DNA of 64,000 nt from Centroscyllium fabricii. Its lineage: Eukaryota. Below the pieces are notes generated by a model that had not been told where the DNA came from, searched no databases, and worked only from the letters and a program-made list of their open reading frames with translations. The translations under genes were made by a program, and so were the position numbers. Below, piece after piece: positions 1-64,000 of the stretch; within the stretch, counting starts at the first letter, position 1, and each line of letters opens with the position of its first letter. The DNA is taken from positions 10,788,001 to 10,852,000 of the forward strand of contig JBNRSN020000010.1 in NCBI GenBank assembly GCA_051313645.2, given 5' to 3'.

Positions 1-963
1 AAGTGGATACCCTCACATTTATCTACATTGTACTTCATCTGCCATGCATTTGTCCATTCACCCAACCTGTCGAAGTCATTCTGTAGCCTCCTCGCATCCT
101 CCTCATTGTTCACACTGCCTCCAAATTTAGTGCCATCCGCAAATTTGGAGATACTACAATTAATCCCTTCGTCCAAATCATTAATATATAATGTAAACAA
201 CTGGGGCCCTAGCACCGAACCCTATGGTACCCCGCTGGTCACTGCCTGCCATTCTGAAAAGTACTCATTTACTCCTGCTCTTTGTTTCCTTTGTGCCAAC
301 CAGTTCTCAATTCACTTCAACTCATTACCCCCAATCCCATGTGCTTTAACTTTGCACACCAATCACTTGTGTGGGACCTTGTCGAAAGCCTTCTGAAAGT
401 CCAAATACACCACATCTACTGGTTCCCGCCCGTCCACCCTATTGGAAGCATCCTCAAAAAATTCCAGAAGATTTGTCAAGCATGATTTCCCTTTCACAAA
501 TCCATGCTGATTTGGACCTCTCAGGTCGCCACTTTCCAAATGGTCTGCTATGACATCCTTAATAATTGATTCCATCATTTTACCCACCACCGATGTCAGG
601 CTGACAGGTCTATAATTCCCTGTTTTCTCCCTCCCTCCTTTTTTAAAAAGAGGGGTTAAATTAGCCACCCTCCACTCCATGGGAACCGATCCAGAGTCTA
701 AGGAATGTTGGAAAATGATCGTCAGCGCATCCACTATTTCCAAGGCCACCTCCTTAAGTACTCTGGGATGCAGACCACGAGGCCCTGGGGATTTATCAGC
801 CTTCAGTCCCATCAATTTCCCCAACACCTTTTCCCGACTAATAAGGATTTCCCTCAGCTCCTCCCTTTTCAGATCCTTTGACCCCTTTTATTTCCGGAAG
901 GTTGTTTGTGTCCTCCTCAGTAAACACCGAACCAAAGTACTTATACAAATGATCTGCCATTTC
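1..963 (-). mobile_element. CR1 LINE ORF2 (RT) fragment, 5'-truncated, running off the window edge
   Basis: ORF 363..827(-) has ADKSPGPRGLHPRVL, NYRPVSLTSVVGK, QHGFVKGKSCLTNL and VVYLDFQKAFDKVPH, all typical CR1 RT motifs; stops and frameshifts present. Confidence 0.92.
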
Positions 964-1893
964 TTGGTGTGCAAATTTAAAGCACATGGGATTGGTGGCA
1001 ATGTGTTGACGTGGATTGAGAACTGGTTGCCACACTGGAAACAAAGAGTAGGAATAAATGGGTACTATTCAGAAAGTCAGGCAGTGACCAGCTGGGTACT
1101 GCAATGATCGGTGCTGGGGCCCCAGATGTTTACATTATATATTAATGATTTGGACGAAGGGATTAAATGTGCAATTTCCACATTTGCGGATGACACTAAG
1201 TTGGGTGGCAGTGTCAGCTGCGAGGAGAATACTAAGAGGCTACAGAGTGACTTAGACAGGTTAGGTGAATGGGCAAAGGTATGGCAGTTGACGTACAATG
1301 TGGATAATGTGAGGTTATCCACTTTGGTGGTAAAAATAGAAAGACAGACTATTATTTGAATGGTGACAGATTAGGGAAAGGGGAGGTGCAACGAGACCTG
1401 GGCGTCATGGTACATCAGTCACTGAAGGTGGAAATGCAGGTACAGCAGGCAGTCAATAAATCAAATGGCATGTTGGCCATCACAGCGAGGTGATTTGAGT
1501 ACAGGAGTAGGGAGGTTTTGCTACAGTTGTACAGGGCCTTGGTGAGGCCACACTTGGAGTATTGTGTGCAGTTTTGGTCTCCTAACTTGAGGAAGGACAT
1601 TCTTGCTATTGAGGGAGTGCAGCGAATGTTTACTAGATTGATTCCCGGGATGGCCATACTGACATATCAAGAAAGACTGGATCAACTGAACTTGTAGTCT
1701 CTGGAGTTCAGAAGAATGAGGGGGGATCTCATAGAAACATTTAAAATCCTGACGGGTTTGGACAGGTTGAATGCGGGCAGAATGTTCCCAATGTTGGAGA
1801 AGCCCAGAACAAGGGGGCACAGACTAAGGATAAGTGGTAAGCCATTTAGGATTGAGATGAGGAGAAACATCTTCACTCAGAGAGTGGTGAACC

Positions 1894-2887
1894 TGTAACG
1901 GTTTGGTGTATTCGGAATGAAGGCGGGGCCCAAATGCAGAGACACTGAAATGTTTACTAAAACCAAACTCCTTTATTCCTAAAACCCCATATAATACCCT
2001 AAACATACAATATATATAGAACACATATACAACACAAGTCTTATAAACAGACCGGCACAAACTTCCAAACATAGCGAGCAATGAATAGAGGGGTGCTACG
2101 CAATCCAGGCGCGCCATTCTCCCCAAGAATACCAGTCCTGGCATAACTGGCCACCCTAAAGAGAACCAAGCAAGTCCTCCTCAGCGAGCATGACATCTCC
2201 ATCCACCCTCTACGTAGAGGATGTGGGAACAGCTTATGCTTCCATATGACCAATGTCCAAACCAGGGCTCGGATGTAGAGATGAATGTCCATGTAGTAGA
2301 AATGGGTCCGACCTACTTCTTCTGCTCTGACACAGAGACTTAACCCCATGGCAATCAGGCAGTAGCGCACCAGATCTACCGGCAGGGGGCCTCCCTTACC
2401 AAACAGATGAATGTCCATTGCTGAGTTCCCAATAGCAGGGCGCACTGTCAAGGCGGAGGGAAATGAGTTCCACCTCAATGCCCCTGTTGAGCAACCCAGC
2501 CTGAGCACCAGAAATAGCAAAGTACAAGTACAAGCTGAGTCAATCGATCTGCAACCTCCTTGCCTCTGACGGTAACTCAGCACAGCAGAAAACCACCTCC
2601 TTCCAGTGGCCTGAAGAATGAACAATGGATAACCAGTCCCATGACACATTACCATCGAATGATCCCGCCTCTGCTCTCTCCCAACCTCCTGATTATATCC
2701 TAAACCCAGCAAGTACCCTATTGGGTGATAGCCAATAATCCTGAGGGGATGAGAGCAGAGCACAACTAACACATGCATAGATAATTGAACAGTTAATAAC
2801 ATAACAAGGGACCTGTTCCTTGAAACAGCTGTGGAGCAAACAGCAAAAACTGTTTCTAATATTTAAAGGAACAGGCCCCCCGTGACA
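1894..2887 (-). repeat. 3' LTR (994 bp)
   Basis: Preceded on the minus strand by a G-run PPT; AATAAA on the minus strand at 1972-1977. Confidence 0.93.
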
Positions 2888-2905
2888 GGACCCCCCCCCC
2901 CCTTA
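2888..2905 (-). promoter_or_regulatory. Polypurine tract
   Basis: Minus strand TAAG(12)TCC immediately before the TGTCAC start of the 3' LTR. Confidence 0.85.
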
Positions 2906-3038
2906 AGGGCCGACAGTGACGGCCCAAATACCCAATAAGCCAAAATAGGGTGGGCGGAGGGTACAAAGAGGAGACAACAATCTACAAAAAATTTTTTACG
3001 AGCGTTTAAACGCTACAGTGTCTGCTGGGCCCCAATTT

Positions 3039-3051
3039 GGCGGGATCATTC
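3039..3051 (-). promoter_or_regulatory. Primer-binding site, self-priming type
   Basis: Minus strand GAATGATCCCGCC abuts the 5' LTR, lacks the TGG of a tRNA PBS, and is exactly complementary to minus-strand GGCGGGATCATTC inside the LTR (3815-3827; 2657-2669). Confidence 0.85.
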
Positions 3052-4045
3052 TGTAACGGTTTGGTGTATTCGGAATGAAGGCGGGGCCCAAATGCAGAGA
3101 CACTGAAACGTTTACTAAAACCAAACTCCTTTATTCCTAAAACCCCATATAATACCCTAAACATACAATATATATAGAACACATATACAACACAAGTCTT
3201 ATAAACAGACCGGCACAAACTTCCAAACATAGCGAGCAATGAATAGAGGGGTGCTACGCAATCCAGGCGCGCCATTCTCCCCAAGAATACCAGTCCTGGC
3301 ATAACTGTCCACCCTAAAGAGAACCAAGCAAGTCCTCCTCAGCGAGCATGACATCTCCATCCACCCTCTACGTAGAGAATGTGGGAACAGCTTATGCTTC
3401 CATATGACCAATGTCCAAACCAGGGCTCGGATGTAGAGATGAATGTCCATGTAGTAGAAATGGGTCCGACCTACTTCTTCTGCTCTGACACAGAGACTTA
3501 ACCCCATGGCAATCAGGCAGTAGCGCACCAGATCTACCGGCAGGGGGCCTCCCTTACCAAACAGATGAATGTCCATTGCTGAGTTCCCAATAGCAGGGCG
3601 CACTGTCAAGGCGGAGGGAAATGAGTTCCACCTCAATGCCCCTGTTGAGCAACCCAGCCTGAGCACCAGAAATGGCAAAGTACAAGTACAAGCTGAGTCA
3701 ATCGATCTGCAACCTCCTTGCCTCTGACGGTAACTCAGCACAGCAGAAAACCACCTCCTTCCAGTGGCCTGAAGAATGAACAATGGATAACCAGTCCCAT
3801 GACACATTACCATCGAATGATCCCGCCTCTGCTCTCTCCCAACCTCCTGATTATATCCTAAACCCAGCAAGTACCCTATTGTGTGATAGCCAATAATCCT
3901 GAGGGGATGAGAGCAGAGCACAACTAACACATGCATAGATAATTGAACAGTTAATAACATAACAAGGGACCTGTTCCTTGAAACAGCTGTGGAGCAAACA
4001 GCAAAAACTGTTTCTAATATTTAAAGGAACAGGCCCCCCGTGACA
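3052..4045 (-). repeat. 5' LTR (994 bp)
   Basis: Minus strand TGTCACGG...CCGTTACA; followed directly by the PBS-like GAATGATCCCGCC. Confidence 0.93.
3851..3856 (-). promoter_or_regulatory. LTR TATA-like box
   Basis: Minus strand ATATAA 24-29 nt upstream of the self-primer (3827); same motif at 2693-2698 in the other LTR. Confidence 0.6.
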
Positions 4046-4280
4046 GAACCTGTGGAATTCTCTATCACAGAAGGTTGTTGGGGCCAGTTCACTAGATATA
4101 TTCAAAAGGGAGTTAGATGTAATACTTACAACTAGGGGGATCAAGGGATATGGCGAGAAAGCAGGAATGGGGTACTGATGTAGCATGTTCAGCCATGAAC
4201 GTGTTGAATGGCGGTGCAGGCTCGAAGGGCCGAATGGTCTACTCCTGCACCTGCTTTATATGTATCTATGTATCTATGCA

Positions 4281-5680
4281 CACTAGATCGCACCATGCAA
4301 GTCATGTGAATTGCTACCCATAAGCAGACACGAAACATGACAGTGCCCCTCCTTCCACACTGTTAATGCTACAACTACAGAGCCAAGCACGATGTTAAGT
4401 ATGTCTGGGAAAAACAGGTATTTGAGGCAACGTAAAACACCAAGCAAACTTCAAAGAACAATAACACCACACTGAAGCTGCTGTATTAGTTCGAGTGGCG
4501 TTTTCATAATGTTCACAGCCTTCTGGAGAGTAAGGAGACGCTGCCAGAAGTGGCAGTATCTCAGACTGTGGATATTGAAAGCACCATCAGGAAAATACTG
4601 CTGGATGATGTGTTTTTGCTAGAGTGGTTAGCAACCTTATACTACTCGCACCGATAGACTCTGCAATTGTTACATTGAAGGAGATGGCACTGCCTTGTCA
4701 GCTGTTTTCAGCCTTTTGCTGAATGAAAAGAAAAAAGCAGCATTGTAGTGCCCAAAGCTGAGGAGAAGGCAATTGGTCAATTCAAATAGACTCATCAACA
4801 ATTTTGTTTCACGCTGATTCACATTGCAGCATACATGCTGGACGCAATGTAAACTGAGAGAACAGTAATTCTGGAGGACAGATCAAAAGTGCTTATGTTG
4901 TGATTTCTGTACTCTCACACCCCCTCAGTCTGGACGTGGGCCAATTTCTCGGAAGTCTGGCAAAGCTGTTCACCAAGCAATGTCTTTGGAATGGGGTCAG
5001 TATATGGGAATCATGCAAGCATATCAGTGCACATATCTGGTGGAAGGGACTTTGTGCATCTGAGGCCCTGTCACCCTTTGCATCGCTGATACTCCAAATC
5101 CCAGCTTCATCAGCGGCCTCTGAACGAAACTGGTCACCTTCTGTGAATACACATAAAAGGGTGTGCAACAGGCTGAATAAAAAGTGACCGGAGAATATGG
5201 TGGCGAACATGCAACTTATTGAGCCAGGTACAGAAGTGCCCACCACACAGATAGACAGTGACACAGAGGAGGAAATTAACTCGTCAGGGCCAAACTCAAA
5301 GAATTAGGTGAATCAATGATGTGTAGAAGTCTCAGAAGACTCGTCAATAGAAAACTCAAAGGCACAAAATAAGAACAAATTACAGGCTAAAAAAACTGAT
5401 GCACTTTTTATTTTATTTTAGGTGGGTCTTTTTTGTGGGGGTTCAATAAAGTTGAAAATTATAACCGACATACAATATTGAAAGCCTGTTTTTATTTTTT
5501 GGTATCTGTATGCCTATTTTGATAACAACGATGAAATAAGGGTCAGAGACAATAACCAACAGTGTGCAAAAAACTCAAATTTCCCTTAAATTCCCATGAT
5601 TTATCCAAATTCCTATAAATTCCCAAAAATTCCCATGTAAAGATTCCGCTTTACATAATTGCCGTAATTTTGCCACCCTA
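4281..5680 (+). mobile_element. hAT DNA transposon remnant (transposase 3' part and right end)
   Basis: ORF 4900..5187 contains WWKGLC...ILQIPASSAASERNWS, the hAT C-terminal dimerisation motif; AAATTCCC subterminal repeats; TIR-like end AATTTTGCCACCCTA at 5666-5680. Confidence 0.8.
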
Positions 5681-5753
5681 TATGTGGCTCAAGGAAGGTT
5701 TAGGCATTTGCTGTATGATGAAGTGTAGCCGTATGTGTAGAAAGTTGAAAAGA

Positions 5754-5880
5754 GGAAAACTTCCATGGGAATTTTCGGGAATATATAGGGATTTGGCTAA
5801 ATCATGGTAATTAAAGCGAATTTTGAGTTTTTTTGCACACTGATGGTTATTGTCTCTGACCCTTATTTCATCGTTGTTAT
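5754..5880 (-). repeat. Inverted copy of the hAT subterminal segment 5522-5647
   Basis: Reverse complement matches ATAACAACGATGAAATAAGGGTCAGAGACAATAACC... Confidence 0.85.
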
Positions 5881-5910
5881 TCCTTTCTATATTTGAGAAA
5901 TTTGGTCTCC

Positions 5911-7245
5911 ACAGTCTACTCTCCATCATCAGCAAAGTGATGGAAGGTGTCGACGACAGTGCTATCAAGCAACACTTACTCAGCAAAAACCTGCTAACTG
6001 ACGCCCAGTTTGGGTCCTGCCAGTACCACTCAGCTCCTGACCTCATTACAGCCTTGGTCCAAACATTGACAAAAGAGCTGAACTCAGAGAGTGATTGCCC
6101 TTGACATCAAGGCAGCATTTGCTCGAGTGTGGCATCAAGAAGCCCTGGCAAATCTGAAGTCAATGGGAATCAAGGGGAAACATTTCCATTGGTTGGAATC
6201 ATACAAAGGAAGTTGGCTCTGATTCGTGGAGGCCATTCATGTCAACCAAAGGACATCACTGCAGGAGCTCCTCAGGGCAGTGTCCTAGGCCCAACCATCG
6301 TCAGCTGTTTCATCAGTGACCGTTCCTCCATCATAAGGTCAGAAGTGGGGATGTTCGCTGATGATTGCACACTGTTCAGCACCATTGGTGACCCGTCAGA
6401 TACTGACGAAATCCATGTCCATATGCAGCAAGACCTGGAAAACATTCAGACTTGGGCTGACAAGTGGCAAGTAACATTGGCACGACACACGTGCCAGCAA
6501 TGACCATCTCCTACATGCGAGACTCTACCATCTCCCCATGACATTCAATGGCATTATCATCGCTGAATCACCCACTATCAACATCCTGCGGGTTACCATT
6601 GATCAGGAACTGAACTGGACCAACCATATAAATACTGTGGCTACAGGAGCAGGCCAGAGGCTTGGAATTCTGCGGCTAGTGCCACAGCTGCTGACTCCCC
6701 AAAGCCTTCCCAGCATCTAAAAGGCACAAGTCAGGAGAGTGATGGAATACTCTCCAATTGCCTGGATGAGTGCAGCTCCAACAACACTCAAGAAGCTCAA
6801 CAACATTCAGGATAAAGCAGGCTGATTGATTGGCACTCCAACCACCACATTTACCATTCAGTCCCTCAACCACTGCAGTGTTTACCATCTACAAGATGCA
6901 CTGCAGCAACTCACCACCGCTCCTTCAACCGCACCTTCCAAACCCGTGATCACTACCACTTAGAAGGACAAGGGCAGCAGACGCATGGGAACATCACCAC
7001 CTACAATTTCTCCTCCAAGCCTCACACCATGCTGACTTGGACCTGTATCGCCGCTGCTTCACTGCCGTTGAGCCAAAATCCTGGAACTCCCTTACTAACA
7101 ACATTGTGGGTGTACGTGTACCATATGAACTGCAGCGGGTCAAAAAGGTGGGTCACCACCATCCTCTCAAGGGCAGTTAGGGATGGGCACTAAATGCAGG
7201 CCTCGCCAGCCAGCGATGCCCACAACCCATCAATGGATAAAAGAA
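5911..7245 (+). mobile_element. CR1/L2-group LINE RT 3' fragment (family B), degenerate
   Basis: SLLSIISKVMEG, ITAGAPQGSVLGPT, MFADDCTLF, WADKWQV; same family as 46905-49210; exact clade not assigned. Confidence 0.88.
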
Positions 7246-7275
7246 AAGATTTGTATGCACAGAGTACTAAGGCAT

Positions 7276-9288
7276 AGGCCCCACGGAAGGGCTGGTTTCG
7301 TGCATGCACTGCACATGTGCGGGAAACCGGCACATCCATTCCCCCAAACTTAAGGGTTAAGAGGTGAAATGCATGTGTGCCAGCAGAGCAAGTGCACATT
7401 AAACTTACTTTCTTTTTTACAGGTTTTTCTGTACGGTTATGTGTGAAAAAGTTACACTTGAAAAAAGCAGGTGTAACACCTGCTTTTAATAAGGTAAGTG
7501 GTGAAATAATTCAAGTTAAATCATTTTTCACACAGGTTTATTATTTTGTAAATAATTTAAAGAAAGGTAAGTTTATTTTTAGCCCTGATAGAAAATATAA
7601 TCAATTTTGCAAAAATGTTAGTTGTTGTTTGAAATAGTTATTTCATGTAATCTATAGTTATTTCAAAAACTTTGGCCCAAAAATTAGCCTTGGCGCCTTC
7701 CTGCGCGTGTAAGCCTTCCAGTTACACTTACCCTGCGCTCCTGCCGTTCTGCAATTCAAAGATGTGAAATCCCTAGTTATATAGCTGCTGCAGGCTCCAG
7801 GCGCCGTGGTGAGACAACTCAATGTCGTAGTTAGTGGGAGACCATGCACGGGACCACGTGATCTGCAGGGAGCCAATGCATGGAAGCAATCCTCAATTCA
7901 TAACTTACACGGTGAATGCTGTGTAAGTTATGAAAAGGAAGTGCTTCAAAAACATATCTAAACACAAAAAAATAAATTAAAAAAACACCACATTTTTTAA
8001 CAACACTCTATCTAATTTAAGGTACCTATTTTGAAGAAAAAATTTAAATGTATAAAAAAATGAACGTTTTTTACTGGCCTAAAATAATAGTTAGCTGCCT
8101 TAAAAGTTGGAAAAATGTAAAAACCTGTCAAAAAAACTTAAATTGTATAAAATAAAACACTTAACTGATAAAAGGGGTCGTTGTTGCTGATATTCTTCAG
8201 CGGAAAATCTTCAGTACTAACCCTGATAAAAAACTCAGAATGAAATCGGAATTCCACTGCTGAACTCCCGGTGCGCAGATGGCTGTAGCTTGCGATCCAC
8301 CGCTGGCCTTCATCAGAATTACAGGTAGCACCGGGAAACGGCTGCTAACTGCAATTCGGATCCCATGTGCGTGAGTACCCAGCTCCAAAATGGCCCGCAG
8401 TCACACTATGTTTTGGGCCGCTATGTTATTTTTAAATGTATTTTAAGTTTTAATGATGCTTTGGAATTTGTAGTTTTCAGAGTTTTGGCATTACTTCCTG
8501 TCAAACTTACGATTGGAGCATTATCTGCCCCGAGTGGCTCGGCATGGCCCACGTGATCCAAGGGGACACATCACATTAACTGCGCTGCAAGGATACACAA
8601 TCACTGCACGCCAGCAGCTTCTGGAGGCCCTGGATCGAAGTTCCACATGGCCAGTATTCCGGTCCGAAGATGCAAGTCTCCAACCTGCACTTACCTAGTA
8701 CTCTGGCATTTGCGATCCTGAGCCTGCTCCAGCTGTCAGAGCAGAGTGCTTGCGTATCGCAGGGGTGCAGTTAGTTTTATGCATCCCCTGGATTCACGTG
8801 GGCCATGCAGAGACAATGGGAGCAGTTGATGATTCATTTTTACCTTTGACAGGAATAGCAGTGAAACCTATGAATACTATAAGCCCCAAAACATCGCTAC
8901 AATTTCAAATGAATTTTAAAAAATCACATTTTTAAATAACTATAAATTACATGAAAAACCAATTTTAATCAGTAAGTAAAATTTTTGAAAATATCTTTTA
9001 CATTTACTAACGGGGCTCAAAATAAGTTTACCTTTCTTCAAAAAATTTAAAATAATGAACCTTTGGAAAAATCTTTAAATTTTAATTAATTAATTCCCTA
9101 CTTACCTTGTTAAAAGCAAGCCTTGCGGCTGCTATTTACAAGAGTAATTTCCGGAGATTAACTTCCCGTAAAAACCTGCTTCTCCCATGTACACGTTGAA
9201 CCTCGTAACCGCTTCATTCATTGGAACGGAAGTCCCAGTTTCCCGCGCATGCACAGTGAATGCACAAAACCGGCACTTTCATTGGCCC
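7276..9288. mobile_element. ~2-kb foldback/MITE-like element with long imperfect terminal inverted arms (PIF/Harbinger-like)
   Basis: 7276-7335 is the reverse complement of 9230-9288; 7418-7520 matches the reverse complement of 9080-9178; GGCC/GGCCC ends; flanks CAT/TAT. Confidence 0.65.
7674..8419 (-). mobile_element. ~750-bp MITE nested in the 2-kb element
   Basis: TIRs GGCCCAAAA..TTTTGGGCC; inverted homolog of 10327-11087 (the translated spurious ORFs GTHAHGIRIAVSSRFPVLP and GTRAHGLRIAGSSHFPVLP align). Confidence 0.7.
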
Positions 9289-9934
9289 TATGCGTGAGTA
9301 CTCTGTGCGAACTCACCCGCTGGAACCTGAATATCGGGATCAATGATATGAAAGGGTGAAAATACAAAGCATGTCCATCCTTACCTGTACAATGTACAGG
9401 GGAAAGGTTCGGGTTTAGCTCTTGTGTCGACTGAAAGCAAAGGGAAACAATTTTAGTAGGTATGGGAAAATGAGAGACCAGAGGCAACAGTCAGGGATTA
9501 AAGGGAAGGTGATGAGTTTACTGACCTCAAAACTACTTAACGTAAGTTACCGAAGCGAGAGATGACATAAATCATCGTGGAGAAAATGAGAGCCAATTCA
9601 AGAACAAAAATAAAATGGTTTAATGTTTAAAATATTAGCCACGAACAAGAATTCTAACCCCCAAAACATGAGAATTGAAAACGCGATGATGTGCAGGTTT
9701 TTCCAACACCTGCATCAGCATGGGTCAATGATAACTTTGGCAGAGGCGGAATGCGGGCGGTAGAACCTGCAGTGGAGCGTTACTACCCGGGACAGCACTT
9801 CCTGAAATTGCGGTAAGCAGCCTATACTGTTCTATCAGTTATCTTATTGAAATGAAACAAATGGAAATAATAATCGGGCAGGGTGTTACATGGGCGCTCG
9901 ACCAATACCAACTTTCCAAGTTGATAATCGAGAA

Positions 9935-11240
9935 AACCTACTCTCATCCTAACCTTCAGCTCTATACCAATTATTGTTAATATACCAACTAGTCTAATCC
10001 CAACCTCCTGCTCACTAATCACTTATGTTATTATCCCACCTAGTCTAAGCCTGCTCACTAAACACTAACCATTACCGTTAAAATCCCAACTAGTTTATTT
10101 CCAAATTGTTGTTCATCACCCATTGCTGTTAATATTCCAACAACAACATCCCAACCTTCTACTCACTAGGCATCACCACTAATATCCCAACTAGTGTGAT
10201 CCCAGCATTCTCTTCACTACCCATTACTGTTAATATACCAATTAGTCCAATCCAGCCTCCTGCTCACAACCCATCCCTGTTAATTCCACACTTAATTAAA
10301 TCCCAATCTCCTGTTCATGACACATTAGCCTTACAATTTTGGTGACCACAGACCGTTTTGGAGCCGGCACTCGCGCACACGGGCTCCGAATTGCAGGTAG
10401 CAGCCATTTCCCGGTGCTTCCTGCAATTCCGATGACGTCCAGCGGGGAATCGCGAGCTGCAGCAGCTGAAGCGCGTCCGTCTGCACACCAGGAGATGCAC
10501 AGTGCAATTCTGTTTTTCTAAAGTTATTTTATCGCAGTGACTACTGGAAATGTTACAACTGAATATCAGCCGTAACTAACCATTTTTAGCAGATATGTCG
10601 CTATTTTATTCAATGTTTGAATTTGTTGCACAGGTCTTTAATTTTTGAATAATTTAAACAAATGTAAGCAGCTTTTAGCCAAGTTAAAAACATAAAATAT
10701 TTTTTCAAATTTTTTATTTTTTGTTTAAAATAGGTCATTTCTTTTAGTAATGGTAATGTTAAAAGATGTGGTGTTTCTTAAAAAATATATTTTATTGTTT
10801 TGTTTGTTTTGGCGGCTCTTGCAATTCATTAACTTTCACAGATCTCTCTGTCAAAGTTATGAATCGAGGATCCTTGTTAGTGATTGGCTCCCCGTGGACC
10901 ACGTGGTCCAGTGCGGAGCTTGCCCACTAACTACGCCACTGAGTTGCCTGGGCACCATGCGTGGCAATTGGAGCCGGCCAGGAAATCGGGATTTCAAATC
11001 ACAGAAGAGAAGAACGGCAGGTGTGCTCCGTAAGTTTAGGTTTGAAGTTTGCACCTGCGGCAAAGCTCCGAGTCTCATTGTTGGGCCATTAACTTTAACA
11101 TCCTATCTAGTCAAATTCCAACCTCATGCTAAGTACCCATTTCCGCTACTATTAGTCTAATTTCAACCTCATACTGTCCACATTATCGTTAGTATCCCAA
11201 CTTTTTCAGGTGTAATCTTCTGCTCAGTCCCCATTCTTCA
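9935..11240. repeat. Degenerate ~50-bp tandem repeat, split by a MITE
   Basis: Recurring TTAATATCCCAACTAGTCTAATCCCAACCTCCTGCTCACTACCCATTACTG at 9935-10320 and 11090-11240. Confidence 0.7.
10327..11087 (+). mobile_element. ~760-bp PIF/Harbinger-type MITE
   Basis: 3-bp TSD ATT (10324-10326 / 11088-11090); ends AGCCTTACAAT..ATTGTTGGGCC; homolog at 7674-8419. Confidence 0.72.
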
Positions 11241-11248
11241 GCATTAAT

Positions 11249-12146
11249 GGCCTCTGTCTTCCTGTGGCCCGATTGCTGCGGGTGCGTGCAGACGTGCACC
11301 CGCGGCGCACCCGCACGTGATTTTTTTTCTCAGCTGGACTTCCTGTGGGAAATGCCATTTTTTCTTCGTTCGGAGTGGACGTCTTTTTTTTGGTCCGGGG
11401 TGAAAGCCACGCCCACTGAGGTCGGCTTTACCCCCGAACGAAACTCAGAATCGGCCAGCGGGATGAAGATTATCAGGTTAGGAAGCACCTTTTCTTTGTT
11501 TTTTTAAGGTTTGTAGGAAGCTGATTTTTTTAAGTTTCTGCCTTTTTTGCTGTTAGGGTTTTTTTTTGCTCCAAGTAAAAAAACCAGGTTTAAAGTTAAC
11601 ATTTTTAAAATTCCTTTGGAGATATTTGTTTGTGGTCTTACAGCTTGTAAATGTGAAGGTTTTTATTTATTTTGGTGATAGTGAAAAAAATCGGGGATTT
11701 GAACGCGATGTCCTCAGCTCTGAGAGCTCTGAGAGCTGAACACATCGCGTTCAAATTCCCGATTTTTTTAACTATCACCAAAATATATATAAACTTTCAC
11801 ATTTACAAGCTGTAAGATCACAAACAATTATCTCCAAAGGAATTTAAAATAAATTAACATTAAACCTGTTTTTTTCACTTCTCAAAGCTGCCTGCAGCTT
11901 CTTACCTATCCTTTTTATATGGGCAGCAAAAGAGAGAGGCTTCCCCACGTTGTACGCCCCTATATTGAGCAGCTGACTACAGGAAGTCTGCAGCTCAAGG
12001 TCTTCCTGGGGAGGAAGCTGAAACCCATTGCCCATCAGCACCGGAAGTTCACGTTTCTGGTAATCACCCGAGCTGCCCCCCCACGAGGCATTTCTGACCC
12101 CCCTTCGTGGGGGTGCAGCTCTTCTGGAGCACAGGAAGACAGGGCC
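11249..12146. mobile_element. ~900-bp palindromic MITE with near-perfect central hairpin
   Basis: TIRs GGCCTCTGTCTTCCTGTG / CACAGGAAGACAGGGCC; ~140-bp inverted arms centred on 11726/11727; right end resembles 24300-24499. Confidence 0.78.
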
Positions 12147-13033
12147 CATAGTCTTTTCATGCAGCAATAGAAATAGACTTTATCAAAAAATGTCCACTTG
12201 CATCAACAATCGTATGTGCGATTGAATTATGCTTTCTAACCAAATCCTGTGTACAAAAGAAATTCAACGTTCAACCCGATTCTTCGAATTAGCAAAAATG
12301 TTGCCCTGTGGCTGATCCGTGGGAACTATCAGTAAATATTTATTTGGTCATAACTCTTCAGCTTCTGAAGACTTGCAGAAAATGCTCACTTAATCTGCTC
12401 GCCTCTGGTGAAATAAGCCAAACATTCTGAAATCGCATTCTTTAACAGTAACTCCACAAAACTGGCAACATCCAAGTGCAATTAAATGCCAGTTGTTCCA
12501 TTGCATTTACATCCTATAACTGGAGTGTTCAAACTTGTACACAACTCGGTAGATTACCAGCCCCTGCGTACCTGATGCGGGACATCATTCCATAGATGGG
12601 AATATGAGTAATGGAGATTCTGCTGTCTGTCAATCTCCGACCGCTCACTTTAATGGTTTGGTTTCTACACCATTTTGTTCATGGGTGAGTGACTGGGGGA
12701 TGAAATTGTGGTGGATGGCCACGCAGCAAAGAACCCGCCGGAATCACGGACTCCACGCACCGGGCCGAGGCGCGCTGCTCCCTCGAGGCTGGTGACGACA
12801 CGGAGAAATCATGACATCCCCACGCATGCGCACAAATGCGCCCGACATGAAAACGCACACAAACGCGCAGATGGCATCATGCACATGCGTGATGACGACA
12901 GGACCTCCCAGGAGAGCTATAAATTCCATTGCAAGGGCACAAAATGCTCTCTCTGCAATCTAGTTTAATAAACTAATTTGTATGCTGCTACCCGGTCTCG
13001 GAATTTCCTTTTGCCCATCAGCGAACACAACAT

Positions 13034-13045
13034 TGGTGACCCCGA
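13034..13045 (+). promoter_or_regulatory. PBS complementary to the tRNA-Trp 3' end
   Basis: TGGTGACCCCGA 1 nt after the LTR-terminal CA; matches the tRNA-Trp PBS TGGTGACCCCGACGTGAT over 12 nt. Confidence 0.75.
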
Positions 13046-14270
13046 TGCTCGGAACAGATACAGAGCACAATGATGTTTGACGGAGTTGCAGCCGTGGTCC
13101 GGCTGCCCAAGATTTGGGAGCACCAGGCCTCAGCCTGGATTGTCCAATCTGAGTCCCAGTTCAGGCGACTCCGGGTCAACAGAGAAGACGTATGGTATGA
13201 CCACCTTGTTGCCTCACTGGGGAGCTCCACGATGATGGAAGACTGGACAGAGCTGCAGCACTCACCGCAGCAGGGCAAGGACATGCATCCTAAGGCCGCG
13301 GTCCTTAAAAAGTTCACTACCTTCCAGTACCAGTGCGATAGCCAGCTCCTTGCCCTCCAGGGCCTCAGTGATGCTTTGCCATCACACCTCCTCTCCCACA
13401 TGCGTCGGTCACAGATGAGAACCCTCCGGGATCCCTCTTCTGGACGCTCTTCATCCAACAGCTCCCCCCAGAATCTGTCCCGCTATCGTTGCGTCCAATC
13501 TCCAGAACCTGTCACAACTATGCGTCCTGGCTGACAGACTAATGGTGGGACAACAGGCCCACGTCAGCTCGGTCTTGGCGGCCGCTGCAATGTCGCACCA
13601 CCCAACTCCCTCCATATTGTCGCTGGGCCCAGCCCCCAGGCCCACACGACCACCGAGTTCCACGAAGCTGCGGAACCCAGCATACTGCTGCTGCACCCCG
13701 CCCTGTTCATCGCTGGGGCACAACGGTGCACGCATACCTGAACATTCAAGACCACCCCCGCCATGTCCGTGGGACACCTTGGATGCCTGCTGCACATCAT
13801 GGATTGCAAAACCAGATGCCATTTCCTTTGTGACACCGGGGTCCAGCACAGCATCATCCCCGCCTCCACCATCGAAATCAAAATGGGCACACGAAGCCCA
13901 GCACTCGCTGTGGACAACGGGTCCGACATCCGGACGTATGGAACAAGCACGGTCCAACTTCAACTGCTCTATGTAGCAGCTTATCACTGCCAAGATACTA
14001 TCACCACTCATCGATGCAGACTTTTCTATGTGCCCACGGCCTGAGGGTCGACCTGCTCTGCTTCTGCCTCGTGGACATTAAAACCATGACTCCCATCCCA
14101 GGCACCATGGCTCTGCTCAGCCCACCAACATGGCCCCACAGTGTCACGCATGGGCCATAGACGACTACTTGGCACTCCTGGCAGAATTCCCGGCCCTCAC
14201 AAACCCAACCTTCATCAACAAGTTCGCCAAGTACGGGGTATAACAATTCTTCCCTACCACAGTCCCACCG

Positions 14271-15095
14271 GTGCACGCCCACGCCCGCAGGCTAGACCCA
14301 GCCAAGTTTGAGGTCACACAGAAGGAGTTCACCACCATCGAGCAACTCGGCCACATCTGCCGCTCCAACAGCCCTTGGGCCTCACCGTTTCACATCACCA
14401 CCAAACCCGACGGGGGTTGGCGCACCTTCAGGGATTACCACCGCCTCAACAATGCCATCACACCTGATCGGTACCCAGTGCAGCACATTCAGGACTTTTT
14501 GGCCAGACTGGCCAGTTGTTCAGTCTTCTCCGAAGACGACCTGGTGTGCAGCTGCCATCAAGTTCCTGTCCATGCCGCCGACATCCCCAAGACCACAGCC
14601 TTCTCCCCCTACGGGCTGTTCCAGTTCGTGCAGATGCCCTTTGTCCTCAAAAATGCAGCACACGCATTCCAGTGGTTCATGGACCCCGTCCTACGGGACC
14701 TGAACTTCATGTTCATCTCCCTGGACGACATCCTGATAGCCAGTTCCTCTAAGCAGGAGCACCTCGAGCACCTCAGGGCACTCTTCACGTGCATCAAAGA
14801 ACACAGCCTCATCCTCGATAGCACCAACTGCCAGTTTGTTCTCGACCAGATTGACTACCTCGTCCACCAAATAACTGAAGCCATGGCCATTACCCTGGCC
14901 ACCAAGGTGCAGGCAGTCCAGCAATTTCCCCGGCCCACCACCGTCAAGAGCCTCCAAGAGTTCCTCGGGATGGTGAACTTATACAATCGCTTCATTCCCA
15001 AAGCGGCATCCCTCATTGCTCCCCTCTACCATGGCCTGCGCGTAAGACCGGCAAAATGGCCGTCCAATGGACGGCACAATCCTCCGACGCTTTAG
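14271..15095 (+). pseudogene. Gypsy reverse transcriptase remnant
   Basis: 274-aa ORF with RT motifs; YLDD degenerated to SLDD; frameshift at the end. Confidence 0.88.
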
Positions 15096-15146
15096 ACTCC
15101 ACCAAGTTCACATTAGCTGATGCCACCCTGCTCGCACACCCTGTTT

Positions 15147-15380
15147 CCTCCCACCACACAAAGACATGCAGGTTCAGTGAATTGGATATATTAAAAATTG
15201 CCCATGATTATGTGTGTGAGATGTAATTCTTAGAGTTGAGGGTTTCGAGGGATATGGCGAGAGGGTAGGAGGCGGGTGCTGGGTTTCGATGAACAGCCAT
15301 GATCTCATTAAAATGGCGGGTCAGGCTTGAAGGGCCGAATGGCCTACTCCTGCTCCTATCTTCTGTGGTTCTGTGTTTCT
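15147..15380 (+). mobile_element. HE1-type SINE 3' fragment
   Basis: CCTCCCAC..CAAAGACATGCAGGTT V-domain end followed by the CR1-shared tail GAAGGGCCGAATGGCCTACTCCTGCTCCTAT. Confidence 0.75.
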
Positions 15381-15842
15381 GTGCCTTCAGTTTCTCTCCC
15401 AATGGCAGCTTGAGGGCCCGTCTCCTCATCTGGTGAATCACAATCTGAAAGCAGGAAGGCAAAACACTGGCTTTAGCGTGAAGAGAATGTTGCATAAATT
15501 GAGGAGTGAGGCAGCCAAATATTTATTTGGTTGGAAAGTGACAATGGTTGATGCTGTGAGGAAGAAGAGGAAGGAGAGAGCACATGATGTTGGTGAATAG
15601 ATTTAAACAGATGTGCATCCAATGTTTGAATAGCCCTTCAAATGCACAGCAACGATGTTACCTGTTGTGCTTCCTTCCAATTGGTTTAATAACCCTTACT
15701 GTACGCAAAGTATGGAATGTGCATGTGTGTTTGATAACAGGACCATAGGTGCTGGATGAGTGTTGGGCATTGGTGTTTTAAGACCCTCTGTCCATAGAGT
15801 GAGGTTGACAGGGAGCGATGGAGAAATGTTCAGAGAAATGCC

Positions 15843-16075
15843 ACTCACTCTGACGAAACTAGTGAGGTCCTTGTTCATTGTCCTACATTGGATTTGGGTC
15901 CTGGGGACCATGATCCTGGAGGAGACGAGATGAGCCACGTCCCTCCACACTGTTCTGTATTCGCGTGGCACACGTCTCCTGCCACGCTATGGCAAAATAA
16001 TGTATCTTCTGCACTCCACTGCGTGAACCAGAACCTCGAAGCCCCGGTCAGTGAAGCGCTGCGCTCGCTCCCCGG
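15843..16075 (-). pseudogene. Myb/SANT-like DNA-binding domain exon of a PIF/Harbinger transposon remnant
   Basis: Manual translation RERAQRFTDRGFEVLVHAVECRRYIILP*RGRRRVPREYRTVWRDVAHLVSSRIMVPRTQIQCRTMNKDLTSFVR, then GTGAGT donor; fits the NAIF1/MSANTD-like Myb pattern; one stop. Confidence 0.7.
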
Positions 16076-17669
16076 CCCTCCCATGGCTGAAAAGTGTAGT
16101 CGTAAGTCCGTCCAGGCCTAGCTTCAAGGCATCAAGGCTCCAATGAGCAGAGTGTTGCTGGAGCGCGAGCTCGGTCCTCCCCCTTTAAACCCGGCGGGTG
16201 CCAGTGTTTCTGTTCAGTCAGTAGCGGACAGCACCAGCGCTGCGCCCATGCTCTGCGGTCGTGCCTTTGTGCTTTAGGACAGCTGTGTAACACCTGCTTT
16301 AGCGCTGCAATCACCTCCAGGGGCAATAAAACCCACGTTTCTGTTGGCGGTGCTAATTTGCATCAGGTGCTAAATTTACCACTGGGCCGACTATAACGCA
16401 CCAAACGTGGCGATACCCAACGTTTCCCCATAAGACTCTAGGGTTCTTATAGTGCACTGTTACTGAAGCCTGTCATTCCCATCCCATTGCTGCACCGATT
16501 TCTGCATCAAATGTCATGATCCGCCCAACCAGAGGCAGCTTCCCAATATCGGGTGGTAAATGTACATTTTGTCTCCGCTGGCTAAGTCTTTATGGAAAAA
16601 GGTGAAAGCTCTGCCAGGATCATGGCGGGGTCACTCAGATGGGAGTAATTTCCGGTCGGTAACAATGCTCTCGTGATGTTTATGAGCCAAGGAATGAAAT
16701 CCAGACCCCTGGACAGATATTTGTCATTAAGCACTCGTTAATAAATTACCGATTACAACGAGCACGCAGAGCAAAACAAGGCGAGGACGACTCGGCGTGG
16801 AGCAACAAAACTGGCCGCTGTTCCCTCCATTAATTTTCCTTTCTGCCCACTGCCCGGCGATCCTTTGCTCCCCAGCGCCATGCCGGCTCAGCTGCCCTTG
16901 TTGTGTTTCCATGCCAGTGGTTCACTCTACTTGAGACAGGCTGGCTCGGCCATCTGATATCCGCTTCTACACAGCTATATATTGTTAGATTGGTAGTTGA
17001 CAGCCTTTATTTTGCCTGTTCACTGCATCCTCCCAGCCCGTTGGCGCCCTCCTCAGTGGCCATTTAATTTTTATTATTTGGACTACAGGAAACGCTATGA
17101 AGCTCTGCGCTGTGTTTTCTGGATCCACTGCCAGTAAACTATTTCTAGTGATTGAATTAGGCATGCTGCATCACTACATGTGATTGACCAATATCACGCG
17201 GCTCTTGGTTTTATAACTACCAGGCGGGTTACTGTGTTACCTCATTTTTTCCATCTGGCCGGAGAAGCACATGCGCTTTTTATATGGAACAGTCGGATAT
17301 TCAGCATAACAACACGATCTGGATCTGGCCTCATCCAAACCATGGAGTTTTCTCTACATCTGGATCTTTCCGATAAAATTCCTGTTTATGGTCACGGCTA
17401 TCGTTGTTCTGCTGGTCAACCAGGAATGTATTATCTGACAGCAATGTAGATAATCTACCCCGTGGGGTATTAAATGTGACGTCACATCCCTCCCTCTTGC
17501 TTTTATCATTATCACCACCCCTTTTGTTGCTGCGATTTTACGTCTTCTCTGCAGCACAGAATGTTTCAGGACCGACATTGTGAACTCTGCAGTAAGCAGT
17601 TGAGCGTCCATTAGCTGAGACTAGTCGCTGAGTTATGAGATTATCTGCCCCACTGCTCATTACAGGTAA

Positions 17670-18435
17670 ATGTTCTCAAACCACGTCAACACATTACCAC
17701 CCAATCCCATGTGCTTTAACTTTGCACACCAATCTCTTGTGTGGGACCTTGTCGAATGCCTTCTGAAAGTCCAAGTACAGCACATCCACTGGTTCTCCCT
17801 TGTCTATTCTATAGGAAACATGCTCAAAAAATTCCAGAATATTTGTCAAGCATGATTTCCCTTTCACAAATCCATGCTGACTTCGATCGATCATATCACC
17901 ACTTTCCAAATGGTCTGCTATGACATCCTTAATAACTGATTCCATCATTTTACCCCCTACCGCTGTCAGGCTGACCGGTCTGTAATTCCATGTTTTCTCC
18001 CTCCCTCCTTTTTTAAATGCAAGAACTCACACAACACCAGTTTATAGTCCAGCAGTTTTATTTTAAATAAGGTTTCAGAGCGCTGCTCCTTCGTCAGGTG
18101 AAGTGAAGTTGATTCAAATAAAGCGTGGGTTACATATATTAGCCACCCTCCGCTTCATCAGAACTGATCCAGGGTCGTTGGAATGTTGGAAAATGATTGT
18201 CAATGCGTCCACTATTTACAAGGCCAAATCCTTAAGTAGTATGGAATGCAGACCATGAGGCCCTGGGGATTCATCAGCCCTCAGTACCATCAATTTCCCC
18301 AACACATTTTCCCGACTAAAAAGGATCTCCCTCAGCTCCTCCTTTTTACTAGACCCTCTGACCCCTTTTATGTCCGGCAGGTTGCTTGTGTCCTCATTAT
18401 TAAATACCGAACCAAAGTACTTGTTCAATTGATAA
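17670..18435 (-). mobile_element. CR1 LINE RT fragment
   Basis: SQHGFVKGKSCLTNILEFF..LYLDFQKAFDKVPHKRL; ADESPGPHGLH; closely related to 1-963. Confidence 0.9.
18019..18115 (-). mobile_element. Penelope-like terminal fragment with hammerhead-like core, inserted in CR1
   Basis: Minus strand CACCTGACGAAGGAGCAGCGCTCTGAAA..AATAAAA.CTGCTGGACTATAAACTGGTGTTGTGTGA: CUGANGA-stem II-GAAA followed by a polyA signal. Confidence 0.6.
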
Positions 18436-18439
18436 GACA

Positions 18440-19620
18440 TGTCATAGGACTGTTCAGTTGGATAATGTTACAGAGAAAGCGGCGGTGAGGAGATTTGAAG
18501 ACCTAGTTGTATGTTTCTAAATGGAAACGTTGCTGCAGTGATAGCCAAATTAGTTGACCCAGAAAATTGTGATCTGCCAATGGTAATTGGCGCGTGTTAT
18601 TTATGGGCAGCGGAGATTTGGGTAAGCTTAACTTTACAGAGGTTGGGAGATGGGAGGTTGGCCAGGATGGCATTGGATAGGCAAGTCTGGAGGTGGAAAA
18701 TAATGGAGCGTTCTGGCAGCCGAAGGGGAGGAGCTGGCAGATTTTACAGTTTCTGTAATTGAGTCGATATGGGGTCAGCAGCTGAGCTGGGGGGCCGAGT
18801 TTGAGATCACGCTTGTTCAGCCTGAGACATTAACCATGGAGCTAAATTGTATCGATGGCTAGAGAAATGAACGTGTTGCTTGTAAAAATGACAATTCAAT
18901 CAGTCTGCCCAATATTTAATTGGAGGGTCACCCACGACTGGAAGTCAGACAAGTGGTTTGACAACACCGAGACAGCGCAGGGTACGAGAGCATGTCGGCA
19001 GCATGTGGAATCTGACATTGTGTTCCGCGATGAGGTCGCAAGAGGCAACCTGTAGATGAGGAATCGAAGGATGAAAGAGTATAACCTTTGAGGATCACCA
19101 GATGTAACGGTACAAGAGCGCATAGCTAAATTCATCACAGGCTATTCTCCGGCACTGACTGCATAGGTAAGTGTGGAACCAGGTGAATACAGGAAATGGA
19201 GGAGAGCATTTGAGACCATGGTGAGGTCAACCTTATCCCAGACAGGAAAACTGAGATATTTTACCAGGATCAAATGACAAATGATGCCGTATGTGACTTT
19301 GATAAAGATCGTTTCCGTGCGATGAAAAGGGCAGAAAACGGATAGGAGAGATTCAAACATGGAGTTGTGGAAAGATGGTCATCGATTTGGGAGCCAACAA
19401 TACGTTCAAGGACTTTGGAGAGGGGTAGGGGTTTGGAGATGGGTTGATAGTTTGCAAAGATATACGGGGCAAGCTGCATAGGAGGTGCGTTTAGACGGCA
19501 GATATTAAAGGGAGACGGACAGTACCAGAGCAGAGACAACCGTTCGTTGTTTCAACACGCATGGGATCTAGGAACAGAAGTTGAGTAGTCAGCCATTTTA
19601 TGGGATTTAGGGGGGATTGT
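18440..19620 (-). mobile_element. L2-clade LINE RT remnant
   Basis: ANYQPIS..LSKVLERIVGSQI and FESL.S.F.PFHRTETIFIKVTYGI (L2 HSTETAL motif); heavily degenerate. Confidence 0.72.
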
Positions 19621-19659
19621 GTCCAGTGTATCATTGAACAGTCTTCGATCAGAAAGGAC

Positions 19660-20110
19660 ACAACGGGAAAGGGGGATCATTGGGAAATTCACGGTAAGGC
19701 AGTAGCTGTTTAATTACACAAATTCTGGTGAATTTAGAGGATTACAGTAAATATGTCATTAGAAATAGAGGATTGGCAAATTTAGGGGAATTCATTAACT
19801 GTTTAATTAGAAATAGAATAAAATATAGTTTAGGGGAACACAGTAACCATTTATATACAAATAGGGAGATTAGGGTAGCAGATTAACTATTTAATTAGAA
19901 ATCGGGAACATGGGAAATTGTGAGTACATGTGTAATTAGAAATTGGGCCCATGAAGCTTAGTAACCATGGACATAGAAGTAGGTGACAGGCGAACACGGT
20001 TCCTGTTTCATAACAAATCTTGGGCACGGAATGTCATGGAAACACAGTAACTGTTTAATTAGTAATGACAATTCTCAAGGTAACAAAATTACTTAATTAG
20101 GAGCAAGGCG
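19660..20110. repeat. Degenerate short tandem repeat
   Basis: Recurring CAGTAACTGTTTAATTAGAAATAGGG-like units. Confidence 0.5.
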
Positions 20111-21025
20111 TGGGGAATCACAACAATATGGGACTTCATTTCACACTGTAATGTAATGGCTAACTGGTTTATGCCATTGATTTCTGTTTTCTATGTTGAC
20201 ATTAGATGATGTGGTTGATTACCCATCGCAATCTCGCGATTGTCGCTGGATGCAGATACATCGCTGACAACGAGAATTAAAATATGTTTCTTAATCCTGC
20301 CTGAAATGCAGTTGGCATCTGAATCCAGTTAAATATGTTTGTCCCTATTACAAAAATACTACACGCAATTCACAATCACTTCCCCAGAATCTGGGTGCCA
20401 GCCAGATTGGCAGAGCCTGTGATCCATGGGGAAATTCAAACAATTTACTTAGCCTTTATCAATAACGAGGTTTCTTTACTGAATAAGCTGGGTTTTTTTC
20501 TGTTGGACTAACGCGTATTATAACCCTAGTTACTTATCTGATCAATAGTTTCGCTCTTGGTCCATATAAGTTCAGTTATACAAAGTGCAGCATTTCGTGA
20601 TAAGTCTTGCTTTATTTCTGTATCATTGATGTCAATTAAACATGAAAATGTATTTCCAGATTTTTCATCGCAGAACAAAACCTTCCCACACGTTATCAAA
20701 TGAGTAATGTTCTCTGAAATATATGAATTAGTTTGGGATGAAATCTCTTAAATTTAATGGAGGCTTACTTCGTCCTTATGCTGATCATTGCTGCAGGGTC
20801 ATGCCTGGCCCATCAGCCCAGTGGTACTTTAAATCATCTTGTAATTTCCTGCTTAACTGGCAAAGGTTGAAGGTTAACATTACTAAATTATAAAGCGAAG
20901 GCAATGCAATATAACATTAGCAGTGCACCTCCCTTCACATTATAGTACACACAGCCATTAACAAACAACATCTTATCAGCAGCATATATTTATCTCGACC
21001 TATTCTATGGCGCAGATCTCTACTA

Positions 21026-21840
21026 TTGGTCCAGATATTCCGAAAACTATGGGTGGGTACGTGCTGGGAACCCATCTGCAGGGACATCGGAAATGCTGGC
21101 TTCATACAGGCATGCCCTGAAAACCGAAATTCCCACTCTGTGAAGAATTGTATTAACAGATCCCCCGGCTGCACTGTTGAAGGGCCTCTGGGGGTGGATA
21201 GTTCCGCATTTTGGAGACCGTCCGCCGCAGAGTGCCCTTACAATTTTTACGCCAGGTAAACTCAGACGTAAGGTCCAACTTCACCAGGTTAAGAGATGAA
21301 AACACTAAAAATAATATGTTTTCACTGATTTATCATTTCAAACTACTTTATGAAAAAGTAACATCAACCGAAAATTCTGGAAAAAATCAGCAGGCGAGAC
21401 AAGATCGGGAAGACATAAATAGAGTCAACCTTTCGTTTCGGGACACTTTGTCGAAACTGGTAAGTTTATTTTTAGCCCCATAAAAATTATTAATTTTTTT
21501 TCCAAAAAATTAATTAAAAAAAAATATTTTGGGGGGATTTCAAGTTATTTTAAAAATGTTATTAAAAAAAACTTTCACTCGGTTTTTTCGTTGAGCTCCA
21601 TTTGTGTATTTGACAGGACTATCTGTCAAATGTATGAAGGGAGAGTGCCTTCTGTGATTGCATTGCCCTAGCCACGTGGTCCCAGGGACGCTGCGACCGA
21701 CATGCACCGTTGGATACGTGGGCCCTGCGCACTTCGACTGTGGTCAAGCCCAAGAGCGGAAACCCTCGGTTAAGTGCTCAGATATTTCCAGATTACAGGC
21801 CTTCGCTCGCCAGAGGCCTGCGATCGGAAACTGCTCATCA
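21026..21840. mobile_element. Degenerate MITE-like element
   Basis: GC-rich ends around an AT-rich centre with GGTAAG motifs, like the neighbouring MITEs; ends not resolved. Confidence 0.35.
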
Positions 21841-23092
21841 ATCTATTTTAAATAAATGATCACTATCTCGAGCCACATTTACAAATTAATGTCCTGGTGA
21901 TGTCAGCTTGATTGGTCATGTCACGGAGCCGTTCTTCAGGCATCTGCATCATGCAAATCAGTTACTGTTTGCTGCACGTGCAGCACCTCACTTCTGCACA
22001 GATATTGACATCGCAAGATGATGCAGCATGAGACTTCTGATATTGACCCATTTCTGTCCTTTATGGCTATCTGGATGTGGAGGTGTATGATTTGGTCTCC
22101 CCCTGCATGGTCATGAAGATTCGGTTAGTGGCCAAGCTTTCAAATATATTCTTCTCATTTTTCACTATCAACAAGTACACAAACATCGCCAACTGAAAGC
22201 AACTAATTATTTTCACTACACTTTCCTGACTTTACTAGATTGTGAATGTCTAAGAATCCATATGTGAGATCTTCGATTCTAAACGATTCCACATTTACCC
22301 ATATTGCTTGGAGTAATTAAATCTCCAATCGTCACAAGCAAGAATCATGTCAGTTACTGTATCTTAAGGACCAGTTTACAAAGTATAATTAAAAGCTACA
22401 TAGACAGCAGGTCCGGCATTGGACAAATTAGTCTCCTGCATCTCATCTTTTATATGGAAGCAAGTCATCCCCAGTTCCACGGGACTGCCAATGAAGAGAA
22501 GAATAATTAAATGTTATAATGAGGGAAAAGTTCAGTACCGCCCCATTTTGGGATTGATTATCAGCCATGCGCACTGTTTAGCGCCTGGTGTTGATTATCG
22601 CTTCCGACACAAAATTGTGTCCGATCGCCCGTGGAGGTGATTGGAGCTGTTAATCAGTTGCTTCCATCCTGTCTTAAGGCGCAAATACCAAGGAGCGAGG
22701 CGCTACCTCGGAGCGCTGGTGAAGTTCATGTGATGTCAGTCAGCAATTGAACACAGACTCAATGGGGCAAGAAGGGCACAGACACATCTACTGTTAGTTA
22801 TGGGGTAACACTGGGACAGGAGGGGAAATCTCACATCTAGTGTCAGTGTAGGGCTAACACTGGGATAAGAATGGCACGGTCACATCTAGTGTCAGTGGAT
22901 TGTTAAATCTGGGGCAGGAGGGACACGATCACATCTAGTGTAATTCTAGAATTAACACTGGGAGTTGCGGGTACGGTTTAATCTAATGATAACTCTGGGA
23001 CAGGAGGGGCGCGGTCAGAGCTAGTGTAGGTGTAGGGGTAGCACTGGGAGTTGAGGGGCACGATCACATCTAGTGAATCTTTAGGGGTAACA

Positions 23093-23494
23093 TAGTGGCG
23101 GCACGGTGGCATAGTGGTTAGCACTGTTGTCTCACAGCACTGGAGACCCGGGTTCAAATCCAGCCTCGGGTGCTATATGTGTGGAGTTTGCACATTCTCC
23201 CCGTGTCTGCGTGGGTTTCCTCCGGGTGCTCCGGTTTCCTCCAACAGTCCAAAGATGTGCGGGTTAGGTTGATTGGCCAGGATAAATTGACTCTTAGTGT
23301 TAGGGTGATTGAATGTGTGGGGTTACGGGGATAGGGTGGGATATGTGTTAGTGCAGGCTCGATATGGATCAAGGGATATTGGGCGAGGGCAGGGGCGGGG
23401 TGCTGGGTTTGGATGATCAGGCATGATCTCATTGAATGGCGGAGCAGGCTCGAAGGGCCAAATGGCCGACTCCTGCTCCTAGTTTCTATGTTTC
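23093..23494 (+). mobile_element. HE1-type V-SINE, full length
   Basis: tRNA-like head GGCACGGTGGCATAGTGGTTAGCACTG..GGTTCAAATCC; V-domain TGTGGAGTTTGCACATTCTCCCCGTGTCTGCGTGGGTTTCCTCCGGGTGCTCCGG; CR1-shared tail; TSD TAACA. Confidence 0.92.
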
Positions 23495-23676
23495 TAACAC
23501 TGGGAAATGAGGGGCCCGGGCACATCTAATGTCAGTATACGGTTAACGCTTTGACAGGACGGAACCGTCCCATCTAGATTCAGAGTAGAGGGAAAACATT
23601 TAAAGGAGGTGCAATCTCACATCTTGTGTGAGTGTAGGAGTAGCACTGGCACTGGAGGGTTATGGTCACAGATAAT

Positions 23677-24499
23677 GGGCCAGGTTTTCCTCTGTGCAGG
23701 TTAGTGCGTGCGCTAGGACCCTGCGGACACCTATCGCACGCACCAACATCGCACAGAAGCTGCTCCCTGACTTTCCTCCCCATTCCTGCGCTGCGTGGCA
23801 GTCCAGCCACGCTGGGTGCGCAGTGAATGCCCCGCCCACAGATCCCAAATGTAAATAAAAAACGCCCCCAGATCCCCAATTTAAATTTAAAAATGCGCAC
23901 AGATCCCGAGTCGGACCTTTGTGAGAGCAGGGAAGTGCGGTGCTGCACTCACAGACTCGGCGGGGAGCAGCGCGGGCAGAGCAGCTTCTCAGAGGAAGAA
24001 AAGCATGGTAAGTCTGCCATTTTGTCCTCTTAGATTTTTTAATAGCTATATAGTTAAAAATTTCAGAAATTTAACTTTAAAAATTAGCGATGGGAAACAG
24101 GCAAATTAACTTAAAATCGGATTTGTAATTTTTTTTCAAAAACTTTAACTTAAAATTTTAACGCTACCGATCTGGCCACATTACTCCCAAAAACTGTAAA
24201 AAATTAAAATTAAAGTAAAAAAATTAACTTACCTGCTTTAGTAACTAAATCCTGTCCCTCACTCACGAGTTTACTGCTGTTTTTTCTGGGTGCAGCTTGT
24301 GGGCCAGTTGCAGACGGAATCACTCTCCAAAAATCACCCTTCTGGGTGCAACTCACTCCTGCGTTTGATGCTGAGTGCCCTTCTCCCTCAGCAGAGGAAA
24401 TTCTCGTTCGTGGGAATCCCCCGTGCTGCACACCCACGGGGCATTTCGGACCCGCATCCGTGCGTGTGCAGCTCCTCTGGAGCAGATAAAATCTGGCCC
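23677..24499. mobile_element. ~820-bp PIF/Harbinger-type MITE inserted in the satellite
   Basis: TIRs GGGCCAGGTTTT / AAAATCTGGCCC; 3-bp TSD AAT (23674-23676 / 24500-24502); the satellite monomer is restored when the element is removed. Confidence 0.82.
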
Positions 24500-26447
24500 A
24501 ATATAAGTGTATTGATATCACTGGTACATGAGTGGCATGGTCATGTCTAATCTAAGTGTAGCGTTAACACTGGGACAGTAGGGGCGCTGTCACCTCAAGT
24601 GTGAGTGTAGGGGTAACACTGTGACAGAAGGGGCTCGATCAGTTTTTGTGTAAGTGCAACGGTAAAACTGTTAAAGGGGGGGTACCGTCAAATATTTTGT
24701 AAGTGTAGGGGCAAAAGTGGGACATGTGTGGAACCGTCTAATCTCGTGTCAGTATAGCGGTAACCCTCGGACAGGAGTGCTACTGTCACACTGTAAAGCT
24801 GGGACAGGAGCCACACGGTGATATCTAGTGTAACTGTTGAGGAAGCATTGGGACAGGAGGGGCACGGACACATCTAGTGTCAGTTTAGGGGAAGCACTGG
24901 GGAAGGAGCAGCAGCGGCACATCTAGTATCAGTTTTGGGTAGCACTTGGACAGGAGGGGCAAGGTGACATCTAGTGTAAGCGTAGGGATAAAAAATGGGA
25001 CAGCAGTGACACGGTCACAAGCAGTGTCATTATAGTGGTTACACAGTGAGAGCTGGGACACTGTCATATTTCGTGTCAATGTATGGCAGCGCTGGGATTG
25101 GAGGGCCATGTTCACTTCTAACGCAAATGTAGGTATAACACATGGACAGGACGGGCACGGATAAATTGTAGTGTCAGTTGTATAGGGAACACTGGGACAG
25201 GAGGGATTATACACACATATCGTAAATGTATAGGACAAACATAGAGGCAGGAGGGCACTGTCACATCTAGTATATGTTTATGGGTAGCACTGGGGCAGGA
25301 GGGGCATGGAAACATTTAGTATCATTTATGGGGAAGTGCTGGCACAGGAGAGGTATGATCACATCTAGTTTCAGTGTAGGAGATGCTGGGACAGGAGGGT
25401 CAATATCACATCTAGAGAGAGTTTATGGGTAACACTGGGAAGGAGGGGCGCAGTCACATCTATTGTAATAGTAGGGGTAGCACTGGCACAGGAGGGCGAT
25501 GGCCGCATTTTGTTTAAGTATAGGGCAAGCGCTGGCACAGGAGAGGTACCATCACATCTAGTTGCAGTTTAGGGGTAGCTGGAACATGACGGTCAAGATC
25601 ACAACTAGTGACAGTGTATGGTTAAAACTGGGACAAGAGAGGCGCAGTCACATCTAGTGTAATGGTAGGGGTAAAACGGACAGGAGAAACACGGTAAGAT
25701 CTAGTGGCAATGTCGGGTTAACACATGGAGAGGAGGTGCACTGTTACATTTCGTTTCAGTTGGTCACATCTAATGTAAATGTCGGGGTAGCACTGGGACA
25801 GGAGGAGTCCGTTCATATCTAGTTTAAGAGCAGCGGTAACACTGGGTAAGGAGAGGCATAGTTACATCTAGTGCAAGTGTAGGAATAACAATGCGACAGG
25901 AGGGTCATGGTCATATATAGGGTCAGTGGTTTCGTAACACTGGGACAACGGTGGTACGTTCACATCTTGTGCAGATGTAGTGGAAACACTGGTACAGGAG
26001 GGGAACAGTCACACCTGTTGTCTGTATATGTGTTGCACTGCGACAGGAGAGACATGGTCGCATCTACTGCAAGTGTAAGGGAAACACTGGGACAGGAGGG
26101 GCACAGTCACATCTCGTGTGAGTTTAGGGGCCGCACTGGGATAGGATGGACACGGTCACATCTCAATTCAGTGTCGTTTTCCCACTGGGACAGGAAGGGC
26201 ACCTTTATATCTAGTGTCAGTGTAGGTTAAACACTGGGACAGGAAGGGCATGGTCACATCTTGTGTTATTGTAATGGTAACACATGGACAGGATGGGTAC
26301 AGTCACATCTAGTGAAGTTGTCGGTGTAGCACTGGGAGAATAGATGAACCGTCACATATAGTGTATGTGTAGGGGTAGCACAGGGACAGGAGTGGCACGG
26401 TCACATGTAGAATATTTTTAGGGGCAGCACTGCGACAGGAGGGACAT

Positions 26448-27590
26448 ATATCAGAGATACATATATCAGAATGCTGTTTATTGACTACAGCTCAGCATTC
26501 AACACCATCGTCCCCAGCAAATTGTCTACCAAACTCCTCACCCTCGGCCTGAACACCTCCCTCTGCAACTGGACCCTGGACTTCCTAACCAACAGACCAC
26601 AGTCTGTGAAGTTAGGCAACCTCACCTCCCCCCCCTTACCCTGAACACGGGGGCCCCACAAGGTTGTGTGCTCAGCCCCCTCCTCTACTCCCTCTTCACT
26701 CACGACTGTGCGGCTTTCCATGGCTCCAACACGATCATCAAGTTCGCGGATGACACCACGGTGGTTGGCCAGATCACCAACAACGACGACTCAGCCTACA
26801 GGGATGAGATCCAGTACCTTGTGGGTTGGTGTGCCGACAACAACCTGGCACTGAACACCAAGAAAACGAAGGAGATCATAGTGGACTTCCGGAGGACTGG
26901 AAGCAGAAGACACACACCCATCTTCATCCAAGGGGCTGAGGTGGAAAGGGTGTCCAGCTTCAAGTTCCTCGGGGTCCACATCTCGGAAGATCTCTCCTGG
27001 TCACTAAACACCTCCTCTCTGGTTAAGAAGGCCCAACAGCGCCTGTACTTCCTTAGGAAGCTGAAGAAAGCCAGGCTGTCATCCGGCATCCTCTCCAACT
27101 TCTACCGCTGCACAATAGAAAGCATACTGACAAGCTGCATCACTGTCTGGTATGGTAATTGCACTATCTCGGACCGGAAAACCCTGCAGCGGGTAGTCAA
27201 AACTGCCCAACGAATTACCGGTACACAGCTACCGTCAGTGGAAAGCACCTACCTCAAACGCTGCTTACGGAGGTCTATGAACATTATAAAAGACCCCACA
27301 CACCCCAGCCACAGTCTGTTCGCCCCTCTGCCCTCCGGGAGACGCTACAGAGCAATTTGCACCCGCACGACTAGATTTCAGAACAGCTTCTTCCCCAGGG
27401 CTGTCAGCCTCCTGAACTCTAAAAAGAAACTCCGGTACCTGCACGCCTGATAATGAACTTTACTGTATGCAATTTATTTATGTAATTTATTTCTTTTGTC
27501 TACACTACTCTGGGGAGAGTCGAGTCTTTGTCTCGTTGTATTGTACTAGTACTCTGCAATGACAATAAAACTTGAATTGAGTTGAATTGA
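26448..27590 (+). mobile_element. Rex1/Babar-type LINE 3' fragment
   Basis: [63 protein letters not shown]; one frameshift in a C-run at ~26630; AATAAA plus (TTGAA)n tail. Confidence 0.9.
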
Positions 27591-29344
27591 ACATGGTCAA
27601 ATCTAGTATCAGTTTAGATGTCGCACTGTTAGAAGAGGGCCTCTGTCACATCTAGTGTAAAGGTAGGAGTAGCACTCGGAAGGGAGTGGCACGGTAACAG
27701 CTAGTGAAAGCTTAGCGATAAGGTTGGGACAGGAGGGGCAATGTCACATGTTGTGAAAGTGTATCGATAGCCCTGGGAGTGGAATGCCTCGTAAACATCT
27801 TCTGTAAATGTTGGGCTAGCACTGGGACAGGATGTGTACATTCACACCTTGTGACAGTCTAGGGCTAATGCTGGGACAGAATGTTACGGTAACAACTTGT
27901 GACATTGTAGGGGTCACACATGGAGAGAATGGGTACAATCACATCTAGTGTAAATGTAGTTGTAGCACTAGGACCGGAGGTGCACTGTCAAATCAAGTGT
28001 CAGTTTATGAGTAGCAAAGGGACAGGAGTGGCACGTTCAGATGTAGTGTAATTGTAGGGGCAACACTGAGACAGGACGGACACGGTCACATCTAGTATCA
28101 GTGTAGATGTCGCACTGGGCGAGGGTGACCTCCGTCACATCTAGTGTAAAGGTAGGCGTAGCACTGGGAAGGGAGGGGCACGGTAATAACTATTCTAATT
28201 ATGTGGTAACGCTGGGACTGGAGGGGCAATGAAACATGTAGTGACAGTGTATCGATAGCCCTGGCACTGGAGGGCGTCACTCACAGTTAGTGTAAATGTT
28301 GGGGTAGCACTGGGACAGGAGATGCTCGTTCACGCCTTGTGTCAGTCTAGGGGTAAGGCTGTGGCAGGAGGGGCACGGCCACATCTAATGTAAATGTCGG
28401 GGTAGCACTTGGACAGGAAGGTTACATTCAGATCTAGTATCACTGCATAGGTAACACTGGGGCAGGAGTGGTAGGGTCTCATCTTGTTTCATTGTACGGA
28501 AAAACACGAACAGGAAGGGTACGCTCAAATCTACTGCAAGGGTACGATTGCCTCTGGGGCAGGTGAGAACGGTTATATCAAGTGTACATGCAGGGGTAGC
28601 ACTGGGACAGGAGGGGTACAGTCACATCTAGAGTCAGTGTACCGATAACACATGAATGGGAGAGGCACCATCACCTCTATTGCAACGGCACTCTATACAC
28701 TGGGCCAGGCGAGGCACGGCCTCATCTATTGTAAGTGTCGCTTTAATACTGGGGCAGGAGGGGCAATGTCATATTTTGTGTCTGATTATGGGTAGCACTA
28801 AACAGGACTTGCATGGTCATATCTAGTGTACGTGTAGGGGTATCAGTGACAGAGTTGAGTCACGATCTCATTTATTGTGACTGTAGCTTCAACACTGGGA
28901 AATAAGGTGTACAGGTCACTTCTAGTTTGACTGTCGGTGTAAAACTGGTAAATGAGGGGCAAGGTCACATCAAGTGTAAGTGTATGTTTTGCACACGGAC
29001 GGGAGAGTCATGGTCCGATCTAGTGTAAATTTAGGGGTAGTGCTGGGAAAGTTGGAAAATCTTCAAAACTTACTTCCGTGTAGGTGTAGCACGAGAATAG
29101 GATGGGCAACTAGTATCAGTGTCGCATTATCACTGGGAGAGCAATGGCAAAGTCACATCAAGTGTAATAGTAGGGGTAAAACTGGGATATGTGGGACACG
29201 TTACCATCCTTTTTCAGTGCACGAATAGCACTGAGACAGGAGGGAAGCGGTCACATCTTGTATCAGTGTAGGGTCAACACTGGAACAGGAGGAACATCGA
29301 CACATCCACTGTTAGTGTAGGGGTATCTCTGCGACTGGAGGGCC

Positions 29345-29604
29345 TCAGTCCAAAGATGTGCGGGTTAGGTTGATTGGCCATGATAAATTGACCCTTAGTG
29401 TTAGGGGAATTGAACATGTGGGGTTACGGGGATAGGTTGGGATATATGTCGGTGCAGGCACAATAGGTATCGCGGGATATGGGGACAGGGCAGGGACAGG
29501 GTGTTGGGTTTGGATGATCAGCCATGATCTCATTGAATGGCGGAGCAGGCTCGAAGGGCCGAATGGCCTACTCCTGCTCCTATCTTCTATGTTTCTATGT
29601 TTCT
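29345..29604 (+). mobile_element. HE1-type SINE, 5'-truncated
   Basis: Highly similar to the 3' half of 23093-23494; (TTTCTATG)n tail. Confidence 0.88.
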
Positions 29605-31886
29605 ACATCTGGTTTAAATGTAGGTGTAACACTGGGACAGGAGAGGGCTCTGTCAATCTAGTGTAATTGTAGGCGTAACACAGGTAGAGAAGGGGCGAAA
29701 TCACATTTTATGTCAGTGCATGTGTAGCGCTGGGACGGGAGGGCATCTGTCACATCTAGTGTAAATATAGGTTTGCAATGGCTCAGGAGAGGTACAATCA
29801 CATCTGGTGTAATGGTAGTTTAACAATGGGACAGGACTGTTATGGTCATATCTAGTGTTAATGTTGTGGTATCTCTTTGAGAGGAGGGGTACGGTCAAAA
29901 CTCGTGTCAGTGTTGGGGTATCACTGGGACAGGAGGGCCTCTGTCACATTTAGTGTAAATATAGGGGTTGCGCAGAGATTCGACGAGAACGGCCACATCT
30001 AGTGTAAATGTAGGTGTAACACTGAGACCGCAAGGGCACGAACACTTCCAGTGTCATTGCAGGGGTACAATTGGGCTGTGAGGGCCTCGGCCACATCTAG
30101 TGTAAATATAGGGTTACAAATGGGATAGGAGTGGCATGTTCATATATCTTGTCAGTGTATGGGTAAGACTTGAACTGTAGAATCTCAGTCACAGTTAATG
30201 TAATTGCAAGGGTAACACTGGATCAAGAATGGCACTGTCATATTTCGTGCCTGTGTATAGGTAGCACTAAACAGGATTGTTATGTTCACATATAGTGTAC
30301 CTTTAGTTGTAGCACAGGAATAGCTGGGGAATGGTCAGATCTAGTGTAAGCGTAGGACTAACATTAAGGCAGGAGGGCATGCTTAAACCTAACCTATGTT
30401 TATGGATAGTACTGGGACAGGATGAGGAGCTCATATCTAGTTTAACAGTGGGAAAGTGGAGGCACAGTTACATCTACTGTAAGTGTAGGATTATCAATCC
30501 GACAGAAGGTACATGATCATATCTAGGATCAGTGGAGGGGAAACGCTGGGACAGGTGTGGCACGGTCACAGCAAGTGCACTTGTAGTGGTGTCACTGGTT
30601 CAGGTGTGGCATTGTCACATTTCGTGTCTGTGTATGGGTAGCACTGCGACAGGAGATACATGGCCACATCTAGTGTAAGTTTAAGGGTAGCACTGGGACA
30701 GTAGGGACACGGTTAGGTAGAATATGAGTGTAGGGGATGCCCTGGGACAGGATGGGCAATGTCAAAACTCATGTCAGTGTAGGGGTTCCTCTGGGAGAGG
30801 AGGGACACGATCACATCTAGTATATGGGTAGGGGTAGCAATGGGACACGAGGGGCACATTCACATCTAGTATGAGCGTATGGGTAGCACTGGGACTAGAT
30901 GGGAATGGTCAAATCTATTGTCAGTGTAGGGTTCTCACATGGGACAGGAGAGACACGGTTACATCTAGTTTCAATGTAGGCGAAACACTGGGACAGGAGG
31001 GGTTGTTCACATACTGAGTCAGTGTAGGGGTAACACTTGGACAGGAGGGGCATAGTCACATCTAGTGTAAATGGAGGGGTAGCAGAGGGAGGTGCACTGT
31101 CACATATAGTGAAAAGTTAGGGATAGCACAGGGAAAGGAATGGTACGTTCACATATAGTGTAATAATAGGTGCAGCACTGCGACAGCAGGGATACGGTAA
31201 ATCTGGTATCAGTGTACGTGTCGCACGGGGCCAGAAGAAACTCAGTCACATCTAATGTATATGTATTTGTGGCACTGAGACAGGAGGGGCACAGTAACAT
31301 CTTGTGTATGTTTCGGTGTAATGCTGGGACAGGAGGGGCACTGTCACATGTCCTGACTGCATCTGGGTAGCCCTGGGACTGGAGGGCCTCGTTCACATCT
31401 AGTTTAAATGTTGGTGTAGCACTGGGATAGGAGGGGCTCATTCACATCTTGTGTCATGTTATGTGTAATGCTGGGAGAGGAGGGGCACGGTCGAATCTAA
31501 TGTAACTGTGGTGGTAGCACTTGGACAGGAAGGCTACAGTCAGATCTAGTATCAGTGTATGGGTAACACTGGGGCAGGAGATGTACGGACTCTTCTTGTT
31601 TCAGAGAGGTGGGAAAACTTGAACAGGAGGTGTACGCTCACAGTCTAAGCGTAGGAGCATCACTGGGACAGCAGGACACCTGCCATATCTAATGCACGAT
31701 TAGGGTGGCACTGGGACAGTAGGGGTACCGTCACGTCCAGATTCATCGCAGGGATAGCACAGGGACGGGAGAGGCACCCTCACATCTAGTGTAAGTGTAC
31801 AGTTTACACTGGGACAGGCGAGGCAGGGCCTCATCTATCGTAAGTGTAGCTCCAACACAGGGACAGTTGGGACACGGTCACATTTA

Positions 31887-34293
31887 TCATAGAATCATAG
31901 AATCATAGAAACTTTACAGTGCGGATAAAGGCCATTCGGCCCATCCAGTCCGCACCGGCCCAGGAAACTCCTCACTATACTAACCCCATTTGCGTGCACC
32001 TGGCCCATAACCCTGTATGTTACGGTCCTTCATGTGCTGGTCCAAATATTTTTTAAATGTTGCGATGGTTTCTGCCTCCACCACCCTTACAGGCAGGGAG
32101 TTCCACACTTCCACCACCCTCTGAGTAAAGAAATTTCTCCTTACCTCCCCCCTAAACCTCCCCCCCTAATCTTGAATCTATGTCCCCTAGTACTTGACTC
32201 TCCCACCAAGGGAAACAATGCCCCTTTATCCACCCTATCGTGTCCTCTCATGATCCTGTACACCTCAATCATGTCACCCCTCAATCTTCTCTTCTCCAAG
32301 GCAAACAACCCCAGCCTGTCCAGCCTTTCCTCGTAGCATAAGTCCCCCAGACCAGGTATCATCCTGGTAAACCTTCTCTGCACCCTCTCCAGGGCAACCA
32401 CATCCTTCCTGAAGTGCGGTGACCAGAACTGCACACAGTACTCCAGCTGAGGTCTCACCAGCGTGTTATACAAGTTTAACATTACCTCCCTAATTTTGTA
32501 TACTATGCCCTGGTTAATAAAGGCCAGAATTCCGTATGCCTTCTTAACCACCTTGTTTACGTGTCCAGCAACCTTCAGGGAGCTGTGCACCTGTACCCCA
32601 AGGTCCCTCTGTTCCTCGGTCCTACCTAACGTTTTTTTGTTCATGGTATATTCCCTTACCCCATTTGGTCTGCCGAATTGTATGACCTCGCATTTCTCTG
32701 GGTTGAACTCCATTTGCCATTTTTCTGCCCAACTAACCATTACATTTATATCTTCCTGGAGCCTTTTACTATCTTCATCGTTATTTACCACCCTTCCAAT
32801 TTTCGTATCATCAGCAAATTTGCTGATCGTACCCCCTACTTCCATGTCCAAATCATTGATGTATACTAGAAACAGTAAGGGTCCCAAAACCGATCCTTGG
32901 GGGACACCGCTGGTTACTGGTTTCCAGTCACAGAAGCAGCCCTCTACCATTACCCTTTGTCTCCTATCCCCCAGCCAATTTTGAATCCACTGTGCCAAGT
33001 TGCCCTGTATCCCATGTGCTTTAACCTTTGTTATTAGTCTCCTATGTGGGACTTTATCAAAAGCCTTGCTGAAGTCCATATACACCACGTCAACCGTACT
33101 CCCTTCATCCACCCTCTTTGTTACCTCTTCAAAAAATTCCAAGAGATTAGTTAGGCACGACTTACCTTTGACGAAGCCATGTTGACTATCCCTTATCAGA
33201 CCCTGCTTTTCCAAATGCAGACTGATTTTGTCCCTCAGAATTTTTTCCTTTACTTTCCCCACTACAGATGTAAGACTGATTGGCCTATAGTTACCCGGTT
33301 TGTCCCTACTACCCTTTTTAAACAGGGGTACTACATTAGCCGTTCTCCAGTCCTCGGGTACATCCCCTGACGCGAGAGAGGACCTGAAAATTTGAGACAG
33401 GGGGCCCGCAAGCTCTTCCCTGGCCTCGAACAGCAGCCTGGGGAACATCGCGTCCAGCCCTGGTGATTTGTCTACCTTTAAGCTTCCCAAGATTTCTAGT
33501 ACTTCTTCCCTTGTAATGGTAATATCCTCAATTACCCCCCCTACACTCTGTCCGATTACGATGTCGGTTCCGTCCCTCTCTCTTGTGAATACTGAAGAGA
33601 AAAATTCGTTTAGTACCTCCCCCACCGCCTCGGGCTCGACGCACAGCTTTCCGCTATCGTCCTTAATGGGCCCCACTCATTCCCTCGTGATCCTTTTGTT
33701 TTTTATATAACTGTAAAATGCCTTAGGGTTATCCTTGATTTTGCCGGCCATTGCAATCTCATGACCCCTCTTGGCTTTTCTTATCTCCTTCTTTAATTCC
33801 CCCCTATACTTCTTATACTCCCCTAGCGCCTCCTCAGTTTTTAGCCGTTTATATTCATTGAAGGCCCCCCTTTTTTTCTTCATTAATTTACATATATCCC
33901 TAGACATCCAAGGTTCCCTTTGTTTACCTCCCCCGCCCTTGATTTTTGCAGGAACATGTTCCTCCTGTATCTTCCCGACCTTCCCTCTGAAGGCCTCCCA
34001 CTGCTCTGATGCAGATCTTCCTCTGAGAAGATGGCCCCAGTCTACTGTGGCTACATCGCGCCTAATTTTAATGAAATCCGCCTTCCCCCAGTTTAGTACT
34101 TTTACCCCTGGTCCATTTTTATCCTTCTCCATTACAATCTTGAAACTAACTGAATTGTGGTCGCTATCCCCGAAGTGCTCCCCCACTGTTACCTCCTCTA
34201 TCTGCCCGTCTTCGTTCCCAAGTATTAGGTCTAGTACCCCCCCCCCCCCTTGTAGGTGACCCAACATATTGCTTCAAAAAACTCTCTTGGCTG
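31887..34293 (-). mobile_element. CR1 LINE, 5'-truncated, young
   Basis: ORFs 33677..34267 and 32141..33676 are in one frame separated by a single TGA; EN tail LDLILGN..GDSDH and full RT (GVPQGSVLGP, KFADDTK); (TTCTATGA)n tail; CATTTA at both junctions. Confidence 0.95.
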
Positions 34294-37200
34294 CATTTAG
34301 TGTAAATGTAGCTTCACACAGGGACAGGAGGGGCATAATTCATATCTAGTGTGATTGTCGGTGTAACACTGGGAAATTAGGTCATATCCAGTGTAAGTTT
34401 ATGTGTAGCACAGGGACAGGGTGGGCATGCTCATATCTCGTGTAAGTGTAGATGTAACGCTTTCAAAGGTGGGTTACGTTCACATCTAGTTTCATTGTAG
34501 GGGTAGTATGGGAGAGGTGAGTCAATGTCATTTATATTGTCAGTTTTGGGTTAATGCTCCGTCAGGAGGGGCACAGTCAGATCTACTGCACTAGTAGGGG
34601 TAAAACCTGGACATGTGTGGCACGGTAGCTTCTTTTCGTAGAATAGGGGTAGCACTGGGCCAGCAGAAAAGGAGGTTACATCTTGTGTCAGTGTAGTGTT
34701 AACACTGTGACAGAAGGGACATTATCACCTAGAGTGTCAGTGTAGGTGTAACACTGGAACTGGAAGGCCTCGGTTGCATCTAGTGTACATGTGGTTGTGA
34801 CAGTGGGACAGGTGGGAAACGGTCACATCTAACTCAGTGCAGTGGTAACACTGGGGCAGGAGGGGGATGGTCACACGATTTTTAAGTGCAGAGGTAACAC
34901 ATAGACCGGAGGGGCACTGTCAAATTTCATCTGGGTCAAATCTGGTGTAAATGTATGGGTAGCACTGGGACAGGAGGGGCATAATCACATCTATTGTCTG
35001 TGTAGGGTAACACTGTGAGAGGTGATCCATGGTCACATCTATTGTAAGTGTAGTAGTAGCATTGGGACAGGAGCGGTATTATCACATCTAGTGTCAGTGC
35101 AGTGGTAACACTGGGACAGGAGGGTGTCGGTCACATCTGGTGTAAATAAAGGTGTGCCACTGGGATAGGAGGTGCATGACCACATCTAGTATCAATATAG
35201 GGGTAACACTGGGACAGGAGGGACACCGTCACATCCAGTGTCAGTGTACTGGTATCAATGAGACTGGAGGGCCTCGGTCAAATCTAGTCTAAATGTAGGA
35301 ATGACAATGAGACACGGTCTGTAGGGATACTATTGGGACTCGAGGGCCTCGGTCAAATCTAGTGTAAATATTTTATTAGTACTGGGATAGGAGCGCACGT
35401 TCACATCTAGTTTCAGTGTAGGGTTAGCAATGGGACAGAATGGACATAGTCATATCTTGTGTACATATAGGAGTAGCTCTGAAAAAGTAAGGGGACGGTC
35501 TAATCTAATGCCAGTTTAGTGGCAGCACTGGGACAGGAGGGTCAAGGTTATAATTTTAGGGTCACATCTAGTACCAGTGCAGGGATAACACTGATAGAGG
35601 AGTGACACAGTCACAAGTAGTGTAATAAAAGGGCTAAAGCTAGGACGTGTGAGACACGGTAATATCTATTGTCAGTGTAGGCGTAGCACTGGGAGAGTCG
35701 GAACACGGTCATATCCTGTGTCAGTGCACTCGGACAGGAGGGACATCGTGACAATCAATGTCACTGTAGTGGTAGCACTGGGACTGGACGGCCTCGGGCT
35801 CATCTAGTGTAATTGTATGCGTAGCACTGCGTCAGGAGGGATACATTCACATGTAGGTCAGTGTAGGGGTAACACTGAGACAAAAAGGGCACGGTCACAT
35901 CTAATGTCAGCGTGGCGATCACACTAGGACAGGAGGGGCACGATCTCAATTAGTGTAATTGTATAGGTAAAACTTGTACAGGAGGAGCATTGTCAGATTT
36001 CCTGTCTGTGTAGGTTTAGCAATTGGACAGGCGTGCCTCGGCTACATCTAGTGTAAATATAAGGGTAGCACTGCGTTTGGAGAGGCACATTCACATCTAG
36101 TGTCAGTGTAGGTGTATTACTGGTACAGGAGGGAAACGGTCATTTCCCGTGTCAGTGTAGGGGTAGCACTGAGACAGGAGGGGCACGGTCAAATATACTG
36201 TAAGTGTACGTGTAACACTAGGATAGGCACGAAGTTATTGTATGGGTAGCACTGGGACTGGAGGACTTCGTTCACATCTAGTGTAAATGTTGGGGCAGCA
36301 CTGGGACAGGAGGTGCACGTTCATATCTAGTATCAGTGTAGGAGTATCACTGGGAGAGGAGGAGAAGGGTCCCATCTTGAGTAAGTGTAGGTGTAGCACT
36401 GAGAAAGGATGGAAACGGACAAATCTAGTGTAAGCGTAGGGGTAACACTGGGGCAGGAGAAGAACGGACATATCTAGTGTTAGTTTAGGGGTAGCACTGC
36501 GACAGGAGGGGCACCATCACATCTACATTTAGTGCAGGGAAAACACTGGGACGGGAGACGATCCATCAAATATACTGTAAGTATAGTATTTGCACTTGGA
36601 CAGGCGAGGCACGGTCTCCTCTAATGTAAGTGGAGCTTCAACAGTTGCACATTAGTGGCAAGTTCACATCTAGTGTACGTGTAGGGGTAACAGTGGAACA
36701 GGAGGGGCAGTGTCATGTCTCGTGTCTGTGCATGGTTAGAAGTAAACAGGAGTTGAATGGTCACATCTAGTGTACATTTCGGTCTATGGCTTGGAACGGT
36801 GGGATACGATCAAAACTAATGTAGCTTTAGGGGTAACACTGGGAAAGCAGGGGCACATGTCTCATCTAATGTGTGTATAGGGGTAACACTGGGAAATGAG
36901 GGGCAAACACATATCAAGTTTAAGTGTATCTGTAGCATAGGGACAGTCTGGGCAAGGTCTTATAAAATGGCAGTGAATGGGTAACAATGGACCAGGAGTG
37001 GCACGGTCAAATCTAGCTTCAGTAGCTGGGTAAAAATGGGACAGGACTGGTACGGTCAAACCTAGTGACAGTGTAGGGTAACACTGGGACTTATGGGGCA
37101 CAGTCAAATCTAGTGCAATAGTTGGGGTAAAATTGGGACATGTGAGACACGGTAACAACTTTTTTCATTGTTGGGATAGCACTTGGACAGGAAGGACAAT

Positions 37201-38169
37201 GTCACATCTTTTGGAAGTGTAGTTTTACCACTGGGACAGGAGGGGCATGGTCACATTTACTGTAAGTGTAGCCATATGGCAGCACTGCTGCAGGAGGTAC
37301 ATGGTCACAACTACTGTATTTGCAGTGGTTAAACTGGAACAGAAGTGACACGGTCACATACAGTGTCAGTTTAGTGCTGTCACTGGGACAGGAGGGACCC
37401 GGTCACAACTTCTGTCAGTGTATGCTTAACACTGCGACAGGATGAGCATGGTCACGTCTAATGTCAGTTTACGGGTAGCACACGGAAAAGAGGGAAATGG
37501 TCACATAATTTGTCAGTGTAGGGGTAACACTGGGACAGGAGGGACACCATGACATCTGGTGTCAATGCAGCTCTACAATGGGAGGGGCAAGTTTACATCC
37601 AGTGCCAGTGTAGGGTTAGCACTGGGACTGGAAAGGCACGGTCACATCAATGTAAGTGTAGTCATAGAACTGGCGCAGGAGAGGGACCGTCACATTTAAT
37701 GTAAAGGTCGAGGTACTAATGTGCAGGACGGGCTCACGCACACTTAGAGTATGAGCGCTCTTCCACTTATACCGGAGGAGCAGTCTCGATAGTAGTGTTC
37801 TTGTAGTGCTACCACTATTACTATTGCAGCACGTTTAACTCCAGTATAGGCATTGCAGGAGTATCTGAGGTGCACGGGCACATATAGTATAAGTGCATTT
37901 TGCCAGTATTCCAGGGAGGGGTGGATGTTACTCAAATCTAAATGTTGGGTACCACTAGTACGGCAGGAGCACTGTCACCTCTACTGCTGCCAGACTGGGG
38001 TCATCACCATTATTGAAATATTTGTTTTGCCGTATGTTCTGTGGGAGTTGTTGCTCTAGGAGTGAATCAAGGGCAGGGTCATGGCAATCATTGCCTGGGT
38101 TGCTGCCTTCACCAGGTCTGTGGGATTAGTGGCATCACTAGTACTGCTCGATTGCACTTCCTACTGGTT

Positions 38170-38429
38170 AACAATATACTATTTCTGTATTTTGCAAAAC
38201 TACCCAACAACAAATTTCACATATTTCTCTTAATCTGACGTGTCAGATATAAAAACAATTTACATGAGCCTATTTGTTTAATGACTGTAACTAATGCAAA
38301 TTATGACTTAACCTGATTGACTCAGTGGAGAATTCACTTGTGGATAAATATACGTTCCCTCCCAATGCCTCAGCCGTGCGCCAGTTAGAGTTATTTTGTT
38401 CTGACAGAATTCATCCATTCTCACAGAGA
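38170..38429 (+). promoter_or_regulatory. Conserved upstream region of GPCR paralog 1
   Basis: Aligns with the reverse complement of 58295-58550; shared blocks TTTCTCTTAATCTGA, AATGACTGTAACTAATGC.AATTATG, TGTGGATAAATATA, CAGCCGTGCGCCAGT; octamer ATGCAAAT at 38294-38301. Confidence 0.7.
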
Positions 38430-39626
38430 ATGGGGCGACCAACTACTCTGCTGATCAAAGAGATTTACTACCCGATTCTCGCTGCCGTCGGTGTCCCTGG
38501 TGAGTGATGCTAACCTGTTTGTTTTTAATCGGAGTTCTCGAGATAGCTGCATTAAACATACGGCAGTAATAAGAACCAAATCCTGAGGCGTGAGTCCGCT
38601 TAATCCGATAACCTCAGTGAAATGGCAGTGTTCTTAGAATCTCCCAAAACATTTTTTTAGAAGATTTCGGATCGTCTCGTCACCTCGTGCAGAGTGAGCT
38701 CATTAAAATATGTGGGTGGGTTTCCCTGGTAAGGGCTCCAAAACGAATCCTGTTGTTACACTGGTTTGTGTTGATAATCTAGCTGACCAGAGTCACTTGC
38801 TATCAACAGCTATCTCCATATCGATTTCATCAGACGCTGGAACATTATTTGTCTGCTCTCTCTTTCTTACAGCGAACTTGGTGACAATGGTGATTATCTT
38901 TCGAGGAAACTGCGGACTTACCAGGTGTATCTCTGTCTACATGGTGGCCATAGCAACGGCAGATCTACTTGTCTTAATCATTAATGTAATAATGTATAAT
39001 ATTTTCAATTATCGCTTTCCACTTTCATTCCTGTACTACACCCCAGTGTGTAAGTTCATTATATATATAAAAGCTGTCAACCTCAATTTGTCTGTTTGGT
39101 TCACCGTCTGCTTCACATTTGACCGATGTGTTGTTATCTGCTCCCTGAAATTTAAAGCAAAGTATTGCACCGAGACGATTGCAGCCGCGGTTTTAACAGC
39201 TATCTCGATCCTAAGCTTTTTAAAGGACATCCCCATTTGGTTTGCGTTTGAAGCACAGCTAATAATTAACACGGTACACTGGGGCTGCCGGCAAAATGTG
39301 GCTTTTGTTTCCTCTCCTCCAGTTGTAACCTACATCTGGTTTCACAGCGCCTGGGGCGTTTGGCTTCCTTTTACGTTAATTTCCTTGTTTAATTATTTGA
39401 CAATCAGACGTATTTTAGTGGCCAGCAGAGCTCGCAGGGGACTCCTGGGTCAAAGGAGTGAAAATCACAGCGACCCAGAGATGGAGAACCGAAGGAAATC
39501 CATCATATTACTCTTCACTATATCGGGCTGTTTTATATTGTTTTGGCTGACAGCTGCCGTGAGTTTTGTAACTGCCAAACTGACAAACATCAATTATTAC
39601 CGAGGTGACCGCACAGACCCTGCATA

Positions 39627-39899
39627 CAACAGAGGGGAGGAGGCTATAAAAGGCGCCGAGGAGCAAAGCCCAGGACACAGAGGCAGCGCGGGCTTTTCAA
39701 AAAGCCAGGGGAGCAGCGCGACTGAAGCGGCCCTAGGAGAGGGCACGGAGTCGGAAGCGGCGGCAGCAACAGAGGGGAGGAGGCTATAAAAGGCGCCGAG
39801 GAGCAAAGCCCAGGACACAGAGGCAGCGCGGGCTTTTCAAAAAGCCAGGGGAGCAGCGCGACTGAAGCGGCCCTAGGAGAGGGCACGGAGTCGGAAGCG
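39627..39899 (+). repeat. Two tandem 140-bp 5' UTR monomers, each with CTATAAAAG
   Basis: 39627-39766 repeated at 39767-39899 (second copy 133 bp), no differences seen. Confidence 0.92.
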
Positions 39900-40294
39900 C
39901 AGCCGTTCAGCAGCGTCGCCGGGGGGCGGGACAAGTCTCTGCAAGTCTCGCGGGACTTTCTTTGCAGTATAAAAGGGGAGCGGTGTGCTAAACCCGAAAC
40001 ACTACATGGTAGTGTTTCCCACCCTTCCATCCTCCTCTAACCTTAGGGGGTTAGAGCGATTTTAAAAAAGATTTGTAAGGTCGACCACTCCTGTATTAGA
40101 GGGTCCCAACTCAATCATCTCCTTTCAAAACAAAAACAGCCCCTAGTTTCTTCAGCCTTTCTTCAGACACCAGCTTTGTGACCCTTCCCCAAAAAAGGGT
40201 CACAAAGCCTGAAGGAACGATTTCAAGAAACTAAGGACAGGAATTTTCTGGACATTGTCTCGGGAAGCTGTGGAGTGTATAAGAAGGGTGAAAA

Positions 40295-41401
40295 ATGGCT
40301 AGAAATGGTATAAAGTGTACTTCATGTAACATGACCCAGCTGGGGGGGCCAAAGGGCATGCAGACTGTGTTGCAAAGGGGGTTTGTGTGTGAGAAATGTG
40401 AGCAGTTGCAGCTTTTGCAAAAGAAAGTGGAAGAACTGGAGAGGTGCCTAGAGGAGCTAAAAGTCCAAAGGAAGGTGGAGGAGGAACATGTGAAAGAGAT
40501 GGAAAGGGACATAGACGACATAAAATTAGTGAGAGGGATGGATGAGGAGTATGTGATGGGGCTGGAGAGAGACATTGAAGATATAAATTTGGTGAGAGGG
40601 GCGGAGGAGGCATTTGAAGCCCACGGGAAGATGGCTGGAACCTCCAGCATAAAGATGGAGATAAGGAAGGAGAAACCCCCAGTCCATAAAAAGGCAGGGA
40701 AGATAATGGCAGAGAAAGAGCCACCAAAAAGAAAGGAAAAGGAAGTACCGGGCACCCCTGGGGCTGCACCCAATATAAATGGGGATGCACCCCTAGGGAC
40801 CGAAGTAAGGGAGGAGCCAGAGAAGAAGGAAAAAACGGAGGAAGGCCCTGACACAGAAGTGGAAGGAAAAAAGGGAGAACTTAAATTTAGAAAGAGAACC
40901 ATCGTTATGGGAGATTCAATGGTCAGAGGGACGGAAGGCGGGTTCTGTAGAAAATTAAAAATGGAAAGATTGGTGTGCTGTTTCCCGGGGGCCAAGATTC
41001 GTGATATCAAAGACAGAGTACATGAAACGTTACAATTTGAGCACAAGAAAGTGCAGGTGATCGTACATGTAGGGACAAACGACATAGACAAAAGGAAGGA
41101 TGAGGAAATCAAAGGAGATTATAGGGAGATGGTAAAAAGACTGAAGGAAAAAACAAAATACATTACGGTATCAGGTATTTTGCCAGCACCCAGGGACGCA
41201 ACATGGAAGAACAAGAAGAGGGAGGAATTAAATGAATGGCTACAGGAGATGTGCAAGAATGAGGAGGTGGGGTTTGTAGACAATTGGAGCCGGTTCCGGG
41301 GAAGAAAGGAGCTGTATAATGAGGATGGGTTGCACCTGAACGGGAGGGGAACATTTATTCTGGGGGGTAGACTTGCAGAAACAATCAGGGATTTAAACTG
41401 A
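40295..41401 (+). CDS. CR1 ORF1p: CxxC..CxxC zinc finger, coiled coil and SGNH/GDSL esterase domain
   Basis: CTSC..CEKC, heptad LQLLQKKVEELERCLEEL, esterase blocks IVMGDSMVR / CFPGA / VHVGTND / DGLHLN. Confidence 0.92.
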   Translation: MARNGIKCTSCNMTQLGGPKGMQTVLQRGFVCEKCEQLQLLQKKVEELERCLEELKVQRKVEEEHVKEMERDIDDIKLVRGMDEEYVMGLERDIEDINLVRGAEEAFEAHGKMAGTSSIKMEIRKEKPPVHKKAGKIMAEKEPPKRKEKEVPGTPGAAPNINGDAPLGTEVREEPEKKEKTEEGPDTEVEGKKGELKFRKRTIVMGDSMVRGTEGGFCRKLKMERLVCCFPGAKIRDIKDRVHETLQFEHKKVQVIVHVGTNDIDKRKDEEIKGDYREMVKRLKEKTKYITVSGILPAPRDATWKNKKREELNEWLQEMCKNEEVGFVDNWSRFRGRKELYNEDGLHLNGRGTFILGGRLAETIRDLN

Positions 41402-41422
41402 AAAATAGGGGGGGGGGATGGG

Positions 41423-44269
41423 ATGGATGGGAACAAGGAGGGAAATAAAGAAGGGATAGGGCATCGGGCAGGAAAAAAGGGTCAGCAGGGAGGAAATAAT
41501 GGGCTAAGGTGTGCATACTTTAATGCAAGAAGCATTAAGAATAAAACTGGAGAGCTAGAGGCCTGGCTATCAGCATGGGAGTACGATGTGGTGGCGGTAA
41601 CAGAGACATGGGTAGAGAGGGGACAGGAATGGTTGTTGGGGGTCCAGGGGTACAGAACATTTAGCAAATGCAGGGAGGAAGGAAAACGAGGAGGAGGAGT
41701 AGCGATTCTGGTAAAGGACACTCTGAAGGCGGTAGAGAAGCAGCAAGGAAAGGAATCGAAGGTGGAATCAGTATGGGCGGAAATAAGGAACAAAAAAGGG
41801 CAAGTCACACTGGTAGGTGTCTACTATAGACCGCCTAACAGTGAGAAGGAGGTGGAGGAAGAGATAGCGGAGGAAATAAGGGGTAGATGTGAAAAGCACA
41901 AAGTAGTGGTGATGGGGGACTTCAACTTTCCACACATAAGCTGGGAAACGTTCAGGGTCAATGGCTCGGAAGGAGAGGTGTTCGCGCAGTGTGTGCAGGA
42001 GAACTTCCTAACGCAATACGTGGAGAACCCAACAAGGGGGGCAGCAATTCTGGATCTGGTATTAGGCAATGAACCGGGGCAAGTAGAAGGGATGGAAATC
42101 AGGGAGAGCTTTGGAGACAGTGACCACGACTCACTGACATTCAGCATAAGAATGGATAAGGACGAGGACAGGAGGACAAATAGGGCGTACTGCTGGGGAA
42201 AAGGGAACTACGGGGGCATCAGGCAAGACTTGAGCAAAGGGGAATGGGATAACGAGGCCAGGAACGGAAATCCGCAGGAAAGATGGCAGGGGTTCAGGGA
42301 TCGCATATTGGAGGCCCTGAGCAAACATGTACCATGCAGAAGGGGTGACAGAAGGAGGAGGAGGGAACCATGGTGTACGAAAGGGGTAATACAGCTGGTT
42401 AAAAAGAAAAAGGAGGCTTACAGGTCCATGAGGAGGAAGGAAGACACTGGTACAAGGACGAAGTATAAAGAGGCTAGGAGGGAACTGAAGAACGAACTAA
42501 GGAAAACGAAAAGGGGGCATGAAAAAACACTGGCGGGAAAGGTCAAGGAGAACCCAAAGGCATTCTATGCTTATGTAAGAAGCAAGAGAATGAAAAGGGA
42601 AAGTTTGGGACCATTAAAGAACGGGGAGGGACAGATGTGTGTGGAGCAGGAAGAAATGGCGGAAACCTTGAATGAATACTTTGCGTCAGTATTTACCAAG
42701 GAAAGGGACCAGGAAGGGGGGGGGACAGACGTAGAACAGGGGAGGGGAATGGGGGAGGGGAGGATATCGAGGGAGGAGGTGTTAGGAATACTGGAACGGT
42801 TAAAGGTGGATAAATCACCGGGGCCAGACGGGGTGTATCCGAGGATACTATGGGAGGCAAGGGAAGAAATAGCGGCACCCCTGGCCTCGATCTTTGAGGC
42901 CTCACTAGCATCAGGGATGGTGCCGGGTGATTGGAGGGAGGCGAATGTAGTTCCACTATTTAAGAAAGGGTCCAGGGAGGAACCGGGAAACTACAGACCG
43001 GTCAGCCTGACCTCAGTGGTGGGAAAAGTAATGGAGAGGGTACTGAGGGATAGGGTGTATAGGCACTTAGAAGAGGTTAAATTCATTAGGAGCAGTCAGC
43101 ACGGATTTGTGAAGGGCAAATCGTGCCTGACAAATCTGATAGAGTTCTTTGAGGAAGTGACCAGGAGTGTGGATGAAGGGAAGGCGGTTGATGTAATCTA
43201 TATGGATTTCAGCAAGGCCTTTGATAAAGTTCCACATGGAAGACTGATGAGGAAAGTAAGGGGATGTGGGGTAAATGAGGGAATAGCTAACTGGATAGAG
43301 AACTGGCTGGCGCAAAGGAGACAGAGAGTGGTAGTGGATGGATGTTACTCCAGTTGGAGACCGGTCACCAGCGGGGTCCCGCAGGGATCAGTGCTGGGTC
43401 CACTACTGTTCGCTATCTTCATAAATGACTTGGAGGAAGGAACAGAGGGGTGGGTCAGTAAGTTTGCGGACGATACTAAAATTGGGGGGGAAGTGGATGA
43501 GGAAGAAGGAGGGGAGAGACTACAGAGGGATATAGAAAGAATGCAGGGATGGGCTGAGAGATGGCAGATGGAGTTCAATGCTGGGAAATGTGAGGTGATG
43601 CATTTTGGCAGAAAGAACGGAAGGAGGGAATACAGACTAAACGGAAAAGTGTTAAAGGAAACGGAGGAGCAGAGAGATCTGGGGGTGTATGTGCATAGGT
43701 CACTGAAGGCGGCCACACAGGTGGACAGGGCAGCAAAGAAGGCCTATGGGATACTGGCCTTCATCAATAGGGGCCTGGAGTTTAGGGACAGAGAGGTGTT
43801 GATGAGGCTGTATACAACGCTGGTACGACCGCACTTGGAGTACTGCGTTCAGTTCTGGGCACCGAGGTACAGGAAGGACGTGGAGACTCTGGAGAGGGTG
43901 CAGAGGAGATTCACAAGGATGCTGCCGGGGATGGGAGGGAAGACGTACGAGGAGAGGCTGGGGCAACTGGGGCTGTTCACTCTAGAGAGAAGAAGGGCAA
44001 GGGGAGACCTGATAGAGGTATTCAAAATGATGAAGGGCATTGATCAGGTGGACATACAAAGACTGTTTCCAAGGATGGGGGAGATAGGTACGAGAGGACA
44101 CAAGTATAAAATACAGGGAGGAAAGTTCAGAAGGGATGGAAGAGGGGGGTTCTTCACGCAGAGGGTTGTGGGCGATTGGAATAGGCTGCCGGCACGGATT
44201 GTAGAGGCAGGCAGCCTGGAGGCGTTCAAGAGGAAACTGGATATCCACATGGGGAGAGAAGGGTATTAG
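41423..44269 (+). CDS. CR1 ORF2p: APE endonuclease plus reverse transcriptase (948 aa, uninterrupted)
   Basis: YFNARSI, VAVTETW, GVYYRPP, MGDFNFP, GDSDH; NYRPVSLTS, YMDFSKAFD, GVPQGSVLGP, KFADDTK. Confidence 0.96.
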   Translation: MDGNKEGNKEGIGHRAGKKGQQGGNNGLRCAYFNARSIKNKTGELEAWLSAWEYDVVAVTETWVERGQEWLLGVQGYRTFSKCREEGKRGGGVAILVKDTLKAVEKQQGKESKVESVWAEIRNKKGQVTLVGVYYRPPNSEKEVEEEIAEEIRGRCEKHKVVVMGDFNFPHISWETFRVNGSEGEVFAQCVQENFLTQYVENPTRGAAILDLVLGNEPGQVEGMEIRESFGDSDHDSLTFSIRMDKDEDRRTNRAYCWGKGNYGGIRQDLSKGEWDNEARNGNPQERWQGFRDRILEALSKHVPCRRGDRRRRREPWCTKGVIQLVKKKKEAYRSMRRKEDTGTRTKYKEARRELKNELRKTKRGHEKTLAGKVKENPKAFYAYVRSKRMKRESLGPLKNGEGQMCVEQEEMAETLNEYFASVFTKERDQEGGGTDVEQGRGMGEGRISREEVLGILERLKVDKSPGPDGVYPRILWEAREEIAAPLASIFEASLASGMVPGDWREANVVPLFKKGSREEPGNYRPVSLTSVVGKVMERVLRDRVYRHLEEVKFIRSSQHGFVKGKSCLTNLIEFFEEVTRSVDEGKAVDVIYMDFSKAFDKVPHGRLMRKVRGCGVNEGIANWIENWLAQRRQRVVVDGCYSSWRPVTSGVPQGSVLGPLLFAIFINDLEEGTEGWVSKFADDTKIGGEVDEEEGGERLQRDIERMQGWAERWQMEFNAGKCEVMHFGRKNGRREYRLNGKVLKETEEQRDLGVYVHRSLKAATQVDRAAKKAYGILAFINRGLEFRDREVLMRLYTTLVRPHLEYCVQFWAPRYRKDVETLERVQRRFTRMLPGMGGKTYEERLGQLGLFTLERRRARGDLIEVFKMMKGIDQVDIQRLFPRMGEIGTRGHKYKIQGGKFRRDGRGGFFTQRVVGDWNRLPARIVEAGSLEAFKRKLDIHMGREGY

Positions 44270-45439
44270 AAGGGAAGCTGGAGGGATCGGGCGGCACGAC
44301 TTGTAGGCCGGCTGGCCTGTTCAAGTGCCGTAAATGTCTATTGTCTATTGTCTATATCGCCACTGAAACTGGAATAATGTTGAAGTTTTTGAGCTGTTTT
44401 CAAAACCCGTGTATTTATTTCGCCACCCAGAGGAAATTCAGAGAAGAGCTGAATAAAATGTTGAAATACCCCTGGATATTAATTCTGGGATTAGTTAGAA
44501 AATCAGGATCAAAGGAATAAATCAAACTAAATCTCTTCGTAACTAATCTCCGTTTGAACTCATTTTTCACCGTTGAACGTGCTTCTTTCTGATAGTGTGA
44601 AACGTGGGAGAGAAGTCGTGTGAACATTTTATCCATTTTGCAGCGTGCGTTTGGTGTTTCCAATGTATAATGTTTCATGCTTCTTTCATTGAGTAAATAT
44701 TTTCTGTTGCTGCAAATTTAGAACTTTGCACGTTCAGCGATCAATGATAACAATGATGAGCTTCAGCAGTGGACATGTGGTCAAAAGAGGAATGACCTTA
44801 CACTGCAGATACAGGGATCGGGCGCACCAGTTTATAATCATCAATAAAGTTTAATTCGGTGCAGAAACAATCAAAGGTTTTGCGATCAACGATATTGCTA
44901 ATTTCCTGGAAGTTTGGTGTCAATATTTCAGGCGTGTGTCTCTCTCTATCGGCAACATTCCTCATTGACAAATTGAGCGGACTCTTGTCACGTCATCAGT
45001 TTTAGAATGCAGAAATGAGTCGAAACTCGGCTCTTCGATGTGACCTTTCACCTCTTGTGTCCCTGATACTGAATTAAAATCTCGATTGTGCGTTGACTGG
45101 TGTCTCTCATTCAGCACAAAGTTGGAGTCTGCTCGTGTATTGTGCTGTCGATAAAAATATAATAAGTAATATTATTGATATCCTGTCGCAATTTTTCTCC
45201 CCAAAATTGTAAAGGATAGTAACAGGAATGTGTTTTTTTACAAATGTGTTTATTATTACAGTTGTTGTAAGTTATCTGTTAAAAACAGTGCCATAAATTA
45301 GATAAAATATAAATAATATCCAGTAATCTGTGTTTGGCTGAACACTTGCAGACTGTCAGAAATAATCTTTGGTAATTATAGTTTTATTATGCTGTTACAC
45401 ATTGTTTCAAATAATGATTGGAAAATACCAGCAACTTTG

Positions 45440-46200
45440 AATCAGTTACAAATTGTTCATCTCTGATTTCGGCTGATTGTGCGAGAAACGCCAATAAATG
45501 GGACCAGCATCTCAATGGGAAGGAGCTGATGTGTGTGGATGAAGAGCGATTGATATGCATCCGAATACCCAATTGCCAGAAAGTTCAAGAGCAAATCTAC
45601 TTGAATTATTGTATTATAAACAGGGACATTGAACACAAGAAAAAAACAAGTGATGACGAGTCTTTACACGATGCTGTTAAGGCCACCTTTGGAACAAATG
45701 ATACAGCTTCGATCCCTCATTGAGGAAAGACCATTAAAACCCCGGAGAAAGTGCAGTGTAGATACACCGGGATGGTGCCATGGATTAGAACTTTACTGAT
45801 GATGAGGGTCCAGATATGGTGACTATTTACACTGGAGCAGCGAAAGCTAAGAGGATATCTATTAAAGGTACTAAACGTTGTCAACACTTTCTTCAGAGTA
45901 AAGAGGGAGAGATTATTCCATTTGATAAGGGGGCCAACAATACCTGACGATCGAATTAAAATGGTCACAAAGGGATGAACATTGCAGTTATCAGAAATAT
46001 CTTTATGCAAAGCTTTGGTAGACCATGGAATGCTTTGCCTCAGATAATATTTAAGGCGAAGTCAGCTGAATATGTCCAAAAAAGAGAAAATAATTTTCTG
46101 TGGATAGAGGAGGACAATGCGAATAGGTTTTGTTTGCTGTCTTGAATAACCCAGTACAAATAGAGTAGGCTAAATAACGTAATCTCTCCCAGTGCATTTC
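45440..46200 (+). mobile_element. Old CR1 3' remnant
   Basis: Degenerate CR1-like segments (ACACTGGAGCAGCGAAAGCTAAGAGGATATCTATT; ATGGAATGCTTTGCC). Confidence 0.55.
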
Positions 46201-46904
46201 GATGGGCTTTTAGTGCTAAATGTGCTGGTATGATTTTCTTTGTTCTTGTTTCTAAGATACCCTAAGCCCCATTTTGCTTTTAGCTTCTATTGAACAAAAG
46301 ATTCTAAATAAACTGGTACCAAGGAAGATCCCATATGTTCAACAGTCACCCGTCGCTTACAGGTTCGCATTTGTCGTTAACCTGCTTTCATTTTGTAATT
46401 ATCACTCTGTGCAGTGCCAGATCTCCATCGCTTCCTATAATATCTCTTCATGTATCGATGTGAATCTTTGTCCTGTGCTCCATTATAATCCGACTGCGAT
46501 CTTTTGCAGCTGAATTTCCTCAGCTTTTCAGGCCAATGATTTGTTTCAGAAATTCAAGCAGGTTAGTTATGTATTAAATATCGCCCCTTAGCCCATATCT
46601 CCCGGCCTTGGGATTATTTCAGCCAGTGCCGGAACCTCAACAATCTTTTCTAATTAAGGAAAATTGCGGCAGTGTCAGTGAAGCGTTCGTCCTGTCAATC
46701 CCCGTTCCTATTTCCTGCATGGTCTGCGTCCCTGGATTCCAGAATCCCCTTTTATGAGGTTGATCACTGTAACTAAACACATAATGCCTTGATCGCTGTC
46801 GCTCTTACAAGCATTCAAAAATTCACATGTGACCTACATTATTTATTTCATATTCCAAGCGGCTATTGCTGGTCCTTATATACATATATATATTTTTTGT
46901 TATT

Positions 46905-49210
46905 CATTGATGGGATGTGGGCGTCGCTGGCTGGCTAGGCCTGCATTTAGTGCACATCCCTAATTGCCCTTGAGAAGATGGTGGTGAGCCACCTTCTTGA
47001 ACCGCTGCAGTCCATATGTTGTAGGTAAACCGACAATGTTGTTAGGAAGGGAGTTCCAGGATTTTGGCCCAGCGACAGTGAAGGAGCGGCGATACAAGTC
47101 CAAGTCAGGATGGTGTGTGGCTTGGAGGGGAACTTGTAGGTGGTGCTGTTCCCATGAATCTGCTGCCCTTGTCCTTCTAGTGGTAGAGGTCGCGGGTTTG
47201 GAAGGTGCTGTTGAAGGAGCTTTGGCGAGTTGCTGCAGTGCATCTTGTAGATGGTAAACACTGCAGCCACAGTGCGCCGGTGGTGGAGGGAGTGAATGTT
47301 GAAGTTGGTGGATGGAGTGCCAATCAAGCGGGCTGCATTATCCTGAATGGTGTCGAGCTTCTTGAGTGTTGTTGGAGCTGTACTCATCCAGGCAAGTGGA
47401 GAGTATTCCATCACAATCCTGACTTGTGCCTTGTAGATGGTGAAAAGATTTTGGGGAGTCAGGAGATGAGACACTCGCCGCAGAATTCCCAGCCTCTGGC
47501 CTGCTCTTGTAGCTACAGTATTTATATGGCTGGTCCAGTTCAGTTTCCGATCAATGGTAACCCCCAGGATGTTGATAGTGGGGGATTCAGCGATGATAAT
47601 GCCATTGAATGTCAAGGGGAGATGGTTAGAATCTCGCTTGTTGGAGATGGTCATTGCCTGGCACTTGTGTGGTGCGAATCTTATTTGCCACTTGTCAGCC
47701 CAAGTGTGAATGTTGTCCAGGTCTTGCTGCATATGGACACGGACTGCGTCAGTATCTGACGAGTCTCGATTGGTGCTGAACATTGTGCAATCATTAGCGT
47801 ACATCGCCACTTCTGACCTTATGAGGGAGGGAAGGTCATTGATGAAACATCTGAAGATGGTTGGGCCTAGGACACTGCCTTGAGGAACTCCTGCAGTGAT
47901 GTCCTGTGGTTGAGATGAATGCCCTCCAACAACCACAGCCAACTTCCTTTGTGCTAGGTATGATTCCAACCAATGGAGAGCTTTCCCCTTGATTCCCATT
48001 GACTTCAGCTTTGCCAGGGCTCCTTGAAGCCACACTCGATCAAATGCTGCCTTGATGTCAAGGGCAGTCACTCTCACCTCAGCTCTTAAGTTCATCTCTT
48101 TTGTCCATGTTTTGGATCAAGGCTGTGATGGAGTCAGGAGCTGAGTGGCCCTGGCGGATCCAAACTGGGCGTCAGTTAGCAGGTTATTGCTGAGTAAATG
48201 CCGCTTGATAGCACTGTCAATGACACCTTCCATCACTTTGCTGATCATTGAGAGTAGACTGATGGTCAGTAATTGGCTGGGTCAGATTTGTCCTGCTCTT
48301 TGTAGACAGGACATACTTGGGCAATTTTCCACATTGCTGGGTAGATGCCAGTGTTGTAGCTGTACTGGAACAGCTTGGCTAGGGGTGCAGCTAGTTCTGG
48401 AGCACAAGTCTTCAGTTCTATTGCCGGAATGTTGTCAGGACCCATATCCTTTGCTGTATCCAGTGTCTACAGCCGTTTCTTGACATCACGTGGAGTGAAT
48501 TGAATGGGCTGAAGACTGGCATCTGTGATGCTGGGGACCTCAGGAGGAGGCCGAGATGGATCATCCACTCGGCATTTCTGGCTGAAGATAGTTGCAAATG
48601 CTTCAGCCTTGTCATTTGCACTCACGTGCTGGGCTCCACCATCGTTGAGGATGGGGATATTTGTGGAGTCTCCTCCTCCTTTTAACTGCTTAATAGTCCA
48701 CCACCACTCACGACTGGATGTGGCAGGACTGCAGAGCTTTGATTTGATCCGATGGTTGTGAGATCGCTTAGCTCTGTCTATCACATGTTGCTTCTGTTGT
48801 TTGCCATGCAAGTAGTCCTGTGTTGTAGCCTTGCCGGGTTGGCACCTCATTTTCCGGTATGCCTGGTGCTGTTCCCGGTGTGCTCTCCTGCATTCTTCGT
48901 TAAACCAGGGTTGATCTCCCGGCTTGATGGTAATGGTAGAGTGAGGGATATGCCGGGCCATGAGGTTACATATTGTGGTTGAATACAATTCTGCTGCTGC
49001 TGATGGCCCACAGCGCCTCATGGATGCCCAGTTTTCAGTTGCCAGATCTGTTCGAAATCTGTCCCATTTAGCACGGTGTCAGCTATGTCCTTTAGGAATC
49101 GGCCAGCTCGGTCAGTTGTTGTGCTTTTGAGCCACTCTTGGTGATGGACATTGAAGTCCCCCACCCAGAGGTCATTTGTGCCCTTGCTACTCTCAGTGCT
49201 TCTTCGAATT
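46905..49210 (-). mobile_element. CR1/L2-group LINE (family B), 5'-truncated
   Basis: 382-aa ORF with ALDIKAAFDRVW, GVPQGSVLGP, MYANDCTMF; upstream DQPWFNEEC..REWWWTIK and a GDFNVH EN remnant; same family as 5911-7245. Confidence 0.9.
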
Positions 49211-49706
49211 GATGACTATTTACCAGCTAGATTCATTGAATAATTAAAACAACACTTTTTCTTAATAATTAATAACGCTACCGACATAATAATGTGGGCC
49301 CACGATGTCTCCTATTCTCTTTTAAGTGGAAAATATATTTAAATTTCACTCCCACTAGCTCCTACTTAACAACTTCCTTTATGTCTAATCTATCGTTCGG
49401 ATCTCCTGGACCTGCACCACTGCCGGAGCTCCCCACGCACACGGGTAGATTATTGGAACATTATGGATTCGCCTCATCAGATTTTATTCCATTTTCGTGA
49501 TTGGGTTAAGGTCACGGGCAATTCTCGTGGCGTAGAAACATAGAATTAGTGGCTCTTAAGGAATTTATGCGGTCTTGGAGGCCTCTCTCGGCTCTTTGAA
49601 CTAGGAATACAATTAGTCCAAATCCTCTGTTATTGGCCCAGAATATCGCTTTTGGAAACATATATCCAATTCCCATTTGAAGTTACTATTTTCATAAAGT
49701 TTTCAG

Positions 49707-50150
49707 CAGTGGCTCTGTGGCAGCACTCTCGCCTCTGCATCAAATGGCAGTGGGTGAAAGCTCCGTTCCACATACGTGAACACAAAATCTATGCTGACAC
49801 CTCAGTTCTGTACTGACTGCGTGCTGCACTTTTGGACGTGGCGTCTTTCGGATAGGACGGCAAACCGACGCCACGGCTGCTCTATCAGAAGAACATAAAA
49901 TATAACACAGCACTACTTCAAAGATGACCATGGTAATTTTCCACAGAATCCTGCCAGTATTCATTCCTCAACCCACGTCACAAAAAACAGATCAACTGGT
50001 ATTTATCTCATTGCTGTGTGTGGGAGCTTGCTGTGCTGAAATTGGCTGTTCCTCTTCCTACATAATAACAGTAACTGCACTTTAAGAACTACGTCATTGA
50101 ACGCAAAGCGCTCTGGGACGTCGCTGGTCGCGAGGAGAGCTGTAAAGTTC
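49707..50150 (+). mobile_element. SacSINE1-like DeuSINE
   Basis: Head GTGGCTCTGTGGCAGCACTCTCGCCTCTG; Deu-like core GTGCTGCAC..GTCTTTCGGAT..AAACCGA, CTCATTGCTGT.TGTGGGAGCTTGCTGTG; L2-like tail AAAGCGCTCTGGGACGTC; embedded in a minus-strand CR1 tail remnant. Confidence 0.7.
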
Positions 50151-51754
50151 TTCCGGTAACCTTCCCGAGCATAACAGCTCGCTACGTTAAAAAAAACTCT
50201 TCATCTCCTCGCTGGATCATTTCCCAATTGCCTTAAATTGTGGCCGTGATTACCAACATTCCTGACAGTGGAAAACATGTTGCCTTATTTAGTCAAAACC
50301 CCTCATAATTTTGAACAAAGCTCTCCTGAACTGTGCATGCTCGATTGAAAACTATCCCAGTTTCGAGCCATGTCGGCAGTTTTCAGGTTTTTCAACCACT
50401 GTGGACAATGCCCCGCCCGAGGCAACACGTCCGATACTTCCATTATCACATTGATCTCTTTATTTGTCTGTTTAGAATATTATTCTGTAATTTGTATGTA
50501 TAATCAACAATTTACTATTAAGCAAAATTCATTTCCATTATGTTAACCAATTCAACTTTGAAACGGACCCAACCTCTTCCTTTAACGAGTTTATCCATTC
50601 GCTGTTATTCTCTTTTAACCGATCGGTACTTAAAAGCTGAGAACAAAATGCTATTGATATTTTATCGATTCAAAATAGTTCTGCCTCCCTTAATTGATTT
50701 GTTTTACTTTTCCCGCTCTCCTTCACATCATGGCCCCGCTCAAATTGTTCCCTTCCTTTCTGTCGGATCCCACAATCTGCCCTACCCCAGTCTTATAGGT
50801 TTCCTCACTCTGCCATTTACCAGACCCACGGGTTCACGCACTCTGCCAGATCCCGATCTCCCCTTTGTTCGATCTTGGCCCCTAGAGAATCTGAGAGAGA
50901 GATTTCCAATTAAATGTTTTATTGGTGTCACAGGCAGTGTTCGGCTTACCTCATTTGGACTGTGCCGACACTTCATGTAAGCTAACCATACAAATTGTAA
51001 TTCCACACATAAAAACAGTTCCTCGGGACTCATTATGCAATTTTGAATAAATTATAGAAAATCACGTTTTCTATCTTTAGAAAAGAGGAAACTTCCAGTT
51101 TATCTAATGCCAGTTTTAAGGTTAGGAAGAGAGTGGACAATTTACTCAAATTCTTCACCGTGGCAAGGAGTTCAACCATAATTACCTGCACGTTCAAAAT
51201 GCGAAACTAAGTGTAAGATTGGCCGCCGGGCGGAAAATTTCAGCTCACTGAGTAACTGTATTTTGTATGTTATTTATTGACATATCAGGAGGGTCATTAA
51301 GCACAAACCTATTTATCTGGCTCCTAAGTTCACAACTATATTGTGAATAGTTTATTACATGACAAACATAACCTTTTGTAAATGAATTGCATTATCCTTG
51401 TGCTGCCAATCACAGTCAAATATAAACTGACGAACTTCAATAGCAGGAGTTTACTAATCAAGACATCCAACGAAGAAAGCAGGGAAGTTATCTTGAAAGA
51501 AGCGAATATCATCAAAATCATGCATAAATGGAGTACACCTGTCACTTCATGTACTGCAGGTTTGGACGTAATACTAGAAGCTCTATTATTTGACGTTGTT
51601 TTGCTAAGTTGCTGATTTATCCTAATTATCCTCACAGTTGTTAATGGGCTAGTAATGGTGCTTGTCCCGACTGCAACGAATCCAAAACTGGCGACCCAAT
51701 TAAATGTACTCCATTGAAGTTCAACATACCAATTCGGTTGTGTTGTGTTGAAGT

Positions 51755-52075
51755 GGCCGGTCGGCAGGTAATGGTTAGCACTGTTGCCTCACAGCGATAT
51801 GGGCACAGGTTCAAATCCGGCCTAGGGCGACTGTCTGTGTGGAGTTTGCACATTCTCCCCGTGTCTACGTGGGATTCCTCCGGGTGCTCCGGTTTCCTCC
51901 CGCAGTCCAAAGATGTGCGAGTTATGCTGATTGCCCAGGATAAATTGACCCTTTGTGTTAGTGGGATTAAATATGTGGGGTTACGGGGATAGGGTGGGAT
52001 ATGTGTTGGTGCAGGCTCGATGGGCCGAAATGACCGCTATCTGCACTGTAGGGATTCTATTATTCTATGATTCTG
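51755..52075 (+). mobile_element. HE1-type V-SINE
   Basis: TGGTTAGCACTGTTGCCTCACAGC..GGTTCAAATCC; V-domain; tail GGGATTCTATTATTCTATGATTCT. Confidence 0.88.
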
Positions 52076-52859
52076 TAAGATCAAATACATCGAATCTCCT
52101 GTGTTGCAAATCCAAGTTTTTTCCCACGTCGCGGAGTTCCCATTTTTGTAAAGCTGGATGTTAATATCCTGAAAGATGGATGCTGAGGAAGAAGTTGAAT
52201 CCATCATACACTCCCTTAACTTTTCACTAAGGAATTGGACTAAAGAGCAGTAGGGGCGGGTATATTCTGCATTACAGATTTGACAGTTAAACGGACTGAC
52301 GTGCACTGCGACTCTGCTGCATTCTGGGAGTTGAGGTCCATCCGAGAAAGAGACTCAAAATAAGCCAGTGCATTATGGGAGCCGGGTACTGGGCTGAGTA
52401 TCTCAATGGTGCAATTATTTCAAAATTTCAGGATCCGGCTCTTGAAAGAGGTACAAGGTTGTTGTGAAACTACAGGATGCATTTCTCACAGATAATTGCT
52501 GATAAAACCCGTATGTTTACATTCAATTCCAATGTTAACTGATTTATATGAATGTGTTACCTTTATTTATGTATCGTAATGACTTAATATAGTGCGTGAT
52601 GCGGTTGACTTGAACCACTTGCAATAATAAAATAATATCTATAAATTTCAGATTGATTCCAATTTCTGCTAAAAAACGTCTAGAGGAGCATTCACTCTCT
52701 TTCTGCGCAGTCTGAGCTCTTTACTGTGAGCATCATCTCCCGAATATACTTTAAGATTCCAAATCCGCTTCCCACAATCAGTGTCTTCGCTTTTTTAGTT
52801 CCGCCTTTGTTAAATTTACACCCTACACTGCGACTGACTGTGGACAATGGCACGAAGAT

Positions 52860-53785
52860 CATACAATCAAAGAATCAAAGAATTATACAGTCCAGAAGGA
52901 GGTCATTGGCCCATTGTGCCTGTTCTTGCTCTTTGAACGAGATAAACAATTAGTCCCACTGCTCTGCTATATATTTATTTCATTTATTGTGTACCTTATG
53001 TGCCGGCTCGTTTGGTGCCATTTAATATAAATCAGTGTACTCTGGTTACCAAGAAAACTGCCGCCTGAAACAATTTATTGATTTGTTACTTTCTCAAAAC
53101 CCTCCGTAAGTTGCATTTAGCTTGGTGCTCCGCTGAAATATTAACCTTGCATTTATATTAAGCTTGCTTTTTCTGTTAACAATTTTAAATCCAATTTTTG
53201 ATAACATTTTGCTAACATGTCCTACTTTTTCAAACGCATTTTTAAAGTCTATATACACAACATCAACTGAACTATCCTCATCAACCGCTCAGTCATTTCA
53301 TGGAAGGACTCGATCAAGTTAATAAAACAATCCTTGCTGGCTTTCTCTGATTAAAACAGATTTCCATTCCCAAATTAATCAGCTGTCGGATTGTTTCTAA
53401 TTCTTTCTTAACGACTTTAAATTGACTGGCCCGAAGTTGCCAGGTTTATCCCTCTCCCAGTTTTCGAACGTGGTGTAATATTTGCAATCCACAACTACTC
53501 TGGCAGAACCACCCTGTCAGAGGAGGATTGGAAGCATTTACATTTCGAGAACCTTTGCAATATCAACCAGTACTTCCATCAGCTACCTACTACACAGTCA
53601 ATTTGGGCCGTCTGACATTTCTGCATTGAGTGCTGCCAACCTTTTAAGTACCTCCATTTTATTTATGGTTTTCCAATCCAATTTCTCTACTATCGCCTCC
53701 TTTACAGCGACATTATCAACATGCTTCTATTTAGTGAAGACACATGCAAAGTATTACTTTAGTACCTGAGCCATGCCCCCTGCCT
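52860..53785 (-). mobile_element. Old CR1 remnant(s)
   Basis: Degenerate tail-like AGAATCAAAGAATTATACAG and RT-like segments (ATTGACTGGCCCGAAGTTGCCAGG; GTGAAGACACATGCAAAGTA). Confidence 0.55.
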
Positions 53786-56700
53786 ACGGAAGATTTCACA
53801 GCCCCGCGGATCTCTCCACCACCTGCTTCTTCGTACACTGCCCATGGCTACCAAATTACTATCCTGCTGAACTGGCTGTGGGGAGACCACCTCCTGAAAC
53901 ATGTGGTCGAGCAAATTATCAGCCCTGCAGTCACTCCAGTCGTTCGGCAAGCTGAGAAAATCTGAGCTTATGTTGGAGCAGATGGAGGCATTTCATGGAC
54001 ACATGATTACCGCGGATTGATGACGCGTCCTGGAGTTCCAACATGTCACATAAATATTCATTGCTGTTATCAATGTAAGTTGTAGCATACAATTTCCATA
54101 GCGACAGAAATCACGATGCCAGCTTGAAGACGATTTAAAAAATAAACTATCATTAATTTAAATTAAACCAGCGTTCATAAAAGTAAATTTACTTTAAAAT
54201 AAATGAAAGAAATGACGTTAATTTTATTAACTTAAATTAGATCTAGTTTACTAAGTGGCACTTTAATGCATTACACAATTAAATTCCGCTTTGCCCAGTG
54301 ATATTTGTTCCAATTCTCGTGTTCTTTGCTTTACGATTTGTACCGAGAACTGATATCGTGCGGCTGACGGACTTGATGTGGAGTTTTCTGCCTCACTTGG
54401 TGGTCTGGCGGAATTCCGCGACTGGAGAAAATGACAGCTGGTCACTGAGGAAGTCGAAGCATTCTGGCACAACACTGGCCGACTGCAGCATTTCCTGCTC
54501 TAAGCCAATCAGACTGTGACCTCACTTTCTGCGGGCCATCGTGAAGAAAGCCACAGTCTGCAGAGGGAGGTTTCTGATGACTTAACGAGTGCTTCAAAAG
54601 TGGAACTGGTTCGTCACATGTCTGAAACTTACAACCAATGGGTGGAACGCTTATCCGATTCGTTGACGGGTCACCAATTTTATTCAGGACCTCCTGCATT
54701 TTTAGCTTCTTGCAGTTTGTATGGTCGGCTGTTTTATTTCACTTTTTTCAAGGATAATAATTACATCACTAATATTGATGCGTACTCTTTTTTGCCGGAA
54801 TATTAGACGTGTCTACATTAGCTCTGGGCATTGAATTTTCCCCATCAATATAAGATAAAATGTATTTAACTCCGGCTGAGTTAAAGTTCCCTTTACATTC
54901 ATCTAGCATTATGTGGAACAAGAGGCAGATTCCGATGCTAAGGATCACCGGCAGTCTGAGGACGGAGCTCTGAAATCCTCCACTAACATTCTACAAACAC
55001 AGAATTCCCTGCACTGTGATACAAACACATCCGACGCGATCATTGTGCTCCGACCTTTAGATACATAATGGGGAACATGTCCAGAGTTATACCCAAACTG
55101 TTCAACAGTTTCTTTCGACCCGGTTATGACATACATTTTAAATAAAGATTTACACCTGTTACCGAGTCTAAGAATTTATGAGCGATTAGTTTGCATCTGA
55201 ACAAATTATAAACGGACCCAAAATCCAAATACTGCACTGCCCAACTGGCTCTAACAGTAAAGAGTCTTGAAACAATTGGAGCCTACTTCAAACGTGTCGG
55301 TATTTTACAAATTAATATTCGGAATATTGGAAAATGTCAATCTTTCCGTGATTTTAATGAACTTTCTTTCGCTTCGCTGTCGATTGGCAGCGACGTATTT
55401 TACACCCACCCAATTTTCTTTTTCATTCTCGTCAACGAAAAGGAAATGACGGCGGGGTGTATAACTGGCGCCCAGTGCACTCCAGCCTGCTTTTCGTCCA
55501 GGGTGAATTTGAAAATGACCTTACTTTCTGAATATTCAGATTCCACTAATCTGAAACGGACTGATAACGACAGGCATGCGATAAAAATACAATCCGACTG
55601 GGCGGGAAAAATGCATCCAAGCCAATCAGTTTAACATAAATATAAACCAACAGAAGAAATAATATCTGAGGCACCCGTTAATTTCAGAAGGTTTGTAAAG
55701 ATGGAGCGGACAGAGAGCTGTCTGTTTATATGTGTAACCCTTGATACTGATTAAAACAGGGGAAGCTTTCAGAGACAGTCCGCTGACTTTCTTGCACATC
55801 CTGCAGTGTGAAAAATGGATTTACCCAGTTCGAGGTACCACCTGTCTTCGACACCTTTCATTCTGCAACACGTGTAATGCTAAATAATTTTGAAAACATT
55901 TTCAACCGGGGCACTGAAAGTAGAGGTCGGACAAAATGTTAATACATTGGATCGAACCCTCATCTGAAGACGTAACCACGAGAAACACTCTCACACCCAG
56001 GTCCCCAGTGAGGCCGGACGGCGCACTCAATACACCGCCTTGCACCGGGGTATTCGTTCACTGCCAGTTGACAAAAGGGTTGGGCATATTACTTTATTCC
56101 GTTAGTGCAGCAACACATACAGCGGATTAAACCATGTAAATATCTGAGAGTCCTGATTATTGATCCTTGACTGAAATGCCCCATTTTAAATTCTTAATTT
56201 TTACGCTGTTTTCTCAGGTTACAGGGTCGCTGATAATTACACGTAGATTCACCATGATACATTTATTAGCAGCAAGTAAGAACTTTATTTAAAATTGCTG
56301 GACGGACTTCAAATAATTCCTATTAATAGAGACGTCACAAAAAAGGTAAAACGAGGCAACTCCAGTAACCATTCAAATAGTGGTGAAACATCCTGAAGGG
56401 GACAGCGGCAGCGCTCCTTGTTCCCAGGAGAGGGGTGAAGCGACCCTTGCAGCTGCAATAATTCCAAGTAACATTTTTACCAAACCAGTTAGAAAAAAAG
56501 TAACTGGACCGAGCTTTGTAAACGACAAAATCTTTCCCTAAAACTGGAACCTGATCCGGTCAATATATGAAAGAACTGATTACATTCCTCGCAGGATCAG
56601 ATATTAAACTCGTTGATCAACGATTGTATTTGACTGTTTTTTTCACCTCATCACTGTCATTATTAGTTCTTAAGCGGGAATGTCCTTTTTTGGGAGAAGA

Positions 56701-56886
56701 CACTCGGCCAAAGAACTGCGGTAACCCACGGTCCTCGTTGATGCTAAATGCTACAAAGGGCGCCAAATATACTCGCGTACCTGTGAGATTTTGCAACAAC
56801 AATCCGTGCTTAGCGGTTGGCAGAGAGAGCCTCATTCTAATATGGAACAGGAGCTAGTACGGAATTCAAATGTCACGACCGAATCT

Positions 56887-58294
56887 CTAGTTCAGCTTTC
56901 TTTCATGTTTAACCAATCTCAAAAGGAGTGTCCATGGAGATTTCAAAACCTTTTTCAGCTCTTCTCTGAATTTCCTCTGGGTCGCTGCATAAATACATGT
57001 GTTCGCACAGGAGCTCAAAAGCTTCAGCAGATCTCCGGTTTCAGTGGCGATATAGGCTGGGATTGTGCGGTCTCCTCGGTAATAATTGACGTTTGTCATT
57101 CTAGTAATTAAAAAATTCACGGCTGTTGTCATCCACAGCAATATAAAACTCCCCGAAATAGCGAAGAGGAAAATGATGGATTTCCTTCGGCTTTCCATCT
57201 CTGGATCGCAGAGGTTCACAGTGCTCTGTCCCCGGAGTCCCCTGCGGGCTCTGCTGGCCAATAATATACGTCTGACCGTCAAACAATTAAACAAGGCCAT
57301 TAAGGTGAAGGGAAGCCAAACGCGCAATATGGTGTGAAACCAGAGAGACACTTCACCGTGAGGCGAGGAAAAAAAAGCCAAACTGTTCCGGCAGCCCCAA
57401 TGCAGGTTGTTAATTATTTGCTGCGGTTCAAATGCAAAAAAAACGGGAATGCTCTTTAAAAAGATCAGAACCGAGATCGCTGTTATAACCGCGGCCGCAG
57501 TTCTCTCGGTGCAATAACGTACTTTGAACTTCTGCCAACAGATAATTACACATCGGTCAAATGTGAAGGAGACGGTGAACCAAACAGACAAATCGAAACT
57601 GACAGCTTTCATGTATAGATTGAACATACACATGGGAGTAAGGGAGAGGAATGAAAATGGAAATTGATAACTGAGAATATAATACACTATTACATTGAAG
57701 ATCATGACCAGTAGATCTGCTGTTGCCATGGCCACCATGTAGACAGAGATGCATTTGGAAAGGCCGCAGTTTCCTCGAGTGAGAATCACAATTGTCACCA
57801 AGTTCGCTGTAAGAAAGAGAGGGGAGAAATAATTTACCGCTGTCTGATTGAAATGTAAACGGAGATCCCTGCTGACAGCATCTTGCTCCATTCACTGATT
57901 ATCAGCACGGAGCCGTGTGAGAACATGATTGGTATTGGAGCTAATGCCTGGGAAACCCACCCACAAATTTTAAAGAGCTGCGTCAGCGCTCGCTCTGCAC
58001 GGGGTGAGAAGACGATCTGGAAATCCGCTAAAATCCTTGTGTTGGAGCTGCAAAGAACATCATAACATTAGCAATGTTATGGCATTAAGGGAGCCGTGGG
58101 AACTGTGGACACGCGGTTCGATGTGATATGCTGACATCTGTAGAACAGTTACCCTATCCAGCATACGACACGAACATTGAGACAGTAAACACCGATTATC
58201 AACAAGCAGGTTACAATGGCTCACCGGGGGCACCGAAAGTTGCGAGAATCGGGTAGTAAATCTCTTTTATCAGCAGTATAGCTGGTCGCCCCAT
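56887..58294 (-). CDS. GPR139/GPR142-like class A GPCR, paralog 2, intact (329 aa, 2 exons)
   Basis: Exon 1 58294-58225 (MGRPAILLIKEIYYPILATFGAP, GTGAGC donor); exon 2 57806-56887 (ANLVTIVIL, YMVAMATADL, SVWFTVSFTFDRC, DPEMESRRKSI, ANTCIYAATQRKFREELK); 7 hydrophobic segments; 990 nt, frame preserved. Confidence 0.93.
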
Positions 58295-58550
58295 TTTCTG
58301 TGCGAATGGATGGATTCTGCCGGAGTTAAATGTGTCTGACTGGCGCACGGCTGATACAATGGAAGTGAAGCTATATTTATCCACACACTAATCCGCAAGG
58401 GTATCAATAAGGTTGAAACATAATTGGCATTAGTTACAGTCATTGAACAAATTGACTAAGGTAAGTTTTTTTTTGTTTATACTTCAGATTAAGAGAAACA
58501 TATGAAATTGTTATTGTACAGTTTCAAAAAAACGCACAATACAGACATTC
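58295..58550 (-). promoter_or_regulatory. Conserved upstream region of GPCR paralog 2
   Basis: Reverse complement aligns with 38170-38429. Confidence 0.7.
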
Positions 58551-58739
58551 TTATAAATGGAAACTTGGAAACTGCCAATACTGGAGCTGACCCTATTCCA
58601 ACAGGACTGGTGGAAGCAATTACACTGGTAGCCATCGCCCAGAACCTACCCTTCACTGAATCCTACTGCTCCAATTCCTCCAGAACAGGTGCTGAAACAA
58701 ATTCTGGAATATTGGAGATGGCCACAGATCTGCAGCATT

Positions 58740-60780
58740 AGATGTGACCGTGTTGCTCTGGTAGAAGTATCTCCCAAAACTTACACTTGACGTGAACGTG
58801 CTCCTCCACTACTAGAAATCACCTACCCTGACACTCTCGTTGACCGTGTTCCTCCACTAGTAGTGATAAATTGCATTAGCACTACTTGTCACCGTGCACC
58901 TCCACTACTAGTGATAACCTACACTAACACTAGTGGTCACCGTGCTCCTCCACTACTAGTGATAACCTACACTAACACTAGTGGTCACCGTGCTCCTCCA
59001 CTACTAGTGATAATCTACACTAACAGTTGTGGTGACCGTGCTTCTCCATTACCAGTGATAACCTACGCTAGCATTAGAGTTGACGTAGATCCACAGTTTT
59101 ATTTATATTGTGCACCTACAGTAGCACTTGGCATTGAACACCAAGAAAATAAAGGAGATCATAGTGGACTTCCGGAGGACTGAAAGCAGAAGACACACCC
59201 CCATCTTCATCCAAGGTGCTGAGTTGGAAAGTGTGTCCAGCTTCAAGTTCCCCGGGGTCCACATCTCGGAAGACCTCTCCTGGTCATTACACACCTCGTC
59301 TCTGGTTAGGAAGGCCCAACAGCGCCTTTACCTCCTAAGGAAGCTGAAAATAGCCAGGCTTTCATCCGGCATCCTCTCCAACTTCTACCTCTGCACAATA
59401 GAAAGCATACTGACAAGCTGCATCACAGTCTGGTATGGAAATTGCACCATAGTGGACCGGAAGGCCCTGCAGCAGGTAGTCAAAACTAACCAACGAATTA
59501 CCGGTACCCAGCTACCGTCAATTGAAAGCATCTACCTCAAACGCTGCCTACGGAGGTCTCTGAACATTATTAAAGACCCCGCACACCCCAGCCACAGTCT
59601 GTTCACCCCCCTACCCTCCGGGAGACGCTACAGATCAATTCGCACCCGCACGACTAGATTTAAGAACAGCTTCTTCCGCAGGGCTGTCAGCCTCCTGAAC
59701 TCTAAAAAAACTCCGGTACCTGCACACCTGAAAATGTACTTTACTGTATGCAATTTGCATGTAATTTATTTGCACTACTCTCGGGAGCGGCGGGTCTTCG
59801 TCTCGTTGTATTGTACTAGTACTCTGCAATGACAATAAAACTTAAATTGAATTGAATTTAATTGAGATGACCACGCTCCTCCATTATTACTTAGACACTA
59901 AACCTACAGTAGAGATGACCGTGCACCTCCGGTACTACTTATACACTACACCTACAGTAGAGATGACCGTGCTCCAACGGAACAATTTATACACTGTAAC
60001 TATTGCAGAGTTGACCGTGCTCCACCAGTACTATTTTACCCTACAACTACAGTAGAGGACTGAATTGAGATGACCGCCCTCCGCATTTACTATTTATATT
60101 CTACACCTAAAATGAGATGACAATGCTGCTCCAGTACTATTTATTTACTACAACTACAGTAGAGATGATTTTGCTCCACATATACTATTAATATCCTACA
60201 CCTACAGCAGAAATGACAGTTCTCCTCCTGCACTATTTATACCCTACTAATGCATTAGATATGACTGTGCTCATTCTGTACTATTTGTGTCCTGCAGCTA
60301 CAGTAGAGATGACCGTTCACTTCCTGTACTATTTAGATACTACACCTACAGTAGAGGTGACAATGCTCCACCGGTACTATTTAGAACCAACACCTACAGT
60401 ACCTTTGGCCGTTTTTCTTCTGTGCTGTGTGTAAACTACACCTATAATACAGTTGAATATGCTCCTCCTGTACTATTTATATTCTAAACCTACAGTAGAT
60501 ATGACCACGCTACTCTTATACTCGGGACAGTCTATATCTACACCAGGGATGGTCCGGCTCCTGTATACTAGCGGTGCACTAAACATAAAGAAGCGTGGAC
60601 CATGCTCCTCCACCTCTTGTCTTACGTCTACACATACATTGGTGCTGCCAGTCCTTCCCCAGTACTAATGGTAAACCATAATAACAGTAAAACTGACCGT
60701 GCTCATCCAATATTATTGACAACCTATAATACACTAGAGTTAACCCTGCTCCTGTGGATTACGGTTGCTACTACAGCTAA
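58740..60780 (-). repeat. 48-49-bp tandem repeat, same family as 22765-37990, inverted
   Basis: Plus-strand units GTGACCGTGCTCCTCCACTACTAGTGATAACCTACACTAACACTAGT are the reverse complement of the CTAGTGT.AGTGTAGG..GGAGGAGCACGGTCAC consensus. Confidence 0.85.
59125..59865 (+). mobile_element. Rex1/Babar-type LINE 3' fragment (same family as 26448-27590)
   Basis: 234-aa ORF highly similar to 26668..27450; same AATAAAAC plus (TTGAA)n tail. Confidence 0.9.
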
Positions 60781-61065
60781 ACAAGGCTTCTGAGGCTAGC
60801 CTCTGATTTTCCTACGATTAAATTAAAACAGAGGCTCTGAAAGAGGTGACGAAATGTTTAAAGATTTTACACAAGAAATGCGAGATATTCATATAAGAAA
60901 AGATTGAAGAAGCAGCTGATTTTTTTCTGTAGTAAAGGTAGTGTTGACGGGTGACTTGATAGAAGTATTTAAAATTATAAATATTTTGATAGGGTAAACA
61001 AAGAGAGTGCATTCCCCCGTGAAGTAGAATAAAGCGAGTGACCATGAGTATAAGATAAACAATAT

Positions 61066-61835
61066 AAATGCAACAGTACACCATGAATGGTAGGACGCTA
61101 GGAAGGACAGAGGATCAGAGGGACCTTGGTGTGCAGCTCCATAGGTTCCTGAAGGCATCAGGGCAGGTGGATAAGTTGGTTAAAAAGGTATATGGGATAC
61201 TTGACTTCATTAGCCGAGGCATAGACTATAAGAGCAGGGAGGTTATGATGGAGCTGTACAAAACGCTGGTAAGACCACAGCTGGAGTACAGTGTGCAGTT
61301 TTGGTCGCCAAACTATAGGAAGGATGTAATAGCTTTGGAGAGGGTGCAGATAAGATTCACCAGGATGCTGCCTGGGCTGGGGAACTTCAGCTATGAAGGG
61401 AGACTGAAGAGGCTGGGGTTGTTTTCCTTGGAGCAGAGGAGGCTGAGGGGAGACCTGATTGAGGTGTACAAAATTATGAGGGGAATAGATAGGGTGGATG
61501 GAGTGGAACTTTTTCCCTAGGTTGAGGGGTCAATAACCAGGGGTCATAATTTCAGGATAAGGGGCAGGAGGTATCCTGGGGATGTGAGGAAGAACTTTTT
61601 CACCCAGAAGGTGGTTGGAGTCTGGAACTCACTGCCTGAGAGGGTGGTAGATGCGGGAACCTTCACAACATTCAAAAAGCATTTGCATGAGCACTTGAAA
61701 TGCCACAGCATACAAGGATACGGACCAAATGCGGGAAAATGGGACTACTATTGACTGGGATTGATGGCCGGCACGGACGCGATGGGACGAAGGGTCTCTT
61801 TCTGTGCTGTATTACTCTATGACTCTGTGACTCTA
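61066..61835 (+). mobile_element. CR1 3' fragment nested in an older CR1 tail (~60880-62090)
   Basis: QRDLGVQLH..LVRPQLEYSVQFWSP..RLRGDLIEVYKI; (CTATGACT)n-type tail at ~61815-61835. Confidence 0.9.
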
Positions 61836-62524
61836 CAACAGGGAGTCCAGGAGACACGTATTCAACAGGAGAATAGTTAGAATGCTGAATTCTCTACTAC
61901 AAGGTTTATAAGTGGCGAGTGACATAGATACATTTCAGCGAAGCTCGTTGAGTACATAAAACATGCAATTGAGAGATTTGCTAATAGGTTAAGAGGAGTG
62001 AAGTGGGAGGAGGCTTGGGTGAAGTATAAACACCGACATCGACCAGTTGGGTCGTATGGTCACTTCCAGTGCTATAAATTATATATAAATTTATATAAAC
62101 AATACCATAAACAATATTTGGAACAGGCTCCCTTTAACGATCTTGAAAGCAGTTAGAAATAACAAACTCAAATGCAAATTAGAGAGATTACCTTCAGAAA
62201 GTAACATTTTGTGAAACGTTATATGAATTATTTCAGACATGACATAAATCTGCTAGCTTCAGTTGAACTGCTGATCCACACAGCGCTGCGTCACTGGGGA
62301 TTGATTATTGTCTTTACTGACTCTGTTGTAGAGTAATTGATAGTGATTGATTGTGATGATTAGTAAACAACTTTATTAATGTAATATGCGGCTAGCAAGA
62401 TGGTAGATGTTGAACTGGATTAACTGTGCTCATTTCCCCTTTAACAGTTCCTATGTTTCTTTGATCGTTTCCCTTCCTATTTCTAATCTAAAAGCTGCCC
62501 TCCAACGAAATAATCACCAGTGAA

Positions 62525-63620
62525 TGTACTAGATTTTTATTTTGAAAAAGCATTTGATAATGTGCCACACAAAAGTTTATTACACAAAACTGGGGCTCAT
62601 GGAATTGGTGATAACATATCATTGACAGAGGATTGGATAACGGGCAGAAAAGAATGAGAACTAATAAACAGGTAATTCCACGTTAGCAGGCTGTAACTCG
62701 TGGGGTATCAGAAGGATCAGTCAGCTACTTACAGCCTTTATTAATGACTTAGACGAAGGGAAAGAGTGGAGTGTATCCACGTTTGTTGACGATACAAAGC
62801 TAGGTGGAACACTACGTTGTGAGGAGGACACAAAGAGGCTGCAAAGGAATAGAGACGGTTTTACTGACAGAGCAAGAAGATGGCACATGGAATATAACGT
62901 GGAGAAATGTAAAGTTATCCAATTTGGAAGGAAATATAGGAAAGCAGAATATTTTTAAATTGTGAGAGTTTCGAAAACTTTCGTGTTCAGAGGGACATTG
63001 GTGCCTTGTACACAAATTATTAGAAAGTTAAAATGCAGGCAAAGCAATGCATTACGAAAACAATTGTTATGTTAACATTTATTACCAAACAATTATAAGG
63101 TAAGAGTAAAGAATTCGTACTGCAATTATATAAGGCCTTGGAGAGACCACTCCTAGAGTACTGTTTACAGTTTTGGGCTCCTTATGTAAGGGACGAATAT
63201 ATGTTTTAGAGTAAGTGTCAAGGAGGCTCACTAGATTGGTACCTGGGATGGATGTTTTTGCATATGATGAGAGGCTGAGTAGACTAGGCCTTTAATACCT
63301 AGACTTTAGAAGAATGATAGGTTTACACTGAAACGTTGACAAGTCTTAAAGATCTTGACAGAGTCAACGCTGGGAGGATGTTTCCCTGCCTGTCGAGTAT
63401 TGAATTAGCGTCATGGTCTCACAATACGCGGGCGGCCATTTCGAACTGAGATGAGGAGTAATCTTCACTCAAAGGTTCGTGAATCTTTAGAATTATCTCC
63501 TCCAGATGGCTGTCGATGCTCAGTCGTTGACTACATTCAAGACAGTGATCGGTAGATTTTTTGATAATCTTAGAAATACGAGGCGATCCACTGATAATCC
63601 CATTAGTAAATGGTTTGTTC
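62525..63620 (+). mobile_element. Old CR1 RT 3' remnant
   Basis: Degenerate LDF.KAFD.VPH, FVDDTKLGG and RPLLEYCLQFWAP-encoding segments. Confidence 0.75.
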
Positions 63621-63719
63621 AAGGTGAGAGACTAACAAGCTATTGGGTGCCGCTTAATTTCTAGTGCAAAGCTAGGTATTTGTTGCGTCAATATGTCTGG
63701 TGACTATTTGGTGTAAAAA

Positions 63720-64000
63720 GTTTGCCCATACCTCAGCTGAGTGTGTGCGATGTTTATATGTGCAGGGACTTTGCTCTTGTATTCATAGCATGCTGCCCGT
63801 GAGATGCTGTGCTTCACGCTGCGTGTGAACGAATATGCAGTGTGATCTAAACCAGAACTGAGCGTATTTGATGGAAACCTTTCAAGGCAGCTTTACTCTG
63901 TATCTGACCCGTGCTTTTCCTCACCGTTGAGTGTTTTTCTTCGACAATATCGAGGGAGCATTGTACTCCATTTAGCCGGTTCATAAACAGCCATGGGAGT
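63720..64000 (+). repeat. Degenerate ~67-bp tandem repeat
   Basis: Recurring CTTTACTCTGTATCT.ACCCGTGCT..GAGTGTTT..GAGGGAG units. Confidence 0.55.

Follow-up and report, generated by a model that had tools for sequence, protein, structure and literature searches.

The gene-less element at positions 1894-4045 of the window (the whole 64,000-nt stretch of Centroscyllium fabricii DNA analysed here) is very probably a young, high-copy deletion derivative of a Tf1/sushi-type chromovirus of the same genome, one that likely uses the initial 11 nucleotides of its own RNA as the primer for reverse transcription and likely borrows Gag and Pol. Its putative place in the Tf1/sushi lineage follows from comparison of protein domains, LTR-end motifs and PBS type. 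Below, this 2,152-bp element and its relatives of the same build are called mini-elements, and the chromovirus that resembles them is called the coding family.

Anatomy of the element

The element lies on the minus strand and is made of two 994-bp LTRs (1894-2887 and 3052-4045) with TG..CA ends, separated by a 164-bp interior (2888-3051). The two LTRs are 0.5% apart, with five substitutions (1951/3109, 2150/3308, 2220/3378, 2516/3674 and 2724/3882) and no indels. The first-pass annotation of this DNA had described two such LTRs with about five differences, a GAACC target-site duplication (TSD) and the 164-bp interior, and all of its coordinates hold. It had also called the interior non-coding, which is too simple a term for a remnant of the gag start joined to the 3' untranslated end of a coding element. 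In window coordinates, the features are:

4046-4050, no strand: TSD on the 5'-LTR side, GAACC on the plus strand
1889-1893, no strand: TSD on the 3'-LTR side, GAACC
3052-4045, minus strand: 5' LTR, 994 bp, with predicted U3 at 4045-3827, predicted R-U5 at 3826-3052 and a putative U3/R border between them
1894-2887, minus strand: 3' LTR, 994 bp, with the second copy of the primer sequence at 2668-2658
3851-3855, minus strand: TATA-like box (TATAA), 29 nt before the primer G
3827, minus strand: G at -1, where most copies of the subfamily have T; likely a copied RNA cap, present in both LTRs
3816-3826, minus strand: 11-nt self-primer, the predicted first bases of the transcript, complement of the PBS core 3050-3040
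3199-3960 (also 2041-2802), minus strand: 253-codon open frame inside the LTR, not conserved and without a Pfam match
3130-3135, minus strand: AATAAA, 83 nt before the LTR end
1972-1977, minus strand: AATAAA in the 3' LTR copy, the predicted polyadenylation signal
3083-3114, minus strand: U5 arm of the predicted U5-leader stem
3039-3051, minus strand: PBS, with spacer G 3051, 11-nt core 3050-3040 and near-invariant C 3039
3006-3035, minus strand: leader side of the predicted U5-leader stem; it corresponds by homology to the start of gag in the coding family (first codons), with no ATG in the window copy
2888-2961, minus strand: remnant of the 3' untranslated end of the coding family, including the polypurine tract (PPT) at about 2904-2891

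On the minus strand, the 13 nt from 3051 to 3039 are the exact complement of 3827-3815 and, in the other LTR, of 2669-2657. When the LTR was resampled 20,000 times under a first-order Markov model, the 11-nt core arose by chance 7 times. The 253-codon frame was considered as a gene and rejected: across 25 loci the longest frame ranged from 130 to 303 codons with shifting starts, and the frame, which has no Pfam match, is probably incidental. An Rfam scan returned a single weak match at the flank, below the gathering score, which was taken as chance.

The window element is inserted in a LINE-like repeat, and the flanking open frame at 1716-1898 presumably belongs to a CR1-type LINE. The same site of this repeat has been hit three times (window 1861-1893, L164 and L241, with the last 17 bases identical), L164 and L241 sharing an orientation that is opposite to that of the window copy; this could reflect target preference or the mere abundance of the repeat.

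Copy number and subfamilies of the mini-element

The junction of LTR end and PBS has 5,724 exact matches in the 7.2-Gb genome, against none for a reversed-pattern control. With the interior as query, the 40 top places (the best 40 of 2,776 candidates) were found at 95-100% identity. Two full LTRs were present at 25 of the first 30 loci; of these 25, 20 had TSDs of 5-6 bp and five lay in tandem arrays. A larger sample consisted of 70 junction loci taken by position on one contig, minus four tandem sisters, which leaves 66 copies. Their interiors span 152-175 bp in the 64 that could be measured, the primer-to-PBS distance is 495-995 nt (60 measurable copies), and an exact 5-bp TSD is found in 26 of the 33 scorable ones. 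An exact AATAAA stands 71-84 nt from the LTR end in half of the sample (33 of 66), with no exact match in the other 33. The LTRs of the mini-element are split into strongly diverged subfamilies. Between them, the R region (window 3826-3135) varies greatly in both length and sequence, while U3, the primer, the U5 end and the interior stay recognisable.

These counts bear on the possibility that the mini copies arose from a full element by deletion or segmental duplication and are dead, with no mobilisation of their own. Internally deleted coding copies do exist, some with interiors of about 1,970 bp and others with different deletions, and some mini copies sit in tandem arrays. However, thousands of mini copies are dispersed; their interiors fall in a single narrow size range, each insertion has its own TSD, the two LTRs of a copy are nearly identical, and the copies form several diverged subfamilies with LTRs about twice as long as those of the coding family. 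An origin as inert copies is extremely improbable, the separate TSDs and the division into subfamilies already refuting it. The expectation that many copies would share the same short interior with separate TSDs was thus borne out thousands of times over, and the window element is no one-off deletion. Tandem arrays of mini copies sharing single LTRs were seen at L007, L008, L010, L017, L020, L033/L034, L038-L040 and L042/L043.

A coding chromovirus relative

The coding family was found by a junction pattern that combines the same LTR end and PBS type with a following start codon; the pattern has 8,342 matches in the genome. In 20 coding loci that were read further, most LTRs are about 500-650 bp long and most interiors about 4.5 kb, two of them being about 1,970 bp. 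Pfam domains in one full-length coding copy comprise Retrotrans_gag/Ty3_capsid, protease, RT, RNase H, integrase, SH3_Tf2-1 and Chromo, and the gag-PR-RT-RH-IN order together with the C-terminal chromodomain identifies the family as a chromovirus. LTR ends, leader and 3' interior are common to the mini-element and the coding family, and their U5 ends are homologous. The mini interior combines the PBS and first codons of the coding family with the 3' untranslated end and PPT of that family; the 3' interior is 73-80% identical over 65-112 nt in most coding copies. The primer-to-PBS distance in the coding relatives is 261-522 nt, the loop of the mini-element being about twice as long.

An autonomous partner with the same LTR ends and PBS had been anticipated in the first-pass annotation. 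A chromodomain Ty3/gypsy family with the same ends does exist, but an identical LTR and PBS variant was not found in it: start-codon-bearing copies with the PBS variant of the window were absent, all 13 matches belonging to another variant with LTRs of 464-575 bp, and no coding copy with the 1-kb LTR of the window element was found. It is for this reason that we infer, rather than observe, mobilisation by the coding family. Matches to SH3_Tf2-1 were also tried as a route to the partner and rejected, as they belong to other Ty3/gypsy families with no useful similarity to the mini-element. Two loci, L127 and L143, represent a second non-autonomous class, with interiors of about 1,970 bp and one frame that contains gag, protease and chromodomain and has no RT/integrase core. 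Coding copies also occur in tandem arrays that share single LTRs (L134, L142 and L249-L251).

Covariation of primer and PBS

Self-priming by an 11-nt segment, predicted to be the 5' end of the RNA, is well supported by sequence comparison. The 5' primer site is readable in 60 of the 66 sampled copies; it was located by its invariant 8-nt part, so that only the flanking positions are informative. At primer base 3 and PBS base 10, these 60 copies have G:C in 37 cases, C:G in 11 and T:A in 8, with two wobbles and two mismatches. Watson-Crick pairs are therefore present in 56 of 60, against a permutation mean of 28.6 and a maximum of 42 in 100,000 permutations, although the copies are related and the significance is overstated. 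A tree built from U3 only (64 rows) needs at least two separate paired changes.

In the coding family, an exact 11-nt complement starting from PBS base 2 was found in 23 of 30 copies and a 9-nt one in a single copy; none was found in six, and it was never longer than 11 nt. Its letters differ from those of the mini-element at three positions, and two further primer/PBS positions compensate between the mini-element and the coding family. Where a coding variant has PBS base 9 changed, the matching change in the primer is present in 9 of 11 scorable copies, and the mini-elements L263 and L293 carry this intermediate state. Altogether, there are about four independent paired changes of primer and PBS, counted without regard to their direction. 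The covariation across subfamilies for which the first-pass annotation had proposed a search is thus present, primer base 3 and PBS base 10 occurring in three paired states.

The pairing stops at both ends of the 11-mer. The outer pairs are rarely Watson-Crick: of 60 copies, 9 have such a pair at -1 and 3 at +12. The 13-nt match of the window copy therefore overstates the primer: the reported 13-nt complement is exact in that copy, but the family-wide duplex is 11 nt long and its outer two pairs are not conserved. The C that follows the PBS is present in 65 of the 66 ordinary copies.

Alternatively, a host tRNA, a tRNA fragment or another small RNA might act as the primer, the internal complement being a by-product of template switching that copied one site onto the other. 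The fold-back insertions described below show that the primer and PBS sites can indeed exchange strands, and the comparison with tRNAs was limited to the Lys and Cys isotypes: against 29 tRNA-Lys and tRNA-Cys gene sequences (63 candidates scored), the best match of the PBS was 5 nt. On the other hand, the PBS lacks TGG and exists in at least five sequence states, each matched in cis, which one host RNA could not track. The pairing ends at an initiator-like site 29-30 nt from the TATA box, and a G:U wobble at the first base of the primer persists in 10 of 60 copies, whereas site-to-site copying should erase it. A host primer is therefore very unlikely, and self-priming is the reading followed here.

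A predicted stem between U5 and the leader

A U5-leader duplex located just after the PBS has a calculated energy of -34.6 to -49.3 kcal/mol in 20 mini-elements and of -18.9 to -33.9 kcal/mol in 17 coding copies; in 43 control windows the mean was -20.6 and the best -31.3 kcal/mol. One position of this stem is A:T in 12, G:C in 30 and G:T in 7 of the 49 scorable copies (of 66), and never A:C. Conservation of the stem would account for the retention of the gag start in the mini-element. In a pseudoknot-free fold of the 835-nt leader, the U5-leader stem wins and the primer:PBS helix is left with a probability of 0.01; the helices cross each other, and the folding program cannot hold both. Of the three duplexes that make up the Tf1 'pretzel', the central one and the one between U5 and leader have support here, whereas a search for the third gave best partners that were scattered, with no consistent place.

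Predicted transcription start and the G at -1

The spacing from the TATA box, the recurrent G at -1 and the fold-back insertions point to 3826 as the predicted transcription start, and 3826 is favoured over 3827 because the outer pairs of the duplex are not conserved. The TATA-like box is 29 nt from the primer G in 48 of 60 copies, and a pyrimidine-G pair occupies -1/+1 in 50 of 60. On three trees of 80 copies, -1 was the most changeable of the 15 upstream bases (19 changes; -6 equalled it once). In the window subfamily (39 copies) it changed 13 times, more than any other of the 994 columns (next 8), although the tree had been built without the columns near the primer, so that their change counts come out too high; among these excluded columns, the next highest changed 6 times. 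G at -1 arose ten times among 11 of these 39 copies, one of them the window copy, and was absent from 29 coding copies with shorter loops (p=0.002). The base at -1 is discordant between the 5' and 3' LTRs in only 3 of 80 copies, and G is less frequent there in other subfamilies. Reverse transcriptase can copy the RNA cap as an extra base, and the G at -1 likely goes back to a C added by RT at the capped end of the RNA. A preference of MMLV RT for adding non-templated C has been described (PMC5888575).

This G has implications for the origin of the primer, which might come in trans from another element RNA in the same particle; equally, strong-stop cDNA might switch to an uncut second RNA. The -1 G is recurrent, mostly private and usually present in both LTRs, in 11 of 39 copies against 0 of 29 in the coding family, and strict cis priming would be expected to strip the cap from the template before the minus strand arrives. 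If the template always lost its capped end, a -1 G in both LTRs would be hard to explain; a second RNA may therefore often supply the primer or receive the growing strand. However, a cap-copy origin of the G is putative, the preference described in PMC5888575 being for non-templated C; template switching against the C at PBS base 13 could also yield a G at -1, and the lower frequency of this G in other subfamilies does not favour the trans route. Trans priming thus seems possible but somewhat unlikely. It would be a variant of self-priming, compatible with the best explanation, in which the long R-U5 would not have to form a loop and the cap would often stay on the template.

Fold-back insertions

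Integrated by-products offer a further view of the predicted priming by the 5' end of the element's own RNA. A search for junctions at which the sequence departs from the PBS beyond base 12 or 13, with patterns slightly different for the C and non-C classes, returned 66 loci; a control search for junctions leaving it after base 11 returned three, all of them point mutants. Most of the 66 junction loci are point mutants, deletions or later insertions, and among them are 19 fold-back events (three identical loci counted once), all from the mini family:

Fold-back loci: L239, L240, L242, L262, L266-L268, L273, L274, L276, L278, L283
Fold-back loci, continued: L284, L288, L290/L291/L304, L295, L296, L299, L303

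In each, the LTR end is followed by the primer complement and then by an inverted U3 that finishes in an integrase-type end. A TSD flanks the whole unit in 15 of the 19, which indicates that the rearrangement preceded integration. Five fold-backs with a whole-unit TSD are complete elements that have the primer complement directly after the 3' LTR. Such an arrangement would result from copying of a primer that had not been removed from the cDNA, and a PBS copy is retained at the 3' end of about 50% of Tf1 cDNA (PMC11042837). Base 13 is C in 16 of 19 fold-backs, compared with 9 of 60 copies having the matching -1 G (p=6e-8, with search patterns that differed slightly), and in L278, L284 and L303 the element's own -1 base would not give the C of the fold-back. 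On their other side, L268, L274 and L276 have an inverted U5 as well. The fold-backs support self-priming and do not prove it, since such products need only the complementarity. Some other copies seemed to end at the 5' end of the primer and were rejected as later insertions or internal deletions on longer flanks:

Rejected primer-end copies: L241, L246, L252, L269, L285, L287, L302

Tentatively, the successive stages of self-priming in an animal element might be preserved in the genome sequence: the -1 G and the 13th C at fold-back junctions might both be copies of the RNA cap, which would fix the transcription start to the base. In this doubtful proposal, the near-invariant C after the PBS would accept the cap copy at second-strand transfer, and the mini-element with its long loop would, unlike its coding partner, often prime from a second RNA.

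Proposed mechanism

Transcription by Pol II would start at 3826, 29 nt after the TATA box. Nucleotides 1-11 of the RNA would then anneal to the PBS, which lies some 775 nt further downstream, and a simultaneous helix between U5 and the leader would make the whole a pseudoknot. By analogy with Tf1, RNase H of the partner would cut after nucleotide 11 and RT would extend the resulting fragment. The primer may often escape removal from the cDNA and be copied into a PBS-like tail, which could occasionally fold onto the primer sequence of the LTR and end up as an integrated inverted-U3 product. The 5-bp TSD would be made by the integrase of the partner.

Relation to known elements

Self-priming has been presented as a common trait of the Tf1/sushi group: it is demonstrated for Tf1 and implicated or predicted in other members, in hosts that range from fungi to vertebrates (PMC4600332, PMC6317226, bioRxiv 10.1101/2022.12.06.519325). 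The mechanism is therefore already known, and the mini-element is not a new class of element. The closest systems are Tf1/Tf2 of S. pombe, Tj1, Tosmo1-3, Tcry1, and sushi-ichi with its vertebrate relatives. Like this group, the mini-element has no tRNA PBS, and it has a primer-like segment at its predicted 5' end that is complementary to the PBS, a flanking U5-leader duplex and a chromodomain in its coding relative. Its LTR ends fit the TGTYANR..CNTNACA of Sushi, which also has AATAAA near the LTR end (PMC3601003), and the signs of primer retained on cDNA and the tandem copies are shared with Tf1 (PMC11042837). Unlike the Tf1/sushi elements, it is devoid of coding capacity, and its primer-to-PBS distance is 495-995 nt versus 261-522 nt in the coding relatives; unlike for Tf1, the third duplex was not found, and experimental proof of priming comes only from fission yeast. 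The R region had been regarded as unusually long. This is true of the loop, about twice that of the coding family, but a long R as such is typical of the sushi clade (PMC3601003).

The element had also been likened to TRIMs and LARDs. The likeness extends to its non-autonomy, its short interior with PBS and PPT, and its many copies with TSDs, but it is too large for a TRIM and its interior is too short for a LARD. LARDs have kilobases of non-coding interior. The mini-element shares with them the lack of coding sequence, full-size LTRs and probable mobilisation in trans, and differs in its interior of 164 bp (152-175 bp in the family). With TRIMs (plant TRIMs, biv-TRIM, Helenus including zebrafish LTR-11_DR, Ajax and Cassandra) it shares non-autonomy, two LTRs, a tiny interior with PBS and PPT, thousands of copies and tandem arrays. 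However, it measures 2,152 bp with LTRs of 994 bp, whereas TRIMs are below 1,000 bp with repeats of 100-250 bp (PMC6934838). The vertebrate Helenus families described in PMC10886601 use tRNA primers, unlike the mini-element, in which the PBS has no TGG and finds its complement in cis. For biv-TRIM, neither a priming mechanism nor a partner was established in PMC6934838. No report of a self-priming non-autonomous vertebrate LTR element was found in a search that did not extend to Repbase and most subscription journals, which makes this weak evidence of novelty.

The new value of this element lies in evolutionary and fossil evidence for self-priming and not in a new mechanism. It provides an animal case with about four paired changes and a minimal set of cis-elements defined by natural deletion; a coding relative allows comparison, and by-products of reverse transcription are preserved as insertions. 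It also leads to a base-precise prediction, namely that capped 5' ends should map to 3826 and that a fragment of 11 nt should exist, and makes the question of cis versus trans priming testable.

Other features of the window

Long degenerate tandem arrays of 49-nt and 48-nt units, partly complementary to each other, occupy 22.7-38 kb and 58.7-60.5 kb of the window. A palindrome with 154-bp arms and no spacer (89%) lies at 11573-11880, and terminal inverted repeats of 52 bp (98%) bound a small element at 5522-5880. On the plus strand, a stop-free frame of 955 codons at 41402-44269 is strongly purine-skewed and is probably a low-complexity repeat.

What the first reader, a model, noticed from the sequence alone, without database searches (positions are those of the whole stretch)
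22765..60780. Mirror-image cassette: satellite array, conserved promoter and two-exon orphan GPCR
Both GPR139-like genes have the same layout in opposite orientation: a 48-49-bp array ending ~440 bp before the ATG (37990/38430 and 58740/58294), an alignable upstream region, a 70-nt exon 1, a phase-1 intron with conserved blocks, and a 920-nt exon 2. Similarity drops right after the stop codon. The duplicated unit thus seems to include the satellite. Inference: the satellite may act as a recombination substrate or regulatory platform for birth-and-death expansion of a GPR139-like receptor repertoire. Mammalian GPR139 and GPR142 respond to aromatic amino acids, so a chemosensory or nutrient-sensing family is plausible but untested.
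Basis: partly seen in the sequence, partly recalled or inferred. Interest (0 to 1): 0.72.

Follow-up and report, generated by a model that had tools for sequence, protein, structure and literature searches.

The report
Satellite-tagged shark orphan receptor family
A short tandem repeat lies just upstream of nearly every gene in one branch of a family of hundreds of orphan receptor genes in this shark-type genome; it most likely rode along as the genes were duplicated, while the family itself is likely an overlooked chemical-sensing repertoire.

Summary
The layout is real, but gene A is split by a 4.7-kb CR1 LINE; gene B is intact. The repeat-gene link holds genome-wide: 15 of 15 and 44 of 44 exact hits of two repeat variants in 7.2 Gb lie upstream of, and co-oriented with, a family gene or fragment; 66 of 73 promoters of one clade carry it, 0 of 10 outgroup promoters, none in 195 kb downstream. 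The 47-49-bp units are dimers of a 26-bp unit found at sister genes. The array is not the duplication boundary: flanks are shared beyond it, arrays are collinear and decay at the flank rate. It does host out-of-register exchange (one chimera, 9-11 kb length changes). Array-free clades expanded too. The genes are not GPR139 orthologues; they form an elasmobranch family (about 280 places scored, about 1,500 candidates) with a shared 25-bp promoter element, and one array-free clade shows pocket dN/dS near 9. Best reading: hitchhiking satellite on a birth-and-death, likely chemosensory, receptor repertoire. Expression and ligands are untested.

The parts
18644..22764 (+). Flank beyond the far end of array A, shared with four other cassettes
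   Evidence: 78-81% over 750 nt next to the far end of four other arrays; 1.5-2.7 kb; 4.2 kb at 80% with the 9.89 Mb copy
22765..37990 (+). 49-bp degenerate satellite array upstream of gene A, interrupted by insertions at about 23112-23479, 23673-24499, 26449-27594, 29350-29604 and 31887-34293
   Evidence: TRF; 194 profile hits, all + strand; block map
37991..38429 (+). Proximal upstream region of gene A (likely promoter and 5' leader)
   Evidence: aligns to B at 57-79% per 100 columns
38271..38295 (+). Family-wide 25-bp promoter element of gene A (-159 from ATG); TATA-like box at 38343
38430..38499 (+). Gene A exon 1, 70 nt, phase-1 donor
38500..38872 (+). Gene A intron, 373 nt
38873..39626 (+). 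Gene A exon 2, 5' part (TM1 to ECL3)
   Evidence: tblastn-type match to residues 1-254 of gene B exon 2, 67%
39627..44351 (+). Full-length CR1-type LINE inserted in gene A exon 2; 140-bp perfect tandem duplication at its 5' end
   Evidence: ORF1 Lipase_GDSL_2 E 2e-16, ORF2 RVT_1 E 7e-35 and Exo_endo_phos; TRF; high contig depth
44353..44520 (+). Gene A exon 2, 3' part (TM7, helix 8, stop)
56887..57806 (-). Gene B exon 2, 920 nt, open frame
   Evidence: Pfam 7tm_1 E 5.6e-16
57807..58224 (-). Gene B intron, 418 nt
58225..58294 (-). Gene B exon 1, 70 nt, phase-1 donor
58295..58739 (-). Proximal upstream region of gene B
   Evidence: 40 of 40 scored genome hits lie in the receptor clusters on C2, C800 and C1
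58429..58453 (-). Family-wide 25-bp promoter element of gene B (-159 from ATG); TATA-like box at 58381
58740..60780 (-). 48-bp satellite array upstream of gene B, split by a LINE fragment at about 59126-59861

Best explanation
The array lies inside large duplicated segments together with the promoter and the two-exon receptor gene, and it most likely arose once, as a 26-bp tandem repeat at the 5' edge of one ancestral promoter, then hitchhiked through the birth-and-death expansion of that receptor clade. Shown: fixed side, strand and distance; one clade only; 47-49-bp units as dimers of the 26-bp unit; shared flanks beyond both ends; neutral-rate decay of the 49-bp arrays; length change from one unit to about 180 kb. 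Inferred: out-of-register crossing over changes array length and now and then swaps flanks between neighbours, but it is a by-product and not the engine of the expansion. Inferred: transcription is set by the 25-bp element plus TATA-like box that all clades share, and the family works as a ligand-diversity (likely chemosensory) repertoire.
For: Association: 15 of 15 and 44 of 44 exact genome-wide hits lie within 30 kb upstream of and co-oriented with a family gene or fragment (positions; unscored neighbours checked). 66 of 73 clade promoters with at least 1 kb seen have a co-oriented unit ending within 1 kb, 0 of 73 the opposite strand, 0 of 10 outgroup promoters, 0 hits in 195 kb downstream of 116 exon-2 copies, 0 in 12 control 10-kb stretches. 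Single origin: array-bearing genes form one clade (FastTree support 0.998 with other sharks' proteins); 26-bp dimer against the 47-, 49- and 48-bp units beats 300, 299 and 295 of 300 shuffles. Passenger: five cassettes share the far flank, three more share another; flank, promoter and exon 2 give the same grouping in those five; 3' flanks are shared within subfamilies; the whole A-B pair is duplicated over about 45 kb at C2:9.87-9.90 Mb; collinear arrays differ by 20-24% where the flank differs by 21%, and by 11-13% where neighbouring DNA differs by about 12%; per-position rates follow base type, G/C 0.10-0.21, A/T 0.08-0.14. Dispensable: array-free clades also hold many open genes; the 7 clade promoters with no unit within 1 kb all have stop-free exon 2. 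Promoter element at -137 to -162 in 70 of 71 promoters, also in array-free clades; 76 exact 22-mer hits, 0 in the reversed control.
Against: The array has stayed at the same spot across subclades that differ by 0.53-0.58 at fourfold sites and whose split predates the major shark lineages, with fresh amplification of new unit types in each subclade; pure drift may not be enough to explain that persistence. One cassette (C2:9.892 Mb) switches its closest relative at a 9-kb deletion inside the array (246:278 against 190:98 shared sites, Fisher p 2e-7), so exchange in arrays does reshuffle cassettes. Neutral sequence decay does not exclude a role of repeat length or chromatin. Per-position rates are heterogeneous (chi-square 257, 48 df), which I assign to base composition without a formal model. 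In the array-bearing clades mean pocket dN/dS is 0.46-0.83, so the strong diversifying signal is not in the window's own clade. No expression data.
Confidence: 0.68

Rival explanations
1. The array is the recombination substrate that drives expansion and reshuffling of this clade: misaligned arrays of neighbouring cassettes cross over and duplicate or delete whole genes.
For: Chimeric cassette with a switch at an intra-array deletion; 11-kb, 99%-identical tandem duplication inside the array at C2:10.05-10.08 Mb and a gene-less array fragment upstream of the 10.10 Mb gene; all arrays co-oriented with their genes, as such crossovers need.
Against: Only 1 clear chimera among the 9 cassettes compared; a second candidate (10.100 Mb) dissolved when the middle was fetched. 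Duplicated segments run far beyond arrays. Array-free clades expanded without it. The 11-kb duplication could be an assembly join of two alleles.
Confidence: 0.14
2. The array is a cis-regulatory or chromatin platform (silencing seed or multimerised factor site) that tunes how often each receptor gene is switched on.
For: Fixed end 330-560 nt before the ATG in 65 of 66 cases; persistence over a deep split with repeated re-amplification; a shared core promoter downstream. Multimerised motifs raising olfactory receptor gene choice is recalled, not tested.
Against: Neutral-rate decay with no conserved block; heavy retroelement insertion into and in front of arrays; open genes with displaced or single units; length from one unit to about 180 kb; absent from outgroup clades with the same promoter element.
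Confidence: 0.13
3. The receptor family is an immune or endocrine ligand-sensing repertoire rather than a sensory one; the array is a passenger either way.
For: Pocket hypervariability in a young clade fits an arms race with microbes as well as odorant tuning; a catshark olfactory library listed no GPCR among its 50 most specific genes (passage in PMC11979771).
Against: Compact two-exon genes in large clusters with a shared short promoter and many pseudogenes is the pattern of vertebrate chemoreceptor families (own knowledge); sharks have few known olfactory receptors (PMC6368271). No expression data either way.
Confidence: 0.25
4. The association is chance: a regional or genome-wide satellite happens to lie near the genes, or the arrays are assembly artefacts.
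For: Only the first 100 of 2,488 hits of the 26-bp pattern were listed; some identical copies on small contigs may be uncollapsed alleles.
Against: Strict side, strand and distance; unit type follows the gene tree; 8 forward against 2,480 reverse hits; no hits in controls; degenerate, TE-interrupted, collinear arrays are not what misassembly makes.
Confidence: 0.01

Closest known systems
GPR139 / GPR142 (human orphan class A receptors activated by L-Trp and L-Phe; PMC12208981 passages, PMC5430874 abstract)
   Same: Best hit among solved structures by sequence (32 bits for gene B, 60 bits for a 28-sequence profile) and by fold (rank 1, from a low-confidence model, pLDDT 57); H5.43 and W6.48 mostly kept.
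   Different: Distant only; F3.33 in at most 2 of 46 and N7.38 in at most 1 of 46 array-clade proteins (the TM7 column may be off by one); hundreds of copies against single genes; tree places the family with other orphans.
Single-copy GPR139-related orphans of salamanders, coelacanth and teleosts (possibly the 'GPR210' group of PMC6504862; identity by accession not tested)
   Same: Nearest non-elasmobranch relatives, 32-33% identity; the salamander gene is sister to the family, 99/99; similar short N-terminus.
   Different: Low copy; this genome has its own separate orthologue of the coelacanth gene (62%, C712), so the expanded family is a paralogous lineage.
Vertebrate chemoreceptor repertoires (OR, V1R/ORA, TAAR, V2R, MRGPR, FPR) - features recalled; shark counts from PMC6368271
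   Same: Large clusters, birth-and-death, pseudogenes, compact genes, shared short promoter motif, pocket diversification in one clade.
   Different: Different branch of class A; expression and ligands unknown; one clade carries a gene-linked satellite; known shark repertoires are 5-8 genes (OR, ORA, TAAR) and 40 V2R in catshark.
Repeat arrays upstream of variable gene cassettes (trypanosome VSG 70-bp repeats, immunoglobulin switch repeats, rDNA spacer repeats) - recalled, not from a call
   Same: Tandem repeat fixed on the 5' side of each member and co-oriented; exchange inside the array occurs.
   Different: Here the array is not the cassette boundary, shows no sequence constraint, and no somatic rearrangement or enhancer role was shown.

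Membership tests
Class A (rhodopsin-like) GPCR | 7tm_1 domain and hallmark residues (D2.50, C3.25, D3.49-R3.50, P5.50, W6.48, N7.49, Y7.53) | tested here: met
   Pfam 7tm_1 59 bits over cut-off 30.5; six hallmarks in 46 of 46 or 45 of 46, P5.50 in 44 of 46 array-clade proteins
GPR139 orthologue | High identity to GPR139 and single copy | tested here: not met
   32 bits to the human chain; nearer relatives are other orphans; about 280 places scored in this genome. True GPR139 was not in my tree.
GPR139 orthologue | Trp/Phe site F3.33, H5.43, W6.48, N7.38 (PMC5430874 abstract) | tested here: not met
   H 35 of 46, W 45 of 46, F at most 2 of 46, N at most 1 of 46
GPR139 orthologue | Same intron position in TM1 and synteny | not tested
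   Phase-1 intron in TM1 is shown for this family; the GPR139 gene structure is only recalled
Chemosensory receptor repertoire | Large clustered family with birth-and-death turnover | tested here: met
   pseudogenes; species-specific clades
Chemosensory receptor repertoire | Diversifying selection on the ligand pocket | tested here: inconclusive
   Strong in the array-free C1377 clade (dN/dS 9.4 pocket, 5.2 other extracellular, 0.76 intracellular), below 1 on average in the four array-bearing clades (0.46-0.83)
Chemosensory receptor repertoire | Shared promoter motif across members | tested here: met
   25-bp element at a fixed place in 70 of 71 promoters
Chemosensory receptor repertoire | Expression in sensory cells, sparse or one-receptor-per-cell | not testable with these tools
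   no RNA holder listed
Chemosensory receptor repertoire | Activation by external chemicals | not testable with these tools
   needs a cell assay
Satellite DNA | Head-to-tail units in arrays of kilobases to over 100 kb, with higher-order units | tested here: met
   8 of 8 samples across C2:14.214-14.396 Mb hold the 26-bp unit
Satellite DNA | Concerted evolution (homogenised units) | tested here: inconclusive
   26-bp arrays mostly 72-88% matched; 49-bp arrays 61-74% and collinear between paralogues, so frozen
Recombination cassette with a repeat as boundary (VSG type) | Homology between cassettes starts in the repeat and ends at the gene's 3' end | tested here: not met
   shared flanks beyond both ends
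Recombination cassette with a repeat as boundary (VSG type) | Exchange between paralogues inside the repeat | tested here: inconclusive
   1 chimera and 2 large length changes among 9 cassettes

The most novel reading that the evidence does not exclude
This is the missing large chemoreceptor repertoire of sharks and rays: several hundred to about a thousand receptors from an orphan GPCR branch, driven by one shared promoter element and expressed one or few per sensory cell, with the gene-linked satellite setting, by its length or chromatin, how often each gene of its clade is chosen. The repertoire part alone I put at about 0.4; the probability given is for the whole statement.
Probability: 0.1. 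Interest if true: 0.92.

Novelty: new variant of a known kind. Interest (0 to 1): 0.68.

Why it matters
Open-access papers describe sharks as poor in olfactory receptors (8 OR and 40 V2R genes in catshark, PMC6368271) and relatively poor in GPCRs (passage in PMC8455134). A family of hundreds of mostly open receptors, hidden under the automatic label 'probable GPR139', with a shared promoter element and strong pocket diversification in one clade, would change that picture and makes a long-standing question (what sharks detect chemicals with) testable from existing tissue RNA of catshark or bamboo shark. The satellite gives a natural series of one repeat family kept at one promoter position through a deep gene radiation, from a single unit to about 180 kb, in which passenger, recombination and regulatory roles can be told apart.

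Tried and rejected
Expression: no RNA holder listed for gene B; no evidence either way. Laying four contig sets on gene A listed no joint across the LINE, so whether an uninterrupted allele exists stays open. A 32-nt consensus pattern found 0 hits; the arrays are too degenerate. '1 TAG' flags looked like an amplified pseudogene but are the natural stops. The 39/41/60/25-bp repeats near the C1377 clade looked like a second upstream satellite but adjoin a LINE about 5 kb before exon 2; exon 1 was not found for those genes, so they are not in the promoter tally. An octamer motif in gene A's promoter is present in only 2 of 71 promoters and was dropped. The 10.100 Mb cassette looked chimeric but is a gene-less array fragment followed by a normal cassette. 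Branch-wise substitution counts could not be made, so selection rests on pairwise counts. The intron control gave 0.11-0.14, higher than the 0-5% per window seen for four pairs and than dS 0.037, probably through repeats and indels; against that higher yardstick pocket pN is still about twice as large. The predicted structure was low-confidence (pLDDT 57) and was not used to define pocket sites. Resemblances of the repeat to T-box, nuclear-receptor and switch-region motifs, and of the promoter element to a forkhead site, are recalled and untested. Earlier scan notes: none relevant. No complex prediction was run.
Full report
Observation. The coordinates hold. Arrays of 49-bp units (22765-37990, +) and 48-bp units (58740-60780, -) end about 445 nt before ATGs at 38430 and 58294. 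Both genes have a 70-nt exon 1 and a phase-1 intron (373 and 418 nt), and align at 74% over 1.75 kb. Gene B exon 2 is 920 nt and open, a class A GPCR. Gene A is broken: a full-length CR1-type LINE (39627-44351) sits in exon 2 before TM7. Contig depth over the LINE is roughly a hundred to ten thousand times that over the gene, so the element family is abundant; no joint across it was listed, which leaves allele status open.

Setting. The window is C2:10.788-10.852 Mb of a 7.2-Gb genome. The 120 best database hits listed of 1,001 are all shark or ray proteins, most named 'probable GPR139'. Three protein searches scored 129, 131 and 131 places out of about 1,470-1,520 first-look candidates each; by hand count they cover about 280 distinct places, most without internal stops, and one search lists about 50 further places that I did not check. 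Some identical copies on small contigs may be alleles, and the candidates were not scored, so the true number lies somewhere between a few hundred and about 1,500.

Is the link more than chance? Yes. An exact 20-mer of the 49-bp unit has 15 hits in the genome and a 27-mer of the 47-bp unit has 44, with 0 in reversed controls. Held, and after fetching the seven places with no scored gene, all 59 lie within 30 kb upstream of a family gene, pseudogene or fragment on the same strand. Of 85 distinct exon-1 loci, 83 had at least 1 kb upstream in view: 66 of 73 in the array clade have a co-oriented unit ending within 1 kb, 0 of 73 have one on the other strand within 1 kb, and 0 of 10 outgroup promoters have any. 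Five of the 66 were found through the repeat itself; without them it is 61 of 68. In 65 of 66 the array ends 332-560 nt before the ATG. There were no hits in 195 kb downstream of 116 exon-2 copies or in 12 control stretches of 10 kb. Two loci do carry reversed units further upstream. Of the 7 misses, 4 have units displaced further upstream, and non-array sequence shared among unrelated loci, likely retroelement ends, abuts several of these promoters.

One repeat family. Unit length follows the gene tree: 26 bp in one subclade, 48, 49 and 47 bp in the others. A dimer of the 26-bp unit aligns to the 47-bp unit better than 300 of 300 shuffles, to the 49-bp unit better than 299 and to the 48-bp unit better than 295. 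Array-bearing genes are one clade that also holds catshark, horn shark, whale shark, sevengill, sawshark and sawfish proteins (support 0.998), and the 26-bp and 47-49-bp subclades differ by 0.53-0.58 at fourfold sites. A single old origin is therefore the simplest inference; I could not look at other species' DNA. Length runs from one unit to about 180 kb (8 of 8 samples over C2:14.214-14.396 Mb). The 26-bp pattern has 2,488 hits, of which only the first 100 were listed, all in the clusters.

Boundary or passenger? The 750 nt beyond the far end of array A match the far flank of four other arrays at 78-81%, over 1.5-2.7 kb; three further cassettes share another flank. Flank, promoter and exon 2 group the five cassettes alike. 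The 3' flank is shared inside subfamilies: 107 of 120 pairs above 85% coding identity share at least 200 nt, 0 of 337 pairs below 75%, so the drop after the stop in A versus B only reflects their different subfamilies. The whole tail-to-tail A-B pair recurs, inverted, over about 45 kb at C2:9.87-9.90 Mb with both genes broken. Paralogous 49-bp arrays are collinear and differ at the rate of neighbouring DNA, with rates set by base type rather than by a motif block. Against a pure passenger: the 9.892 Mb cassette changes closest relative exactly at a 9-kb deletion in its array (Fisher p 2e-7), and the 10.048 Mb array holds an 11-kb, 99%-identical tandem duplication (possibly an assembly join). 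So arrays do undergo out-of-register exchange, but clades without them expanded too, and the 7 promoters lacking a near unit all head stop-free exon 2 copies.

What is conserved instead. A 25-bp element (consensus TGTTTGTTAARTGACTGTAACTAAY) is the best match at -137 to -162 in 70 of 71 promoters, about 72 nt before a TATA-like box, including clades at about 50% protein identity; 63 of 71 match with at most 5 mismatches, 0 of 71 shuffles better than 8. Its 22-nt core has 76 exact hits, 0 in the control, on contigs that carry the clusters, one of them (C14) new and with an exon 1 downstream. Which factor binds is untested.

The receptors. Human GPR139 is the best solved relative but a distant one. 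The nearest non-elasmobranch proteins are low-copy orphans of salamanders, coelacanth and teleosts at 32-33%; the salamander gene is sister to the family (99/99; true GPR139 and GPR142 were not in the tree), and this genome has a separate 62% orthologue of the coelacanth gene. Ten further clusters sampled down to 41-48% identity were all sharks or rays. Of the four residues that GPR139 needs for Trp and Phe (PMC5430874, abstract) two are kept and two nearly absent. Pairwise counts on 32 pocket sites chosen by recalled generic numbering give dN/dS 9.4 in the array-free C1377 clade (24 genes; 9 non-overlapping pairs: pN 0.234 against pS 0.036, p 3e-47), 5.2 at other extracellular sites and 0.76 inside, but 0.46-0.83 in the four array-bearing clades. 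Synonymous differences are also raised at pocket codons (0.084 against 0.027), so gene conversion may contribute. Sliding windows show 10-17% in TM2-TM3 against 0-5% upstream for three of four pairs.

Mechanism. Shown: anatomy, association, single clade, shared flanks, neutral decay, occasional exchange, shared promoter element. Inferred: one origin at a promoter edge, inheritance in segmental duplications, length change by unequal crossing over, transcription from the shared element, and use of the family as a ligand-diversity repertoire, most likely chemosensory. Not shown: expression, ligands, any effect of the array.

Literature. Ten searches of the open-access library gave no paper on this expansion, the repeat or the promoter element; subscription journals are not covered. 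Seen: PMC11979771 passages (its supplement could not be read and may bear on expression); PMC8455134 one passage on few GPCRs in cartilaginous fish; PMC12208981 passages; PMC6504862 passages and one supplement row on GPR210; PMC6368271 abstract and section 5; PMC5430874 abstract. The proteins are already in databases under automatic names.

Verdict. A real, clade-wide gene-linked satellite, most likely a hitchhiker with some recombination activity, on a large and apparently undescribed elasmobranch receptor repertoire. New variant of a known kind; interest 0.68, carried more by the family, its promoter element and its pocket diversification than by the satellite.

Noticed in passing
window 39627-44351 (+): Full-length CR1-type LINE with both ORFs open (GDSL esterase ORF1; endonuclease-RT ORF2) and a perfect 140-bp tandem duplication at its 5' end; abundant near-identical copies by contig depth.
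   Followed up: partly
G000 C1377, C670, C1144, C975, C1233, C291, C800:43-45 Mb (loci L034, L037, L039, L040, L091-L120): Young array-free clade, 95-99% identical over 7 kb, with a hypervariable extracellular face (pocket dN/dS about 9). Repeats of 39/41/60/25 bp and a LINE lie about 5 kb before exon 2; exon 1 not found.
   Followed up: partly
window 38271-38295 and 58429-58453; 76 exact hits in G000: Family-wide 25-bp promoter element about 72 nt before a TATA-like box; begins with a forkhead-like stretch (recalled motif, untested).
   Followed up: partly
G000:C2:14213694-14396286 (L221-L228): A 26-bp array of about 180 kb upstream of one receptor gene, interrupted by insertions.
   Followed up: partly
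G000:C712:37816637-37817614 (L262): Single-copy orthologue (62%) of the coelacanth GPR139-related orphan, apart from the expanded family.
   Followed up: no
G000:C2:10.05-10.08 Mb (L147, L241, L242, L148): 11-kb, 99%-identical tandem duplication inside an array; recent unequal exchange or an assembly join.
   Followed up: partly
L089 (C2:6970000-6979999) and L046: Reversed 26-bp arrays directly beyond the gene-proximal array.
   Followed up: no
window 26843-27591 and 59126-59861: LINE fragments 90% alike sit in both arrays in opposite orientation relative to the repeat, so likely independent insertions.
   Followed up: no
window 2041-2862 and 3199-4020: Two nearly identical open frames 1,158 nt apart, a local tandem duplication.
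   Followed up: no
window about 13000-15100: Frames resembling a degraded LTR-retrotransposon protease/RT region (by eye; no search run).
   Followed up: no
L237 (C1266:150000000-150009999): An unrelated 42-bp satellite fills the whole 10-kb control stretch.
   Followed up: no
window 38393-39328: Contigs of three of four runs differ from the assembly at about a dozen sites in gene A, likely the second allele.
   Followed up: no
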